IMG/VR virus record: IMGVR_UViG_3300030004_000009
Location: 1 to 64,000 of that record
Length of the DNA: 64,000 nucleotides
Origin: a virus
Direction: 5' to 3' (one strand)
Part shown: positions 1 to 64,000 of the stretch, one piece after another
Layout: each line of letters opens with the position of its first letter
Position numbering within the stretch: position 1 is the stretch's first letter
The notes under the pieces: generated by a model
Seen by the model: the letters and a program-made list of their open reading frames with translations, nothing else
The model's database searches: none
What the model was told of the DNA's origin: nothing
Made by a program: the position numbers and the translations under genes

Positions 1-2
1 GA

Positions 3-80
3 AAAACTTTTATACGTGATCAACCAAAACAGTCAAATGGAACTAAATTCAAAGACATTATGGACTTTGACCATGACTAA
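3..80 (+). CDS. 3' end of the gene upstream of MCP (partial; ...KTFIRDQPKQSNGTKFKDIMDFDHD*)
   Basis: Open frame from the window edge to TAA at 78-80, 20 nt before the MCP ATG. Function not assignable. Confidence 0.5.
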   Translation, partial: KTFIRDQPKQSNGTKFKDIMDFDHD

Positions 81-100
81 TTTTAAAACAAGTTAATTAC

Positions 101-323
101 ATGCAATTATTTAATTTAACGACTGTGAAGTCTACAATGGGTACTACAAAGACCTATGAGGATTTTCACAAATTTTTAGGTGCTAAACCTCATCGTTTAG
201 GCATAGTTGCCCGTCATTATCAAGATTTTACAGCTTCTTATTTAACAGAGAGCTTAATGAATATATACTCCAATAAGACCAAACCTACAAAGTTTCAAAA
301 CATTGATGCTTTGCTATTTGAGT
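101..323 (+). CDS. crAss-like major capsid protein, exon 1 of 5 (spliced product 475 aa)
   Basis: MQLFN...LLFE plus T323 joins GG(593-594) to give W, producing FEWEVDVDFIKRVEF, which I recognise as crAss-like MCP sequence. The five exons total 1428 nt, an exact multiple of 3. Confidence 0.9.
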
Positions 324-592
324 GAATCTCGCTCCCTTGTTGTGTAAACAACATTGAATAACTTCCTTAATTGCTGGGACATCTCATTATGAGACAATCA
401 GCAGCCGAACCTTATAAATAGTAAGGTGGTTCAACGACTATCGAAAGTATAGTGTTAGAGAAATACTAACATGAATAAACAAGTAGAGTACACGATCTAA
501 TCGTGGAAACAGGAAGCATCATTAAAACACTAATAGAATTAATGATGATGATATAGTCTGACCTCTATAGTAATGTAGAGATAACATAAGTG
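324..592 (+). ncRNA. group I intron 1 in MCP (269 nt, no ORF)
   Basis: P1 is GAGU/GCUC with U323 in a U.G pair. Core elements: AATTGCTGGGA (369), AATCAGCAGCC (396), GTTCAACGACTA (429), GATATAGTCT (550). Terminal G592. Removal restores the frame. Confidence 0.92.
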
Positions 593-907
593 GGGAAGTG
601 GACGTAGACTTCATTAAGAGAGTTGAATTTGCAGCTGTACCTATTGGTGACGGTGCTAACGGAGCAGATATAATTATGGCGTTCCGTGAACGTTATTATG
701 AAAAATATGACACCTTCCGTATTGAAGGATCTCGCCAGATGTGTATTGTTAAGACCGCTCCTTTTAGGAAAGCTGACAATTATTGGGAAGTTGTAGTTCA
801 ATTGATCGATGCAGACTTTTCTAGCATCCTTGACACAACTGCAACTAATCCCGGAATGCAGACTCGGTTCTTGACTAACTATCACCCCGAGCTCAGTGAA
901 GAAGGGT
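593..907 (+). CDS. major capsid protein, exon 2 of 5
   Basis: (W)EVDVDFIKRVEF...YHPELSEEG plus T907 joins AT(2272-2273) to give Y. Confidence 0.9.
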
Positions 908-2271
908 TATATTGTAGCCCCATTGCTGCGTAAGTAGTTTTGCAAATCTCTCTAATTGCTGGGATCTCCTAATTGAAAGACATTAGGATAATCAGCAGCC
1001 AAGCATTTAGAATATGTAGACCTATATGGGAACACTAAATGAAGGTTCAACGACTAGTCTGAATGGACGTAGGGTTGAAATAGTACCCGAAATGGGAGAT
1101 AACTTAATAAAAGTATAAATATAAAATCAAAGAAATAAAATGAACATGAAATATATAGTTTACGTGACAGTAAACAAAATAAATAAGAAGACTTATGTTG
1201 GAGTACATCAAACTATAAATCCAGACGGCTGGGATGGTTATTTGGGCAACGGTATCCGTAGTACACAACCATCTACGTATAAACGTTCAAAAACTCCATT
1301 CGCTTATGCTGTAAGTAAGTATGGGCCAGACAACTTTATTAGAGTGACACTAAAAGTTCTTGACACATTAGAAGAAGCATTAGAGCTTGAGGCAATGATT
1401 GTAACAGAAGAATTTATTAGAAAAAGAGACAATTATAATGCTACTCCTGGTGGAGGTTATCCACCATCTAATGCAGTTAAAATCTATGAGTACTCAATTA
1501 ATGGGATCTTTATTAGAGAGTGGGACTCTATAGTAGAAGCGTCAAAATTTCATAATTGTGGAGACTCTTCAATAGGAACTGCCTTAAAGTATAAAGCTAC
1601 TTGTAAGAGTCTATTTTGGAGTTATGAGAAGTTTGATAAACTCAACTTAGAAGGATATACTACGGGTGTGGTAACTCGAAGAGTTTATTTATATGATGAG
1701 TATGGTAAACTAATAAGAACTTATAACACAATTAGAGAGACAGCAGAAGCTTTAGACACTACAGTTGATAATATTAGTAATGCAATTAAGAGAGAAAACA
1801 TGACGAAAGGTTTTTACTATTCAACTGAGTTACTTGATAATTTTAAACCAAAACCAAGTATTAAGGTTAAAGGGAAACTTATTCATTTATATGATCTTGA
1901 AGGTAATTTTTATAAAACTTATAGTACACCAATAGAAGTCTGTAAAGAGTTCGGAGTTAAAAATTCAAGCGGAATAAATCATTCATTAAAAACTGGAGGT
2001 GCTTTTAGAGGTTATCAAGTGTCTTTGGAGAAGGTTACTAGGATGAAGAGACTTATAAATAGTGCTACGCCAAGAAGAGTAGGTCAATATTCAAAGAGTG
2101 GAGAGTTCATCAAAGAATTTAAAAGTATTATAGAAGCTGTTAGAGAGTATGGATCAGGAGTGGATAGAGCACTTAGAGGACAACAGGAATATTTCAAAGA
2201 TTTTATATTTAGATTTGTAGAAGTTAATGATATAGTCTGATCTCTATAGTAATATAGAGTTAACAAAAATG
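908..2271 (+). mobile_element. group I intron 2 in MCP (1364 nt) carrying a homing endonuclease gene
   Basis: P1 is GGGU/GCCC. Core elements AATTGCTGGGA, AATCAGCAGCC, GTTCAACGACTA and GATATAGTCTGA (2229-2240). Terminal G2271. Splicing gives EEGYTKYQSNIERYRN. Confidence 0.93.
1140..2240 (+). CDS. intron-encoded GIY-YIG (Seg-like) homing endonuclease with four NUMOD1-type DNA-binding repeats
   Basis: N-terminal YIVY...YVGVH...GYLGNG...E...YN module. Repeats: IYEYSINGIFIREWDSIVEA, VYLYDEYGKLIRTYNTIRETA, IHLYDLEGNFYKTYSTPIEV, VGQYSKSGEFIKEFKSIIEA. Lies inside intron 2. Confidence 0.88.
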   Translation: MNMKYIVYVTVNKINKKTYVGVHQTINPDGWDGYLGNGIRSTQPSTYKRSKTPFAYAVSKYGPDNFIRVTLKVLDTLEEALELEAMIVTEEFIRKRDNYNATPGGGYPPSNAVKIYEYSINGIFIREWDSIVEASKFHNCGDSSIGTALKYKATCKSLFWSYEKFDKLNLEGYTTGVVTRRVYLYDEYGKLIRTYNTIRETAEALDTTVDNISNAIKRENMTKGFYYSTELLDNFKPKPSIKVKGKLIHLYDLEGNFYKTYSTPIEVCKEFGVKNSSGINHSLKTGGAFRGYQVSLEKVTRMKRLINSATPRRVGQYSKSGEFIKEFKSIIEAVREYGSGVDRALRGQQEYFKDFIFRFVEVNDIV

Positions 2272-2570
2272 ATACAAAATACCAGAGTAATATCGAGCGC
2301 TATCGTAATCACATCTCTTTCCATAGAAATGATATATCATGGTCCTCACAGTTCGCTGTTATGGAAGATATATTTATAGGATTAGGTGCTAATAAAGGTT
2401 CAGGTGATCAGTCACAAGTACTTTATAAAATGAAGAAGAAAGAGGTAGAACTTCTGGAAAACTTCATGTTTGCTCGTAATAACGCTTTACTGTTTGGTAA
2501 ATCGAATTATGACGTAAATGGTAAATGTACTATTACTGAGCCACATACAGGTAGGCCTATACCGATGGGT
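2272..2570 (+). CDS. major capsid protein, exon 3 of 5
   Basis: (Y)TKYQSNIERYRNHISFHRNDISWS...TGRPIPMG. In frame with the ORF-track segment 2361-2600. Confidence 0.9.
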
Positions 2571-2849
2571 AAGCAAAACCATTGCCCACTTGCTGCGTAA
2601 GTAGCTCGATTAAATCTCGTGAATCTAGGAAACTCCTTATAGGACAACCTTAATCCAAGCGTTATGGAAACAGAACGAAGGATCAACGACTAGTATATAC
2701 GATCTAAACAGGTTAAGCTGTAGAATATGAAATACCAAGAGTGCGGGACATCTTACCTTTTAATAAGTAAGATGAAGATATAGTCTGAACTACTCAGAAA
2801 TGAGTAGAAGTAGAAAATAAAGAGTTTCTACGATAACAAAACATCTTTG
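2571..2849 (+). ncRNA. group I intron 3 in MCP (279 nt, no ORF)
   Basis: P1 is UGGGU/GCCCA. CCATT can pair with the 3' exon GATGG (P10). Core elements GATCAACGACTA and GAAGATATAGTCTG. Terminal G2849. Splicing gives PIPMGDGIIAQ. Confidence 0.92.
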
Positions 2850-3409
2850 GATGGAATTATTGCTCAGATAGAAAGATATGCTCAAAAATACGCATATGCT
2901 ACAATGTCTCCTAACTTAATGGATACTGTAATGGAAACCATGCGTCAGAAATCAAAGAAATCTGACGGTAACCAATACGTATTTATTGTTAATGAGCGCA
3001 TGTGGTCACAGATACAAACTACATTACGTCAGTACTTGAAAGAGTGGCAACCAGTTGCACCTATCTTCTTTTCACAAAAAGCAGGTGGTTATGTACAAGT
3101 AGGTGCTACCTTCGATTCTTACCGTAATGGTGGTAACCAAATTTCATTTAAGGTTGACAAAGCCCTTACATTGGAATATTCGCTAAAAGGTTATGGAATC
3201 TGTATAGATTTGACTGCTGATCTTACCACAGGGTCACCCGCTCTTCAAATGTTCACTTTACGTGGTGGAGAGTTTATTAGGGGCTTCTTGAAAGGTCTTG
3301 GTGGTATGACAGGTGTTGAATCAGGTGAAATCTCTACTCCGGTAGCTGGTTCTCGTTTAGTTCACGCTGGTTATGCAGGTGTAGGTGTATTTTCTCCTTA
3401 TAGGAGCTT
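2850..3409 (+). CDS. major capsid protein, exon 4 of 5
   Basis: DGIIAQIERYA...GYAGVGVFSPYRS plus TT joins T3678 to give F. Confidence 0.9.
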
Positions 3410-3677
3410 TAACGATAGAGCCATTGCAGCGTGAGTTGTAATTGAAAATTGGGTTAAACGGGGAAACTCTAGAAGTAGACAATCCCGTAGGAAGCTTAGA
3501 AAACAATTTAATAGTTCTAAGAACCTCTAACGACTAGTTGGTGAGTATTGTAACAATAATCCAACCACGAACGCCCGACATCTTAAGTTTTAAGATGATG
3601 ATATAGTCTTCTCTATGTATAACTAAAGAAAACATAGGAAATATAGGATAAAGAGCCTATATAAATTTAAAAATCGG
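3410..3677 (+). ncRNA. group I intron 4 in MCP (268 nt, no ORF)
   Basis: P1 is GCUU|UA-ACGA-UAGAGC with a U3409.G pair. Core elements AAACGGGGAA, AATCCCGTAG, CTCTAACGACTA and GATGATATAGTCT. Terminal G3677. Confidence 0.88.
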
Positions 3678-3708
3678 TATAGTAGAAGAAAACATCGCTA
3701 CATTCTAA
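3678..3708 (+). CDS. major capsid protein, exon 5 of 5 (31 nt; ...PYRSFIVEENIATF*)
   Basis: Not in the ORF track. It restores a PYRSFIxEE C-terminus typical of crAss-like MCPs and ends at TAA 3706-3708. Confidence 0.82.
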
Positions 3709-3800
3709 TTGTAGTTAATTTAGATAAAACAACGTTCTAAGATCATTAGAAATGCTATAAAATGACTACCATTAGTGTAGTTTAGATATAAAAAATAATT

Positions 3801-3831
3801 AAGAATCCATTAGGAATAATGGATTCTTTTT
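3801..3831 (+). terminator. intrinsic terminator after MCP
   Basis: AAGAATCCATTA-GGAA-TAATGGATTCTT followed by a T run. Confidence 0.75.
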
Positions 3832-3841
3832 ATTATCTTTG
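3810..3841 (+). promoter_or_regulatory. possible Bacteroidota primary-sigma promoter overlapping the terminator
   Basis: TATCTTTG (-7 box, 3834-3841) with an imperfect -33 box, TTAG, 20 nt upstream. Lies 20 nt before the next ATG. Confidence 0.5.
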
Positions 3842-3861
3842 TAAATTCAATAAGAACAAAT

Positions 3862-4737
3862 ATGATAGAGAATAGACTAATTATAAGGAGCGTTTATAAA
3901 ATAACACGTTGCTTTATGGAACCTGCAAGGAACCGTAGTACAAAGAGATTTGCAGATTGTGTTCGTCCATGTGATGAGCATCATAAGATTATACTTACTG
4001 AACGTGAAAGATCATCAGGTCAAATATTTATATCTGAAGAAGACGTAATTGAGATCTTTGATGGAAAAGAATTTAACTTAGACAATGCGTATGATGCTGC
4101 CTGGTGGGAAGCTATTAAATTTAGTCCTAAGATTGCAAAAGATAGATCAGAACGTGATGAAGTAACTAAAGAATATCTTATAGATGGTAATGCTAAACGT
4201 TATGGAACAGCAGAGTTCTATGTAGAACGTCCAGGTGTTGAAGCTAAAGCTAAAAACAATCGGAAACGTGAAATTCATAATGCTAAATCATATATTTATG
4301 CTGATACAGATGAAGGTTTACGTCAGAAAGTAAGGTTACTTGGAAATGCAATGCCAGGTCTTCCAACAAGCGATGTAGAAGATTACTTAGTTAGTGTTGC
4401 TGAACGTAAACCTGAAATAGTTAGCGGTCTTTATACAGGATCTGATACTCATTTACGTATATTCTTACTTGATGCAGTTGATAAACACGTTATCTTTATA
4501 AAAGATAAGTTATACTACTATGGTGATTCTATAATTCTTGGTGCAACAGATTCAGCAGTTCTTCACTATTTTAAAAATCCAGCTAATAAACGAGTTGTTG
4601 ACCTTATAAAAAGTGAGGTGTATCCTGAATTTCACATTGACTCATCAAAAACAATTGATGAATTAAATGATACTGATATACCAGTTAAGGTAGTTAAACC
4701 TATAAAACCAATTAAACCTATTGAACCAATAAAGTAA
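3862..4737 (+). CDS. conserved crAss-like protein encoded downstream of MCP; C-terminal KPI repeats
   Basis: 291 aa ORF, assigned by synteny. Ends VKPIKPIKPIEPIK. Confidence 0.65.
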   Translation: MIENRLIIRSVYKITRCFMEPARNRSTKRFADCVRPCDEHHKIILTERERSSGQIFISEEDVIEIFDGKEFNLDNAYDAAWWEAIKFSPKIAKDRSERDEVTKEYLIDGNAKRYGTAEFYVERPGVEAKAKNNRKREIHNAKSYIYADTDEGLRQKVRLLGNAMPGLPTSDVEDYLVSVAERKPEIVSGLYTGSDTHLRIFLLDAVDKHVIFIKDKLYYYGDSIILGATDSAVLHYFKNPANKRVVDLIKSEVYPEFHIDSSKTIDELNDTDIPVKVVKPIKPIKPIEPIK

Positions 4738-4741
4738 TAAA

Positions 4742-5581
4742 ATGACAGTAAGAGAAGTATACGAATACTCACTGATTGAAACTAATAAGGTAGAGGCTCC
4801 TACCCTCTTACTTGAAGATTATAATTATTATATCAATAAAGCAATCTTTGCTTATGCTAATAAAAAGTATAATGTTTATGATGCGAATCAACAGTCCACA
4901 GATGATTTAAATATTCTTAAAGGTTCATTTCATGTTCCAAGTGGATCACTTACAGCTACAACAGGTAATAAATTACAGGGAGCTACTTATACAGCAACTC
5001 TACCACTTGATTATTTTCACCTTTTAAATTGTACATGTGAGTTTTTACCTACATCAAATTTTAAGTGTTATAGTACTAGTGAATCAATTTATTTTGGTGC
5101 TAAACGTATGACTGCTGAAATGTGGCCTGAAATTATTAATAATGCATATTTAAAACCATCTTATCGTAATCCCTATTATTATATTAACAATGTTACAGAT
5201 GTAGCTCCTCCAACAAATACTGGTTCTAATTATGATCCAGCAGATGGAAGTGAATATCAAACATTTGTTGCTCCTAATATAGAGATAAGATATGGTCGAG
5301 ACAATACCCTTTTCGTTCTAAATAGTGTAGATATTCAATATATTAAGTCCCCAAGATATATTACATTATTACAATCACAGATTGATGCTACAGAAGATCT
5401 ATCAGACATTATGGAATTTCCAAATTACATTTGTCTTGAAATTATAAAAGAACTAGTTGCCTTATTGTTGGAGAATGCTAGCGACCCAAGATTAAATACA
5501 AATTTACCAATAAACCAGACAATTGCTCCTCCACAAGCTCAAGGGCAACAGATGCAACAGCACTCGTCTCGTAGAAGATAA
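4742..5581 (+). CDS. putative ring/head-tail adaptor protein
   Basis: MT..E.Y...LIE.NK..AP.LLLEDYNY.INKAI start and EFP.Y...EI..ELV.LLLEN..DPRL end resemble crAss-like tail ring proteins; synteny fits. Confidence 0.6.
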   Translation: MTVREVYEYSLIETNKVEAPTLLLEDYNYYINKAIFAYANKKYNVYDANQQSTDDLNILKGSFHVPSGSLTATTGNKLQGATYTATLPLDYFHLLNCTCEFLPTSNFKCYSTSESIYFGAKRMTAEMWPEIINNAYLKPSYRNPYYYINNVTDVAPPTNTGSNYDPADGSEYQTFVAPNIEIRYGRDNTLFVLNSVDIQYIKSPRYITLLQSQIDATEDLSDIMEFPNYICLEIIKELVALLLENASDPRLNTNLPINQTIAPPQAQGQQMQQHSSRRR

Positions 5582-5615
5582 TCTCTCCAATAAAATTTAA
5601 AACTTAAACTAAATT

Positions 5616-6881
5616 ATGTTTGATTTCACACAGGAACGTGTCTTTAATGACCTTTCCGCAATTAGCGTTTATAATGGCGCAACAACTTTAGCCGCTCCTA
5701 GTATAGCTACTTTAACAGCTGGTGGTGCCTCAAGTGGTACATTAGCTGCAACAACTTATTACTATGCTCAAACAGCAGTAACAGCAAAAGGCGAAACTAC
5801 TGTAGGCACACAGTCAACTATCACATTAGGTAGTGCTAACTTATCAGTTGGTATGACTTGGACTGCTGATACAGATCCAATTGCAGGTAACTTAATCGGT
5901 TATAATGTATATCGTGGTACTACTACTGGTGTACTTTATCTTTTAGGATTTACACCAACTGCTACTTATACAGACATAGGTGCAGCTACTAATACATCAA
6001 TAACTCCACCTGCTGCTAATACAGCTTTTGAAACAGATGATGAATCAGTTACTGGTACTTCTGCTTTAGTAATTCAACGTCTTAATAAATATCTTGCCTC
6101 AAATCTACTGGGTAAAGTTTATAAACGTTCTGCTAGCAACCCTGTTAACGAAGTAGGTACTATTGTACTTCCTACTACCGGAAATGTTTCTGGAACTTAT
6201 CGTTTACGTGTAGATGTTACAATGTCAGGATCATACCCTATTGACTATGATCGTTGGGCAATTAATAAAGGTAAACCTTTCTTTGTGGAAGTAGTTGTAC
6301 CAACTGCTCAAACTGGTGATGTACTTGCTGCTACTTTGTGTGCAGGTTTCATTAATGGCCTTAAGAAATATAATGGTCAAAATATTAAAGATATTGTGCC
6401 TACTTATACTTCAAACTCAGGTACTAATGCAGGTAGTATTATAATTACTGCATCTAATGAATATATGCGTTTCCTAACTGATTCCGGTAATTATTTCCAA
6501 ATTGAGTTACTTGATTCAACAGGTGAAAATTATAACCCTATTGCAGTTGGTACTGTAACAACCGTAGGTGTTGAAGGATTTGGTACTGCTTGGTTTATTA
6601 CTAAGAACCTTCGTTTACCTACACAGGAAGCTACAAGATTCTTTGGTGAAGATCAGGATGAGCGCCCAGTTAATGGAGTACTTTATAATCAATATACATT
6701 TGCTTATAATGCTCTACGTAACTTTACAGGTGTAGGTGCTGTTGGTCAATCGATTACTTCGAAGACTACTCATGTTTTATACATACCTACAACTTTAGCT
6801 TCAACATTTGAAGGTTATATAACCTCAGCATTTGGAACTCATAGTATAGTTGATGCACAAACTAATTTGCTCTTAAACTAA
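5616..6881 (+). CDS. putative auxiliary capsid/decoration protein with a fibronectin-III-like insert
   Basis: Thr/Ala/Gly-rich. The insert reads TYYYAQTAV..GET...WTA...GYNVYRGT...YTD. The C-terminus (G.EGFGT...NLRLPT...YNQYTF...VGQ...S.TTHV) is crAss-like. Followed by a strong terminator. Confidence 0.6.
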   Translation: MFDFTQERVFNDLSAISVYNGATTLAAPSIATLTAGGASSGTLAATTYYYAQTAVTAKGETTVGTQSTITLGSANLSVGMTWTADTDPIAGNLIGYNVYRGTTTGVLYLLGFTPTATYTDIGAATNTSITPPAANTAFETDDESVTGTSALVIQRLNKYLASNLLGKVYKRSASNPVNEVGTIVLPTTGNVSGTYRLRVDVTMSGSYPIDYDRWAINKGKPFFVEVVVPTAQTGDVLAATLCAGFINGLKKYNGQNIKDIVPTYTSNSGTNAGSIIITASNEYMRFLTDSGNYFQIELLDSTGENYNPIAVGTVTTVGVEGFGTAWFITKNLRLPTQEATRFFGEDQDERPVNGVLYNQYTFAYNALRNFTGVGAVGQSITSKTTHVLYIPTTLASTFEGYITSAFGTHSIVDAQTNLLLN

Positions 6882-6898
6882 GATACCTTATCACAATT

Positions 6899-6932
6899 AA
6901 AAGGCAGGCAGCTCAACTGTCCTGCCTTTTTT
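6899..6932 (+). terminator. intrinsic terminator
   Basis: AAAAGGCAGG...CCTGCCTTTTTT. Confidence 0.8.
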
Positions 6933-6943
6933 AGTATAAAATA

Positions 6944-7615
6944 ATGACATTAGACAAATTAGTAAGTCGTATATATAATAATGTAATGTCTGGTTTACGT
7001 GGTGCAACTATTAACGTTCCTTTTACATTAGAACAGATAGAAGATGCAGTTATACAAAAAAGACTTAATATAATTAAAGGTTATGCAGGTAAAAACTTAA
7101 TACCAATTAAAGATCTTCTTTACTCAATTAGGTGTATACCTGTAGATTGTGAGTCATTAGATCGTTGTTGTTGTAATAACGGAGATACTTTAGTCAAACA
7201 TATTGAACTTCCTCAAATCATTAGTGATTTTGGTCAACAAAGTATTGATTATATAGGTAGTACAGATGGTAATATACAATATATTGTATATACTGATGAA
7301 ACATATAAATTACATAAATATAGACGTCGTGGTGCAAATAATCCATATGTATGGATAGACATAACACCAAATACTAGTAATATGATAGACGCATTTATTT
7401 TTAATGCCCCATCGATGTTACAACAGATGACAGTGCGTATAATTCCAAAAGATATACGCCAACTTATGAACTACCCTTGTTGTTTAAATGAAGAGGTTAT
7501 GAATATAAATTTTATAGATACAGATATTGAAAAAGGGGTTACAGAAGATTATATACGCTATTTTAGACAAACTGCTCTTACAATTACACCTAATGATCAA
7601 ACAGTAAAAGTATGA
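6944..7615 (+). CDS. putative tail ring protein
   Basis: 223 aa ORF in the structural operon, with Cys clusters (RCCC, PCC). Assigned by synteny. Confidence 0.5.
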   Translation: MTLDKLVSRIYNNVMSGLRGATINVPFTLEQIEDAVIQKRLNIIKGYAGKNLIPIKDLLYSIRCIPVDCESLDRCCCNNGDTLVKHIELPQIISDFGQQSIDYIGSTDGNIQYIVYTDETYKLHKYRRRGANNPYVWIDITPNTSNMIDAFIFNAPSMLQQMTVRIIPKDIRQLMNYPCCLNEEVMNINFIDTDIEKGVTEDYIRYFRQTALTITPNDQTVKV

Positions 7616-8313
7616 TAGACTCAATAAGAAATTTTTATGCAGGACTTCTACAACTTAGTGATCATTTTGGCATTATACTTAAAGAAGAAGACTATGAAAA
7701 CTTAGCTCTTCATGCATGGGATCATATAGGAAATAAAAACTATCGTGTTTATCGTTATAGAGCACAAATGCACGATGGTAAGTTAGAATTACCTATCAAT
7801 GTAGATATAGTCGAAGGTGTTTATAAACTTGGACAAGATCATCAAAGAACAGATGGTGTCAATCCTTATAGTATAGATTTACTTAATGCAAATTTAGAGA
7901 ATTATATTGAAGGTTGGAAGATACCAAATGAATTTTTATATGAAGCTGGCACAATGATACAATATGAACAGATCGGTCAAACTTTATACTTTAAGACCGA
8001 TAGAGATTATCATATTACTGTACTTTATAAAGGTATTCTAGTTGATGAAGTTGGACTTCCACTCTTAAACTTTAAAGAGGTAGATGCAATAGCTAAATAT
8101 TGTGCTTGGATAACTATACAGAAACAAGCTTTTATAATGAAAGATCAAGCAAGTATGCAACTTGCACAAATGGTAAGACAACAATGGCAGTCTGCCTGTG
8201 ATGATGCTCGTACACCTATTTATCTTAATCAAAATGATATGGATAGATTACTCAATGTACAATCCTCATGGGATAGAAAGCGTTTTGGTATAACATATAA
8301 ACCTATACGATGA
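7612..8313 (+). CDS. putative tail tubular/ring protein
   Basis: ATGA overlap with the previous gene. LY.GI..DE.GLP and LNQN.MD..L....SWDRK.FG motifs resemble crAss-like tail tube (P22 gp4-like) proteins. Confidence 0.55.
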   Translation: MIDSIRNFYAGLLQLSDHFGIILKEEDYENLALHAWDHIGNKNYRVYRYRAQMHDGKLELPINVDIVEGVYKLGQDHQRTDGVNPYSIDLLNANLENYIEGWKIPNEFLYEAGTMIQYEQIGQTLYFKTDRDYHITVLYKGILVDEVGLPLLNFKEVDAIAKYCAWITIQKQAFIMKDQASMQLAQMVRQQWQSACDDARTPIYLNQNDMDRLLNVQSSWDRKRFGITYKPIR

Positions 8314-8765
8314 ATGAAAATCGCGTACTTAATCATGTAATCAGAACACCTGATTTATTCTGTAACTTTGATCTTAACAAATTAAAAGGTAATTCTCCAA
8401 GGGGTCAAAATAACATTAAGAAGTTTTATAAATGTGCAGATAAGAGATCACTTGCAGAGAGGATCTTTACACGTTATCTTCATATGTTATTACTACACCT
8501 AATTGAAGGTGATAAGCTATTTGTATTTCCATATAGATATTATACCGATCTTCACTTTAGAGTTGTACCAGAAGAAAGAATAAAAAGGAATTTAGAAGTT
8601 GGTTGCTTACAAGATATAGATTTCTTACAGTCTAATTTTAAGTATTACGAATTAGTAATGTCTTGGAAAGTAGGAGAGAGAATGACACATGAGTATGTTA
8701 AATTAAGCAAAAATTTTACTCAATTAATACACGATAAGATAAATACAGGATTTGTTTATGCTTAA
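8310..8765 (+). CDS. hypothetical protein (possibly a divergent IHF/HU-like protein)
   Basis: 151 aa, ATGA overlap. Position matches the IHF-like genes of the crAss tail module; sequence support is weak. Confidence 0.5.
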   Translation: MNENRVLNHVIRTPDLFCNFDLNKLKGNSPRGQNNIKKFYKCADKRSLAERIFTRYLHMLLLHLIEGDKLFVFPYRYYTDLHFRVVPEERIKRNLEVGCLQDIDFLQSNFKYYELVMSWKVGERMTHEYVKLSKNFTQLIHDKINTGFVYA

Positions 8766-8772
8766 TTAAATT

Positions 8773-9258
8773 ATGGAGACGTTAATGTTCGATGAACTCT
8801 TACCCTATTTAAATGAAGAGTTTTCAAAGGTAGATGAAAAATCAATAAGAGAAGTAGTAAGGCACGGTCTTGCTATGATGGCTTTATTCAAGACAAAAAA
8901 TCATGATCTTTATCTAAATGATACTCATAAAGATACTTATATGTATGTTGGACCAGTAAGTCACAATAGAGAGCGTAGGTATGAGATACATAATAAAAAG
9001 ATTAAGCAAAAGATAAGAATAATGTATGCACTTAAGAAAACACCTTATTCTGGATTTATGTATTTTTGGTTAAATGAGTATGCTTACACTGACTTATTAA
9101 ACGGTCAAACTACACAAAGAATTATACTTTTTAAATGTTTAGAAGAAGCTAAGTTAGTAAAAAATATGCACTATTATAGAATAGCAATGGAAGAGCCTCG
9201 TAGATGGATAATGATAATAGAAGATTTAGATATAAGTACAGCTTTAGAGTTACAATAA
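8773..9258 (+). CDS. hypothetical protein (possibly a divergent IHF/HU-like protein)
   Basis: 161 aa. The N-terminal helix pair LNEEFSKVDEKSIREVVRHGL is reminiscent of HU/IHF; synteny fits. Confidence 0.5.
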   Translation: METLMFDELLPYLNEEFSKVDEKSIREVVRHGLAMMALFKTKNHDLYLNDTHKDTYMYVGPVSHNRERRYEIHNKKIKQKIRIMYALKKTPYSGFMYFWLNEYAYTDLLNGQTTQRIILFKCLEEAKLVKNMHYYRIAMEEPRRWIMIIEDLDISTALELQ

Positions 9259-9260
9259 AT

Positions 9261-12200
9261 ATGAGACAGCGTACACAGAACACTTTTAGTGGAGGAATGA
9301 TAATGGATTTGAATCCACTATCAACTCCAAGAGATGTATTAGTAGATTGTTTAAATGGTACAATCATAACTTATAATGGTACAGAATTTGTACTACAAAA
9401 CGATCAAGGTAACTGTCAAGTAGATAGTGCTCAATTATCTCCTGGTTTTATACCAATGGGGATGAAAGAATATGGTGGTATAGTTTATGTGGCATCATTA
9501 AATCCTCAAACAGGTATGTGTGAGATTGGTTCATTTCCATCTCCACAAGAAGACTTTAGTACTACAGATTATGGTGAAATAGGGCCTGTTAATTTTATAA
9601 CTGCTAATTTTATTGTAGATACTGGTGATGATTCTGTTGCAACAATAACTGATAAGAATTCAAATTTATTTCAACCAGAATTACTTCAACTATCTCCTGG
9701 TGATTTATATGTAGTTACTTACACGATAACTGATCCTAATTCAGCTAATGATGCATTACCTGATAATATTAATAATACCACTAAGTATAATAATTGGATT
9801 TCACAAGATCCAACTAATAGAAAGTTGTTTAGACTCACCTTCTCTAAAATAACATCAAATAATACTCTTACTGCTTTACCGTTTGGTGTAATCAATATAA
9901 TACCCTATCAGTCAGACCTTAGTAGTTCTTATACTTATTATCCTGAACCATCACAAACTACTCTGACAGTAGGTTTAGAGTTAGAGACTCTTGATACTTT
10001 TAACGTATTTGTTGAAGATATTTCACTAAATACAAATTCAGATAAACAGATAAGTATAGTGGCAACAGGTTCTAGTGCTTCTCTTTCAACTTTTAATGGA
10101 GTTAGAGTTATAGTAACTCAACCAAGTAGTCAAACTTTTTTCTTAGATAATACAGCAAACTCTCCTAATGCAGAAGTAAGTGCTATAGTAGATGGTTTAA
10201 CTGAGAATCAAAACTTTCAATGTTCTATAACACCTTACTCACCTTATTGTTTATATCCTAATTTAACTAAGACATTTAATTTAACAATAGGTAAGTATCT
10301 TAGTTCAGGTTCTGGGGTTAATAATATTTTTACATATTATGTAGATACAGTTAATAATGCAATAACACTTAATTTTGATTGGAAGTTTCAAGGTAACTCA
10401 CCAAATGGCTTATTTCTTTATATAGAATTCTATGATCCTTGGTCTGATTATTCAGTTGTACAAACAGTTGATAATCCCTCTTTTTATGGTCTTAATAGTG
10501 TAATTCTACCATTAGTTACTGAACCTTACATTAGTCAATTTGATAGTACAACTACTGGTGGTACACTTCCTAGTTTACTCATAACTAATCCAGATACCAT
10601 TTACGCTAAAACAATGCTTAATTCTACAAATCAAATTAGGATTAATCAAGCACTACGTTTAAATGGTTTTTATATAGTAAGGATTAGTGGAGTAGATACT
10701 GCATATAGTGGTGGAACTTATACTTATACCCATTATGATCTTTATAAAGGGTTATATACTACAGATATGTTTAACAGTGTTTATAATAACCAAGTCTCTC
10801 TTGCAGTTAGTGATCCTTCATATGTATCTGATTTTAACTCTCTAGATTTTGTAATTGGTAATATAAATTATAGTAGTACAATAGCACTCAATAATACACT
10901 TAATATAGCACCTATTGTTACTCAACAACGTACTGATCTAATGACTAATGGTAACTATTATATAGTAAGTCCTACCTCACTTAGTACAACACCTGGTTAT
11001 AAATATACACAAACTTACGAAACTCAAAACACTTATGCAGTAAATTTAACATTACAAGGTTTATCTTATATATTTGGTACATTTAAGACTTCACTATTGA
11101 CAATTACTCCTCCTACACTTGTTGCTAGTAATAGTATGAGTAGTGGAGAGAAACCAACTATAATTGATGTTAATTATAATAGTGATACTAATATTGAACC
11201 TAATAGTGTTGCAAGTTGGACTCTTATAAATACTTCAGGTACTAATTATCTTTTAAACACTGATACAGTTACATCAAGATCAGTTTATTCTCCTGTAGCA
11301 ACGCTTAGTGGTAGTCCTACAGGTATTACATATCAAGAAATTCCATTAGCAGGTTCATTCTCATATAGACCCAATGGTGATAGTATATGGATTACTACAG
11401 CCGGTCCAGCAGCTGGAGCAGCATCTGGTACACTCGCATCTCCAAATGCAACACTTCTTATACAAAAAGAAGAATTACAATGTATGGGTAAGGATGGAAC
11501 TCAATATATTTACACCCTAGGATCAGATCATCCTTATGACGGTAACGTTGTTACAGCTATTAATACAGCTATTAATAGCACAACTTATGGTGATGACGGA
11601 CGTACTTATTCAGCAGTGTTAATGACATCATGTGAACCAACTTGGGGTTATGGATCAGTTAGCGGTCCTACATATAATTCATGTAACGATCATGGAACAA
11701 GTCAGTGGAAAAATACTACTTTAGTAGTAAATATGGCTGATGGTACCTACCGTTTAACTAAAGTTACTGATATAAAAGCTATGGAAGATTTTTTTAATAG
11801 TTTATATGTAACATCAAGTGTATCAAATACCGTATACGTTTATTATCCTAACGCATCAGTTGAATCTAATGATGATATACAAACTAATGTAACATATCCC
11901 GATCTTATATTTACTACAAACTTTACTCCTACTATTGTGAGTATGGCTTATGTAAATACTTATTTATCTACATTTAATTTTCAAGCTCTTAGTGAACCAA
12001 CAGCTGATTTTAGTACTACAAATATAAATAGTTATATAGCAACGAGACAAGGTAGCTCTACAATAGTAGATGGTAGTAACACAATACGTGATGGTTTTAT
12101 TCCATTTATAAATACTTTACAAACTACAACTAGTAATGTAGCAGTTCCAAATCTTACAATTGATCAAACAGCTGATTCAGCTATTATTACATCTTTCTTA

Positions 12201-12503
12201 GCAGGACAAAATCAGTACTTAAGTGATCCAAAATATAGAGAGAATGGAGCTGGAGTTCACACACATGGTACACTATGGTCTAATATACCAGACTATCAAA
12301 CACAATATGTACCTCTTTTACAAGTTAAACCAACACCTGTAACTAATACACCTATTGTTAATACCGGAACAAGTGCAGCCTATGTACAAATAATAGGTTC
12401 TACTCCAATATGGAATTATGGTAAATTTTATAGAGTTGGTGGTTGTAGTAATGGTGTAACAGCACCTAGTTTAATTCCATCTTTTGACGTAACAACACAA
12501 TGA
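9261..12503 (+). CDS. tail stabilisation/muzzle-related protein, N-terminal part
   Basis: QNTFSGGMIMDLNP...CLNGT.ITYNG.EFVLQND.GN start, typical of crAss tail stabilisation (P22 gp10-like) proteins. ATG 9261, 2 nt after the previous stop, is preferred over 9204. Confidence 0.65.
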   Translation: MRQRTQNTFSGGMIMDLNPLSTPRDVLVDCLNGTIITYNGTEFVLQNDQGNCQVDSAQLSPGFIPMGMKEYGGIVYVASLNPQTGMCEIGSFPSPQEDFSTTDYGEIGPVNFITANFIVDTGDDSVATITDKNSNLFQPELLQLSPGDLYVVTYTITDPNSANDALPDNINNTTKYNNWISQDPTNRKLFRLTFSKITSNNTLTALPFGVINIIPYQSDLSSSYTYYPEPSQTTLTVGLELETLDTFNVFVEDISLNTNSDKQISIVATGSSASLSTFNGVRVIVTQPSSQTFFLDNTANSPNAEVSAIVDGLTENQNFQCSITPYSPYCLYPNLTKTFNLTIGKYLSSGSGVNNIFTYYVDTVNNAITLNFDWKFQGNSPNGLFLYIEFYDPWSDYSVVQTVDNPSFYGLNSVILPLVTEPYISQFDSTTTGGTLPSLLITNPDTIYAKTMLNSTNQIRINQALRLNGFYIVRISGVDTAYSGGTYTYTHYDLYKGLYTTDMFNSVYNNQVSLAVSDPSYVSDFNSLDFVIGNINYSSTIALNNTLNIAPIVTQQRTDLMTNGNYYIVSPTSLSTTPGYKYTQTYETQNTYAVNLTLQGLSYIFGTFKTSLLTITPPTLVASNSMSSGEKPTIIDVNYNSDTNIEPNSVASWTLINTSGTNYLLNTDTVTSRSVYSPVATLSGSPTGITYQEIPLAGSFSYRPNGDSIWITTAGPAAGAASGTLASPNATLLIQKEELQCMGKDGTQYIYTLGSDHPYDGNVVTAINTAINSTTYGDDGRTYSAVLMTSCEPTWGYGSVSGPTYNSCNDHGTSQWKNTTLVVNMADGTYRLTKVTDIKAMEDFFNSLYVTSSVSNTVYVYYPNASVESNDDIQTNVTYPDLIFTTNFTPTIVSMAYVNTYLSTFNFQALSEPTADFSTTNINSYIATRQGSSTIVDGSNTIRDGFIPFINTLQTTTSNVAVPNLTIDQTADSAIITSFLAGQNQYLSDPKYRENGAGVHTHGTLWSNIPDYQTQYVPLLQVKPTPVTNTPIVNTGTSAAYVQIIGSTPIWNYGKFYRVGGCSNGVTAPSLIPSFDVTTQ

Positions 12504-15500
12504 CAATAAATCCAAATAGTGGAACAACTCTACTAAGTTCAAAGACATTCTTAGTGTTACCTCAATTTAATATTGATTATCAACTAAGTGCTAAATTATT
12601 CAATCAAGAAGGAGATTTAACATATGAATATAACCCTATTCATAATTTACAGTTAGATACAGGACAACTTACTTACTTTCAGACTAATGAATTAGCATTT
12701 GATTTAAACCATCCAGTTGATATAGAAGTTCAACCTTCATATGATGGTACAGTTAATCTTATTCTTAATGATAATTTAAATCCACCTAAATTAATAAATA
12801 CACGTTTCACTCCTATTGCAGACAATAGATATGAGATAATAGATAGAAGTGGTAATAACGATACTAATATTTATCCTATAGGTAGTATAGCCTCAACTAC
12901 AAGATTATTTAAAACAACAAGTAAAATACCTTATATTGTATTTAATGGTTTAGTTGAAGGTGGTAATCTAATGGCTGGTAATTACACTTTCTATTTTAAA
13001 TATGCTGATGCAGACGGTAATGAGACTGATATAGTAGCAGAAAGTGGTATTATAAGTTGTTACGTTGGAAAACTTAACGATCCTCCATCAACAAGAGGTG
13101 GTATTGCTAATGAAATTACTAACAAGATAGCTAACTTTACTATGAATAATATAGATAGTACCTATGACTATCTAAACATATATTTTACAAGGTCAACTGG
13201 TGATGATAATGATAATAATGTTATCCTTGCTTATAAGATAAGTACTAAAAAAGTTATAACTGGTTCAACTCTTACTATAACTATAACAGGTTTGGAAGAT
13301 ACTATACCAATTGGTATAGAAGACTTAAATATACAGTATAACACTGTAGATGCAGTAGCAACACAAGCTCAAATACAAAATAGACTATTCTTTGGTAATA
13401 TTACAAGACCTACTATAGATTATAAAGACCTTGCTGATTTAGCAATTAGGATATATCCCTCTATAACTAATAACAACAACATTGGTTATATGGATCAAAA
13501 TTATAAAGCTTTAACTTTAGCTAATGGGACTATAGGTTATGAGTATTATGATTCTTTAAATGTCTATAATTATACAGGTTATTGGAATAAAGAAATATAT
13601 CGTTTTGGTGTAGTCTTTATTCTTCCTGATGATTCTTTGTCACCTGTATTTAATGTGCGTGGTAAAGATATGCTTGGAGCTTTTACAAGAAGTGGAACAT
13701 ATGATGAAGATATAGCTAATATGTATACAGATGAACCGCTTTTAGATGGTTCTGGAAATAGACAATATATACCTTATGATGACAATGGATATATAAAAAA
13801 TTCAGCACAAACTTTAGAAAATGCTAATGGTGTATCTAGAATAATTTATGAAAGTGATATTATAAATAAAGATAGTCAGACTGGTATATATCCATTATCG
13901 ATTAGTTTTAATATATCAAGTGAGGTTATGACTGAACTTGCCAAGTACATTAAAGGTTTCTTCTTTGTACGACAAAAGCGTGTTCCTACAATCTTATGTC
14001 AAGCTTTATCAATAGGGGTTGATACTGTATCTTATATACCTACAATTAAAGCAGCTATAGCTGGTAATACCGGTAGTCCTACTACAGCTTATATAGCAGA
14101 AGCGTTTGTTAATAAAAGTACACAAGTTGTACATGATTTTGCATCAAGACTATTGACTTCTACTACTAGTATAATACCTGGAGGTGGTTTGTTATGTCCT
14201 GAAGCTCTTTTACGTTCAGATCTCTATAATGAAGTATTTGTTGGAACTTTATTTAATCTATCGCTTGCATCATTTAGTTCTGCACAAACTAACTTTACAC
14301 AAGATCCTACTACTAACAATCACTTTTATATTGCATCATATCAGAATAATGGAGCATCTACTACTTTACATAATGATGTAAAGCTCACTTTAATTGAAGA
14401 TAATCAACCACTTCGATATTCAGGGACTCAAAGATTTTCAACTAGAGTTGGAATACCAGAAACAGCATGGATATTTAATTGGTTTGCTACTCAAAATAAA
14501 GCGGCACTTGCAACTAATATATTACGTGGTTCGTATACTGGATTTGTTGGTTGTGAAGGTTTTTCTCAAGAATGCGCTACTGTTGATATACATATACCAG
14601 GTTATGATACGTCAGAAATGGAAGCTTATTTTGATGTTAGGTCTAATTCCTTTCATCCTTATTATGCAATATCTGATCGTTATGATCTTAATCTTTTAGG
14701 TACAACTACACCTTATCCTACAATAATAGCACAATCTGATAACTTACAATTTATAGAGTATAGAGGGGATTGCTTTATTAATAATTACACTTGTCGTATG
14801 ACAAGAAACTTTATAGATCCATCTACTCCAATTAACGATGTTATTATTGACCCTCTAACATGGATTAATAACTATACAGGTTATACAGCTTCTGGTGGTT
14901 TAGATGCTACTAAGATAGCTAATATAAACTTAGGTGATGTTAACGCTGTTAAAATAGGTCATTGGGCTACATTTAAATTACAGAGTAATACAAACTTAGC
15001 ATATAGATGTCAAGACGATACATATTCATCAGAGATTGCACTTACAGGTAATTATAGAGGGTTCTTCCCACTTGATGCTATGTCAGTTGGTGGTGAGTCT
15101 AAAATACCTGAATCAACTCTTATTAATATAGGGTATAATACTTCAACATCATCTAAAGTATATATAGAACAACCAAATGTTCCTTATATTAAAAACTTAT
15201 TTGATAATAGAGTAATGTACTCTGATATACATATTAATGATGCTTTTAGAAATGGTTATAGAACTTTTCAAGGTATTTCATATAAAGATATTACACGTCA
15301 ATATGGTGCTATAATGAAACTTCTTGAATGGAGAGGTGATCTTTTGTGTGTTTTTGAACATGGTGTTGGTTTAATTAGTATTAATGAACGAGCTATGACA
15401 CAAACTACAGATGGTCAATCTATCTTCTTAAAAGGTTCTGGTGTTATATCAGAGTTAGTACAACCATTATCTATAGAGTATGGAAGTACATGGAAAGATT

Positions 15501-16792
15501 CAATAATTCAAACACCTAATTATATTTATGGAGTTGATACAGTAGGTAAGAAGATATGGCGTACTAATGGAAGGCAATTTGAACTTATCTCAGACTTTAA
15601 AGTACAATCTTTCCTTAACGCTAACATAACTCTTACAGAAGCTGAAAAGTTTCCATCAGTTGCCCTTTTAAATGTAAAGTCTCATTATAATGCCTTTAAA
15701 CAAGACGTAATGTTCACATATTATGATTGTACTAGAAACAATACTGAAATTTTATGGAACTTATGTTATAATGAGCAATTAGGTAAATGGATAACACGTT
15801 ATTCATGGACTCCTGTAGCTTCTGCTAACATTTATAATATCTTCTTTTCATTTGATAGAGAATCAGCTAAACGTAATGCTTTAATAGGCTATACACTTGC
15901 TTCCTCTCCAACTGCTCAAGGTATTGTATTAAGTGCTGTAGAACTTGGAACTTCTACAGGTTGTACTGTTGGAACTTTATCACTTAAAGGTTATTCTTAT
16001 TATTCTCAGTATACAGCAGTTTATACTATAGATGATACAACACTTGATAATCAATATTTCTCAATAAGTGGAAGTACCCTTACTTTTACTGGTGTAGGTT
16101 CTACATGGACTAAGTATGAATTTCAATTATATGTACGTGTAGGTCTTAATTTAATCGTTGATGATGTCTTAACTGAAGTTCAATACTTTTATGATTACTT
16201 AGCAGTAATAGTAAATAGAAGTACACTTGATTCAGGTGATCAAGCTTTATTTGATACTTATTTTTCTCCTGCGTTTTGGAAACATGGTCAAGCTGGAATA
16301 TTTAATATTGAAACTCCAATATATCCTACAGTATGGTACGGAGTACAACAGCCATTTCAATTCTCTTTTATAGTTGTAGATAATCCTGGAGTTCATAAGA
16401 TATATGACAACTTACAAATTATATCTAATAAAGCAGCACCTAATAGTTTTCAATTTGAAGTTACTGGTGATGCTTATACATTTAAAGGTAGTAATTATAC
16501 ATATAGTAATGGTGCTAATACTTATATTACAACTGTAGGTTCAGATATGGTGACTACAACTCAAACAGGACTTGATCTAGTTACTTATGGTCGTAGACTT
16601 GGTAATATGCAATATAAAGAAGATTTATGGGATGTTGAGATTAAACCTATTTTGATACCTTATACAGACCCTACTACAATTAGACAATCAAGACTTAGAG
16701 ATAAGTATTGTAAAATAACAGTAATCTATTCAGGTGTAGATTTAGCTATAATAACTTCTTTAATAACAATGTATACACAAAGCTATGCGTAA
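12500..16792 (+). CDS. tail stabilisation/muzzle protein (beta-propeller-rich)
   Basis: 1430 aa. Motifs NRLFFGNI, GYW..EIYRFGVVFI....LSPV, YRGDCFI, NRVMYSD, YG.I.KL, RLRDKY.KI. Confidence 0.7.
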   Translation: MTINPNSGTTLLSSKTFLVLPQFNIDYQLSAKLFNQEGDLTYEYNPIHNLQLDTGQLTYFQTNELAFDLNHPVDIEVQPSYDGTVNLILNDNLNPPKLINTRFTPIADNRYEIIDRSGNNDTNIYPIGSIASTTRLFKTTSKIPYIVFNGLVEGGNLMAGNYTFYFKYADADGNETDIVAESGIISCYVGKLNDPPSTRGGIANEITNKIANFTMNNIDSTYDYLNIYFTRSTGDDNDNNVILAYKISTKKVITGSTLTITITGLEDTIPIGIEDLNIQYNTVDAVATQAQIQNRLFFGNITRPTIDYKDLADLAIRIYPSITNNNNIGYMDQNYKALTLANGTIGYEYYDSLNVYNYTGYWNKEIYRFGVVFILPDDSLSPVFNVRGKDMLGAFTRSGTYDEDIANMYTDEPLLDGSGNRQYIPYDDNGYIKNSAQTLENANGVSRIIYESDIINKDSQTGIYPLSISFNISSEVMTELAKYIKGFFFVRQKRVPTILCQALSIGVDTVSYIPTIKAAIAGNTGSPTTAYIAEAFVNKSTQVVHDFASRLLTSTTSIIPGGGLLCPEALLRSDLYNEVFVGTLFNLSLASFSSAQTNFTQDPTTNNHFYIASYQNNGASTTLHNDVKLTLIEDNQPLRYSGTQRFSTRVGIPETAWIFNWFATQNKAALATNILRGSYTGFVGCEGFSQECATVDIHIPGYDTSEMEAYFDVRSNSFHPYYAISDRYDLNLLGTTTPYPTIIAQSDNLQFIEYRGDCFINNYTCRMTRNFIDPSTPINDVIIDPLTWINNYTGYTASGGLDATKIANINLGDVNAVKIGHWATFKLQSNTNLAYRCQDDTYSSEIALTGNYRGFFPLDAMSVGGESKIPESTLINIGYNTSTSSKVYIEQPNVPYIKNLFDNRVMYSDIHINDAFRNGYRTFQGISYKDITRQYGAIMKLLEWRGDLLCVFEHGVGLISINERAMTQTTDGQSIFLKGSGVISELVQPLSIEYGSTWKDSIIQTPNYIYGVDTVGKKIWRTNGRQFELISDFKVQSFLNANITLTEAEKFPSVALLNVKSHYNAFKQDVMFTYYDCTRNNTEILWNLCYNEQLGKWITRYSWTPVASANIYNIFFSFDRESAKRNALIGYTLASSPTAQGIVLSAVELGTSTGCTVGTLSLKGYSYYSQYTAVYTIDDTTLDNQYFSISGSTLTFTGVGSTWTKYEFQLYVRVGLNLIVDDVLTEVQYFYDYLAVIVNRSTLDSGDQALFDTYFSPAFWKHGQAGIFNIETPIYPTVWYGVQQPFQFSFIVVDNPGVHKIYDNLQIISNKAAPNSFQFEVTGDAYTFKGSNYTYSNGANTYITTVGSDMVTTTQTGLDLVTYGRRLGNMQYKEDLWDVEIKPILIPYTDPTTIRQSRLRDKYCKITVIYSGVDLAIITSLITMYTQSYA

Positions 16793-19700
16793 AACAAACT
16801 ATATAAAACTATATGCTGGTGGTGGAATATCAGACTTCTCATCTTGGTTATCTAGTAACTTTGGAGGTGGTCCTAGTGGAGGTGTTCAAACTACTGGTCA
16901 ACAGATGAATAATCAGTTAAATGGTCCTCCAAAAGGTAATCCAGCTGATATCAATGCAACAGATAATGACCCTAATATGCAACAACTAACCAATCCTAAT
17001 GGACAAGGTCAAAGTCAACAACAAATTAATAATGCCATAACTGAACAAGGTGCTAATTCAACACCCTTACAAACTTTAACACCAGGTACAGCAGCTGATA
17101 TAAATGCAGCTAATAAACCAAAATCTAGTTCAAGTGCTTTTGGATGGGGTAAAGGTCCTGGAGGTAGTGCTACAAGTACTATGGACATTTTAGGTGGTGT
17201 AACACAAGGTATAAGTGGTCTTGAAGCTGCTAGTCAACTTCAAGGAGCTCAACGAACCACAATGCAAGGAGATAGTATAGAGAAAGGAGTAGCATCAGGA
17301 CTTAGTGCTTTTGGACCTTGGGGTCAAGTAGCTGGTGCTGCTCTTAATCTTGTAAATGGTATTGGTGGTTCTCTTATGAATACTAATAAGACTGCTCGTA
17401 TGGCTAATGGGTTTACAGTTAATAATGATGTACAACAGTCAGGTAGTTATGGTGGTATTGCTTCAAATGCTGCTACAACTAAATTAGATGGTACTGCTTA
17501 TAGAAAAGCTGGTTTATTTGGGAAGTTAGCAACCAATGTACAAGGACTTCAAAATCAAATAAATACAAGTAATCAACAACAGACTCAAGCAGCAGGTCTA
17601 ATAACTAAAGGTAAACAAGACTTTCAACAACAAGCTGGTTCTACTGATATGTATAACTCACAACGTCAGCAAAGAGACTTTAATACTAATACTTGGAATT
17701 CAGGACAAACTACATTTGGTAAAGAAGGTATGAAATTATTACCTAAAGCTAAAGATGGTATTCATATTAAGAAAGAGAATATAGGTAAATTTATAGCTAC
17801 TAAAAAGAAAACAGGGGAAACTACAGAGGAGTTGACACATTCAAAGAATCCACTTACTCGTAAGAGAGCTCAGTTTGCTCTTAATGCGAAGAGTTTCAAA
17901 CATCAACAAGGTGGTCAATTGTTAGCTTCTAATATGTTTAAACCTGTAGGTGATACTACACTAATAAAATCACAACCTATATTTGCTAATGGTAGGTTTC
18001 CTGACCCGGGAGACCCTTATTGGAAGGATAATCCACTAATTACAGAACATCCAGATGGTACTATAAGATTGTGGGGAGAACCTCTAAAACCTAGGTCTAT
18101 AGATACAACACAAAAAGCACCTATTACTAATCAGCAGTCTTATGACCAGTTAGTACAACAAATAAGGTTAAGACAAGTAACTCCACAACCTATAGTACCT
18201 CATGATCAAACCTCTTATTTTAAAGGGGTTAATCAATGGGGTAACACGTATCCTCCTAAAATGCAACAAGGTGGTCAAATGATGGCACCAGATAATTATC
18301 AATCTAATCAAGGTATGCAAATACCTTATGATTATCAACCTAGACTTGGTGTATCTAAGAATTACATGTCAGGTTACGGTGGAGGTTACTCTACTGCTTT
18401 TAGTTTTGCTAAGGATTCGCCATTTTCACAATTCTTAAGTACACTTGGTGGTGCTCAAAAGACATCTGGTCAGTTTAGTCCAGGATTAGAAAGTACACAA
18501 CAGATGGCTTCAACTTCTACTAGAAATCTTGGTTATATTGATAGTGATGATGTTGACTACTTAAAAGGTCAAAGAGATTCTTTTGATCAATTAATTAAAA
18601 GTCAACCACAACAGCAAGCACCATCAGCTAAAGGTTTAGCTCCTAATTTAGGTGTAAAACCTATTCAAGGAGTTAAAGTGCCAGTAGGAAAGTTAGGTAT
18701 GAAGTTACAACAGGGTGGTACTTTGCTAGATCCTAATAGTTTTAGTAGACCTGTTATGCAGAGAAGTACTATACCTATTCCTAATATAACTTCACCTATT
18801 CTTACCCCACAAAACACAGATAAGATGGCTATCTTATCTAGTAATGTTGGGCCAAACGTTGGGTATCAAGATGGAAGTTATAAGTCTCCACCTCTATCTA
18901 GACCACAGTTAGTAAAGTTAACTGGTAATAATAACTTACCATATGATAGTGGCGATGTTGCTGATTTAAAAGTAAAATATAGTGACTATGATAATAACCT
19001 TTATAATAAATATAAAGCTAATAATACCACTATTCAAGTTAATGATCCTCAATACAATATGAGAGATGGTGAACATGTTAATAAGAGTATGTTAAATGAC
19101 ATAGTTAAGGCTTCTGTGAGAAATAAAGTTGACCCCTATACTGCATTATCTATTGCACAGAGAGAGTCTGGTATAGGTAATGATCAGATGGACTACACTC
19201 CTAGGAATGTATTTTCTAACTGGGCGGAGAATGATCTCGGTAATATACAACTAGATTATAGGGCAGCTACTAAGAATAGTGGTCAGGTCCCCGCTTCTAT
19301 ATATAACAGGATGAATACGTACTTTAATAATCGTACACAGTATCCTTTTCAAAGTGAGATGAAAACTATTAATCAGTTAACTAAAAATGGTACTAATATA
19401 GAGGGATATAATGCAGGAGATCCTAATTATGCTAATAAAGTAGCTAAAGAAAGGCAAGTCTTAATGGAACCTGTTAATGCTCCTTTTAGGAAATATGTGG
19501 ATAGCGTAGCTAATGTAGCACAACATCAATTAGGTGGTTCTATTAATAGTTCAGGTTCTAATACAACTAAAACTTATCAAGAATACTCACATAAGTTAGG
19601 TAAAGCATCTAAAGAAGTTGACCTTAAACGTATGAAGAAGATTAAAAGGAAAGAAACTGGTGGTGTTATAGAACAAGAGTTAACTACTATTACTTGTGGT

Positions 19701-20057
19701 GTTGATTTTATCACTCCGATTATAAGTTATGAAGAAGGTGGCCCTATAAATATAATACCTGATGGTGCTTTTCATTCAAGGAAACATGATTTAAAAGAAA
19801 CTCCTAAACTTGAAGATGCTAATATTACTTTAAAAGGAATACCAGTTATATCAGAAAGTAAGAGTGGGGATGTTGTCCAGTCGGCAGAAATTGAAAGAGA
19901 GGAGCTTATACTACACTACGATTTAACTAAAGAGTTAGAAAAACTACAAAAAGAAGGTACTGATGAAGCTGCATATGAAGCTGGTAAGTTATTAGCTATG
20001 GAGATAGTAAAAAATACTAAGGATAACACTGGAAAGTTTAAATTAAAGAAGAAATGA
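16785..20057 (+). CDS. modular virion cargo protein with xxGG motifs, a basic IHIK domain and an SLT/lysozyme-like domain
   Basis: 1090 aa. SLT-like segment IVKAS....VDPYTALSIAQRESG...YNAGDPNYANKV at about 19090-19445. Basic module GIHIKKENIGKF...RKRAQFALNA. Repeated [KH]xQxGG motifs. Confidence 0.65.
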   Translation: MRKTNYIKLYAGGGISDFSSWLSSNFGGGPSGGVQTTGQQMNNQLNGPPKGNPADINATDNDPNMQQLTNPNGQGQSQQQINNAITEQGANSTPLQTLTPGTAADINAANKPKSSSSAFGWGKGPGGSATSTMDILGGVTQGISGLEAASQLQGAQRTTMQGDSIEKGVASGLSAFGPWGQVAGAALNLVNGIGGSLMNTNKTARMANGFTVNNDVQQSGSYGGIASNAATTKLDGTAYRKAGLFGKLATNVQGLQNQINTSNQQQTQAAGLITKGKQDFQQQAGSTDMYNSQRQQRDFNTNTWNSGQTTFGKEGMKLLPKAKDGIHIKKENIGKFIATKKKTGETTEELTHSKNPLTRKRAQFALNAKSFKHQQGGQLLASNMFKPVGDTTLIKSQPIFANGRFPDPGDPYWKDNPLITEHPDGTIRLWGEPLKPRSIDTTQKAPITNQQSYDQLVQQIRLRQVTPQPIVPHDQTSYFKGVNQWGNTYPPKMQQGGQMMAPDNYQSNQGMQIPYDYQPRLGVSKNYMSGYGGGYSTAFSFAKDSPFSQFLSTLGGAQKTSGQFSPGLESTQQMASTSTRNLGYIDSDDVDYLKGQRDSFDQLIKSQPQQQAPSAKGLAPNLGVKPIQGVKVPVGKLGMKLQQGGTLLDPNSFSRPVMQRSTIPIPNITSPILTPQNTDKMAILSSNVGPNVGYQDGSYKSPPLSRPQLVKLTGNNNLPYDSGDVADLKVKYSDYDNNLYNKYKANNTTIQVNDPQYNMRDGEHVNKSMLNDIVKASVRNKVDPYTALSIAQRESGIGNDQMDYTPRNVFSNWAENDLGNIQLDYRAATKNSGQVPASIYNRMNTYFNNRTQYPFQSEMKTINQLTKNGTNIEGYNAGDPNYANKVAKERQVLMEPVNAPFRKYVDSVANVAQHQLGGSINSSGSNTTKTYQEYSHKLGKASKEVDLKRMKKIKRKETGGVIEQELTTITCGVDFITPIISYEEGGPINIIPDGAFHSRKHDLKETPKLEDANITLKGIPVISESKSGDVVQSAEIEREELILHYDLTKELEKLQKEGTDEAAYEAGKLLAMEIVKNTKDNTGKFKLKKK

Positions 20058-20728
20058 AAGAGGAAGTAATAAAACAATCAGAAGGTGGACCAGTAATAGA
20101 AGATGAAATGGAAACAATTCACCTAACAATTAATGATAAAGACTATCTTATCTTTATAGCTGATACTCCAGAACTACGTGAGAAGGGACTTCAAGGCGTA
20201 ACTTCGCTTCCTTCTAATGAAGGAATGCTATTTATCTTTGAAGAACCTCAAACGGTAGAATTCTGGATGAAAGACACATTAATTCCTCTTGACATAATCT
20301 ATATTGATGAATATGGAGAGGTTCTGAAAGTATATTGTGGAGAACCGTTCGAGGAATCGCTTGTAGCGTGTGAAAATACACTCTATGTCCTAGAATTGAA
20401 CTGTGGATCAAATATAAAGGAAGGAGATGAACTAGATTTAGGTGAACTTGGAGTTAAAGATGTTGAAGATTGGGAAGAAAGTGAAAAAGAAGAAGAGAAA
20501 CCAGTTGTAATGAGTGTCCTTGATCCTAAAGGGGAGTCTCAAATGGAATTAAAAGGTGGAGAAAGGATATTTAGTCGTCCAAATACAAAAACTCTTGTAT
20601 CATTAGCTAAAAGAGCGTATAAAAGTAAGCAAGAAAAAGACTACAAAGCACTTGGTAGACGAGTTTTTAAGTATTTACACATACAAGATCATAAAAAAGA
20701 CGACTATGTTAGCTTACCAGACAAATAA
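20054..20728 (+). CDS. DUF192-family domain protein with an extra C-terminal domain
   Basis: IADT...R.KGL....L...EGMLFIF......FWMKDT.IPLDII.ID...YVLELN.G is the DUF192 signature. Confidence 0.85.
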   Translation: MKEEVIKQSEGGPVIEDEMETIHLTINDKDYLIFIADTPELREKGLQGVTSLPSNEGMLFIFEEPQTVEFWMKDTLIPLDIIYIDEYGEVLKVYCGEPFEESLVACENTLYVLELNCGSNIKEGDELDLGELGVKDVEDWEESEKEEEKPVVMSVLDPKGESQMELKGGERIFSRPNTKTLVSLAKRAYKSKQEKDYKALGRRVFKYLHIQDHKKDDYVSLPDK

Positions 20729-20759
20729 AAAGCCTCATTACAATTAAGTAATGAGGCTT
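20727..20759 (-). terminator. intrinsic terminator oriented for - strand transcription
   Basis: AAGCCTCATTAC-AATTAA-GTAATGAGGCTT with an A run on the left (a U run on the - strand) and little T run on the right. Confidence 0.7.
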
Positions 20760-20866
20760 AGTTCAGCTAATATTAGAATCCTTTAATTATATGTTGTTTG
20801 AGTTTGTCTTATCTATAAGCACATGAACTCCTAAATGTAGGATTTGATTCTGTATCTGAATTAGTA

Positions 20867-20898
20867 TAAAGATACGAAAAAGATTTCAAAATTGCAAA
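20867..20898 (-). promoter_or_regulatory. Bacteroidota-type promoter, - strand
   Basis: The reverse complement reads TTTG-N20-TATCTTTA and shares TTTTTCGTATCTTT with the divergent + strand promoter. Confidence 0.6.
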
Positions 20899-20926
20899 TA
20901 AACTTAGATAAATAGTTCAAAATAAA

Positions 20927-20958
20927 TTTGGTCATTTGATATATTTTTCGTATCTTTG
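20927..20958 (+). promoter_or_regulatory. Bacteroidota-type promoter, + strand
   Basis: TTTG (20927-20930), N20, TATCTTTG (20951-20958): an exact match to the -33/-7 consensus. Confidence 0.8.
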
Positions 20959-21058
20959 TAAAGATTTAGCTATTGAGCTATATTTGGACTTACTCCACTT
21001 AAAAATGTAAATATGAACTATAAAGATCGATCAGCTAATTAAAGAACTTATTATAGTA

Positions 21059-21409
21059 ATGAAACTATCAAACAAAATTACAAAACTTCAGGATGGTGGT
21101 CAAGCTCCACAAGGTGGTGACCCATCACAAGGTGCTCCAGGTGGTGCACAAGATCCTTCACAGGGAGGCGATCCTTCACAACAAGGACAACAAGATCCAG
21201 TAGCTCAATTAGTGCAAATGGCACAACAAGCATTACAATCAAAAGATTGCCAAGCAGCTTTAGCAGTTTGTGATGGACTTTTACAAGTATTATCCCAAGC
21301 ACAGCAAGGTCAACAAGGTGGTCAGGGAGATCCTTCACAAGGAGGTGGACAACCTCAACAAGGTGCTCCAACCTATAGACGTGGTGGTGTCCTAATAAGA
21401 CGTAACTAA
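21059..21409 (+). CDS. small Gln/Gly-rich protein with QGGDPSQ repeats
   Basis: 116 aa with its own promoter and terminator. Central helix contains C-x6-C. xxGG motifs at both ends. Confidence 0.75.
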   Translation: MKLSNKITKLQDGGQAPQGGDPSQGAPGGAQDPSQGGDPSQQGQQDPVAQLVQMAQQALQSKDCQAALAVCDGLLQVLSQAQQGQQGGQGDPSQGGGQPQQGAPTYRRGGVLIRRN

Positions 21410-21418
21410 GAAATAGTC

Positions 21419-21450
21419 AAGGGAGTATGTAGAACACATACTCCCTTTTT
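21419..21450 (+). terminator. intrinsic terminator
   Basis: AAGGGAGTATGT-AGAAC-ACATACTCCCTTTTT. Confidence 0.8.
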
Positions 21451-21472
21451 ATTTACATTTAAAAACGCAAAA

Positions 21473-24400
21473 ATGTCACAAGTCAGAAAATATGATGGTG
21501 GAGGAACTACACAAACTCCTGCTCAAACACCATTGACAAACCCTAACCCAAATATAAATTTAAAGATAAACGGTCAAGCTGCATCAATGGACCCTCAAAA
21601 ATTAAACTCTGAGGGCTGGGGTTATGTACAATCACAATTACAATCAGCTGGTCATAATGATCCTAATGAGTTACAACATTTTCAGAAGGTGTATCAACAG
21701 TTTGTTGATCAAGCTAAATCTGGTACATATAATATAAATACAAATAATGGTAAGTATGTAAATTCTACCTATGCTGGTGCTCCAGGTGCTAATTTAGGAT
21801 TAAATCCTGATGGTTCAGTTGCTCAAAAATCAGGTATAGGTAATGTAGTCTCAGGTCATAGTTTTAGTGATACTCAAGCTATGGCTAAACTTAATCCTTT
21901 AATAGGTAACTATATAGCACAAGCTCATAGTGATGATTTAGCTACCGCAAAAACTAAAAGTGATGCAGATGCTGCTAAAGCACTACAAGATAAGAACACT
22001 GCAAGTGCCGATTATATGGCTAATGTTAATAGAATGAGAGATCCTGCTACAAATCTTTATGGTATTGTAGGTGGTCAGAATACTAAGTATACATATGATG
22101 ATTATTGGTCAGGTAAGACAGGTCAAGGAACTATAGCTAAAGGTGGTTTTGAAAGAATAGGTTCTACTCTCTTTGATAAAGGTCTTGATGATCCTGATAA
22201 TCAAAAAGCATTTAAATCTAAATGGGGCTTATCTGTAAATGATGCTAGAGCAGCAATGACTAAAGCTGGTTATAATAATGGTCAACTACCTTCTGATATT
22301 ACAATGGAAGGTCTACAAGGTCTTTCTCGTGATCTACAAGTAGGTCCTGAATGGAACTCTTACTTGAATAGAAATTCAGCACTTACTCCTGAACAGCAAG
22401 CTCAACAAAAAGGAATTGATGATCAAAAAGCTAAGTTAACTAATGATGCTACTAACCTAAAACATAATCAAGAGTTACAACAGCAAGGATATAAATTTAC
22501 AAATAAAGGTATTACATACTCTGATGCAGATCTTAAAAATCTATTTACTGGTAAAATGGAAGATGGTACAGAATATCAAAATGGTGCTCCTATTAACGGT
22601 ATATTACCCCCAGATCCAAAAGTTGATTCAGCATTTGAAAGTAAATCAGGTGATCTTTCAAACTCTCCTTACGCATTAAACGGGAAAAGAGTTAGTTATC
22701 AGGAGTTTTGGAATGCTCATAGAAATGATAGTCCACAAGATTTAGCAGGTCTTCAAGCTCAAGAACATAAAATGGTTCAGAGTAGAAACGATAGAGTATC
22801 TGGATTAAAAGATTTGAGTGAACCTGATGAAGATGGTAATAGACTTGATGATAGTAATACCGCTAATGACTTTATATTTAGAAAAGAAATTGCTGCTGGA
22901 CAACATGTTAAAGCAGCCGCTGTTACTGGAAGTTATCCCGATCTTATTAATAAAGGAGAACGTTTAGCTGCTTACTTAGTTCCTGGTAAAACTAATATTA
23001 ATACAGATGGTTTGGTTAGATATAGACATATGGCAGCTAATGGTAAGACTACTGATGGCATTATAAAAACAGATGTAGATGGTCGTGATTTCCTTGAAGA
23101 TGCTAAAGGGAATAGAATTGACTTAGGTAATAAATCTGATAATAAAATAACTGTAACTGACCCATATAGGATACCTTATAATTCAGGAGTTTATAATACT
23201 CCTAATAAAACACCTAAACTTTCAAGTGAAGCTAAAATAAGCATACAGAAAGCATTAGATACTCAAAATTATAAAAAAGGTGGCATACTTAAAGCACAAA
23301 CTGGTGCAAAAATAGACTGGGATAGTAATAGTGGTGATAAAAGTTTTCATTCTGCAAATGCTGGTAAAGTATTTGATGGCAACTCAGGAAACTTATCAAC
23401 TGCTGATAAAACAGAACTTGGAGCTATAGCAGGTCAATTAGTTAGTCTTGGTATAGGGTTTATTCCAGCTCCTGGTGCATCTGTAGTATCTGCTTTAGGT
23501 GGTGTTGGTTCTACAATTGCTGATGAAACTTCTAATGTTATGAAACGTGGTTGGAAATGGGGTGATTTAGTTAGTGTTGGTGGAAGTTTAGCTTTAGATG
23601 CAGCTACAGCAATTCCAGGTTTAGGTGAAGCGGCTGATATGGGTAAGTTAGCTAAAATGGTTAAAGGATCGTCTAAATTAATACAAGGAGTTTTCACTGG
23701 TATAGGTGCTGCTAAGGCTCTAGGTTCTCTATATAAAGTAACTAGTGGTCAAGCTACTATAGACGATTGGCAAAATATTGCAGGTGGTATACAAGCAGCA
23801 ATTGCTGGTAAACGTTTAGCTGATCCTTATATTGCTACAAAATCTGGTGGTCAAACTGCTAGTGTAAAGGTAGCAGGTAAACCTTATGACTTAAGCGCTT
23901 CTGAGCTAAGTACTATTCAAAGTGCAAAACCTACTGAGCAACTTGACTTATTAAAAGGTATAATAAAAACTAAAGACCCAAATGCAGATTTAACTAAAAT
24001 TAACACTTCTATTCTTAATGACACTAGAAGTTTTATAAATAAGAAATCATTTGGCTTACTTGGTGATAAAGGGACTAATGTTAATGTTCCTAAAATAGAC
24101 TTAAATAGTAATGGTAGACAACTTATAGATTATGACAATGCTAATTGGTATCAAAAGAAATTTGCAATACCTAATACAATAGCACAGAATCCTAATATAA
24201 CTGGTGCTGATAAATATACAATAGATGGTGGTAGATTTTGGTCAGGTGCTAATCCAGATGAAGGTCCTACTAAGGATGGAAGTGGTTTAAATTGGATAGC
24301 TAATAGTTATAGAATGAAGTATGCATCTCCAGTCAAACCAGTAACACCTACTGTAGAACCAGTAACACCTACTATAACTGCACCAATTGAAAATACTGGA

Positions 24401-26449
24401 ACAGGTACTCAATCTTTTAGATTTAAACAACTTCCTGCTCCAACATCTAATGATAGACAAGGTACAAACTTTGTAATCCCATATGAGGATCAAGAGAATG
24501 TTCTTAGACCTTCCAATGATAAAGTTAATCCTTTAGCTAGTAGTGGTCAAAGTCAAGAAAGTATATCTAAGTTAAATGAAGGTAAAGGAGAACCAACTGC
24601 TAATGATTTATTAGCTATGATTAAACTTCAACCTAAAAGTAAAGGTAGTGTAACTTCTGCTAGTGATAATATCATTCGTGATCCTAATTATAAATCAGCA
24701 TCTTCAACTGTAGGTAAGAAATTAACAGCAGATAAGATAATAAATAAAATACAACTTAGACCTGGAGAAAAGGGAGAAGTGTTAGATAATCATTATGTAT
24801 CTCCATCAATGGATGATAGACAAGCTATTACAGCTGATAATCTTATAAAACTTATAAAATTACAACCTAAGGAACGTGGTGGAATTACTAGTGCAAGTGA
24901 TGGTATTAGTCCTAATAAGACTTTAGCAACACCGTCATTACCACAAGTTAAGCAGTCTATATCTAAGCAAGATCCTTATAAAAGTGCTTTCTATAAAAAT
25001 TATACTCAAAATACAATTGAAGGTAATGCACGTAATAAAGACTATGAAGAAAATACTTTAGGAGAACGTTTACAAACAGCTTTACAGAATAAAAAAGAAA
25101 CTAAAGGTAAAGGTCTTAAATTTAAAGAAGGTGGTCGTATTCCTAAGTTTCAAAATAGTGGTATAGTTCCTTTTCTTTCTGATGATGAAATTTATGGTAG
25201 TGGAGACGATCCAAATACTCTTGTAGGAAAAGCTTTAGGGATAAAACCTATAACTAATAACACTCCTTCTACATTACCTATTGTACAATCTCAAAATGCA
25301 AATTGGAATCCACCACCAATACAAAATGGTGATGTTCCTAATAATAAGACTTTTTGGGGTAGTGTAGGAAGTTCTCTTTCTAATTTAACACCTAAGAATC
25401 TTGATCCAAGTTCTGTATCAGAATTAGGACGTGCTTTATACGCAAGGCAAGTTAACTCACAGATAGACACTCGTGTTGAGCGTCCAATGTTAAATGCTCC
25501 AGTAGAAGTTCCAGTATCAGTTCATGGTAATCTATCAGCTATAACCGCTTCTAATCAGGGTGCTAATGACTTAATGCGTAATACAGGACTTCAATTAACA
25601 AGTGATGCAGGAATTAATGCTGGTGCTCTTCTTAATGCAGGATTTAAAGGTGAGCAACTACGTCAACAAGGTGTAATGCAAAGTAATGATATGTTAGATA
25701 AAACACGTCAAATGTCTTATCAGCAACAGTCACAAGCTGCTCAAGCGCGTAATCAAATTGCAAATCAGAACGTACAAACTAATGCTCGTGCTACACAAGC
25801 TGAACGTGAAGCTTTAAATCAGAAGATGGTTTCAATGAATGCTCCTATTAACGATTGGTGGGCTAAACAAGACGCAAGTAATAATCAACAGTTTTTACAG
25901 CAACGTCAGTTAAATACACAAATAGGTCAAAATGCTATACAAAACCAATATAATATGGCTATGAGACCTATGATGATGGAAATGAACTCATTACAAATGG
26001 AAAATGAAGGTATTAATAATAAAATGCGTTATAATCCTGATAGTGTTACTCAACCTGAAAAAGATAGGTATGAAGCTAATAATAAACGAATACAAGAATT
26101 AATAACTAACTCTTATCCTCTTCAAAATAAACTTCAATATGGACAGCTTCAAGTAGCTAAGAACTATGGTAATTGGAGATCTAGTAACTTATTTGATCCT
26201 TCAACTCCTTTACCTACACAAAAAGCTGGTGGTACTTTAAGATTACTTGCTAGTGGTGGTACAGCTTCAGCAACAATACTTGCTAATTCAAAGGTTGCTG
26301 TGGAACAGTCAAAAGAAAATGCAGCTAATGTAAGACAAGTAAAAGCTAATAGTTTAGCTACACTTAAAGCACAATCAGAAGGAGAAGAAAAACAAGAGCT
26401 TCAAGCATCTAAATCAATTCAACAGTTAATAATGAAAGCATTAAGCTAA
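21473..26449 (+). CDS. large virion cargo/ejection protein with a membrane-insertion-like segment
   Basis: 1658 aa. Hydrophobic Gly/Ala hairpin at about 23410-23810, a Q-rich coiled-coil C-terminal region, xxGG motifs and internal repeats. Confidence 0.65.
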   Translation: MSQVRKYDGGGTTQTPAQTPLTNPNPNINLKINGQAASMDPQKLNSEGWGYVQSQLQSAGHNDPNELQHFQKVYQQFVDQAKSGTYNINTNNGKYVNSTYAGAPGANLGLNPDGSVAQKSGIGNVVSGHSFSDTQAMAKLNPLIGNYIAQAHSDDLATAKTKSDADAAKALQDKNTASADYMANVNRMRDPATNLYGIVGGQNTKYTYDDYWSGKTGQGTIAKGGFERIGSTLFDKGLDDPDNQKAFKSKWGLSVNDARAAMTKAGYNNGQLPSDITMEGLQGLSRDLQVGPEWNSYLNRNSALTPEQQAQQKGIDDQKAKLTNDATNLKHNQELQQQGYKFTNKGITYSDADLKNLFTGKMEDGTEYQNGAPINGILPPDPKVDSAFESKSGDLSNSPYALNGKRVSYQEFWNAHRNDSPQDLAGLQAQEHKMVQSRNDRVSGLKDLSEPDEDGNRLDDSNTANDFIFRKEIAAGQHVKAAAVTGSYPDLINKGERLAAYLVPGKTNINTDGLVRYRHMAANGKTTDGIIKTDVDGRDFLEDAKGNRIDLGNKSDNKITVTDPYRIPYNSGVYNTPNKTPKLSSEAKISIQKALDTQNYKKGGILKAQTGAKIDWDSNSGDKSFHSANAGKVFDGNSGNLSTADKTELGAIAGQLVSLGIGFIPAPGASVVSALGGVGSTIADETSNVMKRGWKWGDLVSVGGSLALDAATAIPGLGEAADMGKLAKMVKGSSKLIQGVFTGIGAAKALGSLYKVTSGQATIDDWQNIAGGIQAAIAGKRLADPYIATKSGGQTASVKVAGKPYDLSASELSTIQSAKPTEQLDLLKGIIKTKDPNADLTKINTSILNDTRSFINKKSFGLLGDKGTNVNVPKIDLNSNGRQLIDYDNANWYQKKFAIPNTIAQNPNITGADKYTIDGGRFWSGANPDEGPTKDGSGLNWIANSYRMKYASPVKPVTPTVEPVTPTITAPIENTGTGTQSFRFKQLPAPTSNDRQGTNFVIPYEDQENVLRPSNDKVNPLASSGQSQESISKLNEGKGEPTANDLLAMIKLQPKSKGSVTSASDNIIRDPNYKSASSTVGKKLTADKIINKIQLRPGEKGEVLDNHYVSPSMDDRQAITADNLIKLIKLQPKERGGITSASDGISPNKTLATPSLPQVKQSISKQDPYKSAFYKNYTQNTIEGNARNKDYEENTLGERLQTALQNKKETKGKGLKFKEGGRIPKFQNSGIVPFLSDDEIYGSGDDPNTLVGKALGIKPITNNTPSTLPIVQSQNANWNPPPIQNGDVPNNKTFWGSVGSSLSNLTPKNLDPSSVSELGRALYARQVNSQIDTRVERPMLNAPVEVPVSVHGNLSAITASNQGANDLMRNTGLQLTSDAGINAGALLNAGFKGEQLRQQGVMQSNDMLDKTRQMSYQQQSQAAQARNQIANQNVQTNARATQAEREALNQKMVSMNAPINDWWAKQDASNNQQFLQQRQLNTQIGQNAIQNQYNMAMRPMMMEMNSLQMENEGINNKMRYNPDSVTQPEKDRYEANNKRIQELITNSYPLQNKLQYGQLQVAKNYGNWRSSNLFDPSTPLPTQKAGGTLRLLASGGTASATILANSKVAVEQSKENAANVRQVKANSLATLKAQSEGEEKQELQASKSIQQLIMKALS

Positions 26450-28296
26450 TGAAAATAAATATAAAGAACTTACAGTCTGGTGGTTATCTTAACTATCAGG
26501 CTGTTCCAACAAACGAAGTTCTTCCTCAACAGCAACAAGCTCCTCAACAGCAAAACGGTGGTCCAACTGGTCAATCTGAAACAGATACTCCAGAGACATA
26601 TTTAGACCCTGCGATTATGCGTCGTATGTTGGGTAAAGGAATTACAACAGATACAATGAATTATTCTCAACAATTACAATCTGCCTATCAACAGTATCAA
26701 TTTATGAATGACTTTCAAAGAAATTCATATCAAGGTCGTCAGATTCGTATGATGTTAAAAGGGGACTTAGGTCAACTTAATGCCCTTGTAAGAAGTAAGC
26801 AAGACTTCGATACATCTGTTGAAAACGCTCGTTCAAACAATGCTTTAGGGGAATTAGCTGCTACAGATTCAGGAATGATAGTTCGTGATAATGATAGTGG
26901 TAAAATAACTCAAGTGGGTTTTGCTGAATATGCTCAAAATAAAAATAAATATAATCCACTTACTAATGCACAGTTAGCTGAACAACGTGAGTATAACCAA
27001 TCTCTTTCAGGTAATAGTGCTATATTTGGTGTACTTAATAGTGCTGTTGGTATGCCTAAAATTCAAGAAGAAGTTTATAAAGCGCTTGATAAGATAGGTC
27101 GTTCCTCAAATACAGTTGTAAATGGCACTTTTCAAAGTAACCAAGCAGATAATATAGCAGAGTTGGCTGAAGCAGCTAAGAGTGGTGCATTTAAAATTAA
27201 GAATGGTCAAACTACTGAGAATAACTCTATGCAAATAAAAGCTGCACAACAAGCTTTATGGGTTAATCTTTCTCCTGGTGCGAAAGCTACATTACGTGCT
27301 AGAGCTGCTACTGAAACTAGTGATCCGAATCAAATTGATGGAGTAGCCTATAACATGATGTCTCAATTACTTAATCCTGCTTATGAAGAAAAGAACACTA
27401 CTACTTTTGATGAAACAATGACTAAAGGTAGTAAAGCAGCTAAGGCATCTGATAAACAAGCTGATTGGGGTCCTTATGGACAAGCGTTCTCAATGACCAT
27501 TGATACTGTACCTTACTCAATAACTGCACCAGACCTTACAAAGAAACAAGCTGTGAAAGTAGATACTTATGGGTCTGCTGTTCCAGTTGAAGCATATACA
27601 GGAAAAGATAATGAAAAAATTCCTTTAGCTAATACTAAACTTGCAGGTTTAACTTATTTAGATCAAGCGTTTACTGCAAATGGTGATAAAGTTAATCCTA
27701 ATTTAACTTCTATAACAGGTGAAGCTTATGTAACCGAAATGCCATTTACTACCGATGGTAATGGTAACTATAGTATTGATATTGAAGGTGCTAAGAAATT
27801 TGCTCAATATCTTGATGCTAAAAAATCATCAAGTATTAATTACAATCAACAAGGTAATCCTTTAACACAAGAAGATGCTATAAAAGATGCTCAATTACGC
27901 CAACAAACAGGTGTAACCGGTATGCAAACTAAAAAGTTTGTAGCAGCACTCACTTCGTCTTTTGATGATGAATTCTTTACTAGTCGTGATGGAGACTATT
28001 ATAAAAATATAGATGGTACTAATAAAGAAGTATTACAGAAAATATTAGATCCTGATGGTAGTTTAACAAAGCATTATCATTTCTGGCAAAATGACGCACG
28101 TCAACATGTAATTTATATACCAATGAAAGGTCTTCCAACTTGGAATGCAAAAGATGGAAATTATGCTAAAGTACCTCAAGAGGCTTATGAAATACAACAA
28201 GGTTATGGACAAGGAAATGATGGAACTAGAGGAACTCCTTATGGACAACCAGCTACAGCTCAACAGTTAAATATGGATAGACAATCTTTACAATAA
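26449..28296 (+). CDS. virion cargo/ejection protein
   Basis: 615 aa with an N-terminal KNLQSGG motif. TAATG overlap with the previous gene. Confidence 0.6.
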   Translation: MKINIKNLQSGGYLNYQAVPTNEVLPQQQQAPQQQNGGPTGQSETDTPETYLDPAIMRRMLGKGITTDTMNYSQQLQSAYQQYQFMNDFQRNSYQGRQIRMMLKGDLGQLNALVRSKQDFDTSVENARSNNALGELAATDSGMIVRDNDSGKITQVGFAEYAQNKNKYNPLTNAQLAEQREYNQSLSGNSAIFGVLNSAVGMPKIQEEVYKALDKIGRSSNTVVNGTFQSNQADNIAELAEAAKSGAFKIKNGQTTENNSMQIKAAQQALWVNLSPGAKATLRARAATETSDPNQIDGVAYNMMSQLLNPAYEEKNTTTFDETMTKGSKAAKASDKQADWGPYGQAFSMTIDTVPYSITAPDLTKKQAVKVDTYGSAVPVEAYTGKDNEKIPLANTKLAGLTYLDQAFTANGDKVNPNLTSITGEAYVTEMPFTTDGNGNYSIDIEGAKKFAQYLDAKKSSSINYNQQGNPLTQEDAIKDAQLRQQTGVTGMQTKKFVAALTSSFDDEFFTSRDGDYYKNIDGTNKEVLQKILDPDGSLTKHYHFWQNDARQHVIYIPMKGLPTWNAKDGNYAKVPQEAYEIQQGYGQGNDGTRGTPYGQPATAQQLNMDRQSLQ

Positions 28297-28300
28297 TAAT

Positions 28301-31300
28301 ATGAACGCAATGCCGGATAATGCAACACCAGTTGCAACACAAACTTCAGTACCTCAATATACACCTATACCTGCTACATCACAACCTGACTCATCTGGTT
28401 TTGACTGGATAGCTGTACAATTACAAACAGGAGGTGGAAAGAGTCCTTCAGATTTAACTTCAATGGGAGTTGATCCTGATAATACAACATTAAGTACTCC
28501 TGACTTTTATAAAAGTACTTCTAAGATACAAAAGTTATTTACTGGACAAGATGGTAAGTTTGATAATAATGCTTTTAACTCATACTATCAGAAAGCTGTA
28601 CAGTCTTATAACAACTATATACAATCAGCACCATCTGTAACTAATGCAGCTACTAATATAGTAAGTGATGACTCTATGACAAGGTATTTAGGTATGAATA
28701 TACGTAGACAACCAGTACAAGTATCACTTGTTAGTAAAGACCCTTTCACTAATCTTAAGACTGCTCAAGGTTCATTTTACGGTTTAACTGAATTTAATAA
28801 GTGGTCTGATCCAAAACTTAGTATACAACAAGTCGCTACTACTCAAAATGTAGTAGATCCTACTACAGGTAAACAACTTAATTATAAACCAGAAGATACA
28901 GGTCTTTTTAACTTATATGGTTTCTTAAGTGAACCTTTAGTCCTTGCACAGTATGATTCTGATATTCGTGATGATAAAGGAAAAATAATTCATAAGCAAG
29001 GTGAAGACAAATTAAATGCTCAAGGACTTCCATTTTATGAAACACTTAGTGGTCGCGATCCTTCAGGAAAGCAAGTGTTATCTCGTCAAGATACTTTAAC
29101 TAAAGAAGGCTCTTTCTATAGTCAATTTGACTTTATGAAAAGTAATCAGATACAAAAAGGTGCAGTTAGTTCTATTATAAAAGCAGCAGTTCAATATCTA
29201 CCAATGTTAATTCCTGGTGTGGGTGAGGCTTACTCTGCTTATGTTATTGCACAAGGTTTAGTCGATAGTGGAGCTTCAATAGCAAAGGCAGTTGACGGTA
29301 TTATTAATGGTGATTCAGCGAAACAAGATAGTTTGTATAAGTGGGCTAATACATTACAAGGTTATACTGGTCAATTAAAAGGTGGTGTGTCTCAATATGG
29401 TAAAGATACTTGGTACTCACCTGAAAACTTACTAAATCAAGCTGTTGATGCTCTTTATATTTTAAAGTCACAGAATAACTTAGTTAAATGGCCACAAGAA
29501 TTTACTAAATGGAAAATGGCTAAAGAATTAGGTGTAGCTACGGATGGTATGCTTAGTGTAGGTGATGCTGCTACAAATGCACTTGGTCTTGGCTCTGATG
29601 TTGATTTATCTGCTTATGTAGCTAAATATGGTGGTAACCCAGAGGGTGTAATGAAGTCTATACAGGCTTTACAGCAAAATCAAAACTTATTCGTTAAGTA
29701 TTCCACTTACGCTCAACACTTCTCTACTGCTTATATGGCTGCTTCAACTGCCGCTTCTATAAGTAATTTAGCTGATCAAAGAGGTATTGATGAACGTGAC
29801 AAAGGTTTCTTATATTTAGGTTATACAGCTGCTCTTATTCCATTCTTTAGTAGTGGTTTTGGTCGTTGGGTAAATAAAGCAATGGGTGGTAGTATAGAAG
29901 AAGCTAATGAAGCTGCTAAACCTGCACTTGAAAATGCACGTGATACTATTAATGAAGGATGGTCTTCATTGTCTCCTGATGATGCTGCTAAAGTAGCTGA
30001 TAATGCACTTCAAACTCAAGCCCCTGCTCTCGATGATATAACTACTAAAACTAGTAAAGTACTTGGTCAATCTACAATTAAAGAGAAAGCAATGTTTAAT
30101 CTTGCTGTTGGTAAACAGTTAGGAGATAAGGTCGTTAAGTACTTAAAAGGCCTAAATACTAATGAATTTAAAGGTGCAATAATAGCAAATGCTGTAGACA
30201 TGACTAGTCAGAAAGCAATTTCTGACGGTTTGCAAGTTGTATATAATGGATTATCATCTGCTGGTTTAACTTCAAGTCAAGAGAATAAACAATTTGACAT
30301 TAATCCAATCTCTTTTGCTAAAGATCTTATAAGTGAAGGATTTAGTGGAGCTATTGGTGGTGCTATGTTTCACTTAGCAGGTATAGCTACTGGTTCTCAT
30401 CCTGCACCTACATATAGTGCTAATAAAGTTATTGATTATGTTAATGCTGGTCATATACAAGAGTTATATGCTGCTCATGCAGATATGTTAAAGAAAGGTC
30501 AGTTTGGTAGTACTAAACTATCGATGACACCTATGACAGATGAAAATGGTGATGTAATTCCTGGTGTATTTAAACCAGTTAGTAAAGAAAACCCATTATC
30601 ACAAAATCAAGCAATAGGTGAGAAAGTTCTAGCTGGTATTAAAATGTTAGAGAGTCTAAAATCTGCTTATAATATGCAAGATCCTGATAAGACTGCTGCT
30701 GCTAAGAATGATTTTTATAATGGTATAATCGATACTAAAACCGATACTGACTTATATCTTCAACTTAATCACGCTATGAAGAATGTCTTTAAGTTAGGTA
30801 CAGATATAAGAAGTTATGATAAATTAGATAAAAACGGTGATGATGAATCTCTTATAAATAAAAAGGCAGAACTATCTTTAGCACTAAAGCAACTTAAACA
30901 TTTACAAGGTAACGATTCGATCGATGAGTTCTTTACTCAAGGTTTATTTAATATTCGTATGGACATTAATGAACCATTTGGAGTTGATAATAGAGAGACA
31001 ATAGCACAAAGAGAGGCAGGTAGACCTTATAAGCAGTTAAATTCAGTTCAACAAACTAAAGTTGATGATATGTATAAAAAGTATGTGCTTGATCCTGATA
31101 CAGGTTTAATGCCATCTTTACAGAAAGCTTATCAAGAATACAAACACTTTGATGAGAAAATGGAATCTAAAGGTTATTATCGTGAGATACAAACCTTTCG
31201 TGAGTCTGTAGAACATCTTAAGAAGTATGTAATGAAAATGCCACTTCCTTACTTTAATCAAGAACCTACAATAGGTTTAGCAAAAGTAGGAACAGAAGAA

Positions 31301-34300
31301 CAAGGTAAACAACACATTGAATCTCTTTTAACAAATGAACAAGTATTTTTAGAAGATAGTGAAACTCATGCTCTAACTCAAGATTATATGAGTAAGTTAG
31401 CAGGTGTCAAATATGTTCCTGACTATATTTACGATCATGTTAAAAAAGCAATTAGTTTAACTGCATCTCATGAAGCTAATGGAAAACTTGGTGAACTTGC
31501 TAATGGCCCTGGAATACCTGAAGGTTTAACAGAACCACAACTATTAGAACGTTTTAATAAACTTAATCAGTTTAGAATTACTGTTAATGGAGCACTTAAT
31601 AAAGATTTATCTAACGAATTAATTAAAGAGTATGTTAATAAATTAGTAGGTGATAAAAACTTTAAAGAGTTTACTGAAACACCTGAATTTAAAGATTTAC
31701 AAACTAATAAGTCACCAGAATCTAACTACAGTACTCTTAAAGTACTTAAAGACTTAGCATTTCATGCACAGAATATTGATCCTACTAAACTTAATGAACA
31801 ACGTCAAATAGCTTATCAACTTGATAAGCTTGATGAACCTAAACCTACTGGTGAGTTTGATAATGGGCCAGTTATAAATACCTTTGAACAGTATGCAGAT
31901 GGTAATATTGACAAGAATAACCCCATTATCTCTGAATTTAGTAGAATTGATGGTTTAATAGATTATATTAACACTTCTATTCAAAAAGGTTTACCTTATG
32001 AGATGTGGGAGCGTTACCTTTCAACTGAAGGCTTACAACGGTTTATTAATATAAATCATTTACAGAAAACTATTGGTCGTGATTTAACAGAAGGTGAGAG
32101 AGATAATCTCTTTACTACCTTTAATACTAATAATATTTATACTCGTCTTCTAACTGAAGGAAAATATAATCTAGGAAATTCAGACCTCAATCTACATACA
32201 ATTAATAGTATAGATGATACAAATCTACGTAGTGCTATTGATACAGTAAGAAATTTTAATCAAACTCGTATACCTTCACCATTACGTGGAGACAATGATC
32301 ATCCTGAATCTTCTAAATCTATATTGCGTGATGTTTATAAAACTTTAAATTCAGAAATAGAAAATCTTGATACTGTTGGTACATCTAATTATCTTAATGC
32401 GGATGATAGCTTTACTGAAATGTTAGATACTCAAATTAACGCTATTAAAAGAATTGGTGCTTTACTTAATGCAGCTAATACATCAAATCCTATTATAAAT
32501 GATTTTCGTGCTAACCATAGAGGTTTATTATCTGATGATCTAAGAGATAAAGTTCTTACAATTCTTGATAATGATGACCTTGGTACATTAGGTAATGAGT
32601 TAAATAGAGTTTATCGTCAAGTTAATTATCTTAAAGATCTTAATGAGTTTAATAAAAATAATACGATTGCTAGACTTTTACGTGAAGATGGTTTTGAATT
32701 ATCAGCTAAAGTACAATCATTAAATGATTTAGCTCAAGATCCTGATATTTTAAAATTAATTCCATCATTAGGCGCTTTACAGGCAGATCAGGATATTAAT
32801 AACTTTGTTAGTTCCTATAAAAGTGCTTCTGATGATTCTAAGTTAACAGCTCTTTCTAAATTCGCTAAAATTGAAGAGAATATCTATCAAGATGTTCAAA
32901 ACCTAACTGATGATGATAAGAAAGTATTAGTAAATAAGAGTTTTAGACCAATAAATTCATCTGCAAAAGATTTCTATGATAATATAAGTGGTGATGAACC
33001 ACTAAATGATAGTCATAGAACTATATATCTTGCTACTATTTTTGGTTCATCAACTATTAACTTTTATGCTAATTATGCAGGTAAATATGATAGTGATGCA
33101 GAGGCTTTTACAAATTTAAATAAAACCCCTTATATACCATTTGCTAAACAAGAAAGTGCGGTACGTGTTGCTAATTTAGTTATTAATGGTGATCCAACTA
33201 TTATTAGAATGTTCTTAAATGCTTATAGTTATGATGGAAGTACTGATATAGTTAGTGATTTTAGTAGTCCAAAGGATGGTAATACTTCTTTTGATAGTAG
33301 TAATCTAGTAGCAATCTTAGGTTCATCTGGTACAGGTAAGACTACAGCAGTTCTATATAGTATTATGAATATGATACCTGATGAAGATAGTAATGTTATG
33401 CTCTTAACACCAAAGAATAGACAATTTAATACATTAAGAGGCACACTTATTAATGGTGGTTATGAAAAACGTTTAGATGATCGTAGTAGCACAGTTAGAG
33501 AATTTATTAACAATCTTAACCTTAAATATAAGGATGGTAGTAAGTATGATGTTACTAAGAATGATGAAATACTTAATGGTGTAGATATAGATAAAAAAGA
33601 AACTGGTAATGCAAAGATTGATTTCTATACTAAGTTTGATACACAAGTATTTGATAAACTTGACCTTTATGATAATAAAAAGTTAAAATCTGAAATAGCA
33701 AATTTATTTTCAAAAACAAGATTGTTTGCAACTGATGAGTTTACACACTTAAATCCTATTGATTTATGTTTAATTACTAACTTAATTAATGATTACAATA
33801 AGACTGATATAGTTTTACAAGACCCTTCTAAACGTAGTTCTATAGTAGTACTTGGTGATGCAAATCAAATGGGTTTTTTAAAGGATGATGGCACTAGACG
33901 TGATTACACTAATGTAGCTACAACTATAATATCACAACCTCTTTTAACTTCATTACGTTCAGGATGGGATTTAATCAATAACACACTTGTTGATTTACAA
34001 CGTAGGACTATGGAGGTTAAAGAAATATCAGGAGTTGACCCAGCTGCTCTTACAACATCTGAAATAATACAAAAATATCGTGACCAACATCTTCAGTTAT
34101 TTAATTATCAAGGTGTTGACGGAAATATTGGTATGAAAAGTATTAAAGTTGATGGTAATCTTAAAGCATCTGATCTTAGCTTTATAACTGATAATAAAAG
34201 CAAAACATTTAAGGATAAAGATGGTAATGATATACCAGTTAAAGGAAAAGATATTGTCTATATTATAAATTCAGATATAGATATACCTAGAGCTCAAGCT

Positions 34301-37300
34301 TTATTACGTGAAGCATTAGGTGCTAATTGGGAAGGTCTTGCTGATATTGAGATTTATAAGCCAGAAGAAGTTCAAGGTGGAGAATATAAGTATACTATTA
34401 TAGACGCTAAGCCTAGACTTACACCAAATGATCCTAAAAGTAACGATTATGATTATAGTTTAGTTCGTGTACATGAATTTTTAAATACAATGTTATCACG
34501 TGCTACAGAAGCTACACTACTTATTGAAGATCCTTCTATAACTAACTATATAGGTTTAGATAATGTAGCTAAAGGAAAAGCTACTAATCAAAAGAAAATA
34601 ACTGATCAAGTTATAGCACAAGTTAAGAAGAATAAACAAATAGTTCTTGCAGCTATTCTTGGTGAAGATTATGTTCCACAAGGAGCTAAACCTGGTTCTA
34701 AAATTGATACAAGTGCTGTTCCACCTCCTAAACCTATAGCTGATCTTTATAGTAATTCTTTTCCTATAGAACTAACTCAAGACCCTCTTAATCCTAAAAG
34801 TCCTGCTGCTAAAATAAATACTGGTATAGATTTAGAGAACAAAATTAATAAAGCGAAAGTTAAGGATATAGTGGCTTATACTACATATTCTACTAAAGCA
34901 GACTTTGACCTTATAAGTAGTATACCAAGTGTTGCCGACGATATAGATACTTTAAAAACAGAAGATATGAAAAAGAGTCATATAGAAAATATAATACAGT
35001 CACTTAAATATTATATAGTTAAAGGCCCTATAATAAGTGAGAATAACGTTGCGCTTAAAGCTAATTTTGAACAGTATTTAAAGCAATATGACTATAATAG
35101 TCCTATATTTTATATAGAAGCTGCTAAAAAGGAAGGTACTAATGTTCAGTATGGTAGAAGTGAAGACTATTGGCAAGATCCTAAGCCAGATCAATTCTTA
35201 TTTTCTTTACGTGTTAAACTACCATCTAAAACTGGTGAACAACCACTTGACATAACTCTAGGTTTACTTAATAGTTTTACAAATCTTGAAAATAAGTTTA
35301 AAGCAGCTCAAAATAATGAATCTAAAGTACCACTTACTAAAGATGACACAGATGTTAACACATTTATAAAACACGTTCGTACTTGGTTAATAAGTGGTGA
35401 TAGAAATAGTAGCAAACAAGGTGTATGGGAAGAGGGGAAGTGGAGATCACGTGATCTATCTGCTAGAGAATGGCGTAGTATATCTGAAACTTGGGATGGC
35501 CGTTATAATGTTAATGATCCCAAAACACCTCCTGTATATCCAACTCTAAAAGATTTAAAAGCTAAATACCCAGATTATCACATAAGTGAACCACAAGTTA
35601 TAGTTTCTTTATTTAAAGACGAGAATGGTAAACTAATAGTTGATGATGCTGGTGATCCTATACAAGACTTTCGTGGTAAGAGTGTAGTATTCATGTCAGA
35701 ATATAAAGAACTTCAAAAGGTTAAGAATGATGATCTTTTAAATATCTATTTAAAACAACTTAAACTTTTTGGTACTAAAGACTTCTTATCACTTGATAAA
35801 GATGGTAAAGAAGCCTATATAAAAAGTAAACCTGATAGAATACAAGTAGATGGACAGTTTACACTTCCATATAAACCAAATATGGTACAAATGATACGTC
35901 TTGATACACCACGTGACTCTTTCTTAGGGTTTAGACAAAAGTTTCTTGCGGCTATTCATGATCAAGAATCAGGTGGTAATGTGTTTGATTTATTTGAGAA
36001 ATTTGACATGAGCCCTTACGTTAAAGATAGATTGGCTAAATCTCTCTTAACTATTAAACAATTTATAGAATCAACACCTGATAATAAACAATGGTTTAAA
36101 GAGGAAGTTTTAGATGAAGTTAATAAGACTTTAGACACAAAAATTGAAGAACTAAGAACTCATGTTTTAAATACTTATGGTGAAACTGGAGATGCTTTTC
36201 AAGATAATGATTCCTTTAAAACTTTAATGCTCGATCCTCTTAAACCTTTTAAAAGAGGTGTAGATGAGTTCTCAGAGTATTTAAATGATCTTCTTGATCT
36301 TAACGATCCTCATACTATATTTAGACGTAAGTTTGATACTGATATTAATAAAATAAATAGTGCTCACGTACCTGATAAGAAGAATAGTAATCCAGTACAA
36401 GCTAGTGATTTACAAATAACCTTAACTCCAGATAAACGTGTAGATTTTAACCAGTCTATACTAGATTTAAATTTATTAAATTTGTTTAATAAGACAAAAA
36501 ACCTTAACTTTGCAGCAGCGATTGATAAAGCTCTAATAGAATTTACAAAATTTCCACAAGGAGAGACAAGATTTGATAACTATCGTTTAGATAAGGTTCT
36601 TAAGGATGGACAGTTAGAAAATCTTGTTATAGCATCACGTGCAGCACTTAAAGGTTATCAAATATCTAATATGTTAGCAGATGTTAAGTCTACAGGACAT
36701 GAGTTTATAGTTCCATTTAGGGGTATTCAACAAGCAGCTTATAATATAGATTTTGCTAAACTCCTATCTCTACATGACTCTGAGAATTTACCTATTACAG
36801 AATCTGAAGTTAGTGCACTACATATTAATACAAATCAAAGGTTACAATTATTTGATGAATTAGGAGATAAATGGTTAACAAGTAAATTTGGTGATTTTAA
36901 CAATGATTTAAGAAAATTAACTAATACTAATGATCAATATAACTTCTTACAAGGCATAAATGATAAAATTGATAGTTTAAATGAAATAGAAAGAGTTGTA
37001 CCATCTAATGAAATATTATCTCCAGGTACAAAAACAACTTATCAAGTATCACCTAATGGCATAGTAGCTATCGATACAGTTGAAAGTGAAGTAAAGAGAG
37101 GTTTAATAGAACAACAAGATGAATTTAGTAAGTTAACTCACGATCAAATTACACTTGAAAATGTAAGTTTTAATAAAAATAAAGCTGTATTTAAAGCTAA
37201 AGTTGGTGATAGTGAATTTAAAGTAACTTATGATGCTAAAACTGGTAATATTGATCCTCAACGTTTAGATACTGAAACATGGCAAGAGAAACTACAAAGA

Positions 37301-38059
37301 TTCTTTCCTGATTTAAAAACTTCAGCAGAAATTAATCAGGCAACTACAGATATTTTAAGTAAAGTAGTTAAAGACACATCTGAACAGGTGAATCCTTCCA
37401 AGTTACTTACAATAGATAGTATGAAAGACGAATTAGGTCATAGGTTATACAATTTATTAACTCCTGAACAAACACAAGTTTTATTACCTGATACTAAAAC
37501 TACTGATAAAGACTATTACTCTAATTTAATGGACTCTTATGTAGATAATTTTGTAAAAGACGGTAAAAATTGGTATACAAAGGTAAGTGATATGGCTAAG
37601 ACAGTTATGGATAATAATCGTGATAGTGCTTTAGGTCTTGATACAGAAGAACCAGATCCTATAGAAGCTGAAGTTAAAGAAGAATCTAAAGTTGATAAAC
37701 TTAATTTGTTAAAGAAAGATGTTAATAGTGCTGATAATAAAGCTATAGAAGAGTTCAAATTAGAAGCTGGAAAACTATTTAACAATATCCCTAAGGAACA
37801 ACAGACAACACTTAGAGATTGGATTAAGAACTATCAATTGCGTCATAGATTAGCTATAGCTAATAAAATAGTAACTGGTCGTGAATTTTCATTAGAGCAG
37901 TTAGATTTAAAGAAAGATTTTACTAAATTTACTGATAAACAGCTATCTGATGAATTTCAAGATAAGATAGAACAAGATCCTGATTTATATGAGCAATATA
38001 GAGTTGCTTTTAATAAATTAACTAAATATAGAGTGGAAAAATCATCAAATAATTGTTAA
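28301..38059 (+). CDS. giant ejection protein with an SF1 (RecD/Dda-like) helicase domain
   Basis: 3252 aa. GSSGTGKTT (about 33320), ATDEFTH, LGDANQ, VQGGEY, TMLSRA (about 34490). N-terminal hydrophobic segments. C-terminal Cys. Confidence 0.8.
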   Translation: MNAMPDNATPVATQTSVPQYTPIPATSQPDSSGFDWIAVQLQTGGGKSPSDLTSMGVDPDNTTLSTPDFYKSTSKIQKLFTGQDGKFDNNAFNSYYQKAVQSYNNYIQSAPSVTNAATNIVSDDSMTRYLGMNIRRQPVQVSLVSKDPFTNLKTAQGSFYGLTEFNKWSDPKLSIQQVATTQNVVDPTTGKQLNYKPEDTGLFNLYGFLSEPLVLAQYDSDIRDDKGKIIHKQGEDKLNAQGLPFYETLSGRDPSGKQVLSRQDTLTKEGSFYSQFDFMKSNQIQKGAVSSIIKAAVQYLPMLIPGVGEAYSAYVIAQGLVDSGASIAKAVDGIINGDSAKQDSLYKWANTLQGYTGQLKGGVSQYGKDTWYSPENLLNQAVDALYILKSQNNLVKWPQEFTKWKMAKELGVATDGMLSVGDAATNALGLGSDVDLSAYVAKYGGNPEGVMKSIQALQQNQNLFVKYSTYAQHFSTAYMAASTAASISNLADQRGIDERDKGFLYLGYTAALIPFFSSGFGRWVNKAMGGSIEEANEAAKPALENARDTINEGWSSLSPDDAAKVADNALQTQAPALDDITTKTSKVLGQSTIKEKAMFNLAVGKQLGDKVVKYLKGLNTNEFKGAIIANAVDMTSQKAISDGLQVVYNGLSSAGLTSSQENKQFDINPISFAKDLISEGFSGAIGGAMFHLAGIATGSHPAPTYSANKVIDYVNAGHIQELYAAHADMLKKGQFGSTKLSMTPMTDENGDVIPGVFKPVSKENPLSQNQAIGEKVLAGIKMLESLKSAYNMQDPDKTAAAKNDFYNGIIDTKTDTDLYLQLNHAMKNVFKLGTDIRSYDKLDKNGDDESLINKKAELSLALKQLKHLQGNDSIDEFFTQGLFNIRMDINEPFGVDNRETIAQREAGRPYKQLNSVQQTKVDDMYKKYVLDPDTGLMPSLQKAYQEYKHFDEKMESKGYYREIQTFRESVEHLKKYVMKMPLPYFNQEPTIGLAKVGTEEQGKQHIESLLTNEQVFLEDSETHALTQDYMSKLAGVKYVPDYIYDHVKKAISLTASHEANGKLGELANGPGIPEGLTEPQLLERFNKLNQFRITVNGALNKDLSNELIKEYVNKLVGDKNFKEFTETPEFKDLQTNKSPESNYSTLKVLKDLAFHAQNIDPTKLNEQRQIAYQLDKLDEPKPTGEFDNGPVINTFEQYADGNIDKNNPIISEFSRIDGLIDYINTSIQKGLPYEMWERYLSTEGLQRFININHLQKTIGRDLTEGERDNLFTTFNTNNIYTRLLTEGKYNLGNSDLNLHTINSIDDTNLRSAIDTVRNFNQTRIPSPLRGDNDHPESSKSILRDVYKTLNSEIENLDTVGTSNYLNADDSFTEMLDTQINAIKRIGALLNAANTSNPIINDFRANHRGLLSDDLRDKVLTILDNDDLGTLGNELNRVYRQVNYLKDLNEFNKNNTIARLLREDGFELSAKVQSLNDLAQDPDILKLIPSLGALQADQDINNFVSSYKSASDDSKLTALSKFAKIEENIYQDVQNLTDDDKKVLVNKSFRPINSSAKDFYDNISGDEPLNDSHRTIYLATIFGSSTINFYANYAGKYDSDAEAFTNLNKTPYIPFAKQESAVRVANLVINGDPTIIRMFLNAYSYDGSTDIVSDFSSPKDGNTSFDSSNLVAILGSSGTGKTTAVLYSIMNMIPDEDSNVMLLTPKNRQFNTLRGTLINGGYEKRLDDRSSTVREFINNLNLKYKDGSKYDVTKNDEILNGVDIDKKETGNAKIDFYTKFDTQVFDKLDLYDNKKLKSEIANLFSKTRLFATDEFTHLNPIDLCLITNLINDYNKTDIVLQDPSKRSSIVVLGDANQMGFLKDDGTRRDYTNVATTIISQPLLTSLRSGWDLINNTLVDLQRRTMEVKEISGVDPAALTTSEIIQKYRDQHLQLFNYQGVDGNIGMKSIKVDGNLKASDLSFITDNKSKTFKDKDGNDIPVKGKDIVYIINSDIDIPRAQALLREALGANWEGLADIEIYKPEEVQGGEYKYTIIDAKPRLTPNDPKSNDYDYSLVRVHEFLNTMLSRATEATLLIEDPSITNYIGLDNVAKGKATNQKKITDQVIAQVKKNKQIVLAAILGEDYVPQGAKPGSKIDTSAVPPPKPIADLYSNSFPIELTQDPLNPKSPAAKINTGIDLENKINKAKVKDIVAYTTYSTKADFDLISSIPSVADDIDTLKTEDMKKSHIENIIQSLKYYIVKGPIISENNVALKANFEQYLKQYDYNSPIFYIEAAKKEGTNVQYGRSEDYWQDPKPDQFLFSLRVKLPSKTGEQPLDITLGLLNSFTNLENKFKAAQNNESKVPLTKDDTDVNTFIKHVRTWLISGDRNSSKQGVWEEGKWRSRDLSAREWRSISETWDGRYNVNDPKTPPVYPTLKDLKAKYPDYHISEPQVIVSLFKDENGKLIVDDAGDPIQDFRGKSVVFMSEYKELQKVKNDDLLNIYLKQLKLFGTKDFLSLDKDGKEAYIKSKPDRIQVDGQFTLPYKPNMVQMIRLDTPRDSFLGFRQKFLAAIHDQESGGNVFDLFEKFDMSPYVKDRLAKSLLTIKQFIESTPDNKQWFKEEVLDEVNKTLDTKIEELRTHVLNTYGETGDAFQDNDSFKTLMLDPLKPFKRGVDEFSEYLNDLLDLNDPHTIFRRKFDTDINKINSAHVPDKKNSNPVQASDLQITLTPDKRVDFNQSILDLNLLNLFNKTKNLNFAAAIDKALIEFTKFPQGETRFDNYRLDKVLKDGQLENLVIASRAALKGYQISNMLADVKSTGHEFIVPFRGIQQAAYNIDFAKLLSLHDSENLPITESEVSALHINTNQRLQLFDELGDKWLTSKFGDFNNDLRKLTNTNDQYNFLQGINDKIDSLNEIERVVPSNEILSPGTKTTYQVSPNGIVAIDTVESEVKRGLIEQQDEFSKLTHDQITLENVSFNKNKAVFKAKVGDSEFKVTYDAKTGNIDPQRLDTETWQEKLQRFFPDLKTSAEINQATTDILSKVVKDTSEQVNPSKLLTIDSMKDELGHRLYNLLTPEQTQVLLPDTKTTDKDYYSNLMDSYVDNFVKDGKNWYTKVSDMAKTVMDNNRDSALGLDTEEPDPIEAEVKEESKVDKLNLLKKDVNSADNKAIEEFKLEAGKLFNNIPKEQQTTLRDWIKNYQLRHRLAIANKIVTGREFSLEQLDLKKDFTKFTDKQLSDEFQDKIEQDPDLYEQYRVAFNKLTKYRVEKSSNNC

Positions 38060-41000
38060 ATGGCTAGATGTCTAACTAATTTAAACGAAGAAACAAACCA
38101 AGGAGTACTTAATGATTTACTACGTGGTAGTGACTTTGCGAGTAATTTAAGAAATTATTATAGAGGTAATCTAGATCAATTACCGACTATAGACTCTTTA
38201 GTTAAAGAACTTAATGAAGATATATTACCTGCAATTATAGAAGGTAAACTTAACAAAGATTATGATTATAGTGACATAAAAGAAACTATAAATAATGAGT
38301 TAAACAGTGAAGCGATAAATCTAGCAATTGCACAATTAAAAGGTAATATGCGTAAATTTAACCTTACTGTTAGACCTATACTTCCTAAATTTGATATAGT
38401 AAGTTTACTTTTAGCAGATATAGATAAAAAAGAACAAGGTGATGTTGCTTCTACTACTCAAAAAGTAGTAGAAGCTTCTAAACTTAATGATGCAACTCCT
38501 TTAGATATAGCTACTGACACAAGTCTTAGTGAATATATACATGAGAATAATTATCAAAACTTAAAAGCTTATCGTTTAGATAGGTTTAAGGGTTCTTCAA
38601 GTATGGAGAAGATAACAGTTTCTAAGTTTATTACTAAAGGATTAATTGAAACAGCCTTTATAGATGTTAATAATAGAGTATTAGTAAATCAACTACAAGG
38701 TCCAGCTAAAGAAGGATATACAAATGATGTAGATACAAATATAAAAAACTATCGTATTAGTTTATTTAAAGACCTTATAGGTAGACTTGGTATTGAGGAA
38801 ACTGTTAAAGGTGAAACAGTCCCTCTTATTTATCGTGATGATCTTCTTAAGAAAGCTAACTTTGATAAAACTCTTAAAGATATAGCTAATAGAGCCACTA
38901 TTATAAAATATAATGGAGAACAACGATCACTCACTGAACCTAACCTACTATCTGAAATAACAGAGAAATTTAAAGATACATTAGATTCAAATCTTAAAGA
39001 AATTATTGATAACTTTAGTGATTATGTAATACTTAGTGATTTTAATAAACTCTTTAATTATTATGGAGAAGGTACTATTTCAGTTAATAAATTTAATCCT
39101 GACTTTGATCCTATCTTACGTAAGTATGAAACTAAAGACGCATTATCTGTTGATGCGTTTAATGTCTCGTGGGATGAAAAGATTCAGAATGGAGTAGAGC
39201 TATCTTCACCTTTTTATAAAACTGTAATTAATAACACAGCTATCTTAAATTATAACACAGGTGATGAAACTGGTAAATATCTTTACCCTACACTTGTAAC
39301 TTCTATCATGGCTCCTTATTTCAATCAAATTGATAGAAATGATGTAACTAATTCACTTAGACAGTTAATAATGGATAGGATTGGAGCACAAGGTATAGGT
39401 TATACTGAAAAAAATACATTATATACATTATATAAAAAGTTTTTTGAACGTGAAGGAGATGTACTTAATACTCCAGCTAAGAATGATAATACCACTGTCG
39501 CTTCATTTTACGAGACTATAAAAGACAATAGAGATCAAACTCTAATGCAACTTATAACTAAACCTATAAGTGAAATGTCTCCAAATAGAATAGCTGAAGC
39601 AGTTGAAGCTCCTAATGGTGATATAAGATTAAAAACAGCTGAGGCAAATAATAAAAGCAGTGTAGGTTTTACTAGTACTCGTTTCATTAATGATCATATT
39701 AATATGAGCAATGAAGATTTACAAAACTTCTTAAAGAAGTGGAATATATCTTTTATAAATGAAAAGGGTAAACCATCTACAGTTAACTACACAGGACAAA
39801 ATGGTATAGATTACGTATTAAAGAATACTAATAATCAAATAGTAGATATTGATACTATTCAACAACTATCTCAAGACTTATTTGGTTTTGATTATAAGAA
39901 TGACAAACGTCATGCTGAATTTTGGCAGGAAGTTCAATCTCTTAGTAGAAATGATGAACCTGTAGCATCTCCTTTTCTAACTTATATTAAAGATGCTTTA
40001 GATATAGTACAAGCTAAATCTAAATTAAATGATCCTGAATTTCAAACCTTTCTTCGTACTGAACAAGAAAAACAACGTAAAAAAGGTGGTGACATAGAGA
40101 CAAACTATAAACCAATTAATGATGCTATAAAAAAGGAAGGTGCTAAGTTCCCATTTAGTGATCCTTCAAACTATAAATTTGAACTTAATAATATCAATGC
40201 TACAGATATAGGTAAATTAATAGTTACAGCAGAAAATAATGCAACAGGTAACCAACGTAAATCAGTTGTTTCTACAGTTGATGGTACTTCATCTGCTGCA
40301 TTTACTAATTATACATATGCTGCTGCATTACAACAAAATTTTACTGCTCATAGAAGAACATTAAACTCTGCAATACGACCTGACATTGATAAATCACCAT
40401 TACATAATAATATTATTCTTAATGATGCTAACTTCTTAAAAGGTTTTCCTCTTAGAGGAGCAACTAAAGTAGGTGCTACTGTAAAGCCAGTAGGAAGTCA
40501 AACTCCACTTGAAACTTTACATTATGATATAAACTTAGGTTATTTAAGCATGTTACAACAAGGTATAGATGGTGGTCATATTCGTCCAACTTTTAATTTA
40601 TTCGTACCTGCTGATAAGAGTAATCAACCACTAGCTGAATTTGGCAATGAAGTTTTAATACCTTCACAAGGTAGAGTTAAACTTTTTGTTGATGATAATA
40701 ATCGTGCTCCATCATATGAACAGTCAATGGACTTATTATATAAGACTAATGGACAGTATTATAGAGCACAAGGACAAAGTATCCTTGATACTTGGGAACA
40801 AGTTTATCGTGTTTCAGGTCATGGTTCTGTATTTGAAAGTAATATAAAATCAAAAGGTAGTATTAGTAAACAACTTATCGCTCTTAATGACTTTCATAAA
40901 GATGGTTTTTGGAAAACAGGAACCTTTGAACATGGGCTTAAAGATCTAAATGCAGCTAGATTTTATGCTAATAAAGCAGGAGTTGTACTCACCAACTGGG

Positions 41001-44000
41001 TTCATTATATAAATGACACAAAGAGTTTTGGCCCTAAAACTAGACTTGAAATTAAAGGTGAATTAATAGATAACATCTCTCACTATGAAGGTAATCCTAA
41101 TAAAACATCTGAAAGTTTTAAAGTAAAATATAATAAACAGTTAGTTAACTTTGCGAATGACTTACGTGAGATTGGATTTACTTTTGATCCATTAGCTAGA
41201 GAAACAATTACTAGACTTTATCATAAATTAGGTGGTGAGTTTGGTAATAAAGCTAATATGTTTATTACTAGCAGTAACATAGAAGCCAAGAAGTTTAGTG
41301 ATATTCACCCAGCTATTATAAAGTATTTTTGGGATCATAACCTTCTCGAACAGAATTTAATGCACGCAAGTGTAGGAGATTCATCATTCTATAAAGGTAA
41401 TAATGAAAATACATCATGGTTAACTAATATTAAACGTAATGTTTGTTTTACAGCTACTATACGTCCTTTTTCATTAGGTCTTGAAACTGGAGTTGAAGAC
41501 CATACTCGTACAGCATTTGTTGATGATATGACTTCCATGTTTAAAGGTATACTTGGTGATAGTTCTCAAGTAGTTGATTGGGATGGTGCTTCACTTAAGA
41601 CCATGACTCAATGTCTTAAGACATGGAATTCTCTTAATGGTAAATTTAATGGTAATGGTGGTACAACTCATAAACCATTCATATCTCATTATGATCCTAC
41701 AACAGCACATTTTGGTATAACTAAATTTGCTGACTTTACCATGACTAATGACTTAATACGTCAAACTATAGGTTCAAATGTAGACTTAATGGAACTTCAT
41801 AAACAACTTTATGCTACTGATATATCAAATGTCGATATAACTAAATCTTGGAAAGATGGTGTTAATTTAAGTACACACAATGATGTTTATTATTACAAAC
41901 GTGGTATAGACTTTGAGACAGGTTTATATGGCACACTTCATAAGTTAGATTCTATTACATTCTTAGCTAAAGATATTGATGGTAAGTCTAAGTATATAGT
42001 TACGACACGTAATATGTCAATTGCACCTGATAAACCAGTATCTAAGCCAATGCAAATTAATACAATGTTTGACTTATGGCACATCTTAGGTGGTATTGAT
42101 TCAGTAGAACATACAGATTTAGAAACTCAATTTCATTATAGAGATGGTGATACTAAACTTTATCTTACTGGAAATTATAAATCAGCTGAAAAGTTACTTG
42201 AATATGAAAGTTATATCGGTAATAAAGGTGAAACTATAATACCAGAAAGTTATGTCAGTGGTAATGATAATGTAAAACGTGGCTATCAAGCTTATAAACA
42301 ACTGTTTAATGATAACGGATTAGTTAGTTCACATATTAATCTTATTGATAAATATACTAAACAACCTATTAACGAGAGTCAATTAGCTTTAGAAATAGGA
42401 CAACACGATATAAAGACTAAAGACCCTAAAGAGTTTATAACCATATTAAATCAATATAAAGATAATCTTCAAGACTTAGTAGAGTATGCTAATAAAGGAG
42501 AAAGTCAACTTTCACGACCTTATCAGAGGTTTAAAGGTAAGAACATCGATCGCATTACATTTGCAGGAGCTCAAAAGGTTGGACAGTTTAATATGAATAA
42601 TATTGAAACAGTTCACTTGAAAAAGCGTTCTGACTTCTTACAGGGTAAAGAAGATCCAGGAATACCAGGAGTTACTCGTTTAATAACTCATCAAGTTTCT
42701 AACTTTAATGCAGGTATACAGCTATCAGCTTTTCACGAAACTGATAATACAGTTGTAACTACACCAACTCAAATGCTTAATGGTCTTATATTTAACGCTA
42801 AGAGTCTTGGGAAAGTACAGCAAATGTATAGAGCTATTGGAAATATAGTTGATCAAGAGCTTACTTATATACTAAACCAAGAACAACATAATATTCCTGA
42901 ACTTGTAAGAGCTCTTAATACTCAACCTCCAGATGGTAGTAAAGACTCTAATGGTAACAAGTTAACACCTGGTAAGTGGTATGAACAGAATAGAGATAAA
43001 CTACTTGATATTTTTCATAATATAATGCAGAATAAAGTAGCAAAGGATGATAAAGATGAGTTTACTCTTGAAGGTTTGATTGTTAATATGTTTAATAGTA
43101 AAGACATGCCTTTTGACGATCCTCAAATCTTTCATTCAGCTATTGCAGAATTAACTAACTATCTTACTAAAACAGGTATTCGTACTAAGTTTGATGGTTT
43201 ATTTGCAGTTCTACATCCAGCTTCCGAATTTATGCAAGTTAGAGAAGTACAAGGTGGTTATATGCCAGTTAAGACTGATGAAGGTGGTTACACTACTATT
43301 AAGTTAGAACCAGGAGAGACAAGAGTTCTTCAACCTGCTGAATTTGCTGATTATAAAGCTCTTAATGAGCATTTGATAGAACATCATAATATAGATCCTA
43401 CTAACACACCAGAGTTTAAAGAATGGTTTAATGGTTCTAAAGTAGTTGATAAGGAAGGCAAACCTTTACTTGTATATCATGGATCACCTAATAAATTTGA
43501 TAAGTTTAATGACCTCCCTACATGGTTTACTTCTTCAAGAGAATCTGCACAAGCTTATTCTGCTGGAGAACATCCTGATTTAACTAAGAGTCAATACATA
43601 CAACTAATACATGAGTATGAAGAGAAATTAAAAACTAATCTATCTCCTCAAGAGAAACAAAGTACTGAAAAGGCATTAAAAGAGCTTACAGATCTACGAG
43701 ATAGTGGTGATGTACATGAAGCTTATCTTAATATACAAGATCCTACTAAAATAACTGCAGGTTATACTCCAGGTGAAACACATTATGTAGTAGATCACCC
43801 TAATCAAATTAAATCTCTTAATGACGATAGAAATGCTCTAGATAATGCAGAAAAAATAAGGAAACATGCTCAAACACATCAATACACTGAACCTCGTAAT
43901 CTTAAAGGACAACAAGTAACATTAAATTATGCTGATGGTACTAAACAAGCTCTTAGTTATGACGATGATAGTGAACAACAGTTAATACCTGAAGCTAGAG

Positions 44001-45724
44001 CATTAGACCTTATAAGAAGTAAGGTTGATGAATATAAAAAGCAACTTGATGATAGTTCTTACATTCAATTAAGTGATAAGGATAAAATTGCTGAACTTCA
44101 AACTAAACATAAACAGTTTTCTAATGATCTTGAGGAATTACGTACTATAAGGGAGAGTGATAATGAGTTATCTGGTTGGTCTCAACGTAGTGATAATAAT
44201 TATGAAGTATCTTCTAAAGGTGATGCAAGATTTAGTGCTTTAACTGCTAAGTTTAAACCTAAAACAATAATAGATGGTAAAGATGTAGGTGGTAGAACTA
44301 TAGAAAGTGTATATCAAACTGATATTAAAAGATCAGGTAAAGGTAGACCTCCTTCTAAAGATTCTATAGTTTATAATCCTTCATTAAAAACTTCACAGGA
44401 ACAGGAAGATTATTCATATTCTAAAGGTTATAAACCTTTATGGGATGAATGGGCTAAACAAAACCCTACTCTAATCAAAGAGTTACGTGATAAATCTAAA
44501 GGTAAAACTTTAACTGATCAGTTTGCTAATACAAGAGTTTCTCAAGCTAGAGCACTTAGTGACATATTAAACGAATCTAATAAACTAAAGCATCCTGAGA
44601 TTGCACATGTACTTGATAATTATGTTAAAGAGTTACAAGGGATATTAAAAACAAGTATTAAACGTGATGATAAAGAGCAAAGTATAGATGATATAAAACC
44701 TCAACAATCACCAGTAGGAGATCCTTATAAATTCTCTTATGAAAACTTTAGTCAAAGTAAGAAGTATCGTGATGGTAAAATAAAGCGATTAGAACGTGAT
44801 AAAACAGCAGAAGGAGTTAAACAGTTATTAATAGCTAAAGAACACGAATATCTTGATAAACTGAATAATGTAGGTTTACTTTATACTGGTAGATTACAGA
44901 AATTCTTAGATGAAGCTAGTAATGGTTATATTGGACCTAATGGTCAAGTATCTTATATACCACAATCTCTTCAGAATCCTGATCTATTTGAAAATGCTCA
45001 TAAGACACAAAATGCTAAAGTAGAAGTATCAAGGGCTGAATGTATTGCTCCAATAGTAGCAAGACAAAACTTCTTACTTCAAGAAGGTGATACTGTAGGT
45101 TCAATAACTAAAGACTTAATTAAGAAACGACTACTTAAAACACTTGATTATTTTAAAACTGATGCTGATGGCGTTATAATATCACAAAGTGGTAGAAAGA
45201 TATTCTTACATACTGGCTCAGAAGGTCCTAATAGTATTAGTATAGAAGAACATCCAAATGTAGGTGTTTATTTCACTAATGGTAAAAGCACTAAGTGGTT
45301 TACTAACGATTCAGGTGATAGATTGTTTCAAGTACCTACAGGAATGACTGTAAGTAATACTAATAATGAACTTCATATCTTCTTAAATAATAAATATCAA
45401 ATACAAGATAATCCTTTAATTCAAAATTTAAATAATGGTTTAGGTCGTCAATTACTTAGTACAGATAGTGGTAATATTAAAGATACTTATAATATTTTAA
45501 TCTTTGATAAGGATAGACAAGCTGCATATAATAAAGCAGTAATTGGTTTAGAAGATAGAGCACAGAAAATGTTTACTTCGTGGCAAGTTTATCTTGATAA
45601 ATTGATAGGCACACGTGTTCCAGGACAGCACTTTCAATCCTTTCAAGGTATGAAGATTGTAGGTTTTGCAGAAGGAAATCATATGCATGTACCAAACTCA
45701 GTTATAAAACTGAGTGGAGCGGAT
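38060..45724 (+). CDS. virion DNA-dependent RNA polymerase (crAss-type two-barrel), exon 1 of 2 (spliced 3596 aa)
   Basis: WDG...HKP...TKFA beta-like motifs, then R.P.Q and LSGAD, which after splicing becomes SGADFDIDK (the DxDxD catalytic motif). Confidence 0.9.
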
Positions 45725-46042
45725 TAACTAAGAAGTCAAAGTCCGCTTAAAACCTTGTGATATGCTGGAAACCCATGAAGGTGTAGAAACTACAAAGTAA
45801 CTAGTAATAGTAAGCTTGAATGTTTGAAAATTCTACATTATATGGCAATCAGCAGGCAGATTATCCTGAAAGACGGATTTTCGCCTCAGAGACTATCGAA
45901 ACAGCGTTAAGGCTAACGTAATGGAGTAGAGTAGGTGTCAAGTGACATCGAAGTGCAAGGCATTCGTAAGAATGATGATATAGTCCGGCCTCATATGAAA
46001 GTATGAGAGTTGTAATGGAAACGATTACAACGCAACAATTCG
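45725..46042 (+). ncRNA. group I intron 5, inside the RNAP catalytic motif (318 nt, no ORF)
   Basis: P1 is GCGGAU/GUCCGC. GUCAAA pairs with the 3' exon UUUGAC (P10). Core elements ATATGCTGGAAA, AATCAGCAGG, CTCAGAGACTA and GATGATATAGTCC. Terminal G46042. Confidence 0.93.
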
Positions 46043-49000
46043 TTTGACATCGACAAACAGAACGTTATATATCACTCAATTGATAATAATGGCATTCTAA
46101 CAGGTTGGCATCCAGCATTTGATTATAGTAGTAAAGAATCTTTACTAGAGAGCTTAAAATTACCAATTCCTTCTAAAAGGACTATAAGTGACTTTACGGC
46201 TGAAACTACTCCAACTGGTGATATTGTAGATCCATCTAAGTTAATTAAGTTTGGTGGAGATGAGTCTGGATCACATTTAGATCTTAATAATCCTTACGTA
46301 TTAAACGGTATATACTCCCTACTTGATAAAGATTATAGATTAGATGGAGAGAAACATCAAGCAATAGTACAGAAGTTATTAGAATATGAACAAGCTCCAA
46401 CAGCTTTAAATGGTGTTAAGAATTTTGCAGTATCAACTACGAATCAAGTTATTGAGAATCCTTCTAACTTCTTATATTTAGCTAATGGTGTTAGTACTGA
46501 TACTATAAAACAATTTTCAAGTAGAACTAATAAAGCAGAAATTGCTAATAACGATCGTAAAGAAAATCCAGCTGCAATTGCAAGAGCAAGGTATAATAAT
46601 ATGGTTGGTAAGACTGGTATTAGTGTAATGGCTTCTCAAATGAAGAACTTATCTGCTATTCAATACTCAACTAATAGTGCTCTTCGAGAAGTGAGTAATT
46701 TATTTGATAAACAGAAAGCTTATGAAGGTAAGTTAGAGAACTATAACTATCATCTTAACGCTATTCATAGTGTTGATGATCTTTACATAGGTCCGCATAA
46801 GAAAGAGCAATTAGAAACTGCTATTCAAATATTACGACAAAGGATTGAAGATATAAAACATGAGATTAATGTTAAAATAAATAATATAGGTGGTCCTTAT
46901 ATAACTTTACCTAATGTAAATTATCATATCTTTAGTGAAAAGTTTGAGAATGAAGATAGTCCTATTGTTACTTTACATTATAATTACGATACAGATAAGT
47001 TTGAGGCAGATAAGAGACTTAGTCATGCTAAGATAGCATCATCTTTTGATGTTGACTCTGCTGATTTTTATTCTCAACTTTTATCTTCTGCAACAGATAA
47101 TGCTAAAGAACTTGATTTAGGTAAATTAAACGCTACACCAGCAGTTATGACTATTTATCCTTCAAGAGCTCTTTTAAGTAAGTCATTTGAAGAGTCAGTT
47201 GATAATATGGTATCACCACTTACTGATATGTTAATTCGTAATGCAAGTAGTAACATCTATGATAAAAATACAACTGAAAATAGGATAAGTGATCTTCTTA
47301 ATAAAGTTGAACAAGCAATGTATGATGGTAAATCAGAAGCTTTATTAAGATTAAAACCTATTGCTATAAACGCTCTTGAAACTAATTATAAATTACGTTT
47401 AAATAGAGGTTTTATTACAGATTTAAATACAGGTAACATCTATGATATTGAGGAAATTAATAGATTTAAAGAATTATTCTTTAAACCTGCACAAACTGCT
47501 ACACTACTTGCTGGTTATCTAAGTATCAATCAAGGTATAAAAACTAATAGTTGGGACTTATATAACTTCGCTAATCGTTTACAAGATAAAATTAATGGTA
47601 TGTATATTACTAATAAGTATCAACCTACCTTTAACTTTAAGGACTTTTTAGACAGTTTAGCTAATAATGGTTCATATCATCAAAATCATATTAATCAGAC
47701 GTCACCTTTATTTAGAGCTTTAGGTCTTAACTTTAATCCTTTAAATATTTTAGCAACTAATGAACATTACGCTAAACAATTAAGTGCATTTAACTCTGCT
47801 AATACTATATTACGTGAATCTTCGTATAGAATTGATAGTATGTATCATTTTGTTGATAAGTTACGTGATATGGGTTATATAGGGCCTACAAGTAATATTA
47901 AAGAACAGGATTTTAATGAAGTTGAGAAATTTGTTGAAGCTAATATTATACATACTTTTCTCAAATCAGAAGATAATAACTCAAGTAATAATGATGAAAA
48001 ACCTATCTTCTATATAAAAGGTCGTGATGTTACTTTAACTACTAAAGAAGGTCGTAAAGAGTTTATAAACTGGATGCAAACTGACTTCTTACGTAATATA
48101 CAGGAGAATTCAATACTTAAGGGTAATCCTTTTACACAAGACTTACGACTTGATAATAAACAAGATTCTTTATTATTTAATAAAGTTGATTTTATGAAAC
48201 TTCAAATGGATACTACAAATGTGAAAACAAATGTAGAACAAGGTCCTTTTCGTGATGCTTATGTATCAGGTCTTAAAGAAGTATATGATAATAAATATAC
48301 AGATTTAAATGGTAATAATATCTTTAACGCTCTCTTTTGGTATAATCTAATACTTAATAAGAATAATATAACTAAAAATAGTTATGCGAAGTTACTAGGT
48401 GATGTTATGTGGGCTGATAATAAAGATCCAAATGTCTATTCTCGTTTATTTGAACTTAAAGGTAAAATAGGAAAGTCTAGTGATGTAGAACTTAATTTAG
48501 GTACTCCACAAAAGTTTTTCGTTAATGAAGCTGATACAGTAGGTACAGAAAGTGAAAACTTTTATAAATTAAGTATTGCAGGTATCCCATTCGATTTACG
48601 GAATCTTGCTTATTATTTTGAAGTTGGAACTACTCATAGATTACCTTTAGCAAGACGTGATGATTTTGATGACTTTTATAATGAACAACCTGAAGACTAT
48701 AGTAATGAAGAAACAGGTAATGTAGATGGTGGTGTTAATTTAGATAATCATTCATATGATTATAACGATAATAATGGTGACGACAATAACGATGATAATA
48801 CTGAAGAAGCTGCTAAGATACCACGTAACTATATGTATATTGATAGGTGGAAACAACTAGAAGTTCCTGGTACAAGAGTTGTAATTAGAGTTAATGGACA
48901 ATCTCAAGAGGAAAATATAAATGAATCTACGACTACTATGCCATTAAAAGATGGAAATTTTGAATTATCTAATAGTCTTAATTATAATCCATTTGTTAAA

Positions 49001-49168
49001 AAATCAGTTGAATTAAGACCTGATCAAAATGAAGCATTTAACTATTGGAAACTCGCTACTGATAATATACACAATTTCTTGTCACGACTTAGTGATACTA
49101 CAGATATACAAATAACACATAATGGTGTCACTGAAAAGTTTGATAAAGACAAAAATTATGACTGCTAA
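46043..49168 (+). CDS. virion RNA polymerase, exon 2 of 2
   Basis: The frame is open from FDIDKQNVIY (46043) through ORF 46601-49168. Contains GKTGI and SQLLSSATDNAKEL motifs. Ends in Cys. Confidence 0.9.
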   Translation, partial: FDIDKQNVIYHSIDNNGILTGWHPAFDYSSKESLLESLKLPIPSKRTISDFTAETTPTGDIVDPSKLIKFGGDESGSHLDLNNPYVLNGIYSLLDKDYRLDGEKHQAIVQKLLEYEQAPTALNGVKNFAVSTTNQVIENPSNFLYLANGVSTDTIKQFSSRTNKAEIANNDRKENPAAIARARYNNMVGKTGISVMASQMKNLSAIQYSTNSALREVSNLFDKQKAYEGKLENYNYHLNAIHSVDDLYIGPHKKEQLETAIQILRQRIEDIKHEINVKINNIGGPYITLPNVNYHIFSEKFENEDSPIVTLHYNYDTDKFEADKRLSHAKIASSFDVDSADFYSQLLSSATDNAKELDLGKLNATPAVMTIYPSRALLSKSFEESVDNMVSPLTDMLIRNASSNIYDKNTTENRISDLLNKVEQAMYDGKSEALLRLKPIAINALETNYKLRLNRGFITDLNTGNIYDIEEINRFKELFFKPAQTATLLAGYLSINQGIKTNSWDLYNFANRLQDKINGMYITNKYQPTFNFKDFLDSLANNGSYHQNHINQTSPLFRALGLNFNPLNILATNEHYAKQLSAFNSANTILRESSYRIDSMYHFVDKLRDMGYIGPTSNIKEQDFNEVEKFVEANIIHTFLKSEDNNSSNNDEKPIFYIKGRDVTLTTKEGRKEFINWMQTDFLRNIQENSILKGNPFTQDLRLDNKQDSLLFNKVDFMKLQMDTTNVKTNVEQGPFRDAYVSGLKEVYDNKYTDLNGNNIFNALFWYNLILNKNNITKNSYAKLLGDVMWADNKDPNVYSRLFELKGKIGKSSDVELNLGTPQKFFVNEADTVGTESENFYKLSIAGIPFDLRNLAYYFEVGTTHRLPLARRDDFDDFYNEQPEDYSNEETGNVDGGVNLDNHSYDYNDNNGDDNNDDNTEEAAKIPRNYMYIDRWKQLEVPGTRVVIRVNGQSQEENINESTTTMPLKDGNFELSNSLNYNPFVKKSVELRPDQNEAFNYWKLATDNIHNFLSRLSDTTDIQITHNGVTEKFDKDKNYDC

Positions 49169-49172
49169 CAAT

Positions 49173-49196
49173 AGGAGAGAGTTTAAACTCTCTCCT
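49173..49196. repeat. perfect 24 nt palindrome (terminator or processing hairpin)
   Basis: AGGAGAGAGTTTAAACTCTCTCCT between the RNAP stop and the next ATG. Confidence 0.75.
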
Positions 49197-49209
49197 TTAT
49201 ACGAAAATT

Positions 49210-52200
49210 ATGAAAAGTAACTGTATAATTACTATTAAAATTGGTGATAAAGAAATACAATTAGATCCAGGAGCTAATATTAGTCAAGAAGATTTCAATG
49301 TACTTGCTAAAACAATGCCAGCTGATAAGTTAAGAGAGTTATATAGTGATCTTAAGAGTAATATTACTCTTGATGATATTTTAAAAAGTAATGATGCTAA
49401 TCTTATTAATGCTGGTAAAGAGTATTATCAAAGTTTAATTAATGACACAAAAGATAAGTTTTTAACTATTCTTAAAGCTATTCAACTTGAGAAAGATCCC
49501 GAAAGATTAAAAGAACTAATAACTTATGCTTCCTCTTTAGATCCTAAAGAGAAACTTACACATGGTAATTTTATGATTGATCCACAAGATAGTTATAAAA
49601 GTTCTCCATATAGTCCTGATCAAATAAAAAACCTAGTATTTAGTAAAGTTGGTGATAAAGTACAATTATTTAATGATTTATTAAAACTTCCAGGAATGGA
49701 GTCAGTTAAAATGTCTATAGCTTATGCATCTGAATGGAATAATGATCCTAAATTTACTAAAGTTGGTGGTGCTTATATAAGTCCTGATAACATAGTACAA
49801 ATTGTATTACCTCCTATACCTACACATATAATTAAAGGAGTTCCTAGTAAAGTTTTAACTATTAACCAAGAAAATATAACAAAGACTGCTAAAGCACAAG
49901 TACAAGATGTACTTATTCATGAGTTATTACATGCTGTATATTCAGAACTTTACCGTTCTAATTCTATTTTTAAAAAACAGATTGATAATATTTATGATAA
50001 GGCAATACAAGAGAAACCAGAATTAACTAAGAAATATGGTGAGAAAAAGAATGATGAAGGTAAACATGAGTTTATAGCATCTATATTTAACGATGGTACT
50101 TTACAAAACTTATTAACAGATATTCCAAGTGAAGATGGTAATGTGTCTCTATTTGATTCTTTTACTAATCTACTAAACAAAGATAAAAATGGTGTAGTTC
50201 CAGGCATTACGAAGCCAACACTATTACGTGATTTCATAAATATTATTAGTGCTAAGATACCTATAATAGGCTCTAAAGAACTATTAGATACTGTAGCTGC
50301 TAATGAAGCTATACAAGACGATCGTAATATCTTCTATATAGGTGGTTCAACCCCAATCGATGACGAAGAAAATATGTCACCTAATGATCAAACTGATACT
50401 AAGTATGGTAATAATAGAAAAGCTTTCTATGCAAATCAACGATTTAATGAGAAATGGGGCGATAACTCTTTTAAACGAGATAGTTACTTTAAAGGAACAG
50501 AAAGTGATCCTAAACCAGCTCGTCTAGATATTTTACGTCCTGATGATGTTATTATTATTCCTTGGGTTAATTATGTTAAAGCCACTCAAGTAAATGGAGT
50601 TAAAATACCAGGTTACTATCAAGAAGTAGGTGGTGTTATGAAAGAAATAGTTGGGAAAGATGGTAAACCAAAATTAGTACCTGTAATGAAAGGTGATAAA
50701 CTTGCCCCACCAGTTCCAATTATACGTGATGAAAATGGTAAAATACAAAAGACAAAAGAGGGTTATATTGTAGAAGAGCGAACACAAGCCTTTCCTGTTA
50801 TATATCCTAATATTAATAGTCAACATATTACTGTAGCTAAAACTACTCTAAAAATAAATGATGAATTTAGACCTATACCTATTAAAGGTAAATCAGATTC
50901 TAGTAGTGGATATAACACAATTTCATTTCCATACTCACTTATTAAAGGGGTACGAGAGTTAGATCGCTCATATTTTGATCATAATACTGATTATACAAAA
51001 CAACTTAATGATACTAAAGCTGAACTTACAAAAGTAGAAAAGTTAATAGCTAAATTAGATCCAAAGAATACTATTAATAATGAGAAGTTATTTGATGACC
51101 AACAATTCTTAACAAATAGAGTTAAGAAATTACCTGAATTAGTTCAGAAAGCTGCCGATATAAAAGCTCAAATTAAAGACTTATACAAGACTTATATTTT
51201 TGAACATAATGAAGGTGGTAAAACTTATATGAATGTCGCAAAACATGAATATATAGGTTATAGACCAAATGTAGATGTAACTAATCATGAATTTAGAGAT
51301 TCACCTGCTTTTAAATTATGGAAACATCCAACTCTAAAAACAATAGATGGTAAACCTCAATGGTATGTAGCTCCTAATACAAATATTTTTGATGTTTTTT
51401 GGGACGGTGATGTAGCAAAAGACTATGCTAGACACTCTGAACAGTTATCAAATGCTATATCGGCAGGTGACCTTGTAAGAAGTAAGGGTGATGCAGAATT
51501 TCCTATTGCAGGTACAGATATAATGCAAAAAGTTAAACTTAATCGATGGTACACTGTAGTTAAACGAGTTGCTAATGGAATACAAGTAGCAACTCAAGAA
51601 GGTCAAGGTATGATTATTCCATTTAATATGGTTAATGCATATGCTAAAAATAAACGTACTAACGATTATCAATCTATGTTAAGTGACTATAAACAACAAG
51701 TTATAGACTTTAACGATGATGCATTCATTAATATTAACGGTAAGACTACATACTCATCTGAAATAAAAGGTAAAAAGCTTATTAATCCACCAATTCAAAG
51801 GACTAATAGTGATGGACAACCTATAGAAACAGAAGAAGAATCAAGTGTACGTTTTGATAATAACCTAGACCTTATAAAAAGTAGAATACAGCCAGGAGAA
51901 TCTTTTGTACGTATTTCTAAACGTTATACTAATGACTCAGGTAAAACAGTTACTTATCCACTTAATGGTTTAGTTCTTGCTAAAACTGATGATGCTCTCA
52001 TAGTGTTTACAGCAGAAGACTTAAGATCTAGTACACACGATCCAGTTACTATAATACAAACAATAAAATATGATTCTAGATTAACACCTGAAAGTGGTTT
52101 AGAAATCACGCATGTAATGGAGAATACTGCTCATGCCAGACGTGCATATGAAGAGTTTGCAGCTGAACGGGGTAAATATGAAACTAATAAGCAAACTGCT

Positions 52201-54087
52201 AATTTTGAAGCAAAAGAAGGTGGTGGTTATACAATGCTTAATGATCCTAGGGATAATCCACATAACATAAGGCAACAATATGATTTTTATGAAGCTACTA
52301 CTGATGATGGTAGAATAGATGGTAAGATGTTAAAAAGACTTGGTGAAAGTGGAGGTATTATTGATATTAAAGATCCTAGATTTAACATGATAGGTAACAA
52401 TGGCACTAGAATACCTATATATAGGAAAGTAATGAGAGTGCTTGATGATGGAACAGTTGTTATAGCATCACGAGCTAATAAAGATATACAAGTTAATGAT
52501 AACTTTACACGTAAAGCTGGTGATTATTTTGCAAGTTATGTACGTCCTGAAAATATAGCAAGAATAGGTCTTAATATAGGAAAACTATCAAAAGATCCTA
52601 AAACACAAGAAATTCATTCAGATATGAATGAAGAACTTCTAAATAGACGTAAATGGTTATTTGAACGTACTAAAGCTGATCGTGATTTTAATAATTTCAC
52701 TTTTGCTAAAACTATGCAAGATGTTAAAGGACTTAATAGTAAACCTATAAATTTAGAACAAAATTATTGGCGCTTTATTCCTTTAACTAACATAATATTA
52801 GATCCTCTTACAAAAGAACAAATGAATGAGAATGAAAAGGAAGGTAGAGACCGTAATTACGATCCACGTCCTACTAAGTTCTTAGATAAAAACTTTAATG
52901 AGGTAGAACCTGATAAAGCTGCTTACGTTAAAGCTACAATGCATAAGAATAGTGAAGATTTGTATTATGTACATCGTGGTGTAATGACTAAGTCTACATT
53001 TATAAATCCTAGACTTGCAATAGTAGATACACAATTTGGAAAGAGATTTAGACCTGAACTTATAAAGGCATTAAAACCTGGCGATTGGGTTCAATATCGT
53101 ACTTCAAGTGGAGCCCCATTTGATGCAGTAATAGAGCGTACTGAAGGTGGTAATATCTATACTTTAAATACAGATATGACGACAAGTCAAGTAACTCCTA
53201 GTAAGGTTACTGCAATTAGAATGTCATATCGTAATGATATACCAAGTGGATTTAAACGTAGTAGAGATCTTGAAACACTTTTAAAACAGAAAGCTCAAAT
53301 TGATGATGCAAACTCTTCTATTAAACAATCAAGAGATAACAATGGAACACAAAGTAAAGATACACCTTTCTCACTTGATGCACAATACAAATCACCTAAA
53401 TCTTCAATTCGCGCATTACGAACAATTGGAAATAGGCTTCAAGAGTTAAATCCAGAAGTACAACTTAATTATGTTGATAATCAAGACCTACAAGAACTTC
53501 AAAAAACAACTAATTATGACTACTCTAACTCTCGTGCTTTCGTCTTAAAAGGTCAAGTGTATATAAATACTGATAAAGCTTCAATAAGTGATCAGATACA
53601 TGAATATGCTCATTTGTTCCTTAATTCATTAAAATATGAAAATCCTAAATTATATAGCGCTATAGTGGGCGTAACTAAGAATCACTCTTTATTTGATAAT
53701 ATAGCTATCGACTATTCACATCTTGAAGGTGACGATCTCAATGAAGAAGCTTTTGTAACAATATTAGGTGAATATTTACATGGTAAACTTCTATCTAAAG
53801 ACCAGCAAAATATGGATAGTAATCAAGACTTATTGTTAGGTTTTGCTCAATATACAAAAGACAAACTTACTCAAGCACTTAATAAAGAAGTGACATCAAT
53901 ATATGATATAGACGCTAAAGAAATCTTAACACTACCTTGGGAAGATGTAATTAATCTTGTAGGTGATCATGTAATGAATAATAAAATAACTGATGTTTAT
54001 GATCAGTATCCTATATCAGATACTAAAGATGTTAACCTTTTAAAGAATGAGTTACGAGACAAAGGTTATTTAACTCAACAATGTTAA
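49210..54087 (+). CDS. giant protein with two zincin-like metallopeptidase domains
   Basis: LIHELLHAV...HEFIA (about 49910-50080) and QIHEYAHLF...NEEAFV (about 53590-53760). The only Cys residues are at positions 5 and 1625. Confidence 0.8.
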   Translation: MKSNCIITIKIGDKEIQLDPGANISQEDFNVLAKTMPADKLRELYSDLKSNITLDDILKSNDANLINAGKEYYQSLINDTKDKFLTILKAIQLEKDPERLKELITYASSLDPKEKLTHGNFMIDPQDSYKSSPYSPDQIKNLVFSKVGDKVQLFNDLLKLPGMESVKMSIAYASEWNNDPKFTKVGGAYISPDNIVQIVLPPIPTHIIKGVPSKVLTINQENITKTAKAQVQDVLIHELLHAVYSELYRSNSIFKKQIDNIYDKAIQEKPELTKKYGEKKNDEGKHEFIASIFNDGTLQNLLTDIPSEDGNVSLFDSFTNLLNKDKNGVVPGITKPTLLRDFINIISAKIPIIGSKELLDTVAANEAIQDDRNIFYIGGSTPIDDEENMSPNDQTDTKYGNNRKAFYANQRFNEKWGDNSFKRDSYFKGTESDPKPARLDILRPDDVIIIPWVNYVKATQVNGVKIPGYYQEVGGVMKEIVGKDGKPKLVPVMKGDKLAPPVPIIRDENGKIQKTKEGYIVEERTQAFPVIYPNINSQHITVAKTTLKINDEFRPIPIKGKSDSSSGYNTISFPYSLIKGVRELDRSYFDHNTDYTKQLNDTKAELTKVEKLIAKLDPKNTINNEKLFDDQQFLTNRVKKLPELVQKAADIKAQIKDLYKTYIFEHNEGGKTYMNVAKHEYIGYRPNVDVTNHEFRDSPAFKLWKHPTLKTIDGKPQWYVAPNTNIFDVFWDGDVAKDYARHSEQLSNAISAGDLVRSKGDAEFPIAGTDIMQKVKLNRWYTVVKRVANGIQVATQEGQGMIIPFNMVNAYAKNKRTNDYQSMLSDYKQQVIDFNDDAFININGKTTYSSEIKGKKLINPPIQRTNSDGQPIETEEESSVRFDNNLDLIKSRIQPGESFVRISKRYTNDSGKTVTYPLNGLVLAKTDDALIVFTAEDLRSSTHDPVTIIQTIKYDSRLTPESGLEITHVMENTAHARRAYEEFAAERGKYETNKQTANFEAKEGGGYTMLNDPRDNPHNIRQQYDFYEATTDDGRIDGKMLKRLGESGGIIDIKDPRFNMIGNNGTRIPIYRKVMRVLDDGTVVIASRANKDIQVNDNFTRKAGDYFASYVRPENIARIGLNIGKLSKDPKTQEIHSDMNEELLNRRKWLFERTKADRDFNNFTFAKTMQDVKGLNSKPINLEQNYWRFIPLTNIILDPLTKEQMNENEKEGRDRNYDPRPTKFLDKNFNEVEPDKAAYVKATMHKNSEDLYYVHRGVMTKSTFINPRLAIVDTQFGKRFRPELIKALKPGDWVQYRTSSGAPFDAVIERTEGGNIYTLNTDMTTSQVTPSKVTAIRMSYRNDIPSGFKRSRDLETLLKQKAQIDDANSSIKQSRDNNGTQSKDTPFSLDAQYKSPKSSIRALRTIGNRLQELNPEVQLNYVDNQDLQELQKTTNYDYSNSRAFVLKGQVYINTDKASISDQIHEYAHLFLNSLKYENPKLYSAIVGVTKNHSLFDNIAIDYSHLEGDDLNEEAFVTILGEYLHGKLLSKDQQNMDSNQDLLLGFAQYTKDKLTQALNKEVTSIYDIDAKEILTLPWEDVINLVGDHVMNNKITDVYDQYPISDTKDVNLLKNELRDKGYLTQQC

Positions 54088-54089
54088 TT

Positions 54090-57000
54090 ATGGATTGCGC
54101 ATTTAGAATAAAATTAAACGGACAGTTACATGAATTTAACTCTGAAGAGGAGTTAAATTCATTTTTACGTGAAAATAGAAGAACACTTAGTTCTCAATTA
54201 TTATCAGATAAAGTGTTATTTAGTAACGATAGAAGTTATCAACAACAGATATATCAAGAACTAAGAGAACGTTCTAATCTTGTTAACTATAAAGACGAAG
54301 ATCATAGTTATAGTGTAATTGATAGAGAAACGGGAAAGGTAGTATCACTAACACCTGTAACTAAAATCTTAAGTAAAGAAGAGAGTGAAAAACGTTTTGG
54401 AATGGAGATAATAAGGCCATTTAACTTAGAGAATTGGCAAGCTAAAGCATATGCAGATATGATGAAAGCAGTTAACCCTGATGGTACTCCTAGGTATACT
54501 CAACAACAAGCTTTAGATATTCTACAGAAACAAATAAAATCTTGGCAAACTCAAACATTACTTGGTACTTCTTGGCATACAATAGCTCAACAGTTCTTTA
54601 ATGGTAACATCACAGAAAGTAGGGATATTATACAATTATTCCCTGAATTAACAGGTTTAACTAGTCACGTACTTAATAAATACATTGATGAACTTAAGAA
54701 GTTTAAAGCTAGTTTAGATCTAAAATATCCTAATGCTTTATATGCAACTGAAATTAGAACATTTGATATAAAAGCTAAAATAGCAGGAACTATGGATCTA
54801 GTTGTAGTTGATGAATTAGGTAAACAACATATCTATGATTACAAGACTTCAATAAAGAATGAGAATGAATGGGGTAAAGATAAAATAAAGAGTAACAATT
54901 ATCAACTTATGTTTTATCGTCAGATACAACGACGTGCAGGTTATGATGTACAAAGTACTCATATACTTCCAGTTCTTCTTAAAGATATTGATTACAATAC
55001 AAATACTATTTATGACTTTGATATAGGACAAGACTCCAATCGTCAATTTAGGGAAACTGATCCTGAAATGCAGAATGTTAAGAAGATAATGCCTTATACA
55101 GTTGACACAAGAGGTATAGTTGATAATGCGAATGTCCATAAGTTTATGAAAGAGACATTTAACTTTGAACAGAAAAAAACAGTACAGGGTAGTAAGTCAG
55201 TGGATGACGAATATGATAATATGCTTGCACATAGTAAGTCCCCAACTGCTAAATTATGGTATTATCATCCATACAATGCTAATAATACTAGTTACCCAAT
55301 TAGTAAGGAACTACCTGTTAATGAAATTAAAGCTGAGATAGCAAGAGTTCTTAAAGATTGGGAAAATGAAAACTCTACACTCCCAGAAAGGATGGGAACA
55401 TTCATTAATGACGCTAAAAAGGTAATACAGGATGGTGGTGGTTATGAAGATGTAAAATGGAGTAATTTTACAACTAAAAATACTAAAGCTGATAACGATA
55501 CAATACTTAAAGCAAAATCTTTACTTCATAAATATATAAATGATCCATTATGGCAAGTGGTAAAAAGTGATCCAGCAGCAGATCTTAATATCTTACAAAT
55601 AGAACACACAGGAACAAATGAAGTTGATTTTATAGCTCTTAGTAGTTCTGATCTTAATGCAGCACCAGAACTTGTTGTTAAAGGTGCTACTACAGTACTT
55701 GGTAATTTTCTATCTGACACTAAAGCTAAATCTATAGTTGGTATTCATAAAGTAACAAATGGTGATGTTGAGCTTTTAAAAGTCTATAGTTTCATTAAAG
55801 ACAATAAAAGTAGTTTTATTGATAAAAATATAGGTTCAATTAAAGCCATTAATATTATGGAAGGTAACCTTATAGGTAATGAGAAGATGCAAATGTTAGG
55901 ACAGCTTGAAACATGGTATAATGCACTTAGAAAGCAAATTGATCCAAACTTAGGTTTACCTAAGAATGACTGGCTTCCTAAACAACTTGATCCAACTCGT
56001 GCTCTTATTACTCGTATGTCAGAACTTTTAACTGATAAGAGGTGGACTAGTATAACAAGTAATATTACAAAGACTAAAGGTATACTTGATAGATTAGGTA
56101 ATCTTACATATGCAGACATTAATGAACGAAGAAAACTACTTGGTGAAATGTCTGAAATGCTACGTGGTTATGTTGGTAACAATACTAAAGTATTAGGAGC
56201 TGTAGAGTATAGAGATATTGAAAGGTGTTTAGAGTTAGCTGGTCAATCTCTTATTGAATTAGAAAGATTGGATATATGGCATGAACGTGATGTAGCTGTG
56301 TTAGGTAATATTATAGGATCTAACAACACTCTTATGGGAACACCTAATTTAGCACAACATCCTTTGCAAACAGCTACAGTTCAAGTTGTTAATAGAGCAA
56401 TGAGTGATGCTCGTTCTGCATTTTTGGAGTTTCTTAATAAATCTGGTGGATGGCGTGATACTTTAGATAAGTTTTATACTAAAAGTTCTACTACTTTTCA
56501 AATTAAAGCTGTAGGCTATAACTATCCAGCTTGGGAAAAGCTTATAGATACAGATAACATGAGATTTAAAGATGTTAATGATCCTAAATCAAATTTAGCT
56601 GATTTCCAAAAACAAACTATAACTACTATTCTTAATCAAATTAATACTATACGTACTAATAAAATGTTAGAAAGTGGTAGAAATCAAGATTATGTTGATA
56701 ATTTTTTATTATCAGAGGAATCTCGTAATATACCTCTTTTAAACGCTTCTTTACTTTCTTCATTTAAAGGTAGAAATCTAAGTCAATTTATAGATGGTGT
56801 GTATCGTGATATACTTAATCCTAATAATTTTCTTAAGAATGATACAAAGTCAAAAGATGCAATGCGTACTCAAAATGAAATGTTTAATGGATTTAATATT
56901 AGTGATTTAGATCTTGATACAAGACAACAAAAAGTAGACGAAGCAAAAAAAGGTGATTTTGAAACTGATATAGAACTAGTATTTTCTACTTATATGATGG

Positions 57001-58541
57001 CACATCATAGAGAAGAACAATATAATAAATATTTACCGGTACTTAATGCTCTTAAAGATGTAGGTATGATTAGTACAGTACTCGGTTATAACGATACTAC
57101 AAATGTCACTAAATGGCAAAACGACTTTATTCAAACAACACTTTTTGGTGCTAGTCTTATAGCAGGTGAATCAGAAACATTAGCAGCTGTTACTAATACA
57201 ATAAGAAATATATCTTCTAATGCTACTATGCTTCTTAATTGGGGTGCAGGAGCAACAGAAATGTCAACTGGCTTCTTTGCTAATATTGTTACATTAATGG
57301 CAAATAAATATTCAGAGTTTAATTTTGGATTAAAAGATTATTTACAAGCTCATGCTATAGTAGGTGGTACAATGAATCAAAACAAAATGACATATGTCTC
57401 TCCTGGTTTTAGTGATGCTCTTAATGAAATTTATGGTCTAGCACATATGGATGTAAGTCAAATGGTACATCAAACACAACAGGGTGTTGGTGGAGGTATT
57501 CACTTTATATCTAGAATAGGTAGGTGGTTTACAACATTTCCGGGATGGTATAATAGGATGCTTATATTTAACTCGCAAGCTATTAAGGATGGTACTATCA
57601 CACTTGATAGTACAGGTCAGATAAGTAAAGACTCAGCTCATCAAATGATAAATGATCGTTTAGTTTATAATGAAAAGCTTGATAAAAGATTTAGTCTCTA
57701 TACGAACAATAAAGCTATGCCTGATTCACGTAAAACTGAAGAGTATAAAAAGCAAGAAGCGTTATATAAAGTAATAAGACAAGAATTAGAAAGTGAACCT
57801 GGAGGTATTAAGGAAGGTGATGGTACTTTAGCTCGTGCTTACACAAGTCGTCAGGCTACAGCTATGCGAACTTTTGCTAATGATATACACGGTAATTATG
57901 ATGCAGTTGATAGAAGTACTTTTGATAAAACCGCTTTTGGTAGGATATTTTTACAATTTAAAGGTTGGTTAACAGTTAAGAAGAATCGTTGGTTTACAGA
58001 AACTGATACTAACAATCAGACTAGAGGGCATTTTCAAGAAGTTCTTGATGATGAAGGGAAAGTTAAGATAGGTGAAGATGGTCTTCCTATTATGGAATGG
58101 AAAGGTAAGTATATGGAAGGTATAGCACAGACAATATTTGCTATGTATCATGAACTAGAGACTAATAAGTTTAATGTAGTTAAATCGTGGAATAACATGA
58201 ATGCAACTCAAAAAGCTAATTTTGCTTATCTACTTGGTGATACACTTGTACTTGGAGTTATAATGTCTATAATAGCTGCATTTAGTGAACCTAATATGGC
58301 TAAGGATAATCCACTTGGATATAGAGCAGTAAGTGCTCTTCGTAACTCATCACGAGATTTCTTTATTTGTTCTACAGTTACGGCAGTCTCAGGGCCTGAT
58401 AACCCTCTTTCGTCTATAGCATGGAGTCAAAAAGTTCTAACTGATACTTGGCAAGTTGCTAGTGGTTCTAAAAGTCCTGATGCTATTTTAAAGAATTTAA
58501 GTATCTATAGGACTATTAATGGTTTAAGTACAATTCATTAA
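54090..58541 (+). CDS. giant protein with an N-terminal PD-(D/E)xK (RecB/Cas4-like) nuclease and a C-terminal hydrophobic region
   Basis: GTSWH...TE...AGTMDLVV......IYDYKTS...YQL.FY. Transmembrane-like segment YLLGDTLVLGVIMSIIAAF. ATG 54090 (MDC) is preferred over the overlapping 54081. Confidence 0.8.
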   Translation: MDCAFRIKLNGQLHEFNSEEELNSFLRENRRTLSSQLLSDKVLFSNDRSYQQQIYQELRERSNLVNYKDEDHSYSVIDRETGKVVSLTPVTKILSKEESEKRFGMEIIRPFNLENWQAKAYADMMKAVNPDGTPRYTQQQALDILQKQIKSWQTQTLLGTSWHTIAQQFFNGNITESRDIIQLFPELTGLTSHVLNKYIDELKKFKASLDLKYPNALYATEIRTFDIKAKIAGTMDLVVVDELGKQHIYDYKTSIKNENEWGKDKIKSNNYQLMFYRQIQRRAGYDVQSTHILPVLLKDIDYNTNTIYDFDIGQDSNRQFRETDPEMQNVKKIMPYTVDTRGIVDNANVHKFMKETFNFEQKKTVQGSKSVDDEYDNMLAHSKSPTAKLWYYHPYNANNTSYPISKELPVNEIKAEIARVLKDWENENSTLPERMGTFINDAKKVIQDGGGYEDVKWSNFTTKNTKADNDTILKAKSLLHKYINDPLWQVVKSDPAADLNILQIEHTGTNEVDFIALSSSDLNAAPELVVKGATTVLGNFLSDTKAKSIVGIHKVTNGDVELLKVYSFIKDNKSSFIDKNIGSIKAINIMEGNLIGNEKMQMLGQLETWYNALRKQIDPNLGLPKNDWLPKQLDPTRALITRMSELLTDKRWTSITSNITKTKGILDRLGNLTYADINERRKLLGEMSEMLRGYVGNNTKVLGAVEYRDIERCLELAGQSLIELERLDIWHERDVAVLGNIIGSNNTLMGTPNLAQHPLQTATVQVVNRAMSDARSAFLEFLNKSGGWRDTLDKFYTKSSTTFQIKAVGYNYPAWEKLIDTDNMRFKDVNDPKSNLADFQKQTITTILNQINTIRTNKMLESGRNQDYVDNFLLSEESRNIPLLNASLLSSFKGRNLSQFIDGVYRDILNPNNFLKNDTKSKDAMRTQNEMFNGFNISDLDLDTRQQKVDEAKKGDFETDIELVFSTYMMAHHREEQYNKYLPVLNALKDVGMISTVLGYNDTTNVTKWQNDFIQTTLFGASLIAGESETLAAVTNTIRNISSNATMLLNWGAGATEMSTGFFANIVTLMANKYSEFNFGLKDYLQAHAIVGGTMNQNKMTYVSPGFSDALNEIYGLAHMDVSQMVHQTQQGVGGGIHFISRIGRWFTTFPGWYNRMLIFNSQAIKDGTITLDSTGQISKDSAHQMINDRLVYNEKLDKRFSLYTNNKAMPDSRKTEEYKKQEALYKVIRQELESEPGGIKEGDGTLARAYTSRQATAMRTFANDIHGNYDAVDRSTFDKTAFGRIFLQFKGWLTVKKNRWFTETDTNNQTRGHFQEVLDDEGKVKIGEDGLPIMEWKGKYMEGIAQTIFAMYHELETNKFNVVKSWNNMNATQKANFAYLLGDTLVLGVIMSIIAAFSEPNMAKDNPLGYRAVSALRNSSRDFFICSTVTAVSGPDNPLSSIAWSQKVLTDTWQVASGSKSPDAILKNLSIYRTINGLSTIH

Positions 58542-58583
58542 AAAAAATAAGCCATACAATCCAATTAAGGACTGTATGGCTTT
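58541..58583. terminator. terminator between convergent operons
   Basis: A run followed by AAGCCATACA-ATCC-AATTAA-GGAC-TGTATGGCTTT. Confidence 0.7.
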
Positions 58584-58584
58584 C

Positions 58585-59043
58585 TCATTTTGTATTATAT
58601 AGTTTTATTTCTTTTAATCTACGTTCTTTTAAACCTTCATCTGCAACCAATTGACCATCTTTATGTATCTTATCCCACATTAAAAATGCAGTTGATACAT
58701 CTTGTTTAGCATTCACTTTCTTTAATAAAGTAGAACCTTTTAAATGACCAACGTTATAGTCAAAGTCTACTAAAGCATTAAATTCATTCTGAGTTAGATC
58801 ATCACGTGTAACTGAAGAAACTGCATATTCATAAGGCTTTATAAGTAGTTTTAACATACTCTGTGCTTGTAACTCTGTAATATTAGGATCTCCATGTTGT
58901 ACCTTCTTACCAGTTGCAGGATAGTATGTGAAGCCATAACCAATTGTTGGTACACCTGCATCATCGCCATATACTCTAGACACAAAACCTTCATTACTAG
59001 CTATAAAGTCTAAGCCTGTCTGATTTATTGTCGTTATTCTCAT
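58585..59043 (-). CDS. GH24 phage lysozyme (endolysin candidate)
   Basis: E-x8-D-x5-T triad in NEGFVSRVYGDDAGVPTIGYG; also QNEFNALVDF.YNVG and GL..RR..E. Confidence 0.92.
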   Translation of the reverse strand: MRITTINQTGLDFIASNEGFVSRVYGDDAGVPTIGYGFTYYPATGKKVQHGDPNITELQAQSMLKLLIKPYEYAVSSVTRDDLTQNEFNALVDFDYNVGHLKGSTLLKKVNAKQDVSTAFLMWDKIHKDGQLVADEGLKERRLKEIKLYNTK

Positions 59044-59756
59044 ATTTTAGAGTTGTAAAGTGAATTTGCTATTCCTATTCTAATATCATATCTTGCAACT
59101 TTAGGATCAGAACTAGGACCTTCAAAGTATTTACCAAAATTTAAAGCTGCTTCTTCTGGTGTTTTAGAGGTTAAAGTTCTTCTAATAGCACTCTCTTGCC
59201 CTGGTTCTTGTAAAATATAATCAAGTTGTGTAGGTAAATCTAATATATCTCTACTTCTCTTTTGAGACCAATCTTGAAATGCCTTCCATCTATCTCCCAC
59301 ACCCCACTGAGCAATACCTCTTCCAGGTCCTCCATTATTTTGTTGTCGTGTTGGATCAACTCCACTTTCTTGAAATAGATTTCCTACAATTCCTGCTGCT
59401 GCTTCTTTAGATATATTTTTATTATTTACTAAATATTTATAAGCACTTAATGCTGCTTGATTAGGATTTACTGAAGTTTCTTGTTTTACAACATTAACTT
59501 TTGGAGTGATTGTAGGTGTTATTACAGGATCTATCTTAGGAGGATCTATAGGTTTACTTACTGGTTGATATAAAGGTGCTATAAGAGCATTATCTAATAA
59601 ATTAGAACTATAATCTATATTTGGTATATCTACTTTTGCTGGTGTATTAGCTTTATAGTTTAAAAAACCTAAATCTGAATCATCAAGGTTATTAAAGTCT
59701 TTATACTTCGCTACTTTTTCTTCTGGTGAAAGGTTATTAAATGTTAAGGAATCCAT
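59040..59756 (-). CDS. phage tail-type lysozyme (Phage_lysozyme2-like) domain protein
   Basis: AAAGIVGNLFQESG.DP...GRGIAQW...RW...QLDY...FE.P. Start placed at 59756 (MDSL) because a promoter lies at 59765-59796. Confidence 0.85.
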   Translation of the reverse strand: MDSLTFNNLSPEEKVAKYKDFNNLDDSDLGFLNYKANTPAKVDIPNIDYSSNLLDNALIAPLYQPVSKPIDPPKIDPVITPTITPKVNVVKQETSVNPNQAALSAYKYLVNNKNISKEAAAGIVGNLFQESGVDPTRQQNNGGPGRGIAQWGVGDRWKAFQDWSQKRSRDILDLPTQLDYILQEPGQESAIRRTLTSKTPEEAALNFGKYFEGPSSDPKVARYDIRIGIANSLYNSKI

Positions 59757-59764
59757 AATTTTTG

Positions 59765-59796
59765 CAAATATAACACTTTTATTTGATATAATCAAA
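59765..59796 (-). promoter_or_regulatory. Bacteroidota-type promoter for the lysozyme pair
   Basis: The reverse complement reads TTTG-N20-TATATTTG. Confidence 0.75.
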
Positions 59797-59803
59797 TCAA
59801 ATT

Positions 59804-59848
59804 AAAAAAATAGGGAGATACAACAGCATAAGCCGTCATATCTCCCTA
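59804..59848 (-). terminator. intrinsic terminator after the phosphoesterase gene
   Basis: A7 followed by the stem TAGGGAGATA...TATCTCCCTA. Confidence 0.75.
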
Positions 59849-59857
59849 AGATTTAAT

Positions 59858-60667
59858 TTATGTATTTTGATAAAGGATGTGCTCTTCATCATTTGTTATG
59901 TCAATAAGACTTAACTTACCACCAAAAACACATCCGGTATCAAGATTAACTAATTGTCCTAAGTACATAGGTTTAGTGTTTAATGCCCCACTAGGTAACC
60001 AATTAGAATCAAGTTTATTATCCTGTGTCTTTTTCTTAAAAGTTATAGTTGGTGTATGACCTATAAACACACGTTTAAAACAATTAACATCTGGATAATT
60101 ACTCACTGGTCTATTATCTTCCCAAAATGATCCAAGGTGTTGAACTAAATCTCTATCCCATATTATAAAGTTAGGTGATTGTTCTTCTATTTTCATCATA
60201 GGATCATAACCACCATGTACAAATAATCTATTCTGACCATCTATATAATAAGGTAGTTGATTAAGAAAGAAATCACGATGTGTTTTAGGCATGTGCCTAG
60301 GTTCAAAATTAGTACTTATATGCTTCTTCCACTTTAAAGTCCAATACACACCTTCTGCCTCTAATTCTAAACTATTAATATAAGATTCAATTGTCTTACA
60401 ACTCTTATGTTCCCAAGGATGATAACCAGTCTCTATGAAATATTTCATATGGTAATCGTGGTTACCTTGTATTGCTATTAAGTTTGGTATACTTAAGAGT
60501 GTTTCAATAACACCATAAGAATCTGGTCCACGATCAGTGCAATCTCCAATATGAATAAGAGTGTCCACTCCACGCTTGAATTCACTAAGTTCCAGAACTT
60601 CACAAAGTTCCTTATTACAGCCGTGACTATCTGTTGTAACAAATATTCTAGGTTCTCTTTCATTCAT
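59858..60667 (-). CDS. calcineurin-like metallophosphoesterase (PPP/lambda-phosphatase type)
   Basis: DSHG, GDCTDRG, GNHD, VHGG, GHTP and LDTG motifs are all intact. Confidence 0.92.
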   Translation of the reverse strand: MNEREPRIFVTTDSHGCNKELCEVLELSEFKRGVDTLIHIGDCTDRGPDSYGVIETLLSIPNLIAIQGNHDYHMKYFIETGYHPWEHKSCKTIESYINSLELEAEGVYWTLKWKKHISTNFEPRHMPKTHRDFFLNQLPYYIDGQNRLFVHGGYDPMMKIEEQSPNFIIWDRDLVQHLGSFWEDNRPVSNYPDVNCFKRVFIGHTPTITFKKKTQDNKLDSNWLPSGALNTKPMYLGQLVNLDTGCVFGGKLSLIDITNDEEHILYQNT

Positions 60668-60986
60668 TTTTAAATATATCTTCTAAACTAACACCTACTA
60701 ATGCAGCCACTTGTTTAAGTAATTTTACTTTATCTTCCATTTCACAATGAGGCTCATTATTCTTCTTGTCGTATTCTAAAGCTCTTTCAAGCAATTTCTT
60801 CATCTCCAAAACCTCTGATTTAAGTTTATCAAACTCAACTTGACTTACACCTTGAGGCCAAGTGATATTAGTATTAGGACTTATTACTGGTTGAATAGGT
60901 CTTGTTGTTGGATATGGCCAACTCTGTGGTTGCCAATCTTTCCATTTATCATTATAGTGGTCTCCGACCATCGAAACTACACACAT
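60660..60986 (-). CDS. hypothetical protein
   Basis: 108 aa, overlapping both neighbours; coiled-coil-like C-terminal half. Confidence 0.7.
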   Translation of the reverse strand: MCVVSMVGDHYNDKWKDWQPQSWPYPTTRPIQPVISPNTNITWPQGVSQVEFDKLKSEVLEMKKLLERALEYDKKNNEPHCEMEDKVKLLKQVAALVGVSLEDIFKNE

Positions 60987-61414
60987 TATGTTACTATTTT
61001 ACTTACTAATCCACTTACTGTTTTACCATCTGTCATCCCACCTGATGCTTTTACTACTTCCTTAACTATAGCTCCCATATTCTTCTTAATTGGAGTTAAG
61101 CCTGTTTCTTTAATAACTACTGTAATTAAAGCACTAACTTGTTCTGTAGTCATTTGTTGAGGTATATACTGTTCAATTATAGCTGCTTCTGCTAAGTCAG
61201 TAACTGCCATCTGTGGATATTGTGCTGCATTCTCTTTACGAGCCTTTACCATTTTCTGTAAGGTTGACATATAGTCACTTTCAGTTGGTGTCTTTCCTGC
61301 TTTTTCTAAAGTTAAGAATGCAGCTTTAACTAACTTTAATGTATCTCTTGTGTTGTTATCTTTTGTTTTAACTGATGCAGTATAAGCATCATTAATCGTC
61401 TTTACTATGCTCAT
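60986..61414 (-). CDS. GatB/YqeY domain protein
   Basis: A.K.KD....DTL..VKA...KMVK.RKE.A.QY...E..II.QY.PQQM...KNMG.IVK.....GG..DGK.VS..V. Confidence 0.88.
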   Translation of the reverse strand: MSIVKTINDAYTASVKTKDNNTRDTLKLVKAAFLTLEKAGKTPTESDYMSTLQKMVKARKENAAQYPQMAVTDLAEAAIIEQYIPQQMTTEQVSALITVVIKETGLTPIKKNMGAIVKEVVKASGGMTDGKTVSGLVSKIVT

Positions 61415-61637
61415 TTAATTTCTCAGCTAGTGTATATTCTGCTAATGCAGCATCAATTTCCTTGATTCTTACATACTCTCGAAATGCTTCTTCACATGCT
61501 CTATCTACACTTGTGTTTGGTTTAGTAACATAGTAAAAGTATTCTCCAGTTTTCATATCTCTTGTGACTAACTCCATAGTCTGTTCTACTTGATTAATAA
61601 TATTTGTATTACTAATAAAGTCTGTTAGGTTATACAT
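61392..61637 (-). CDS. hypothetical protein
   Basis: 81 aa within a tightly packed - strand operon. Confidence 0.6.
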   Translation of the reverse strand: MYNLTDFISNTNIINQVEQTMELVTRDMKTGEYFYYVTKPNTSVDRACEEAFREYVRIKEIDAALAEYTLAEKLNEHSKDD

Positions 61638-61773
61638 TATTTAATTCAATTAAAGCTCTTTCTGCTATTTTACAAGCAGAATAAAATTGTGTTAAACTAT
61701 CACCTTGCCCTTTTAACTGTGATAAGTAACCATCTATGATTTTTAAGGCTCGTTGTATTTCTTGCTTTGTCAT
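61630..61773 (-). CDS. small hypothetical protein (47 aa, MTKQEIQRALKIIDGYL...), below the ORF-track cutoff
   Basis: ATGA overlap with the nucleotidyltransferase stop. Fills the gap exactly and overlaps the next start. Confidence 0.6.
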   Translation of the reverse strand: MTKQEIQRALKIIDGYLSQLKGQGDSLTQFYSACKIAERALIELNNV

Positions 61774-62840
61774 AAGTACCTTATTTCTAATAATAATTGA
61801 TTACAAAACTCTTGTGATACTTCATCTGGTAGGTTACAATTCTCATACACTACATCAAGTTTTTTAATATCTAACTCTGCTTGAGTAAGTATAGCTTCAA
61901 GATCAACTTTACCTTTACGAATATTTATTAACTCTTCTCTATTAGGACGTCGTACATTAATCGTACCCTCTGTTGCAATTTCAATCGCCACGTCAAGTAG
62001 ACGTCTACAATGAAGCATATTTTTACCATCTATCTTCTGTCCATGACCTTCAATATCAATATAACGTTGTGTATTTCTTTCTTTAAGCCACGTTTCATAT
62101 TCCTTATGAGATTTACAGTGCTGAGAATAAGCGTCCTTATTATAATAGACTATACCTAATGAATCAAAACCTTTAGGGATATTAGAAATTCTTATTGAAT
62201 TGCTATCATCTAGTTGTATACCTTTAAGTCCAATAGGTTGACTATCTCCATTATGATAGTCAAAGTCATACCATAAAGTATAACAATCCCTAAAATGTTC
62301 AATATTAGTGAGTCCACATAACTCTTGATTTAGTTTTTTACCTTTTAAGAAGTTAAGTAAGTTTTCAGCAACACTTTGTCCTCGATAGATATAGTAGAAA
62401 TCAATAGGTGTTTTCCGTACTATTTTCTCTTTCTCCCAGTTCATTTTCTTATTAAGACCTCTAGCTTTCTGTATTTGTTGTACAGCATAACCACCAAATG
62501 AATTATGACATTTCTTTGTTAAGAACATATCACGTTGACTTCTTATAAGGCCAAAATCATCAGAACATATAAGAATACAATCATTAGGTGAATATAACAT
62601 TTCAAGTACTGTAGGATTAGCTGTTTGAAGTAGCTCAATAAATCTACGAACCTCATAATAGACTTCATCTTTACTAATCTCTATTTGAGGTTTATAGTCA
62701 AATCCTAATATATCTTGTTTATTTTGAATATATACACCTTTAATGTCTAAATCGCTACCTTCTACATTTTTGGAATAGGCAGTTGAACCCATAATAGCCT
62801 TAAATATGAGTTTTCCCGGGATTCTTGCTTGTTCTTCCAT
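61770..62840 (-). CDS. DNA polymerase beta-superfamily nucleotidyltransferase (RlaP/YcgL-like)
   Basis: GSTAY......SDLDIKGVY, E...F..LL..ANP.VLE.L, D.KNM.H..RLL. Probable start at 62840 (TAATG overlap). Confidence 0.88.
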   Translation of the reverse strand: MEEQARIPGKLIFKAIMGSTAYSKNVEGSDLDIKGVYIQNKQDILGFDYKPQIEISKDEVYYEVRRFIELLQTANPTVLEMLYSPNDCILICSDDFGLIRSQRDMFLTKKCHNSFGGYAVQQIQKARGLNKKMNWEKEKIVRKTPIDFYYIYRGQSVAENLLNFLKGKKLNQELCGLTNIEHFRDCYTLWYDFDYHNGDSQPIGLKGIQLDDSNSIRISNIPKGFDSLGIVYYNKDAYSQHCKSHKEYETWLKERNTQRYIDIEGHGQKIDGKNMLHCRRLLDVAIEIATEGTINVRRPNREELINIRKGKVDLEAILTQAELDIKKLDVVYENCNLPDEVSQEFCNQLLLEIRYL

Positions 62841-63244
62841 TACCAATCTATATTAATTATATAATCTCCTGCTTCAATTAGACCTTTGTTATATAAGTCA
62901 TTAGCTACAGTATTAATATCTGGATAAAAGTTTCTTTTCCAAAATAAATTGAGTGCTCCACTATAACTTTGGTTTATTAGAGGTTGTTTAGGATCTCTAG
63001 CTAACCAAACTTTAAACTTCACTCCCATTCGATCTCCATTAACAACTTCAGATATAGAATCGTGCATATATTCATCTTCAGAATCCTCTGAAGGTATTTC
63101 TAAATTAAAGATGCCTCTTGATTGACAACCATCTTGTTGCTGAAAACTATAGGGTCTTCCATAAGACTTTTTAACCAAATCATCCCAATCGCTAACATCT
63201 ACAAATCTTACTATTCGATATTTTAACTTTGTTTGTTCTTCCAT
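62840..63244 (-). CDS. hypothetical protein
   Basis: 134 aa, operonic; ends GDYIINIDW. Confidence 0.7.
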   Translation of the reverse strand: MEEQTKLKYRIVRFVDVSDWDDLVKKSYGRPYSFQQQDGCQSRGIFNLEIPSEDSEDEYMHDSISEVVNGDRMGVKFKVWLARDPKQPLINQSYSGALNLFWKRNFYPDINTVANDLYNKGLIEAGDYIINIDW

Positions 63245-63540
63245 GCTTTTAAATCGATAAGTGCATTAGTGATTCCAACCTCTAAACACGCTTCATAATT
63301 TGAGAAATATTCTCTATCATCACTTACTTGTTCGTCTGTATAATAAGGCCAAAAGCTATCATAGTAGTAACGAATATCTTCTATACAAACAATAACCTCA
63401 AAGTTTTCTTCATCTCTTAGATATGTTTGTACTGCACTTAAAGTAGCATTACTGATGTAAATATAGCTTGTATTCAGTTGATTTAATAACTTAATTATAG
63501 TGCTATTAGCGTATTTATCATTTATACTAAAGTTCATCAT
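63223..63540 (-). CDS. hypothetical protein
   Basis: 105 aa, operonic; ends with a YE.CLE.GI..AL motif. Confidence 0.6.
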   Translation of the reverse strand: MMNFSINDKYANSTIIKLLNQLNTSYIYISNATLSAVQTYLRDEENFEVIVCIEDIRYYYDSFWPYYTDEQVSDDREYFSNYEACLEVGITNALIDLKAWKNKQS

Positions 63541-63871
63541 TCATTTCTCCTAGGTTATCAATTATAATTCTTTTTACTTCTTCAATAAAGACTGTGTCTG
63601 TACCTTCATATTCTACACTATATTGATGTAGAAACTCCATAAATATACCTAATTGCATTGCAACTGGTAGTTCATGATATTTAGGTGTAAAAATTTCTAT
63701 TTTATTATCCCCACCAGGATAGTGACTTTTAATAAAAGTCGTATGTGCATTAAATAACTGATACCAATCATTATCTACTTTGTATTTATCTATAAATCTC
63801 AGAAATAGTTCTGCTGCTTTTGGATTAGCGTTTAACACTTCATTCCAAAAGCTCTGTTTATTTAGTTTCAT
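63527..63871 (-). CDS. hypothetical protein
   Basis: 114 aa, operonic. Confidence 0.65.
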   Translation of the reverse strand: MKLNKQSFWNEVLNANPKAAELFLRFIDKYKVDNDWYQLFNAHTTFIKSHYPGGDNKIEIFTPKYHELPVAMQLGIFMEFLHQYSVEYEGTDTVFIEEVKRIIIDNLGEMNDEL

Positions 63872-64000
63872 TTAATATTTTATCAACTCCTCTAATTACT
63901 TAATTTGTTCAGTTGTAAGTCTCATCCTTTATCATTACTTATCATCATTTTAATACTAACGTTATAAGTATAACTAAAGACAGTAGCAGCTCGAGTTAAA

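Follow-up and report, generated by a model that had tools for sequence, protein, structure and literature searches.

Cysteines at the facing termini of giant cargo proteins point to a head-to-tail tether in crAss-like phages

The window, the whole stretch of 64,000 nucleotides analysed from the virus record IMGVR_UViG_3300030004_000009, contains four consecutive giant genes, whose products are referred to as A, B, C and D (Table 1). The A and B genes abut (TGT TAA ATG) and the C and D genes overlap. Searches of the giants against PHROGs and Pfam yielded little besides an ART-PolyVal domain in exon 1 of B (residues 1797-1923), the weak AAA_19 match in A and one exonuclease family, and phmmer of all four proteins against PDB sequences gave no matches. 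An IMG/VR scan with protein C found no relatives; tblastn against GenBank phages returned a single distant unannotated record for C and domain matches only for B (ART domain, phrog_9995-like). The C-terminal part of D appears akin to the crassvirus 'RNAP subunit' of the crAss001 gp49 type, and its residues 1253-1408 are the sole region matching the 'RNAP subunit' genes of cr128_1 and cr85_1, with marginal E-values of 3e-4 to 6e-4. The gene order is the one found in relatives: a muzzle-type structural protein, small Cys-free cargo proteins, the giants and then a replication module on the opposite strand. Within the window, the ORF at 12500-16792 matches the 'virion structural protein' families phrog_15100 and phrog_28748. 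The four giants, an RNA polymerase among them, are probably cargo that this uncultured phage packs and injects.

Table 1. Giant genes of the window, with the cysteines at their inner termini.
Feature	Position	Strand	Length	Terminal Cys and codon	Remarks
Protein A, first link of the proposed chain	28301..38059	+	3252 aa	C-terminal end SSNNC, last residue, TGT 38054-38056	weak AAA_19 / SF1-helicase-like match at residues 1667-1857
RNAP B, exon 1	38060..45724	+		start MARC, Cys4, TGT 38069-38071	ends with SGAD, the first Asp of the catalytic D-F-D-I-D motif
Group I intron within the RNAP catalytic motif	45725..46042 (boundaries approximate)	+			Rfam RF00028, splice model
RNAP B, exon 2	46043..49168	+		end KNYDC, TGC 49163-49165	acidic linker, then a C-terminal domain of ~110 aa closing with a beta-hairpin and KNYDC
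Protein C	49210..54087	+	1625 aa	start MKSNC, Cys5, TGT 49222-49224; end LTQQC, Cys1625, TGT 54082-54084	two conserved HExxH motifs, at 237 and 1464
Protein D, last link of the proposed chain	54090..58541	+	1483 aa	start MDC (ATG 54090), TGC 54096-54098; MLIMDC if the start is ATG 54081	N-terminal PD-(D/E)XK-like nuclease region

The reading frame of the RNAP is interrupted at its catalytic motif, where a local scan with Rfam RF00028 gave a match of 66 bits (45693-46007). The ends of the intron were approximated from the intact orthologous genes of two related genomes (L001 and L003), which read SGAD(Y/F)DIDKQN at this position; the spliced gene reads SGADFDIDKQN. Once the group I intron is taken out according to this splice model, B would be one protein, running from MARC to KNYDC, with a length of ~3596 aa and cysteines at positions 4, 1129, 1185, 2328 and 3596.

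The initial annotation had drawn attention to cysteines at the ends of these proteins, and all six terminal sequences that it listed were recovered at the positions in Table 1. Its statement that the two outer termini are bare also holds, as A has no Cys at its N-terminus and the last 50 residues of D are free of Cys. The same applies to the described scarcity of Cys elsewhere: Cys5 and Cys1625 are the sole cysteines of C, and A contains only one (position 1823) besides its final residue (position 3252). A beta-hairpin-like pattern shared by the N-termini of C and D, the third point, is present in the AF2 model and in the consensus of 117 D homologues; in C the hairpin consists of CIITIKIGDKEI, with AF2 strands at 7-11 and 14-18 that were modelled at low pLDDT.

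Cysteines make up 0.06-0.2% of the residues in the giants, and the ORFs across 16785-58541 have 0-0.2% Cys versus 0.8-3% in most other ORFs. As background we used 243 ORFs of less than 1200 aa from the same loci, with an overall Cys content of 1.22%, a Cys in residues 2-6 in 2.9% and a Cys in the last 8 residues in 9.5%. At these rates the six inner termini of the window would all carry Cys with a probability of ~2e-8, and the true chance is smaller still because the giants themselves have only 0.06-0.2% Cys. The terminal-Cys pattern is not due to chance.

Whether the cysteines recur at the junctions of relatives, a check put forward in the initial annotation, was addressed by reading 39 junctions from some 20 related genomes, among them crAss001, phi14:2, DAC17, crAss002 and Flavobacterium phage Fpv2. 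Both facing termini carry Cys at 39 of the 39 junctions read. Junction Cys pairs are one fewer than the proteins, the outer termini are bare, and every crAss-like phage checked obeys this terminal-Cys rule, which is lost at fused junctions. Neighbouring genes of the relatives L001-L008, L018 and L019 have Cys on both sides of every junction, and B of L001 (3296 aa) contains Cys3 and Cys3296 only. Three A homologues of about 3100 aa (P0159-P0161) have exactly one Cys, their final residue; C homologues with identities down to 26% all keep both terminal cysteines, and most have no other. In crAss001, gp47 has one Cys (2339 of 2341), gp50 starts with MSKRC and has Cys2404 of 2412, and gp49 starts with MAKKC, its sole Cys. 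The arrangement is similar in phi14:2, where the one Cys of g067 is the last residue, g066 has Cys3 and Cys2179 only (length 2180) and g065 starts with MSC, again the sole Cys; DAC17 and cr128_1 have terminal cysteines like these two phages. The positions vary, from 3-6 at the N-terminus and from 0-8 residues ahead of the C-terminus. Internal cysteines are numerous in some relatives (15 in cr8_1 gp93, compared with 3 in B of the window), and therefore the idea that only intended pairs can form is not absolute.

The last protein of the block allowed a larger sample. A phmmer survey with D residues 800-1483 gave 472 matches, and the family set comprised 124 full-length representatives, no two of which are >50% identical. 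A Cys is present in residues 2-7 in 117 of the 124 (chance ~1e-169 at the 2.9% background), 43 have no other Cys, and a single one of the 124 has a Cys within its last 10 residues. Two apparent exceptions were traced to errors in gene calling; MNDC and MENC are encoded a short way upstream. The rule also serves as an annotation aid, and three gene starts or calls were mended in this way (crAss002 gp33, P0041, P0046).

The head-to-tail arrangement had been proposed to follow gene order. This is true for the window and not for crAss001, cr128_1 and DAC17, where the first gene runs on one strand and the other two on the opposite one; the Cys logic from first protein to RNAP to last protein holds there nevertheless. 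Searches of open-access papers and bioRxiv found no description of terminal cysteines. Judged from these sequences, the pattern in crAss-like phages points to a head-to-tail tether, which is undescribed in the literature searched.

Gene fusions offered a further check suggested at the outset, namely whether Cys pairs come and go with them. Each fusion lacks exactly the pair of its own junction. The clearest cases are fused proteins with a single Cys: Fpv2 355, a fusion of the first protein and the RNAP (4401 aa), has its only Cys at residue 4400 and is followed by a partner, 356, that starts with MAC, and the 2923-aa fused form P0104 has its only Cys at position 4. Likewise, cr50_1 gp059 and cr118_1 gp14 (first protein and RNAP fused) kept the downstream pair alone, and cr8_1 gp93 and crAss002 gp33 (RNAP and last protein fused) kept the upstream pair alone. 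A possible retained pair in crAss002 gp33 ('CGAN', Cys1913 compared with the crAss001 gp50 C-terminus) is a weak match and was not counted, because BLAST collinearity places the fusion point ~300-900 residues beyond Cys1913, in the Cys-free stretch 2141-3118. These comparisons suggest that the Cys pair is dispensable where a peptide bond joins the two proteins.

The co-folding of junction ends, also proposed in the initial annotation, was carried out for B/C, one of the three junctions, using C-terminal residues 31-150 of B (alignment A1) and N-terminal residues 1-130 of C (alignment A2). The pair scored 0.64 and the best of 3 controls 0.00; the mark used is reached by 58/80 solved complexes and 2/110 mismatched pairs, counts that are rough here since our own alignments were used. 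The runs had at least 47% of contacts in common, with a partner pLDDT of at least 69; each terminal domain modelled alone with AF2 was poor (pLDDT 56 and 51). In the co-fold, the strand at 131-134 in B is paired with the one at 7-11 in C, Tyr148 of B contacts residue 7 of C, and the confident interface contains both cysteines, the terminal one within B 147-150 and Cys5 within C 5-12. The model thus predicts that the B and C termini dock strand-to-strand with both cysteines in the interface.

Taken together, junction conservation, the count rule with its loss upon fusion and the co-fold make the pairing of adjacent termini well supported. The initial proposal is in this sense partly supported, through its core, the pairing of each C-terminal Cys with the next N-terminal Cys. 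From the pairing we infer disulfide chemistry, packaging as a chain, ordered threading and reductive release, and we give slightly better than even credence to a disulfide-linked A-B-C-D hetero-chain that is ordered by docking modules, threaded and separated by reduction. The four proteins would form the virion-packaged cargo block of a large crAss-like phage (about 177 kb), in which the C-terminal module of each protein would dock on the N-terminal module of its successor; for B/C, two beta-hairpins are predicted to merge into one sheet. The single Cys near each facing end could then form an inter-protein disulfide, resulting in a linear chain of about 9,950 residues inside the particle. The remainder of the giants would be held nearly free of Cys, like other phage ejection proteins, so that only intended pairs form. 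Since cysteines at the extreme ends would make a joint nearly without side branch, a partly unfolded chain could traverse the portal and tail channel serially. Thiol reduction in the cytoplasm would then separate the proteins. It speaks against a disulfide that the hosts are anaerobes whose cytoplasm is reducing. Neither thioredoxin nor glutaredoxin was found in the 176.7-kb phage record (86% complete); no Erv1/ALR oxidase was found there either, a family that gave no match in any control genome. Intermolecular disulfides are present in crAss001 virions, in the tail hub, the ring proteins and the gp57 dimer (PMC10172136).

Docked termini need not be joined by a disulfide, and a metal ion (e.g. 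Zn, Cu(I), Fe) bridging the two thiols would account for the same pairing, count rule and fusion loss. It would require no oxidant in an anaerobic host, and the C-terminal Cys is often preceded by acidic or amide residues (NYDC, TQEC, TNEC, KQEC). However, each side offers one Cys only, the Cys is not at a constant distance from the ends, and no conserved His/Cys/Asp ligand set lies nearby (the His of ITHNG occurs in 3/7 aligned sequences), which makes such a bridge quite improbable to us. The termini might instead pair, by a disulfide or non-covalently, to assemble a multi-protein RNAP complex or hold it inactive, as a redox latch that would open or rearrange once in the cytoplasm. In every case the RNAP occupies the middle of the chain, its neighbours have been suggested to regulate or activate it (Drobysheva preprint, 10.1101/2020.03.07.982082), and the docking is predicted as a folded interface, beyond two loose ends. 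Still, a latch leaves unexplained why the cysteines lie within a few residues of the chain ends, why the outer ends of the first and last proteins are bare and why, at either junction, the peptide bond of a fused gene product can take the place of the pair; we regard it as unlikely.

The terminal cysteines could also bond elsewhere: with a second copy of the same protein, the portal, the capsid interior or another virion protein. There are many disulfides among the structural proteins of crAss001 virions (PMC10172136), and about six copies per virion were estimated for each crAss001 RNAP-block protein. But bonding to other partners gives no reason for equal numbers of N-terminal and C-terminal cysteines or for the loss of exactly one pair per fused junction; an N-terminal Cys is never seen in the first protein, a C-terminal one occurs in just 1/124 of the last proteins, and the cognate B/C co-fold passes its controls. 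We hold this to be very unlikely. Closure of the middle proteins from their own N- to C-terminus fails, as each fusion removes exactly one pair, and the single-Cys partners (Fpv2 355, cr118_1 gp15, phi14:2 g067 and g065) leave only intermolecular pairing. Abutting A/B and overlapping C/D genes might suggest that the cysteines are by-products of a nucleotide-level junction signal (translational coupling) or intein-like or ligation remnants. This is already contradicted by the data and hardly credible: both TGT and TGC occur, 0-8 residues separate the C-terminal Cys from the stop codon, the N-terminal one is at position 3-6, and in crAss001, cr128_1 and DAC17 the first gene and its partner are on opposite strands. 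A split intein or trans-splicing was rejected, as Pfam detected no Hint/intein domain and the upstream Cys is the last residue, not the first of an intein or extein, with the downstream Cys at position 3-6. Ligation, which the initial annotation had listed as an option, is unlikely because of the variable distance of the Cys from the ends.

The proposed disulfide-linked chain bears on an open question, how, and in which order, protein cargo of megadalton size leaves podovirus-like phages through a narrow tail; the crAss001 atlas could not resolve gp47, gp49 and gp50 (PMC10172136). In phages available in culture (crAss001, DAC15/17, phi14:2, FpV), the terminal-Cys rule makes the proposal testable in a direct way and at low cost. 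If true, the chain would explain the free fusing and splitting of these genes across the order. In its widest form, all crAss-like phages, including the most abundant human-gut viruses, would carry their RNAP and companion giants as a disulfide-stitched train of 0.7-1.1 MDa, set in order by cognate docking, pulled as one thread through the tail and cut by host thiol reductants into active enzymes, with fusion and fission swapping peptide bond and disulfide; this generalisation is a serious possibility that falls somewhat short of even. To our knowledge, these would be the first phage ejection proteins covalently joined in a set order and released by reduction when they enter the host.

Among known systems, the internal core or ejection proteins of T7 (gp14/gp15/gp16) and P22 (gp7/gp16/gp20) are packaged in the head, exit ahead of the DNA or together with it and can pass the tail only when partly unfolded, as would the proposed cargo. 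Their assemblies, stacked rings or a trans-envelope channel, are non-covalent, and we know of no head-to-tail covalent chain among them. In modular polyketide and non-ribosomal peptide synthases, a short C-terminal module binds the N-terminal module of the next protein and fixes the order of subunits. Their docking domains are a functional analogy to the window and not homologous; unlike the proposed joints, they are non-covalent and cytoplasmic, lack a terminal Cys pair and are not connected with passage through a channel.

The Crassvirales cargo block (phi14:2 gp67-gp66-gp65; crAss001 gp47/gp50/gp49) is like the window, with giants after the tail muzzle and small cargo genes and with the same terminal-Cys logic. 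Its members have been seen in virions by mass spectrometry for phi14:2 and crAss001, and phi14:2 gp66 is a crystallised two-barrel virion RNAP (Drobysheva et al., bioRxiv 10.1101/2020.03.07.982082). This preprint and Bayfield et al. (PMC10172136) do not mention the cysteines. As in the Crassvirales RNAP, B has the catalytic D-x-D-x-D motif inside a giant protein, a likeness at the level of the motif; a two-barrel RNAP in B had no PDB or Pfam match by sequence. The window differs from the named crassviruses in having four proteins, not three, the extra one being the 1625-aa protein with two HExxH motifs, in larger proteins, in an RNAP with ART-PolyVal module and group I intron, and in its marginal sequence similarity.

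Schitoviridae likewise eject a giant virion RNAP with companions into the host (N4 gp50/gp51/gp52; DEV gp71/gp72/gp73), and Cys is strongly suppressed in these proteins, which was ascribed to passage through the periplasm (PMC11445570). The RNAPs differ in kind, single-subunit and T7-like in N4 and, by its motif, two-barrel in the window. In contrast to the essentially Cys-free Schitoviridae proteins, the window retains one Cys per facing terminus, so that six conserved terminal cysteines remain in a depleted block. Because Cys suppression is known in the ejected proteins of Schitoviridae (PMC11445570), the terminal cysteines that are retained stand out.

The four giant, probable cargo proteins A to D are encoded in this order by five long plus-strand ORFs, which occupy positions 28301-58541 of the window within a viral contig of 176.7 kb. 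Reading the sequence reproduced exactly the terminal cysteines described in the initial annotation: A ends in SSNNC, the RNAP B begins with MARC and ends in KNYDC, C begins with MKSNC and ends in LTQQC, and D starts with MDC. Besides these, A contains one additional Cys, the spliced form of B three, D two and C none. Throughout the block 16785-58541 the Cys content is 0-0.2 %, compared with 0.8-3 % in most other ORFs of the window. In a control set of 243 ORFs out of the same set of loci, a Cys was present in residues 2-6 in 2.9 % and among the last eight residues in 9.5 %. At these rates the six inner-terminus Cys residues of the window alone would occur by chance with a probability of about 2e-8, confirming that the observation is real and far above chance. 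Five consecutive ORFs of the block (starting at 16785, 20054, 21059, 21473 and 26449) have a basic residue and, after it, G-G among their first 15 residues (KLYAGGG, KQSEGG, KLQDGG, KYDGGG and NLQSGG, for example), which could be a common processing or targeting signal; they include the two Cys-free proteins directly upstream of A.

Features of the window and their positions
Feature	Position	Strand	Remarks
ORF A	28301-38059	+	3252 aa
ORF B1	38060-45727	+	
ORF B2	46601-49168	+	in frame with B1
ORF C	49210-54087	+	1625 aa
ORF D	54081 or 54090 to 58541	+	
Four group I introns (RF00028)	314-580, 898-1170, 2565-2807, 3400-3630		60-78 bits
Group I intron in the RNAP gene (RF00028)	45693-46007		66 bits
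ART-PolyVal domain of B	43448-43828		residues 1797-1923
phrog_9995 module of B	about 44183-44578		residues 2042-2173
HExxH motif of C	49918-49932		residue 237
HExxH motif of C	53599-53613		residue 1464
Hydrophobic segment of D	58230-58286		residues 1381-1399
Hairpin in the 41-nt RNAP gene/gene C gap	49174-49195		

Judging from intact orthologues on two contigs of relatives (L001 and L003), which read SGAD(Y/F)DIDKQN through the break, B1 and B2 are a single gene. A local Rfam scan placed a group I intron within the RNAP catalytic motif; it is absent from the whole-window scan output. With about 45725-46042 excised, B is about 3596 aa long and has the catalytic motif D-F-D-I-D, as in crAss-type two-barrel RNAPs. 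The RNAP genes of two other relatives (L006 and L008) are broken at the same site, and the intervening sequence of L006 includes a LAGLIDADG ORF. The window's first 4 kb contains four further group I introns, which apparently split genes there, making the RNAP intron the fifth. The gap behind the RNAP gene contains a perfect 8-bp hairpin (GGAGAGAG, loop TTTAAA, CTCTCTCC, then TTTAT) that looks like an intrinsic terminator.

To follow the termini in relatives, the contigs of C homologues were retrieved and the adjacent genes were read. All C homologues (26-64 % identity) keep both terminal Cys residues, most of them without any further Cys. In every case, A is Cys-terminated, B has MAC or MARC at its start and C or CL at its end, C has an M-x-x-C start and a C or CYG end, and D has an M-x-x-C start and no C-terminal Cys. 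In three A homologues of about 3100 aa, the last residue is the only Cys, and B of L001 (3296 aa) has only Cys3 and Cys3296. A Cys on both sides of each junction was also found in the distant record MT835470 (L008) and in classified or cultured crass-like phages, with first protein, RNAP and last protein being gp051, gp053 and gp052 in cr128_1, gp47, gp50 and gp49 in crAss001, 56, 58 and 57 in DAC17, and g067, g066 and g065 in phi14:2. The phi14:2 trio contains four Cys in total: g067 has one as its final residue, the 2180-aa RNAP has Cys3 and Cys2179, and g065 has Cys3. The gene for the first protein is encoded on the strand opposite to the other two in crAss001, cr128_1 and DAC17, so the rule tracks protein identity and not mere gene adjacency. 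Altogether, 39 junctions were read in about 20 genomes, with L004 being near-identical to L003 and thus not independent; in every genome, there are as many C-terminal as N-terminal Cys, in each case one fewer than there are proteins.

This count also holds where proteins are fused. The first protein and the RNAP are fused in Fpv2 protein 355 (4401 aa; lone Cys at 4400), cr50_1 gp059 (4774 aa) and cr118_1 gp14 (4946 aa); the latter two keep the C-terminal Cys, and the partners start with MAC (protein 356), MQC and MIC, respectively. In cr8_1 and crAss002, with RNAP and last protein fused, the C-terminus of the first protein reads ITCK or FVCS, and the fusion begins with MANNC, or with MSC if the start of crAss002 gp33 is shifted to Met33 (L013 17088-17190), which is probably the true start. 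With residues 800-1483 of D as query, an exhaustive phmmer search gave 124 full-length-like representatives of the last-protein family (pairwise identity ≤50 %). A Cys is present in residues 2-7 in 117 of them, mostly at position 3 or 4, and at position 9-10 in a further three; only one has a Cys among its last ten residues, and 43 have no second Cys over about 1500 residues. One fused form (P0104, 2923 aa) has one Cys, at position 4. Both exceptions that were checked are gene-calling errors: P0041 was called too late, with MNDC 20 codons upstream (L019 about 9940-10001), and P0046 is interrupted by a stretch of N (L018 5350-5721), its true N-terminus being MENC. Their contigs added four conforming junctions; the P0046 contig (L018) requires TGA = Trp. 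The rule thus reveals annotation errors in crAss002 gp33, P0041 and P0046.

For the B/C junction, the last 120 residues of B were co-folded with the first 130 of C, using a 7-row alignment each. The score was 0.64 versus 0.00 for the best of three controls. In the calibration of the method, 58 out of 80 solved complexes attained this mark, as did 2 out of 110 mismatched pairs; the figures are only rough here, as custom alignments were used. Contacts agreed between runs to at least 47 % and partner pLDDT was at least 69. The prediction pairs strands B 131-134 (IQIT) and C 7-11 (ITIKI) and places B Tyr148 in contact with C residue 7, the confident interface including B 147-150 with the terminal Cys and C 5-12 with Cys5. 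The model supports docking of the two termini in which their thiols would lie close together; a bond between them is a further inference. Each terminal domain folded alone was predicted poorly, which is compatible, if weakly, with folding upon binding.

The pairing of adjacent termini that the initial annotation had proposed is therefore well supported by the comparative data and one controlled co-fold; its further elements, a disulfide, single-thread ejection and reductive release, are plausible inferences. The most economical reading is that cognate ends would dock at each junction and be stapled by one disulfide, giving a linear chain within the particle. With each Cys only a few residues from a chain end, the joint would be nearly unbranched, as needed by a chain crossing a narrow channel; a structural or catalytic role of the Cys would have no such need. 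Scarcity of other Cys would additionally block mispairing. Less probable alternatives are a metal in place of the disulfide and, as the purpose of the pairing, control of the RNAP complex instead of threading. The hosts are anaerobes, and a search of the 176.7-kb record, which is 86 % complete, for the redox enzymes thioredoxin and glutaredoxin found no gene of either kind.

Pfam returned weak AAA_19 matches for A and nothing else. B contains an ART-PolyVal ADP-ribosyltransferase domain (PF18760, E 6.8e-11), followed downstream by a module with about 40 % identity to small proteins encoded by phiKZ-like jumbo phages of Pseudomonas. The two HExxH motifs of C are kept in all its homologues, so C may have two zincin-like domains; in phi14:2, by contrast, it is gp65, the last protein, for which such a domain is reported. 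D matches an exonuclease PHROG and its orthologues match PDDEXK_1, while the 'RNAP subunit' of the crassviruses cr128_1 and cr85_1 shows distant similarity to its C-terminal part. Close to its C-terminus, D has the sole strongly hydrophobic 19-residue segment in A-D (mean Kyte-Doolittle 2.04); crAss002 gp33 has a similar stretch near its C-terminus.

Further searches of open-access papers and bioRxiv found no description of the terminal Cys. The preprint by Drobysheva et al. on the RNAP of phi14:2 notes fusion of the three proteins in some phages and nowhere mentions cysteine or disulfide. The crAss001 atlas (PMC10172136) describes disulfides in tail and portal vertex and none for gp47, gp49 or gp50, all three being unseen in the structure. 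Cys is suppressed in the ejected proteins of N4-like phages (PMC11445570), and the crAss001 virion has many disulfides between its proteins (PMC10172136).

Follow-up and report, generated by a model that had tools for sequence, protein, structure and literature searches.

DNA ADP-ribosylation by DarT toxins stops phage transcription and replication, and NADAR proteins take off the guanine ADP-ribose that is placed by DarT1. To our knowledge, the phage erasers described so far, AdfN and AdfM, are free proteins that are made once infection is under way. AdfN (T4 gp30.3) is an early protein that removes guanine-ADP-ribose from phage DNA; AdfM (PhiPA3 gp108), the macrodomain protein of chimalliviruses, has a macro fold and a specificity for thymine-ADPr and has been tested experimentally, guarding phage DNA from DarT2. 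Phage NADARs that counter DarTG1 are indeed established (PMC11257639), and the NADARs assayed outside the YbiA group, three phage ones included, all act on guanine-ADPr DNA (PMC11257639, PMC11125620). In these enzymes, the catalytic Glu and the phosphate-binding Lys share one helix (PMC11543638), and the charged residue of the last strand is Glu, Asp or His depending on the subfamily, being Asp in DarT1-linked NADARs (PMC11125620).

ADP-ribose chemistry also travels with phage particles. T4 Alt is a capsid-packaged ADP-ribosyltransferase that is injected with the DNA and reprogrammes host transcription, and an ART-PolyVal domain fused to an N4-like virion RNA polymerase is a known precedent, in Roseovarius Plymouth podovirus 1 (PMC5512222). 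A different class of virion RNA polymerases, with a DFDxD motif, has been described in crAss-like phages; these polymerases are packaged in the virion, injected with the DNA and transcribe the early genes (bioRxiv 10.1101/2020.03.07.982082, PMC7886860). Here, we describe a polymerase of this class that carries two inserts related to ADP-ribose chemistry, and compare each of them with these systems.

A giant polymerase gene split by a group I intron

The window, i.e., the whole stretch of 64,000 nt that was analysed (positions 1 to 64,000 of the IMG/VR record IMGVR_UViG_3300030004_000009), comes from a crAss-related phage of peat with a genome of 177 kb, in which a NAMPT-like enzyme (NAD salvage) is also encoded. 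Both inserts lie in an open reading frame at 38060-45727 (+), whose product can be identified as an RNA polymerase only once a group I intron is removed (Table 1). This intron was detected with a score of 66 bits, against a gathering threshold of 50 (E 2.6e-16), and separates the catalytic motif as GAD/FDID. More specifically, AGCGGAU (45718-45724) pairs with GUCCGCU (45741-45747) to form P1, with a U.G pair at the splice site; the terminal G is G46042, and removal of the intron restores the reading frame. The spliced sequence, KLSGAD joined to FDIDKQNVIYHS, aligned with AGSDFDVDKLNIIYRS of the homologue P0065, in which the motif is uninterrupted, and the spliced motif aligned as well with P0084 and 38 further giant proteins. 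Exon 2 is homologous to residues 2131-3129 of P0065, while upstream of the intron the polymerase blocks at aa 1119-1600, 1656-1733 and 2319-2553 are common to the DFDxD-bearing giants P0065, P0084 and P0055. As read from the sequence, the spliced gene encodes a 3,596-aa crAss-type two-barrel (DFDxD) virion RNA polymerase. One contig of an RNA library begins exactly at 46043, a weak hint of splicing.

Table 1. Features of the polymerase gene and of its inserts (positions in the window)
Feature	Position	Strand	Description	Source
Exon 1, crAss-type virion RNA polymerase	38060..45724	+	2,555 aa, ends ...KLSGAD	ORF list, translation
Variable region, both inserts	43259..45013	+	aa 1734-2318, between conserved polymerase blocks	phmmer of P0001 vs homologues
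ART cassette, swapped in frame for 21 nt in a natural allele	43390..43821	+	432 nt, aa 1778-1920	
Insert 1, ART-PolyVal (Tox-ART-HYD2 clade), degenerate	43448..43828	+	aa 1797-1923	Pfam PF18760
Insert 2, mini-NADAR-like domain	44159..44590	+	aa 2034-2177; phrog_9995 core 44183-44578	
Helix with invariant E2082, Q2086, K2090 (E-x3-Q-x3-K)	44303..44329	+	may correspond to E88/K95 of NADARs (numbered as in E. coli C7)	
Invariant D2153	44516..44518	+	next residue after the last beta-strand; may correspond to the acid in the last strand of NADARs	
Group I intron	45725..46042	+	318 nt, starts with in-frame UAA, ends in G	Rfam RF00028
Exon 2 of the polymerase	46043..49168	+	1,041 aa, starts FDIDKQ...; frame open from 46016	

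Like phi14:2 gp66, a crAss-like virion RNA polymerase of the DFDxD class, the peat-phage enzyme is a polymerase of one giant chain that bears the GxDFDxD motif, and like the genes of such polymerases, its gene stands in a block of giant genes, co-directional with the virion genes upstream. It differs from phi14:2 gp66 (about 2,180 aa) in its greater length, in its intron-split motif and in its ADP-ribose-related modules. By analogy with its relatives, the peat-phage polymerase is probably packaged and injected with the DNA. PDB sequence and profile searches with the whole of P0001, its C-terminal part, exon 2 and a profile of three polymerases gave no relevant match, the solved phi14:2 gp66 structure included, and tblastn of the polymerase core, the C-terminal part and exon 2 found no match in 50,697 phage records.

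An ART-PolyVal insert and an allele without it

Between the flanking polymerase blocks, phmmer alignments measured 225 aa in the intact homologue P0065 vs 586 aa in the peat polymerase, and both inserts fall within this stretch. The motif strings by which the preliminary description had recognised the inserts were all found where it had placed them, in frame 1 of the open reading frame (for insert 1, FKEWFNGSKVV at 43415, HGS at 43478, WFTSS at 43523, AYLNIQDP at 43721 and PNQIKS at 43799; for insert 2, YEVSSKGD at 44201, RFSAL at 44228, RTIESVYQ at 44294, LWDEWA at 44438, LTDQFA at 44510 and QARAL at 44543). Its proposals that the inserts vary among relatives, and that the first is a shortened ART-PolyVal domain, agree with the alignments to P0065 and with the results that follow.

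Searches with the whole protein, with the fragment and with the genome in six frames matched insert 1 to the ART-PolyVal profile at 43.5, 48.3 and 47.6 bits, respectively, against a curated cut-off of 31.2, and the match covers profile positions 1-136 of 140. As in other ART-PolyVal/Tox-ART-HYD2 domains, the H-G-S and the C-terminal PNQIKS motifs are present, and the His of strand 1 is kept (VYHGS, H1807), in a column that is invariant in the family alignment. Unlike in a typical member, the Tyr position of strand 2 is occupied by W1822, which keeps an aromatic side chain at a position that is Tyr or Phe, never Trp, in the 14 relatives compared. The family has two core strand motifs, vfLNIknP and DGiifxnikD, and insert 1 has a single strand of the hhLNIxD type (A1888-D1894). 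In the full-length HMM path, this lone strand falls on strand 5 and the Asp moves to D1884; aligned in isolation, the segment fits strand 3 best, which leaves strand 5 absent. Since one of the two core strands is missing, the strand-5 Asp of insert 1 is in doubt. The AF2 model of the insert (pLDDT 45.6) was unusable for fold.

A natural allele without the module was found in a contig from the peat metatranscriptome run X21, which matches 43325-43389 and 43822-43962 with zero differences and has 21 other bases in place of the cassette (translation ...EHHN-IELNNIV-DDRNALD...). The ART module is dispensable, and the enzyme may be inactive. Insert 1 may still modify the host, as a weakened enzyme after the manner of T4 Alt, or be a relic in decay. 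T4 Alt offers a functional model, although it is a separate protein of the unrelated R-S-E clade; the N4-like fusion is a precedent for a virion RNA polymerase as carrier, but its polymerase is a T7-like single-subunit enzyme and not a two-barrel crAss-type one.

A NADAR-like fold in the second insert

Insert 2, a domain that is compact and strongly conserved, matched an uncharacterised phage family, phrog_9995 (E 6e-27), and its AF2 model has a pLDDT of 95.6. A structure search (VIA; 48,161 chains) placed all three NADAR representatives at ranks 1-3, namely 8bat (Z 8.1, rmsd 3.7 over 121 aligned residues), 8bau (Z 7.2) and 2b3w (Z 6.4), followed by Z 4.2 at rank 4, with the tool's own caveat that a Z of 6-8, the 8.1 included, is attainable by unrelated models. 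The sole credible PDB match by Foldseek was 8bat, the DarT1-linked NADAR of G. lovleyi (probability 0.97), and among 257 candidates Z exceeded 2 for 8bat alone. Several NADAR-annotated viral proteins were also among the first matches outside the family in a second library, BFVD. The identity of insert 2 with DUF4326 was considered after weak BFVD matches (TM 0.27-0.30) and rejected, as the Pfam DUF4326 model gave no match.

Sequence models behaved differently. The NADAR model PF08719 gave no match at E<=1, be it in insert 2, anywhere else in the genome or in 28 members of the family, and hhalign of the family (28- or 148-sequence alignment) against a YbiA/AdfN profile was not significant (E 0.13-0.15), this profile being a shallow one of YbiA-like sequences and one phage NADAR (T4 AdfN). 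A PDB search with the family profile found no match, PADLOC and NCBIfam searches returned nothing for either insert, and the ESM Atlas held no usable match. The RNA-library contigs include none over insert 2, which has no bearing on its expression. The tentative NADAR assignment in the preliminary description holds for the fold, the one credible Foldseek match being of the DarT1-associated type that it had named, whereas insert 2 goes unrecognised by the sequence models for NADAR. We conclude that, as modelled, insert 2 has the NADAR alpha+beta fold, and we refer to it as a mini-NADAR.

The residues that would carry catalysis were then compared. The E, Q, K and D columns of Table 1 are invariant in an alignment of 28 family members. 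In the model, the E/Q/K helix is the first long one (residues 48-57), and D2153 corresponds to D120, next to strand 117-119. This arrangement resembles that of the DarT1-associated NADAR (DarG1; G. lovleyi, 8BAT), in which Glu and Lys are likewise on the first long helix and the last-strand acid is Asp; the Gln stands at +4 from E2082, as in YbiA and AdfN. The Glu/Lys/Asp constellation of insert 2 would match the catalytic residues of NADARs, as candidate equivalents. In the hhalign register, D2153 lies one residue past the YbiA Glu, on the position of the phage-NADAR His, and the Glu-to-Lys spacing is E-x7-K (8 residues) vs E-x6-K (7) in known NADARs. With about 125 aa, against 150-220 aa in proteins of the 8BAT/AdfN kind, the mini-NADAR is 20-30 residues short of NADARs, is devoid of the Gly-rich loop after the last strand and has no sequence homology to them detectable by Pfam, HMM or hhalign. 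It is phage-borne, as is AdfN, and sits in a predicted injected polymerase where AdfN is free.

The mini-NADAR family and its possible role

The phrog_9995 family comprises 538 representative clusters (50% identity) and is nameless in Pfam, NCBIfam and PADLOC. The polymerase motif G[SA]DFD[VI]DK occurs in 38 of 90 large proteins that bear the domain, vs 0.55 expected from shuffles, so that at least 38 other DFDxD polymerases have a mini-NADAR, placed N-terminally, internally or C-terminally. A further 20 IMG/VR loci pair the domain with the DFDxD motif; relatives in IMG/VR were found with an alignment query, a single-sequence query having given none. Free-standing copies are present in 83 phage records, mostly from jumbo phages of Pseudomonas, Achromobacter and Delftia, phiKZ-like ones included; jumbo phages with AdfM are among them, as PhiPA3 encodes gp084. 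AdfM is a tested eraser of macro fold, whereas the mini-NADAR has a NADAR-like fold and is a predicted eraser. Only about 10 of 150 relatives have an ART and roughly 90% have none, and in 79 IMG/VR loci the ART HMM detected none; the mini-NADAR would work independently of the ART.

We propose that the polymerase gained its two accessory modules, both drawn from the stock of injected phage proteins called "polyvalent", in its variable region. The mini-NADAR, a predicted ADP-ribosyl N-glycohydrolase, would be attached to the enzyme that has to be the first to read the incoming DNA and would clear ADP-ribose off template bases before the expression of any phage gene, the likeliest substrate being the guanine-ADP-ribose that DarT1-type defence toxins put on single-stranded DNA. 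An injected polymerase with a degenerate ART and an ADP-ribose-removing, anti-DarT1-like mini-NADAR, in which packaging, catalysis and substrate are the parts that we infer, has in our judgement an about even chance of being correct. A broader proposal, that a built-in and so far unrecognised mini-NADAR is common in the injected RNA polymerases of crAss-type phages, where it would couple ADP-ribose removal to transcription, and that the free-standing copies of the phiKZ-like, nucleus-forming phages are the anti-DarTG1 counterpart of AdfM, is tentative and may well not hold.

The mini-NADAR could instead degrade soluble molecules derived from ADP-ribose, not DNA adducts, and ride on the polymerase only to arrive early; candidate substrates would be signalling molecules of immunity, or toxic products, for instance cyclic ADP-ribose isomers and ADPr-1''-phosphate. 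The SLOG (cpYpsA) domain adjacent to it in some family members, an association linked in the literature to soluble ADPr signalling, points in this direction, as do the occurrence of the module in giants other than polymerases, e.g., P0022 with its helicase, and the NAD salvage encoded by the phage. We consider such a role unlikely, given the guanine-ADPr DNA substrate of the assayed non-YbiA NADARs, the Asp after the last strand, as in the DarT1-linked subfamily, and the strong enrichment of the domain in a DNA-reading enzyme, which better fits a DNA substrate.

It is quite improbable that ADP-ribose plays no part at all, with insert 2 a small alpha+beta adaptor, structural or binding nucleic acids, whose likeness to NADAR is remote or a product of convergence, and with insert 1 as a dead relic. 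An adaptor would agree with the lack of significant links to NADAR by sequence or profile, with Z values that chance could produce, with the changed Lys spacing and the truncation, and with one record in which a gene that overlaps is called a "nucleic acid binding protein". Against it, the top three structural matches are of one family, with a gap before rank 4, NADAR-annotated proteins recur in BFVD, and the invariant positions (E, Q, K, D, R, N) have polar or charged side chains, as is usual for active sites, and are located in NADAR catalytic elements.

Finally, the preliminary description raised a pairing of the inserts as writer and eraser. In a dedicated pair, like a fused toxin-antitoxin, the NADAR-like domain would reverse or limit in cis what the ART does to its target, be it DNA, a host protein or the polymerase that carries it. 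We consider such a pair very unlikely. Toxin-antitoxin pairs of an ART and a NADAR are known (DarT1-NADAR and YarT-YbiA; PMC11543638, PMC11125620), ART-PolyVal lies N-terminal of the domain in nine relatives, of which P0025, P0040, P0063 and P0077 are DFDxD polymerases, and in P0036 20 residues separate the two. Against the pairing, the eraser is mostly found with no ART (all free-standing jumbo-phage copies included), an ART-less allele exists and the ART here, short of a core strand, may be inactive; in P0063 the domains stand 2,500 residues from each other, and since both are common modules of polyvalent proteins their co-occurrence may be incidental.

Returning to the proposed eraser of template ADP-ribose, such a domain built into the polymerase would, if the proposal is true, guard the first round of transcription, which is beyond the reach of newly made proteins. 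The most abundant viruses of the human gut belong to the crAss-like group, whose polymerases act as "polyvalent" carriers, in which effector modules are gained, moved and lost. As the mini-NADAR family is large and recurs in dozens of crAss-type polymerases and in laboratory-tractable jumbo phages, one biochemical assay could annotate many proteins.

A split RNA polymerase gene with two inserted domains

The first 64 kb of one phage contig from peat, 176,703 bp in total, make up the window. The contig ends (1-254 and 176450-176703) overlap by 254 nt, 253 of them identical with one mismatch. The overlap makes it probable that the genome was recovered whole and that it is circularly permuted or terminally redundant, even though its record lists it as linear. 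The layout is crAss-like, with a co-directional run of giant genes encoding 1,099 to 3,252 aa. A NAMPT-like gene outside the window gives the phage a predicted NAD salvage enzyme of its own and shows NAD metabolism to be contested between phage and host.

Features of the phage genome and of a related locus
Feature	Location	Strand	Remarks
Giant protein, 3,252 aa	28301-38059		sole Pfam match is a sub-threshold AAA_19 helicase
Polymerase ORF, 2,555 aa	38060-45727	+	contains both inserts
ART cassette, 432 nt	43390-43821	+	a natural in-frame allele has 7 codons (21 other bases) instead
Group I intron	45725-46042	+	Rfam RF00028, 66 bits (gathering score 50), E 2.6e-16
Giant protein, 1,625 aa	49210-54087		no Pfam domain recognised
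Giant protein, 1,486 aa	54081-58541		no Pfam domain recognised
NAMPT-like gene	G000:C1:116510-117232	-	outside the window; PF04095, 124.8 bits
PhiPA3 gp084, free-standing copy of the insert 2 domain	L001 (phage record) 2992-3360		annotated hypothetical

All peptide strings quoted in a preliminary description of this DNA, which had read an RNA polymerase with ART-like and NADAR-like inserts, were found in the polymerase ORF where it had placed them. This ORF terminates as ...KLSGAD-stop, and its frame is open again ahead of ...FDIDKQ. The intervening group I intron (318 nt) has no ORF, begins with an in-frame UAA and ends with the G at 46042; in its P1 helix, the exon end AGCGGAU (45718-45724) pairs with GUCCGCU of the intron (45741-45747), the canonical U.G pair being the last. 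The intron sits in the catalytic GAD-FDID motif of the polymerase. As splicing joins GAD to FDID, matching uninterrupted homologues, the mature polymerase would have 3,596 aa: the spliced product, ...VIKLSGAD followed by FDIDKQNVIYHS, aligns with the uninterrupted ...AGSDFDVDKLNIIYRS of the homologous polymerase P0065 (3,561 aa), and the counterpart in a second homologue, P0084, is ...QGSDFDIDS. A DFDxD motif within a giant virion protein marks out the crAss-like virion polymerases (bioRxiv 10.1101/2020.03.07.982082; PMC7886860), and on its sequence the gene product is a split crAss-type RNA polymerase. None of the sequence searches reached the solved phi14:2 polymerase, in keeping with how extremely members of this family are reported to have diverged. 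One RNA-library contig begins at 46043, exactly the base with which exon 2 is predicted to open, a weak hint of splicing. Four further group I introns (59.6-77.8 bits) are clustered at the start of the window (314-580, 898-1170, 2565-2807 and 3400-3630), and the nearby ORF 1140-2240 matches homing-endonuclease families (phrog_314, E 1e-25).

Fold and candidate active site of insert 2

Nothing credible was found for insert 2 (aa 2034-2177) in Pfam, NCBIfam or PADLOC, while PHROGs assigns it to phrog_9995 (E 6e-27), annotated as function unknown. An exhaustive phmmer search gave 538 representative clusters of relatives, 96 of them at <1e-30, and an AF2 model built from 28 family members reached a pLDDT of 95.6 and a pTM of 0.90. 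Foldseek returned a single credible PDB match for this model: 8BAT (probability 0.97, E 0.038), a NADAR linked to DarT1 from Geobacter lovleyi. When the model was compared, independently of Foldseek, with 48,161 representative chains, the three NADAR representatives ranked first, namely 8BAT (Z 8.1, rmsd 3.7 over 121 residues), 8BAU (Z 7.2) and YbiA 2B3W (Z 6.4), with rank 4 at Z 4.2; among 257 Foldseek candidates, only 8BAT exceeded Z 2. Searching a viral library retrieved first three uncharacterised family members, then matches of which several, from giant viruses and a Bacillus phage, carry a NADAR annotation. The same three structures served to recognise T4 gp30.3 as a NADAR (AdfN paper, PMC11257639). 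The NADAR reading of the preliminary description was therefore borne out by fold, but not by sequence, as no sequence or profile method used gave a significant NADAR match.

The E. coli C7 NADAR needs E88, K95 and D171 (Schuller et al., PMC11543638). Across the superfamily the Glu and Lys are kept, and the third residue, on the last strand, differs by group: Glu in the YbiA type, Asp in NADARs linked to DarT1, His in those of phages (PMC11125620). In the insert 2 family, E2082, Q2086, K2090 and D2153 are invariant. The first three sit on the first long helix of the model, with Gln at +4 as in YbiA and AdfN, and D2153 comes directly after the last strand. A weak hhalign alignment sets QNPxL...GKxLTD against QHxxL...aKLVEH, with the Asp at most one residue from the YbiA Glu/His. 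However, the Glu-to-Lys spacing is 8 instead of the 7 of known NADARs, and the domain is shorter and lacks their Gly-rich loop. Given these deviations and the missing sequence match, we call insert 2 a domain of NADAR fold whose active site is plausibly that of a NADAR, and do not count it as a demonstrated member of the family.

Insert 1 is a removable ART cassette

Pfam PF18760 covers aa 1797-1923 at profile positions 1-136 of 140, scoring 43.5 to 48.3 bits where the cut-off is 31.2, and matches nowhere else in the genome; insert 1 is, as first proposed, a real ART-PolyVal domain, although degenerate in sequence. The clade, also fused to N4-like virion polymerases, is defined by His on strand 1, Tyr on strand 2 and Asp on strand 5 (Iyer et al., PMC5512222). 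In insert 1 the H-G-S motif is intact (H1807), and the strand-2 aromatic position, Tyr or Phe in 14 relatives compared, is Trp (W1822). Of two similar strand motifs in the family, vfLNIknP and DGiifxnikD, only one is kept (AYLNIQDP), preceded by a helical hairpin of ~45 residues. In the full-length HMM path AYLNIQDP takes the place of strand 5 and the Asp shifts to D1884, whereas the segment aligned alone fits best on strand 3. Under either alignment one core strand is absent, so that the domain had rightly been said to look shortened, and the catalytic Asp is in doubt; the AF2 model (pLDDT 45.6) is unusable. This predicted ART may modify host proteins, on the model of T4 Alt, or may be decaying.

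A 228-nt contig from peat metatranscriptome run X21 matches 43325-43389 and 43822-43962 with zero differences and translates in frame as ...EHHN-IELNNIV-DDRNALD..., losing aa 1778-1920, the entire ART domain and nothing else. This allele rests on one contig at depth 2.4, and RNA-library contigs may come from DNA; even so, an artefact would be unlikely to yield an in-frame swap at the exact domain borders. On this evidence the ART module is a cassette that can be removed. An ART is also missing from the homologous polymerases P0065, P0084 and P0055.

Distribution and proposed role of the mini-NADAR-like domain

The distribution of the insert 2 domain is the most informative evidence on its function. 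The polymerase motif G[SA]DFD[VI]DK occurs in 38 of 90 representative domain-bearing proteins of at least 1,500 aa (0.55 in shuffled sequences) and in 20 IMG/VR loci, mostly on contigs of ~95-100 kb. Among polymerases the domain is N-terminal in many (L004-L013), just before the motif in some and C-terminal in others (L021, L024, L031), and in P0065 it follows the motif (residues 2300-2465); such differences between homologous DFDxD proteins imply repeated insertion or shuffling, as judged from sequence. In many copies the two halves of the domain are separated by a loop of about 30-350 residues. It is also present in non-polymerase giants, such as the SF1-helicase protein P0022, and, as a free-standing protein of 120-200 aa, in 83 phage records. 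Most of these are of phiKZ-like jumbo phages, where the copies adjoin virion structural genes, are annotated hypothetical and coexist with the macrodomain eraser AdfM. In some relatives a circularly permuted YpsA-type SLOG domain directly follows (best E 4.4e-5), as in P0022 (residues 905-944, just under the Pfam cut-off) and two members of family alignment A3.

ART-PolyVal accompanies the domain in about 10 of 150 relatives, always N-terminal of it, and four of these are DFDxD polymerases. From this distribution over polymerases, other giants and free-standing copies, the module appears to have been joined to injected giant proteins on repeated occasions, chiefly to the polymerase, and would function without ART.

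Action of the domain on soluble ADP-ribose signals is unlikely. A non-enzymatic role and a cis writer-eraser pair formed by the two inserts are each less probable still. ART-PolyVal on an N4-like virion polymerase (PMC5512222) and phage NADARs against DarTG1 (PMC11257639) were already known; our literature search, of incomplete coverage, found no earlier description of crAss-type polymerases carrying a NADAR-like module, nor of a link between the divergent phrog_9995 family and NADAR.

DarT toxins ADP-ribosylate single-stranded DNA, lowering phage transcription and replication. We favour removal of ADP-ribose from the template, since the injected polymerase would be the first enzyme to melt and read phage DNA, before any phage protein is made. 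The domain would strip base-linked ADP-ribose, most likely guanine-ADPr, as the third candidate residue is Asp and the top structural match is a NADAR linked to DarT1. An eraser fused to the injected polymerase would arrive at the right time and place.
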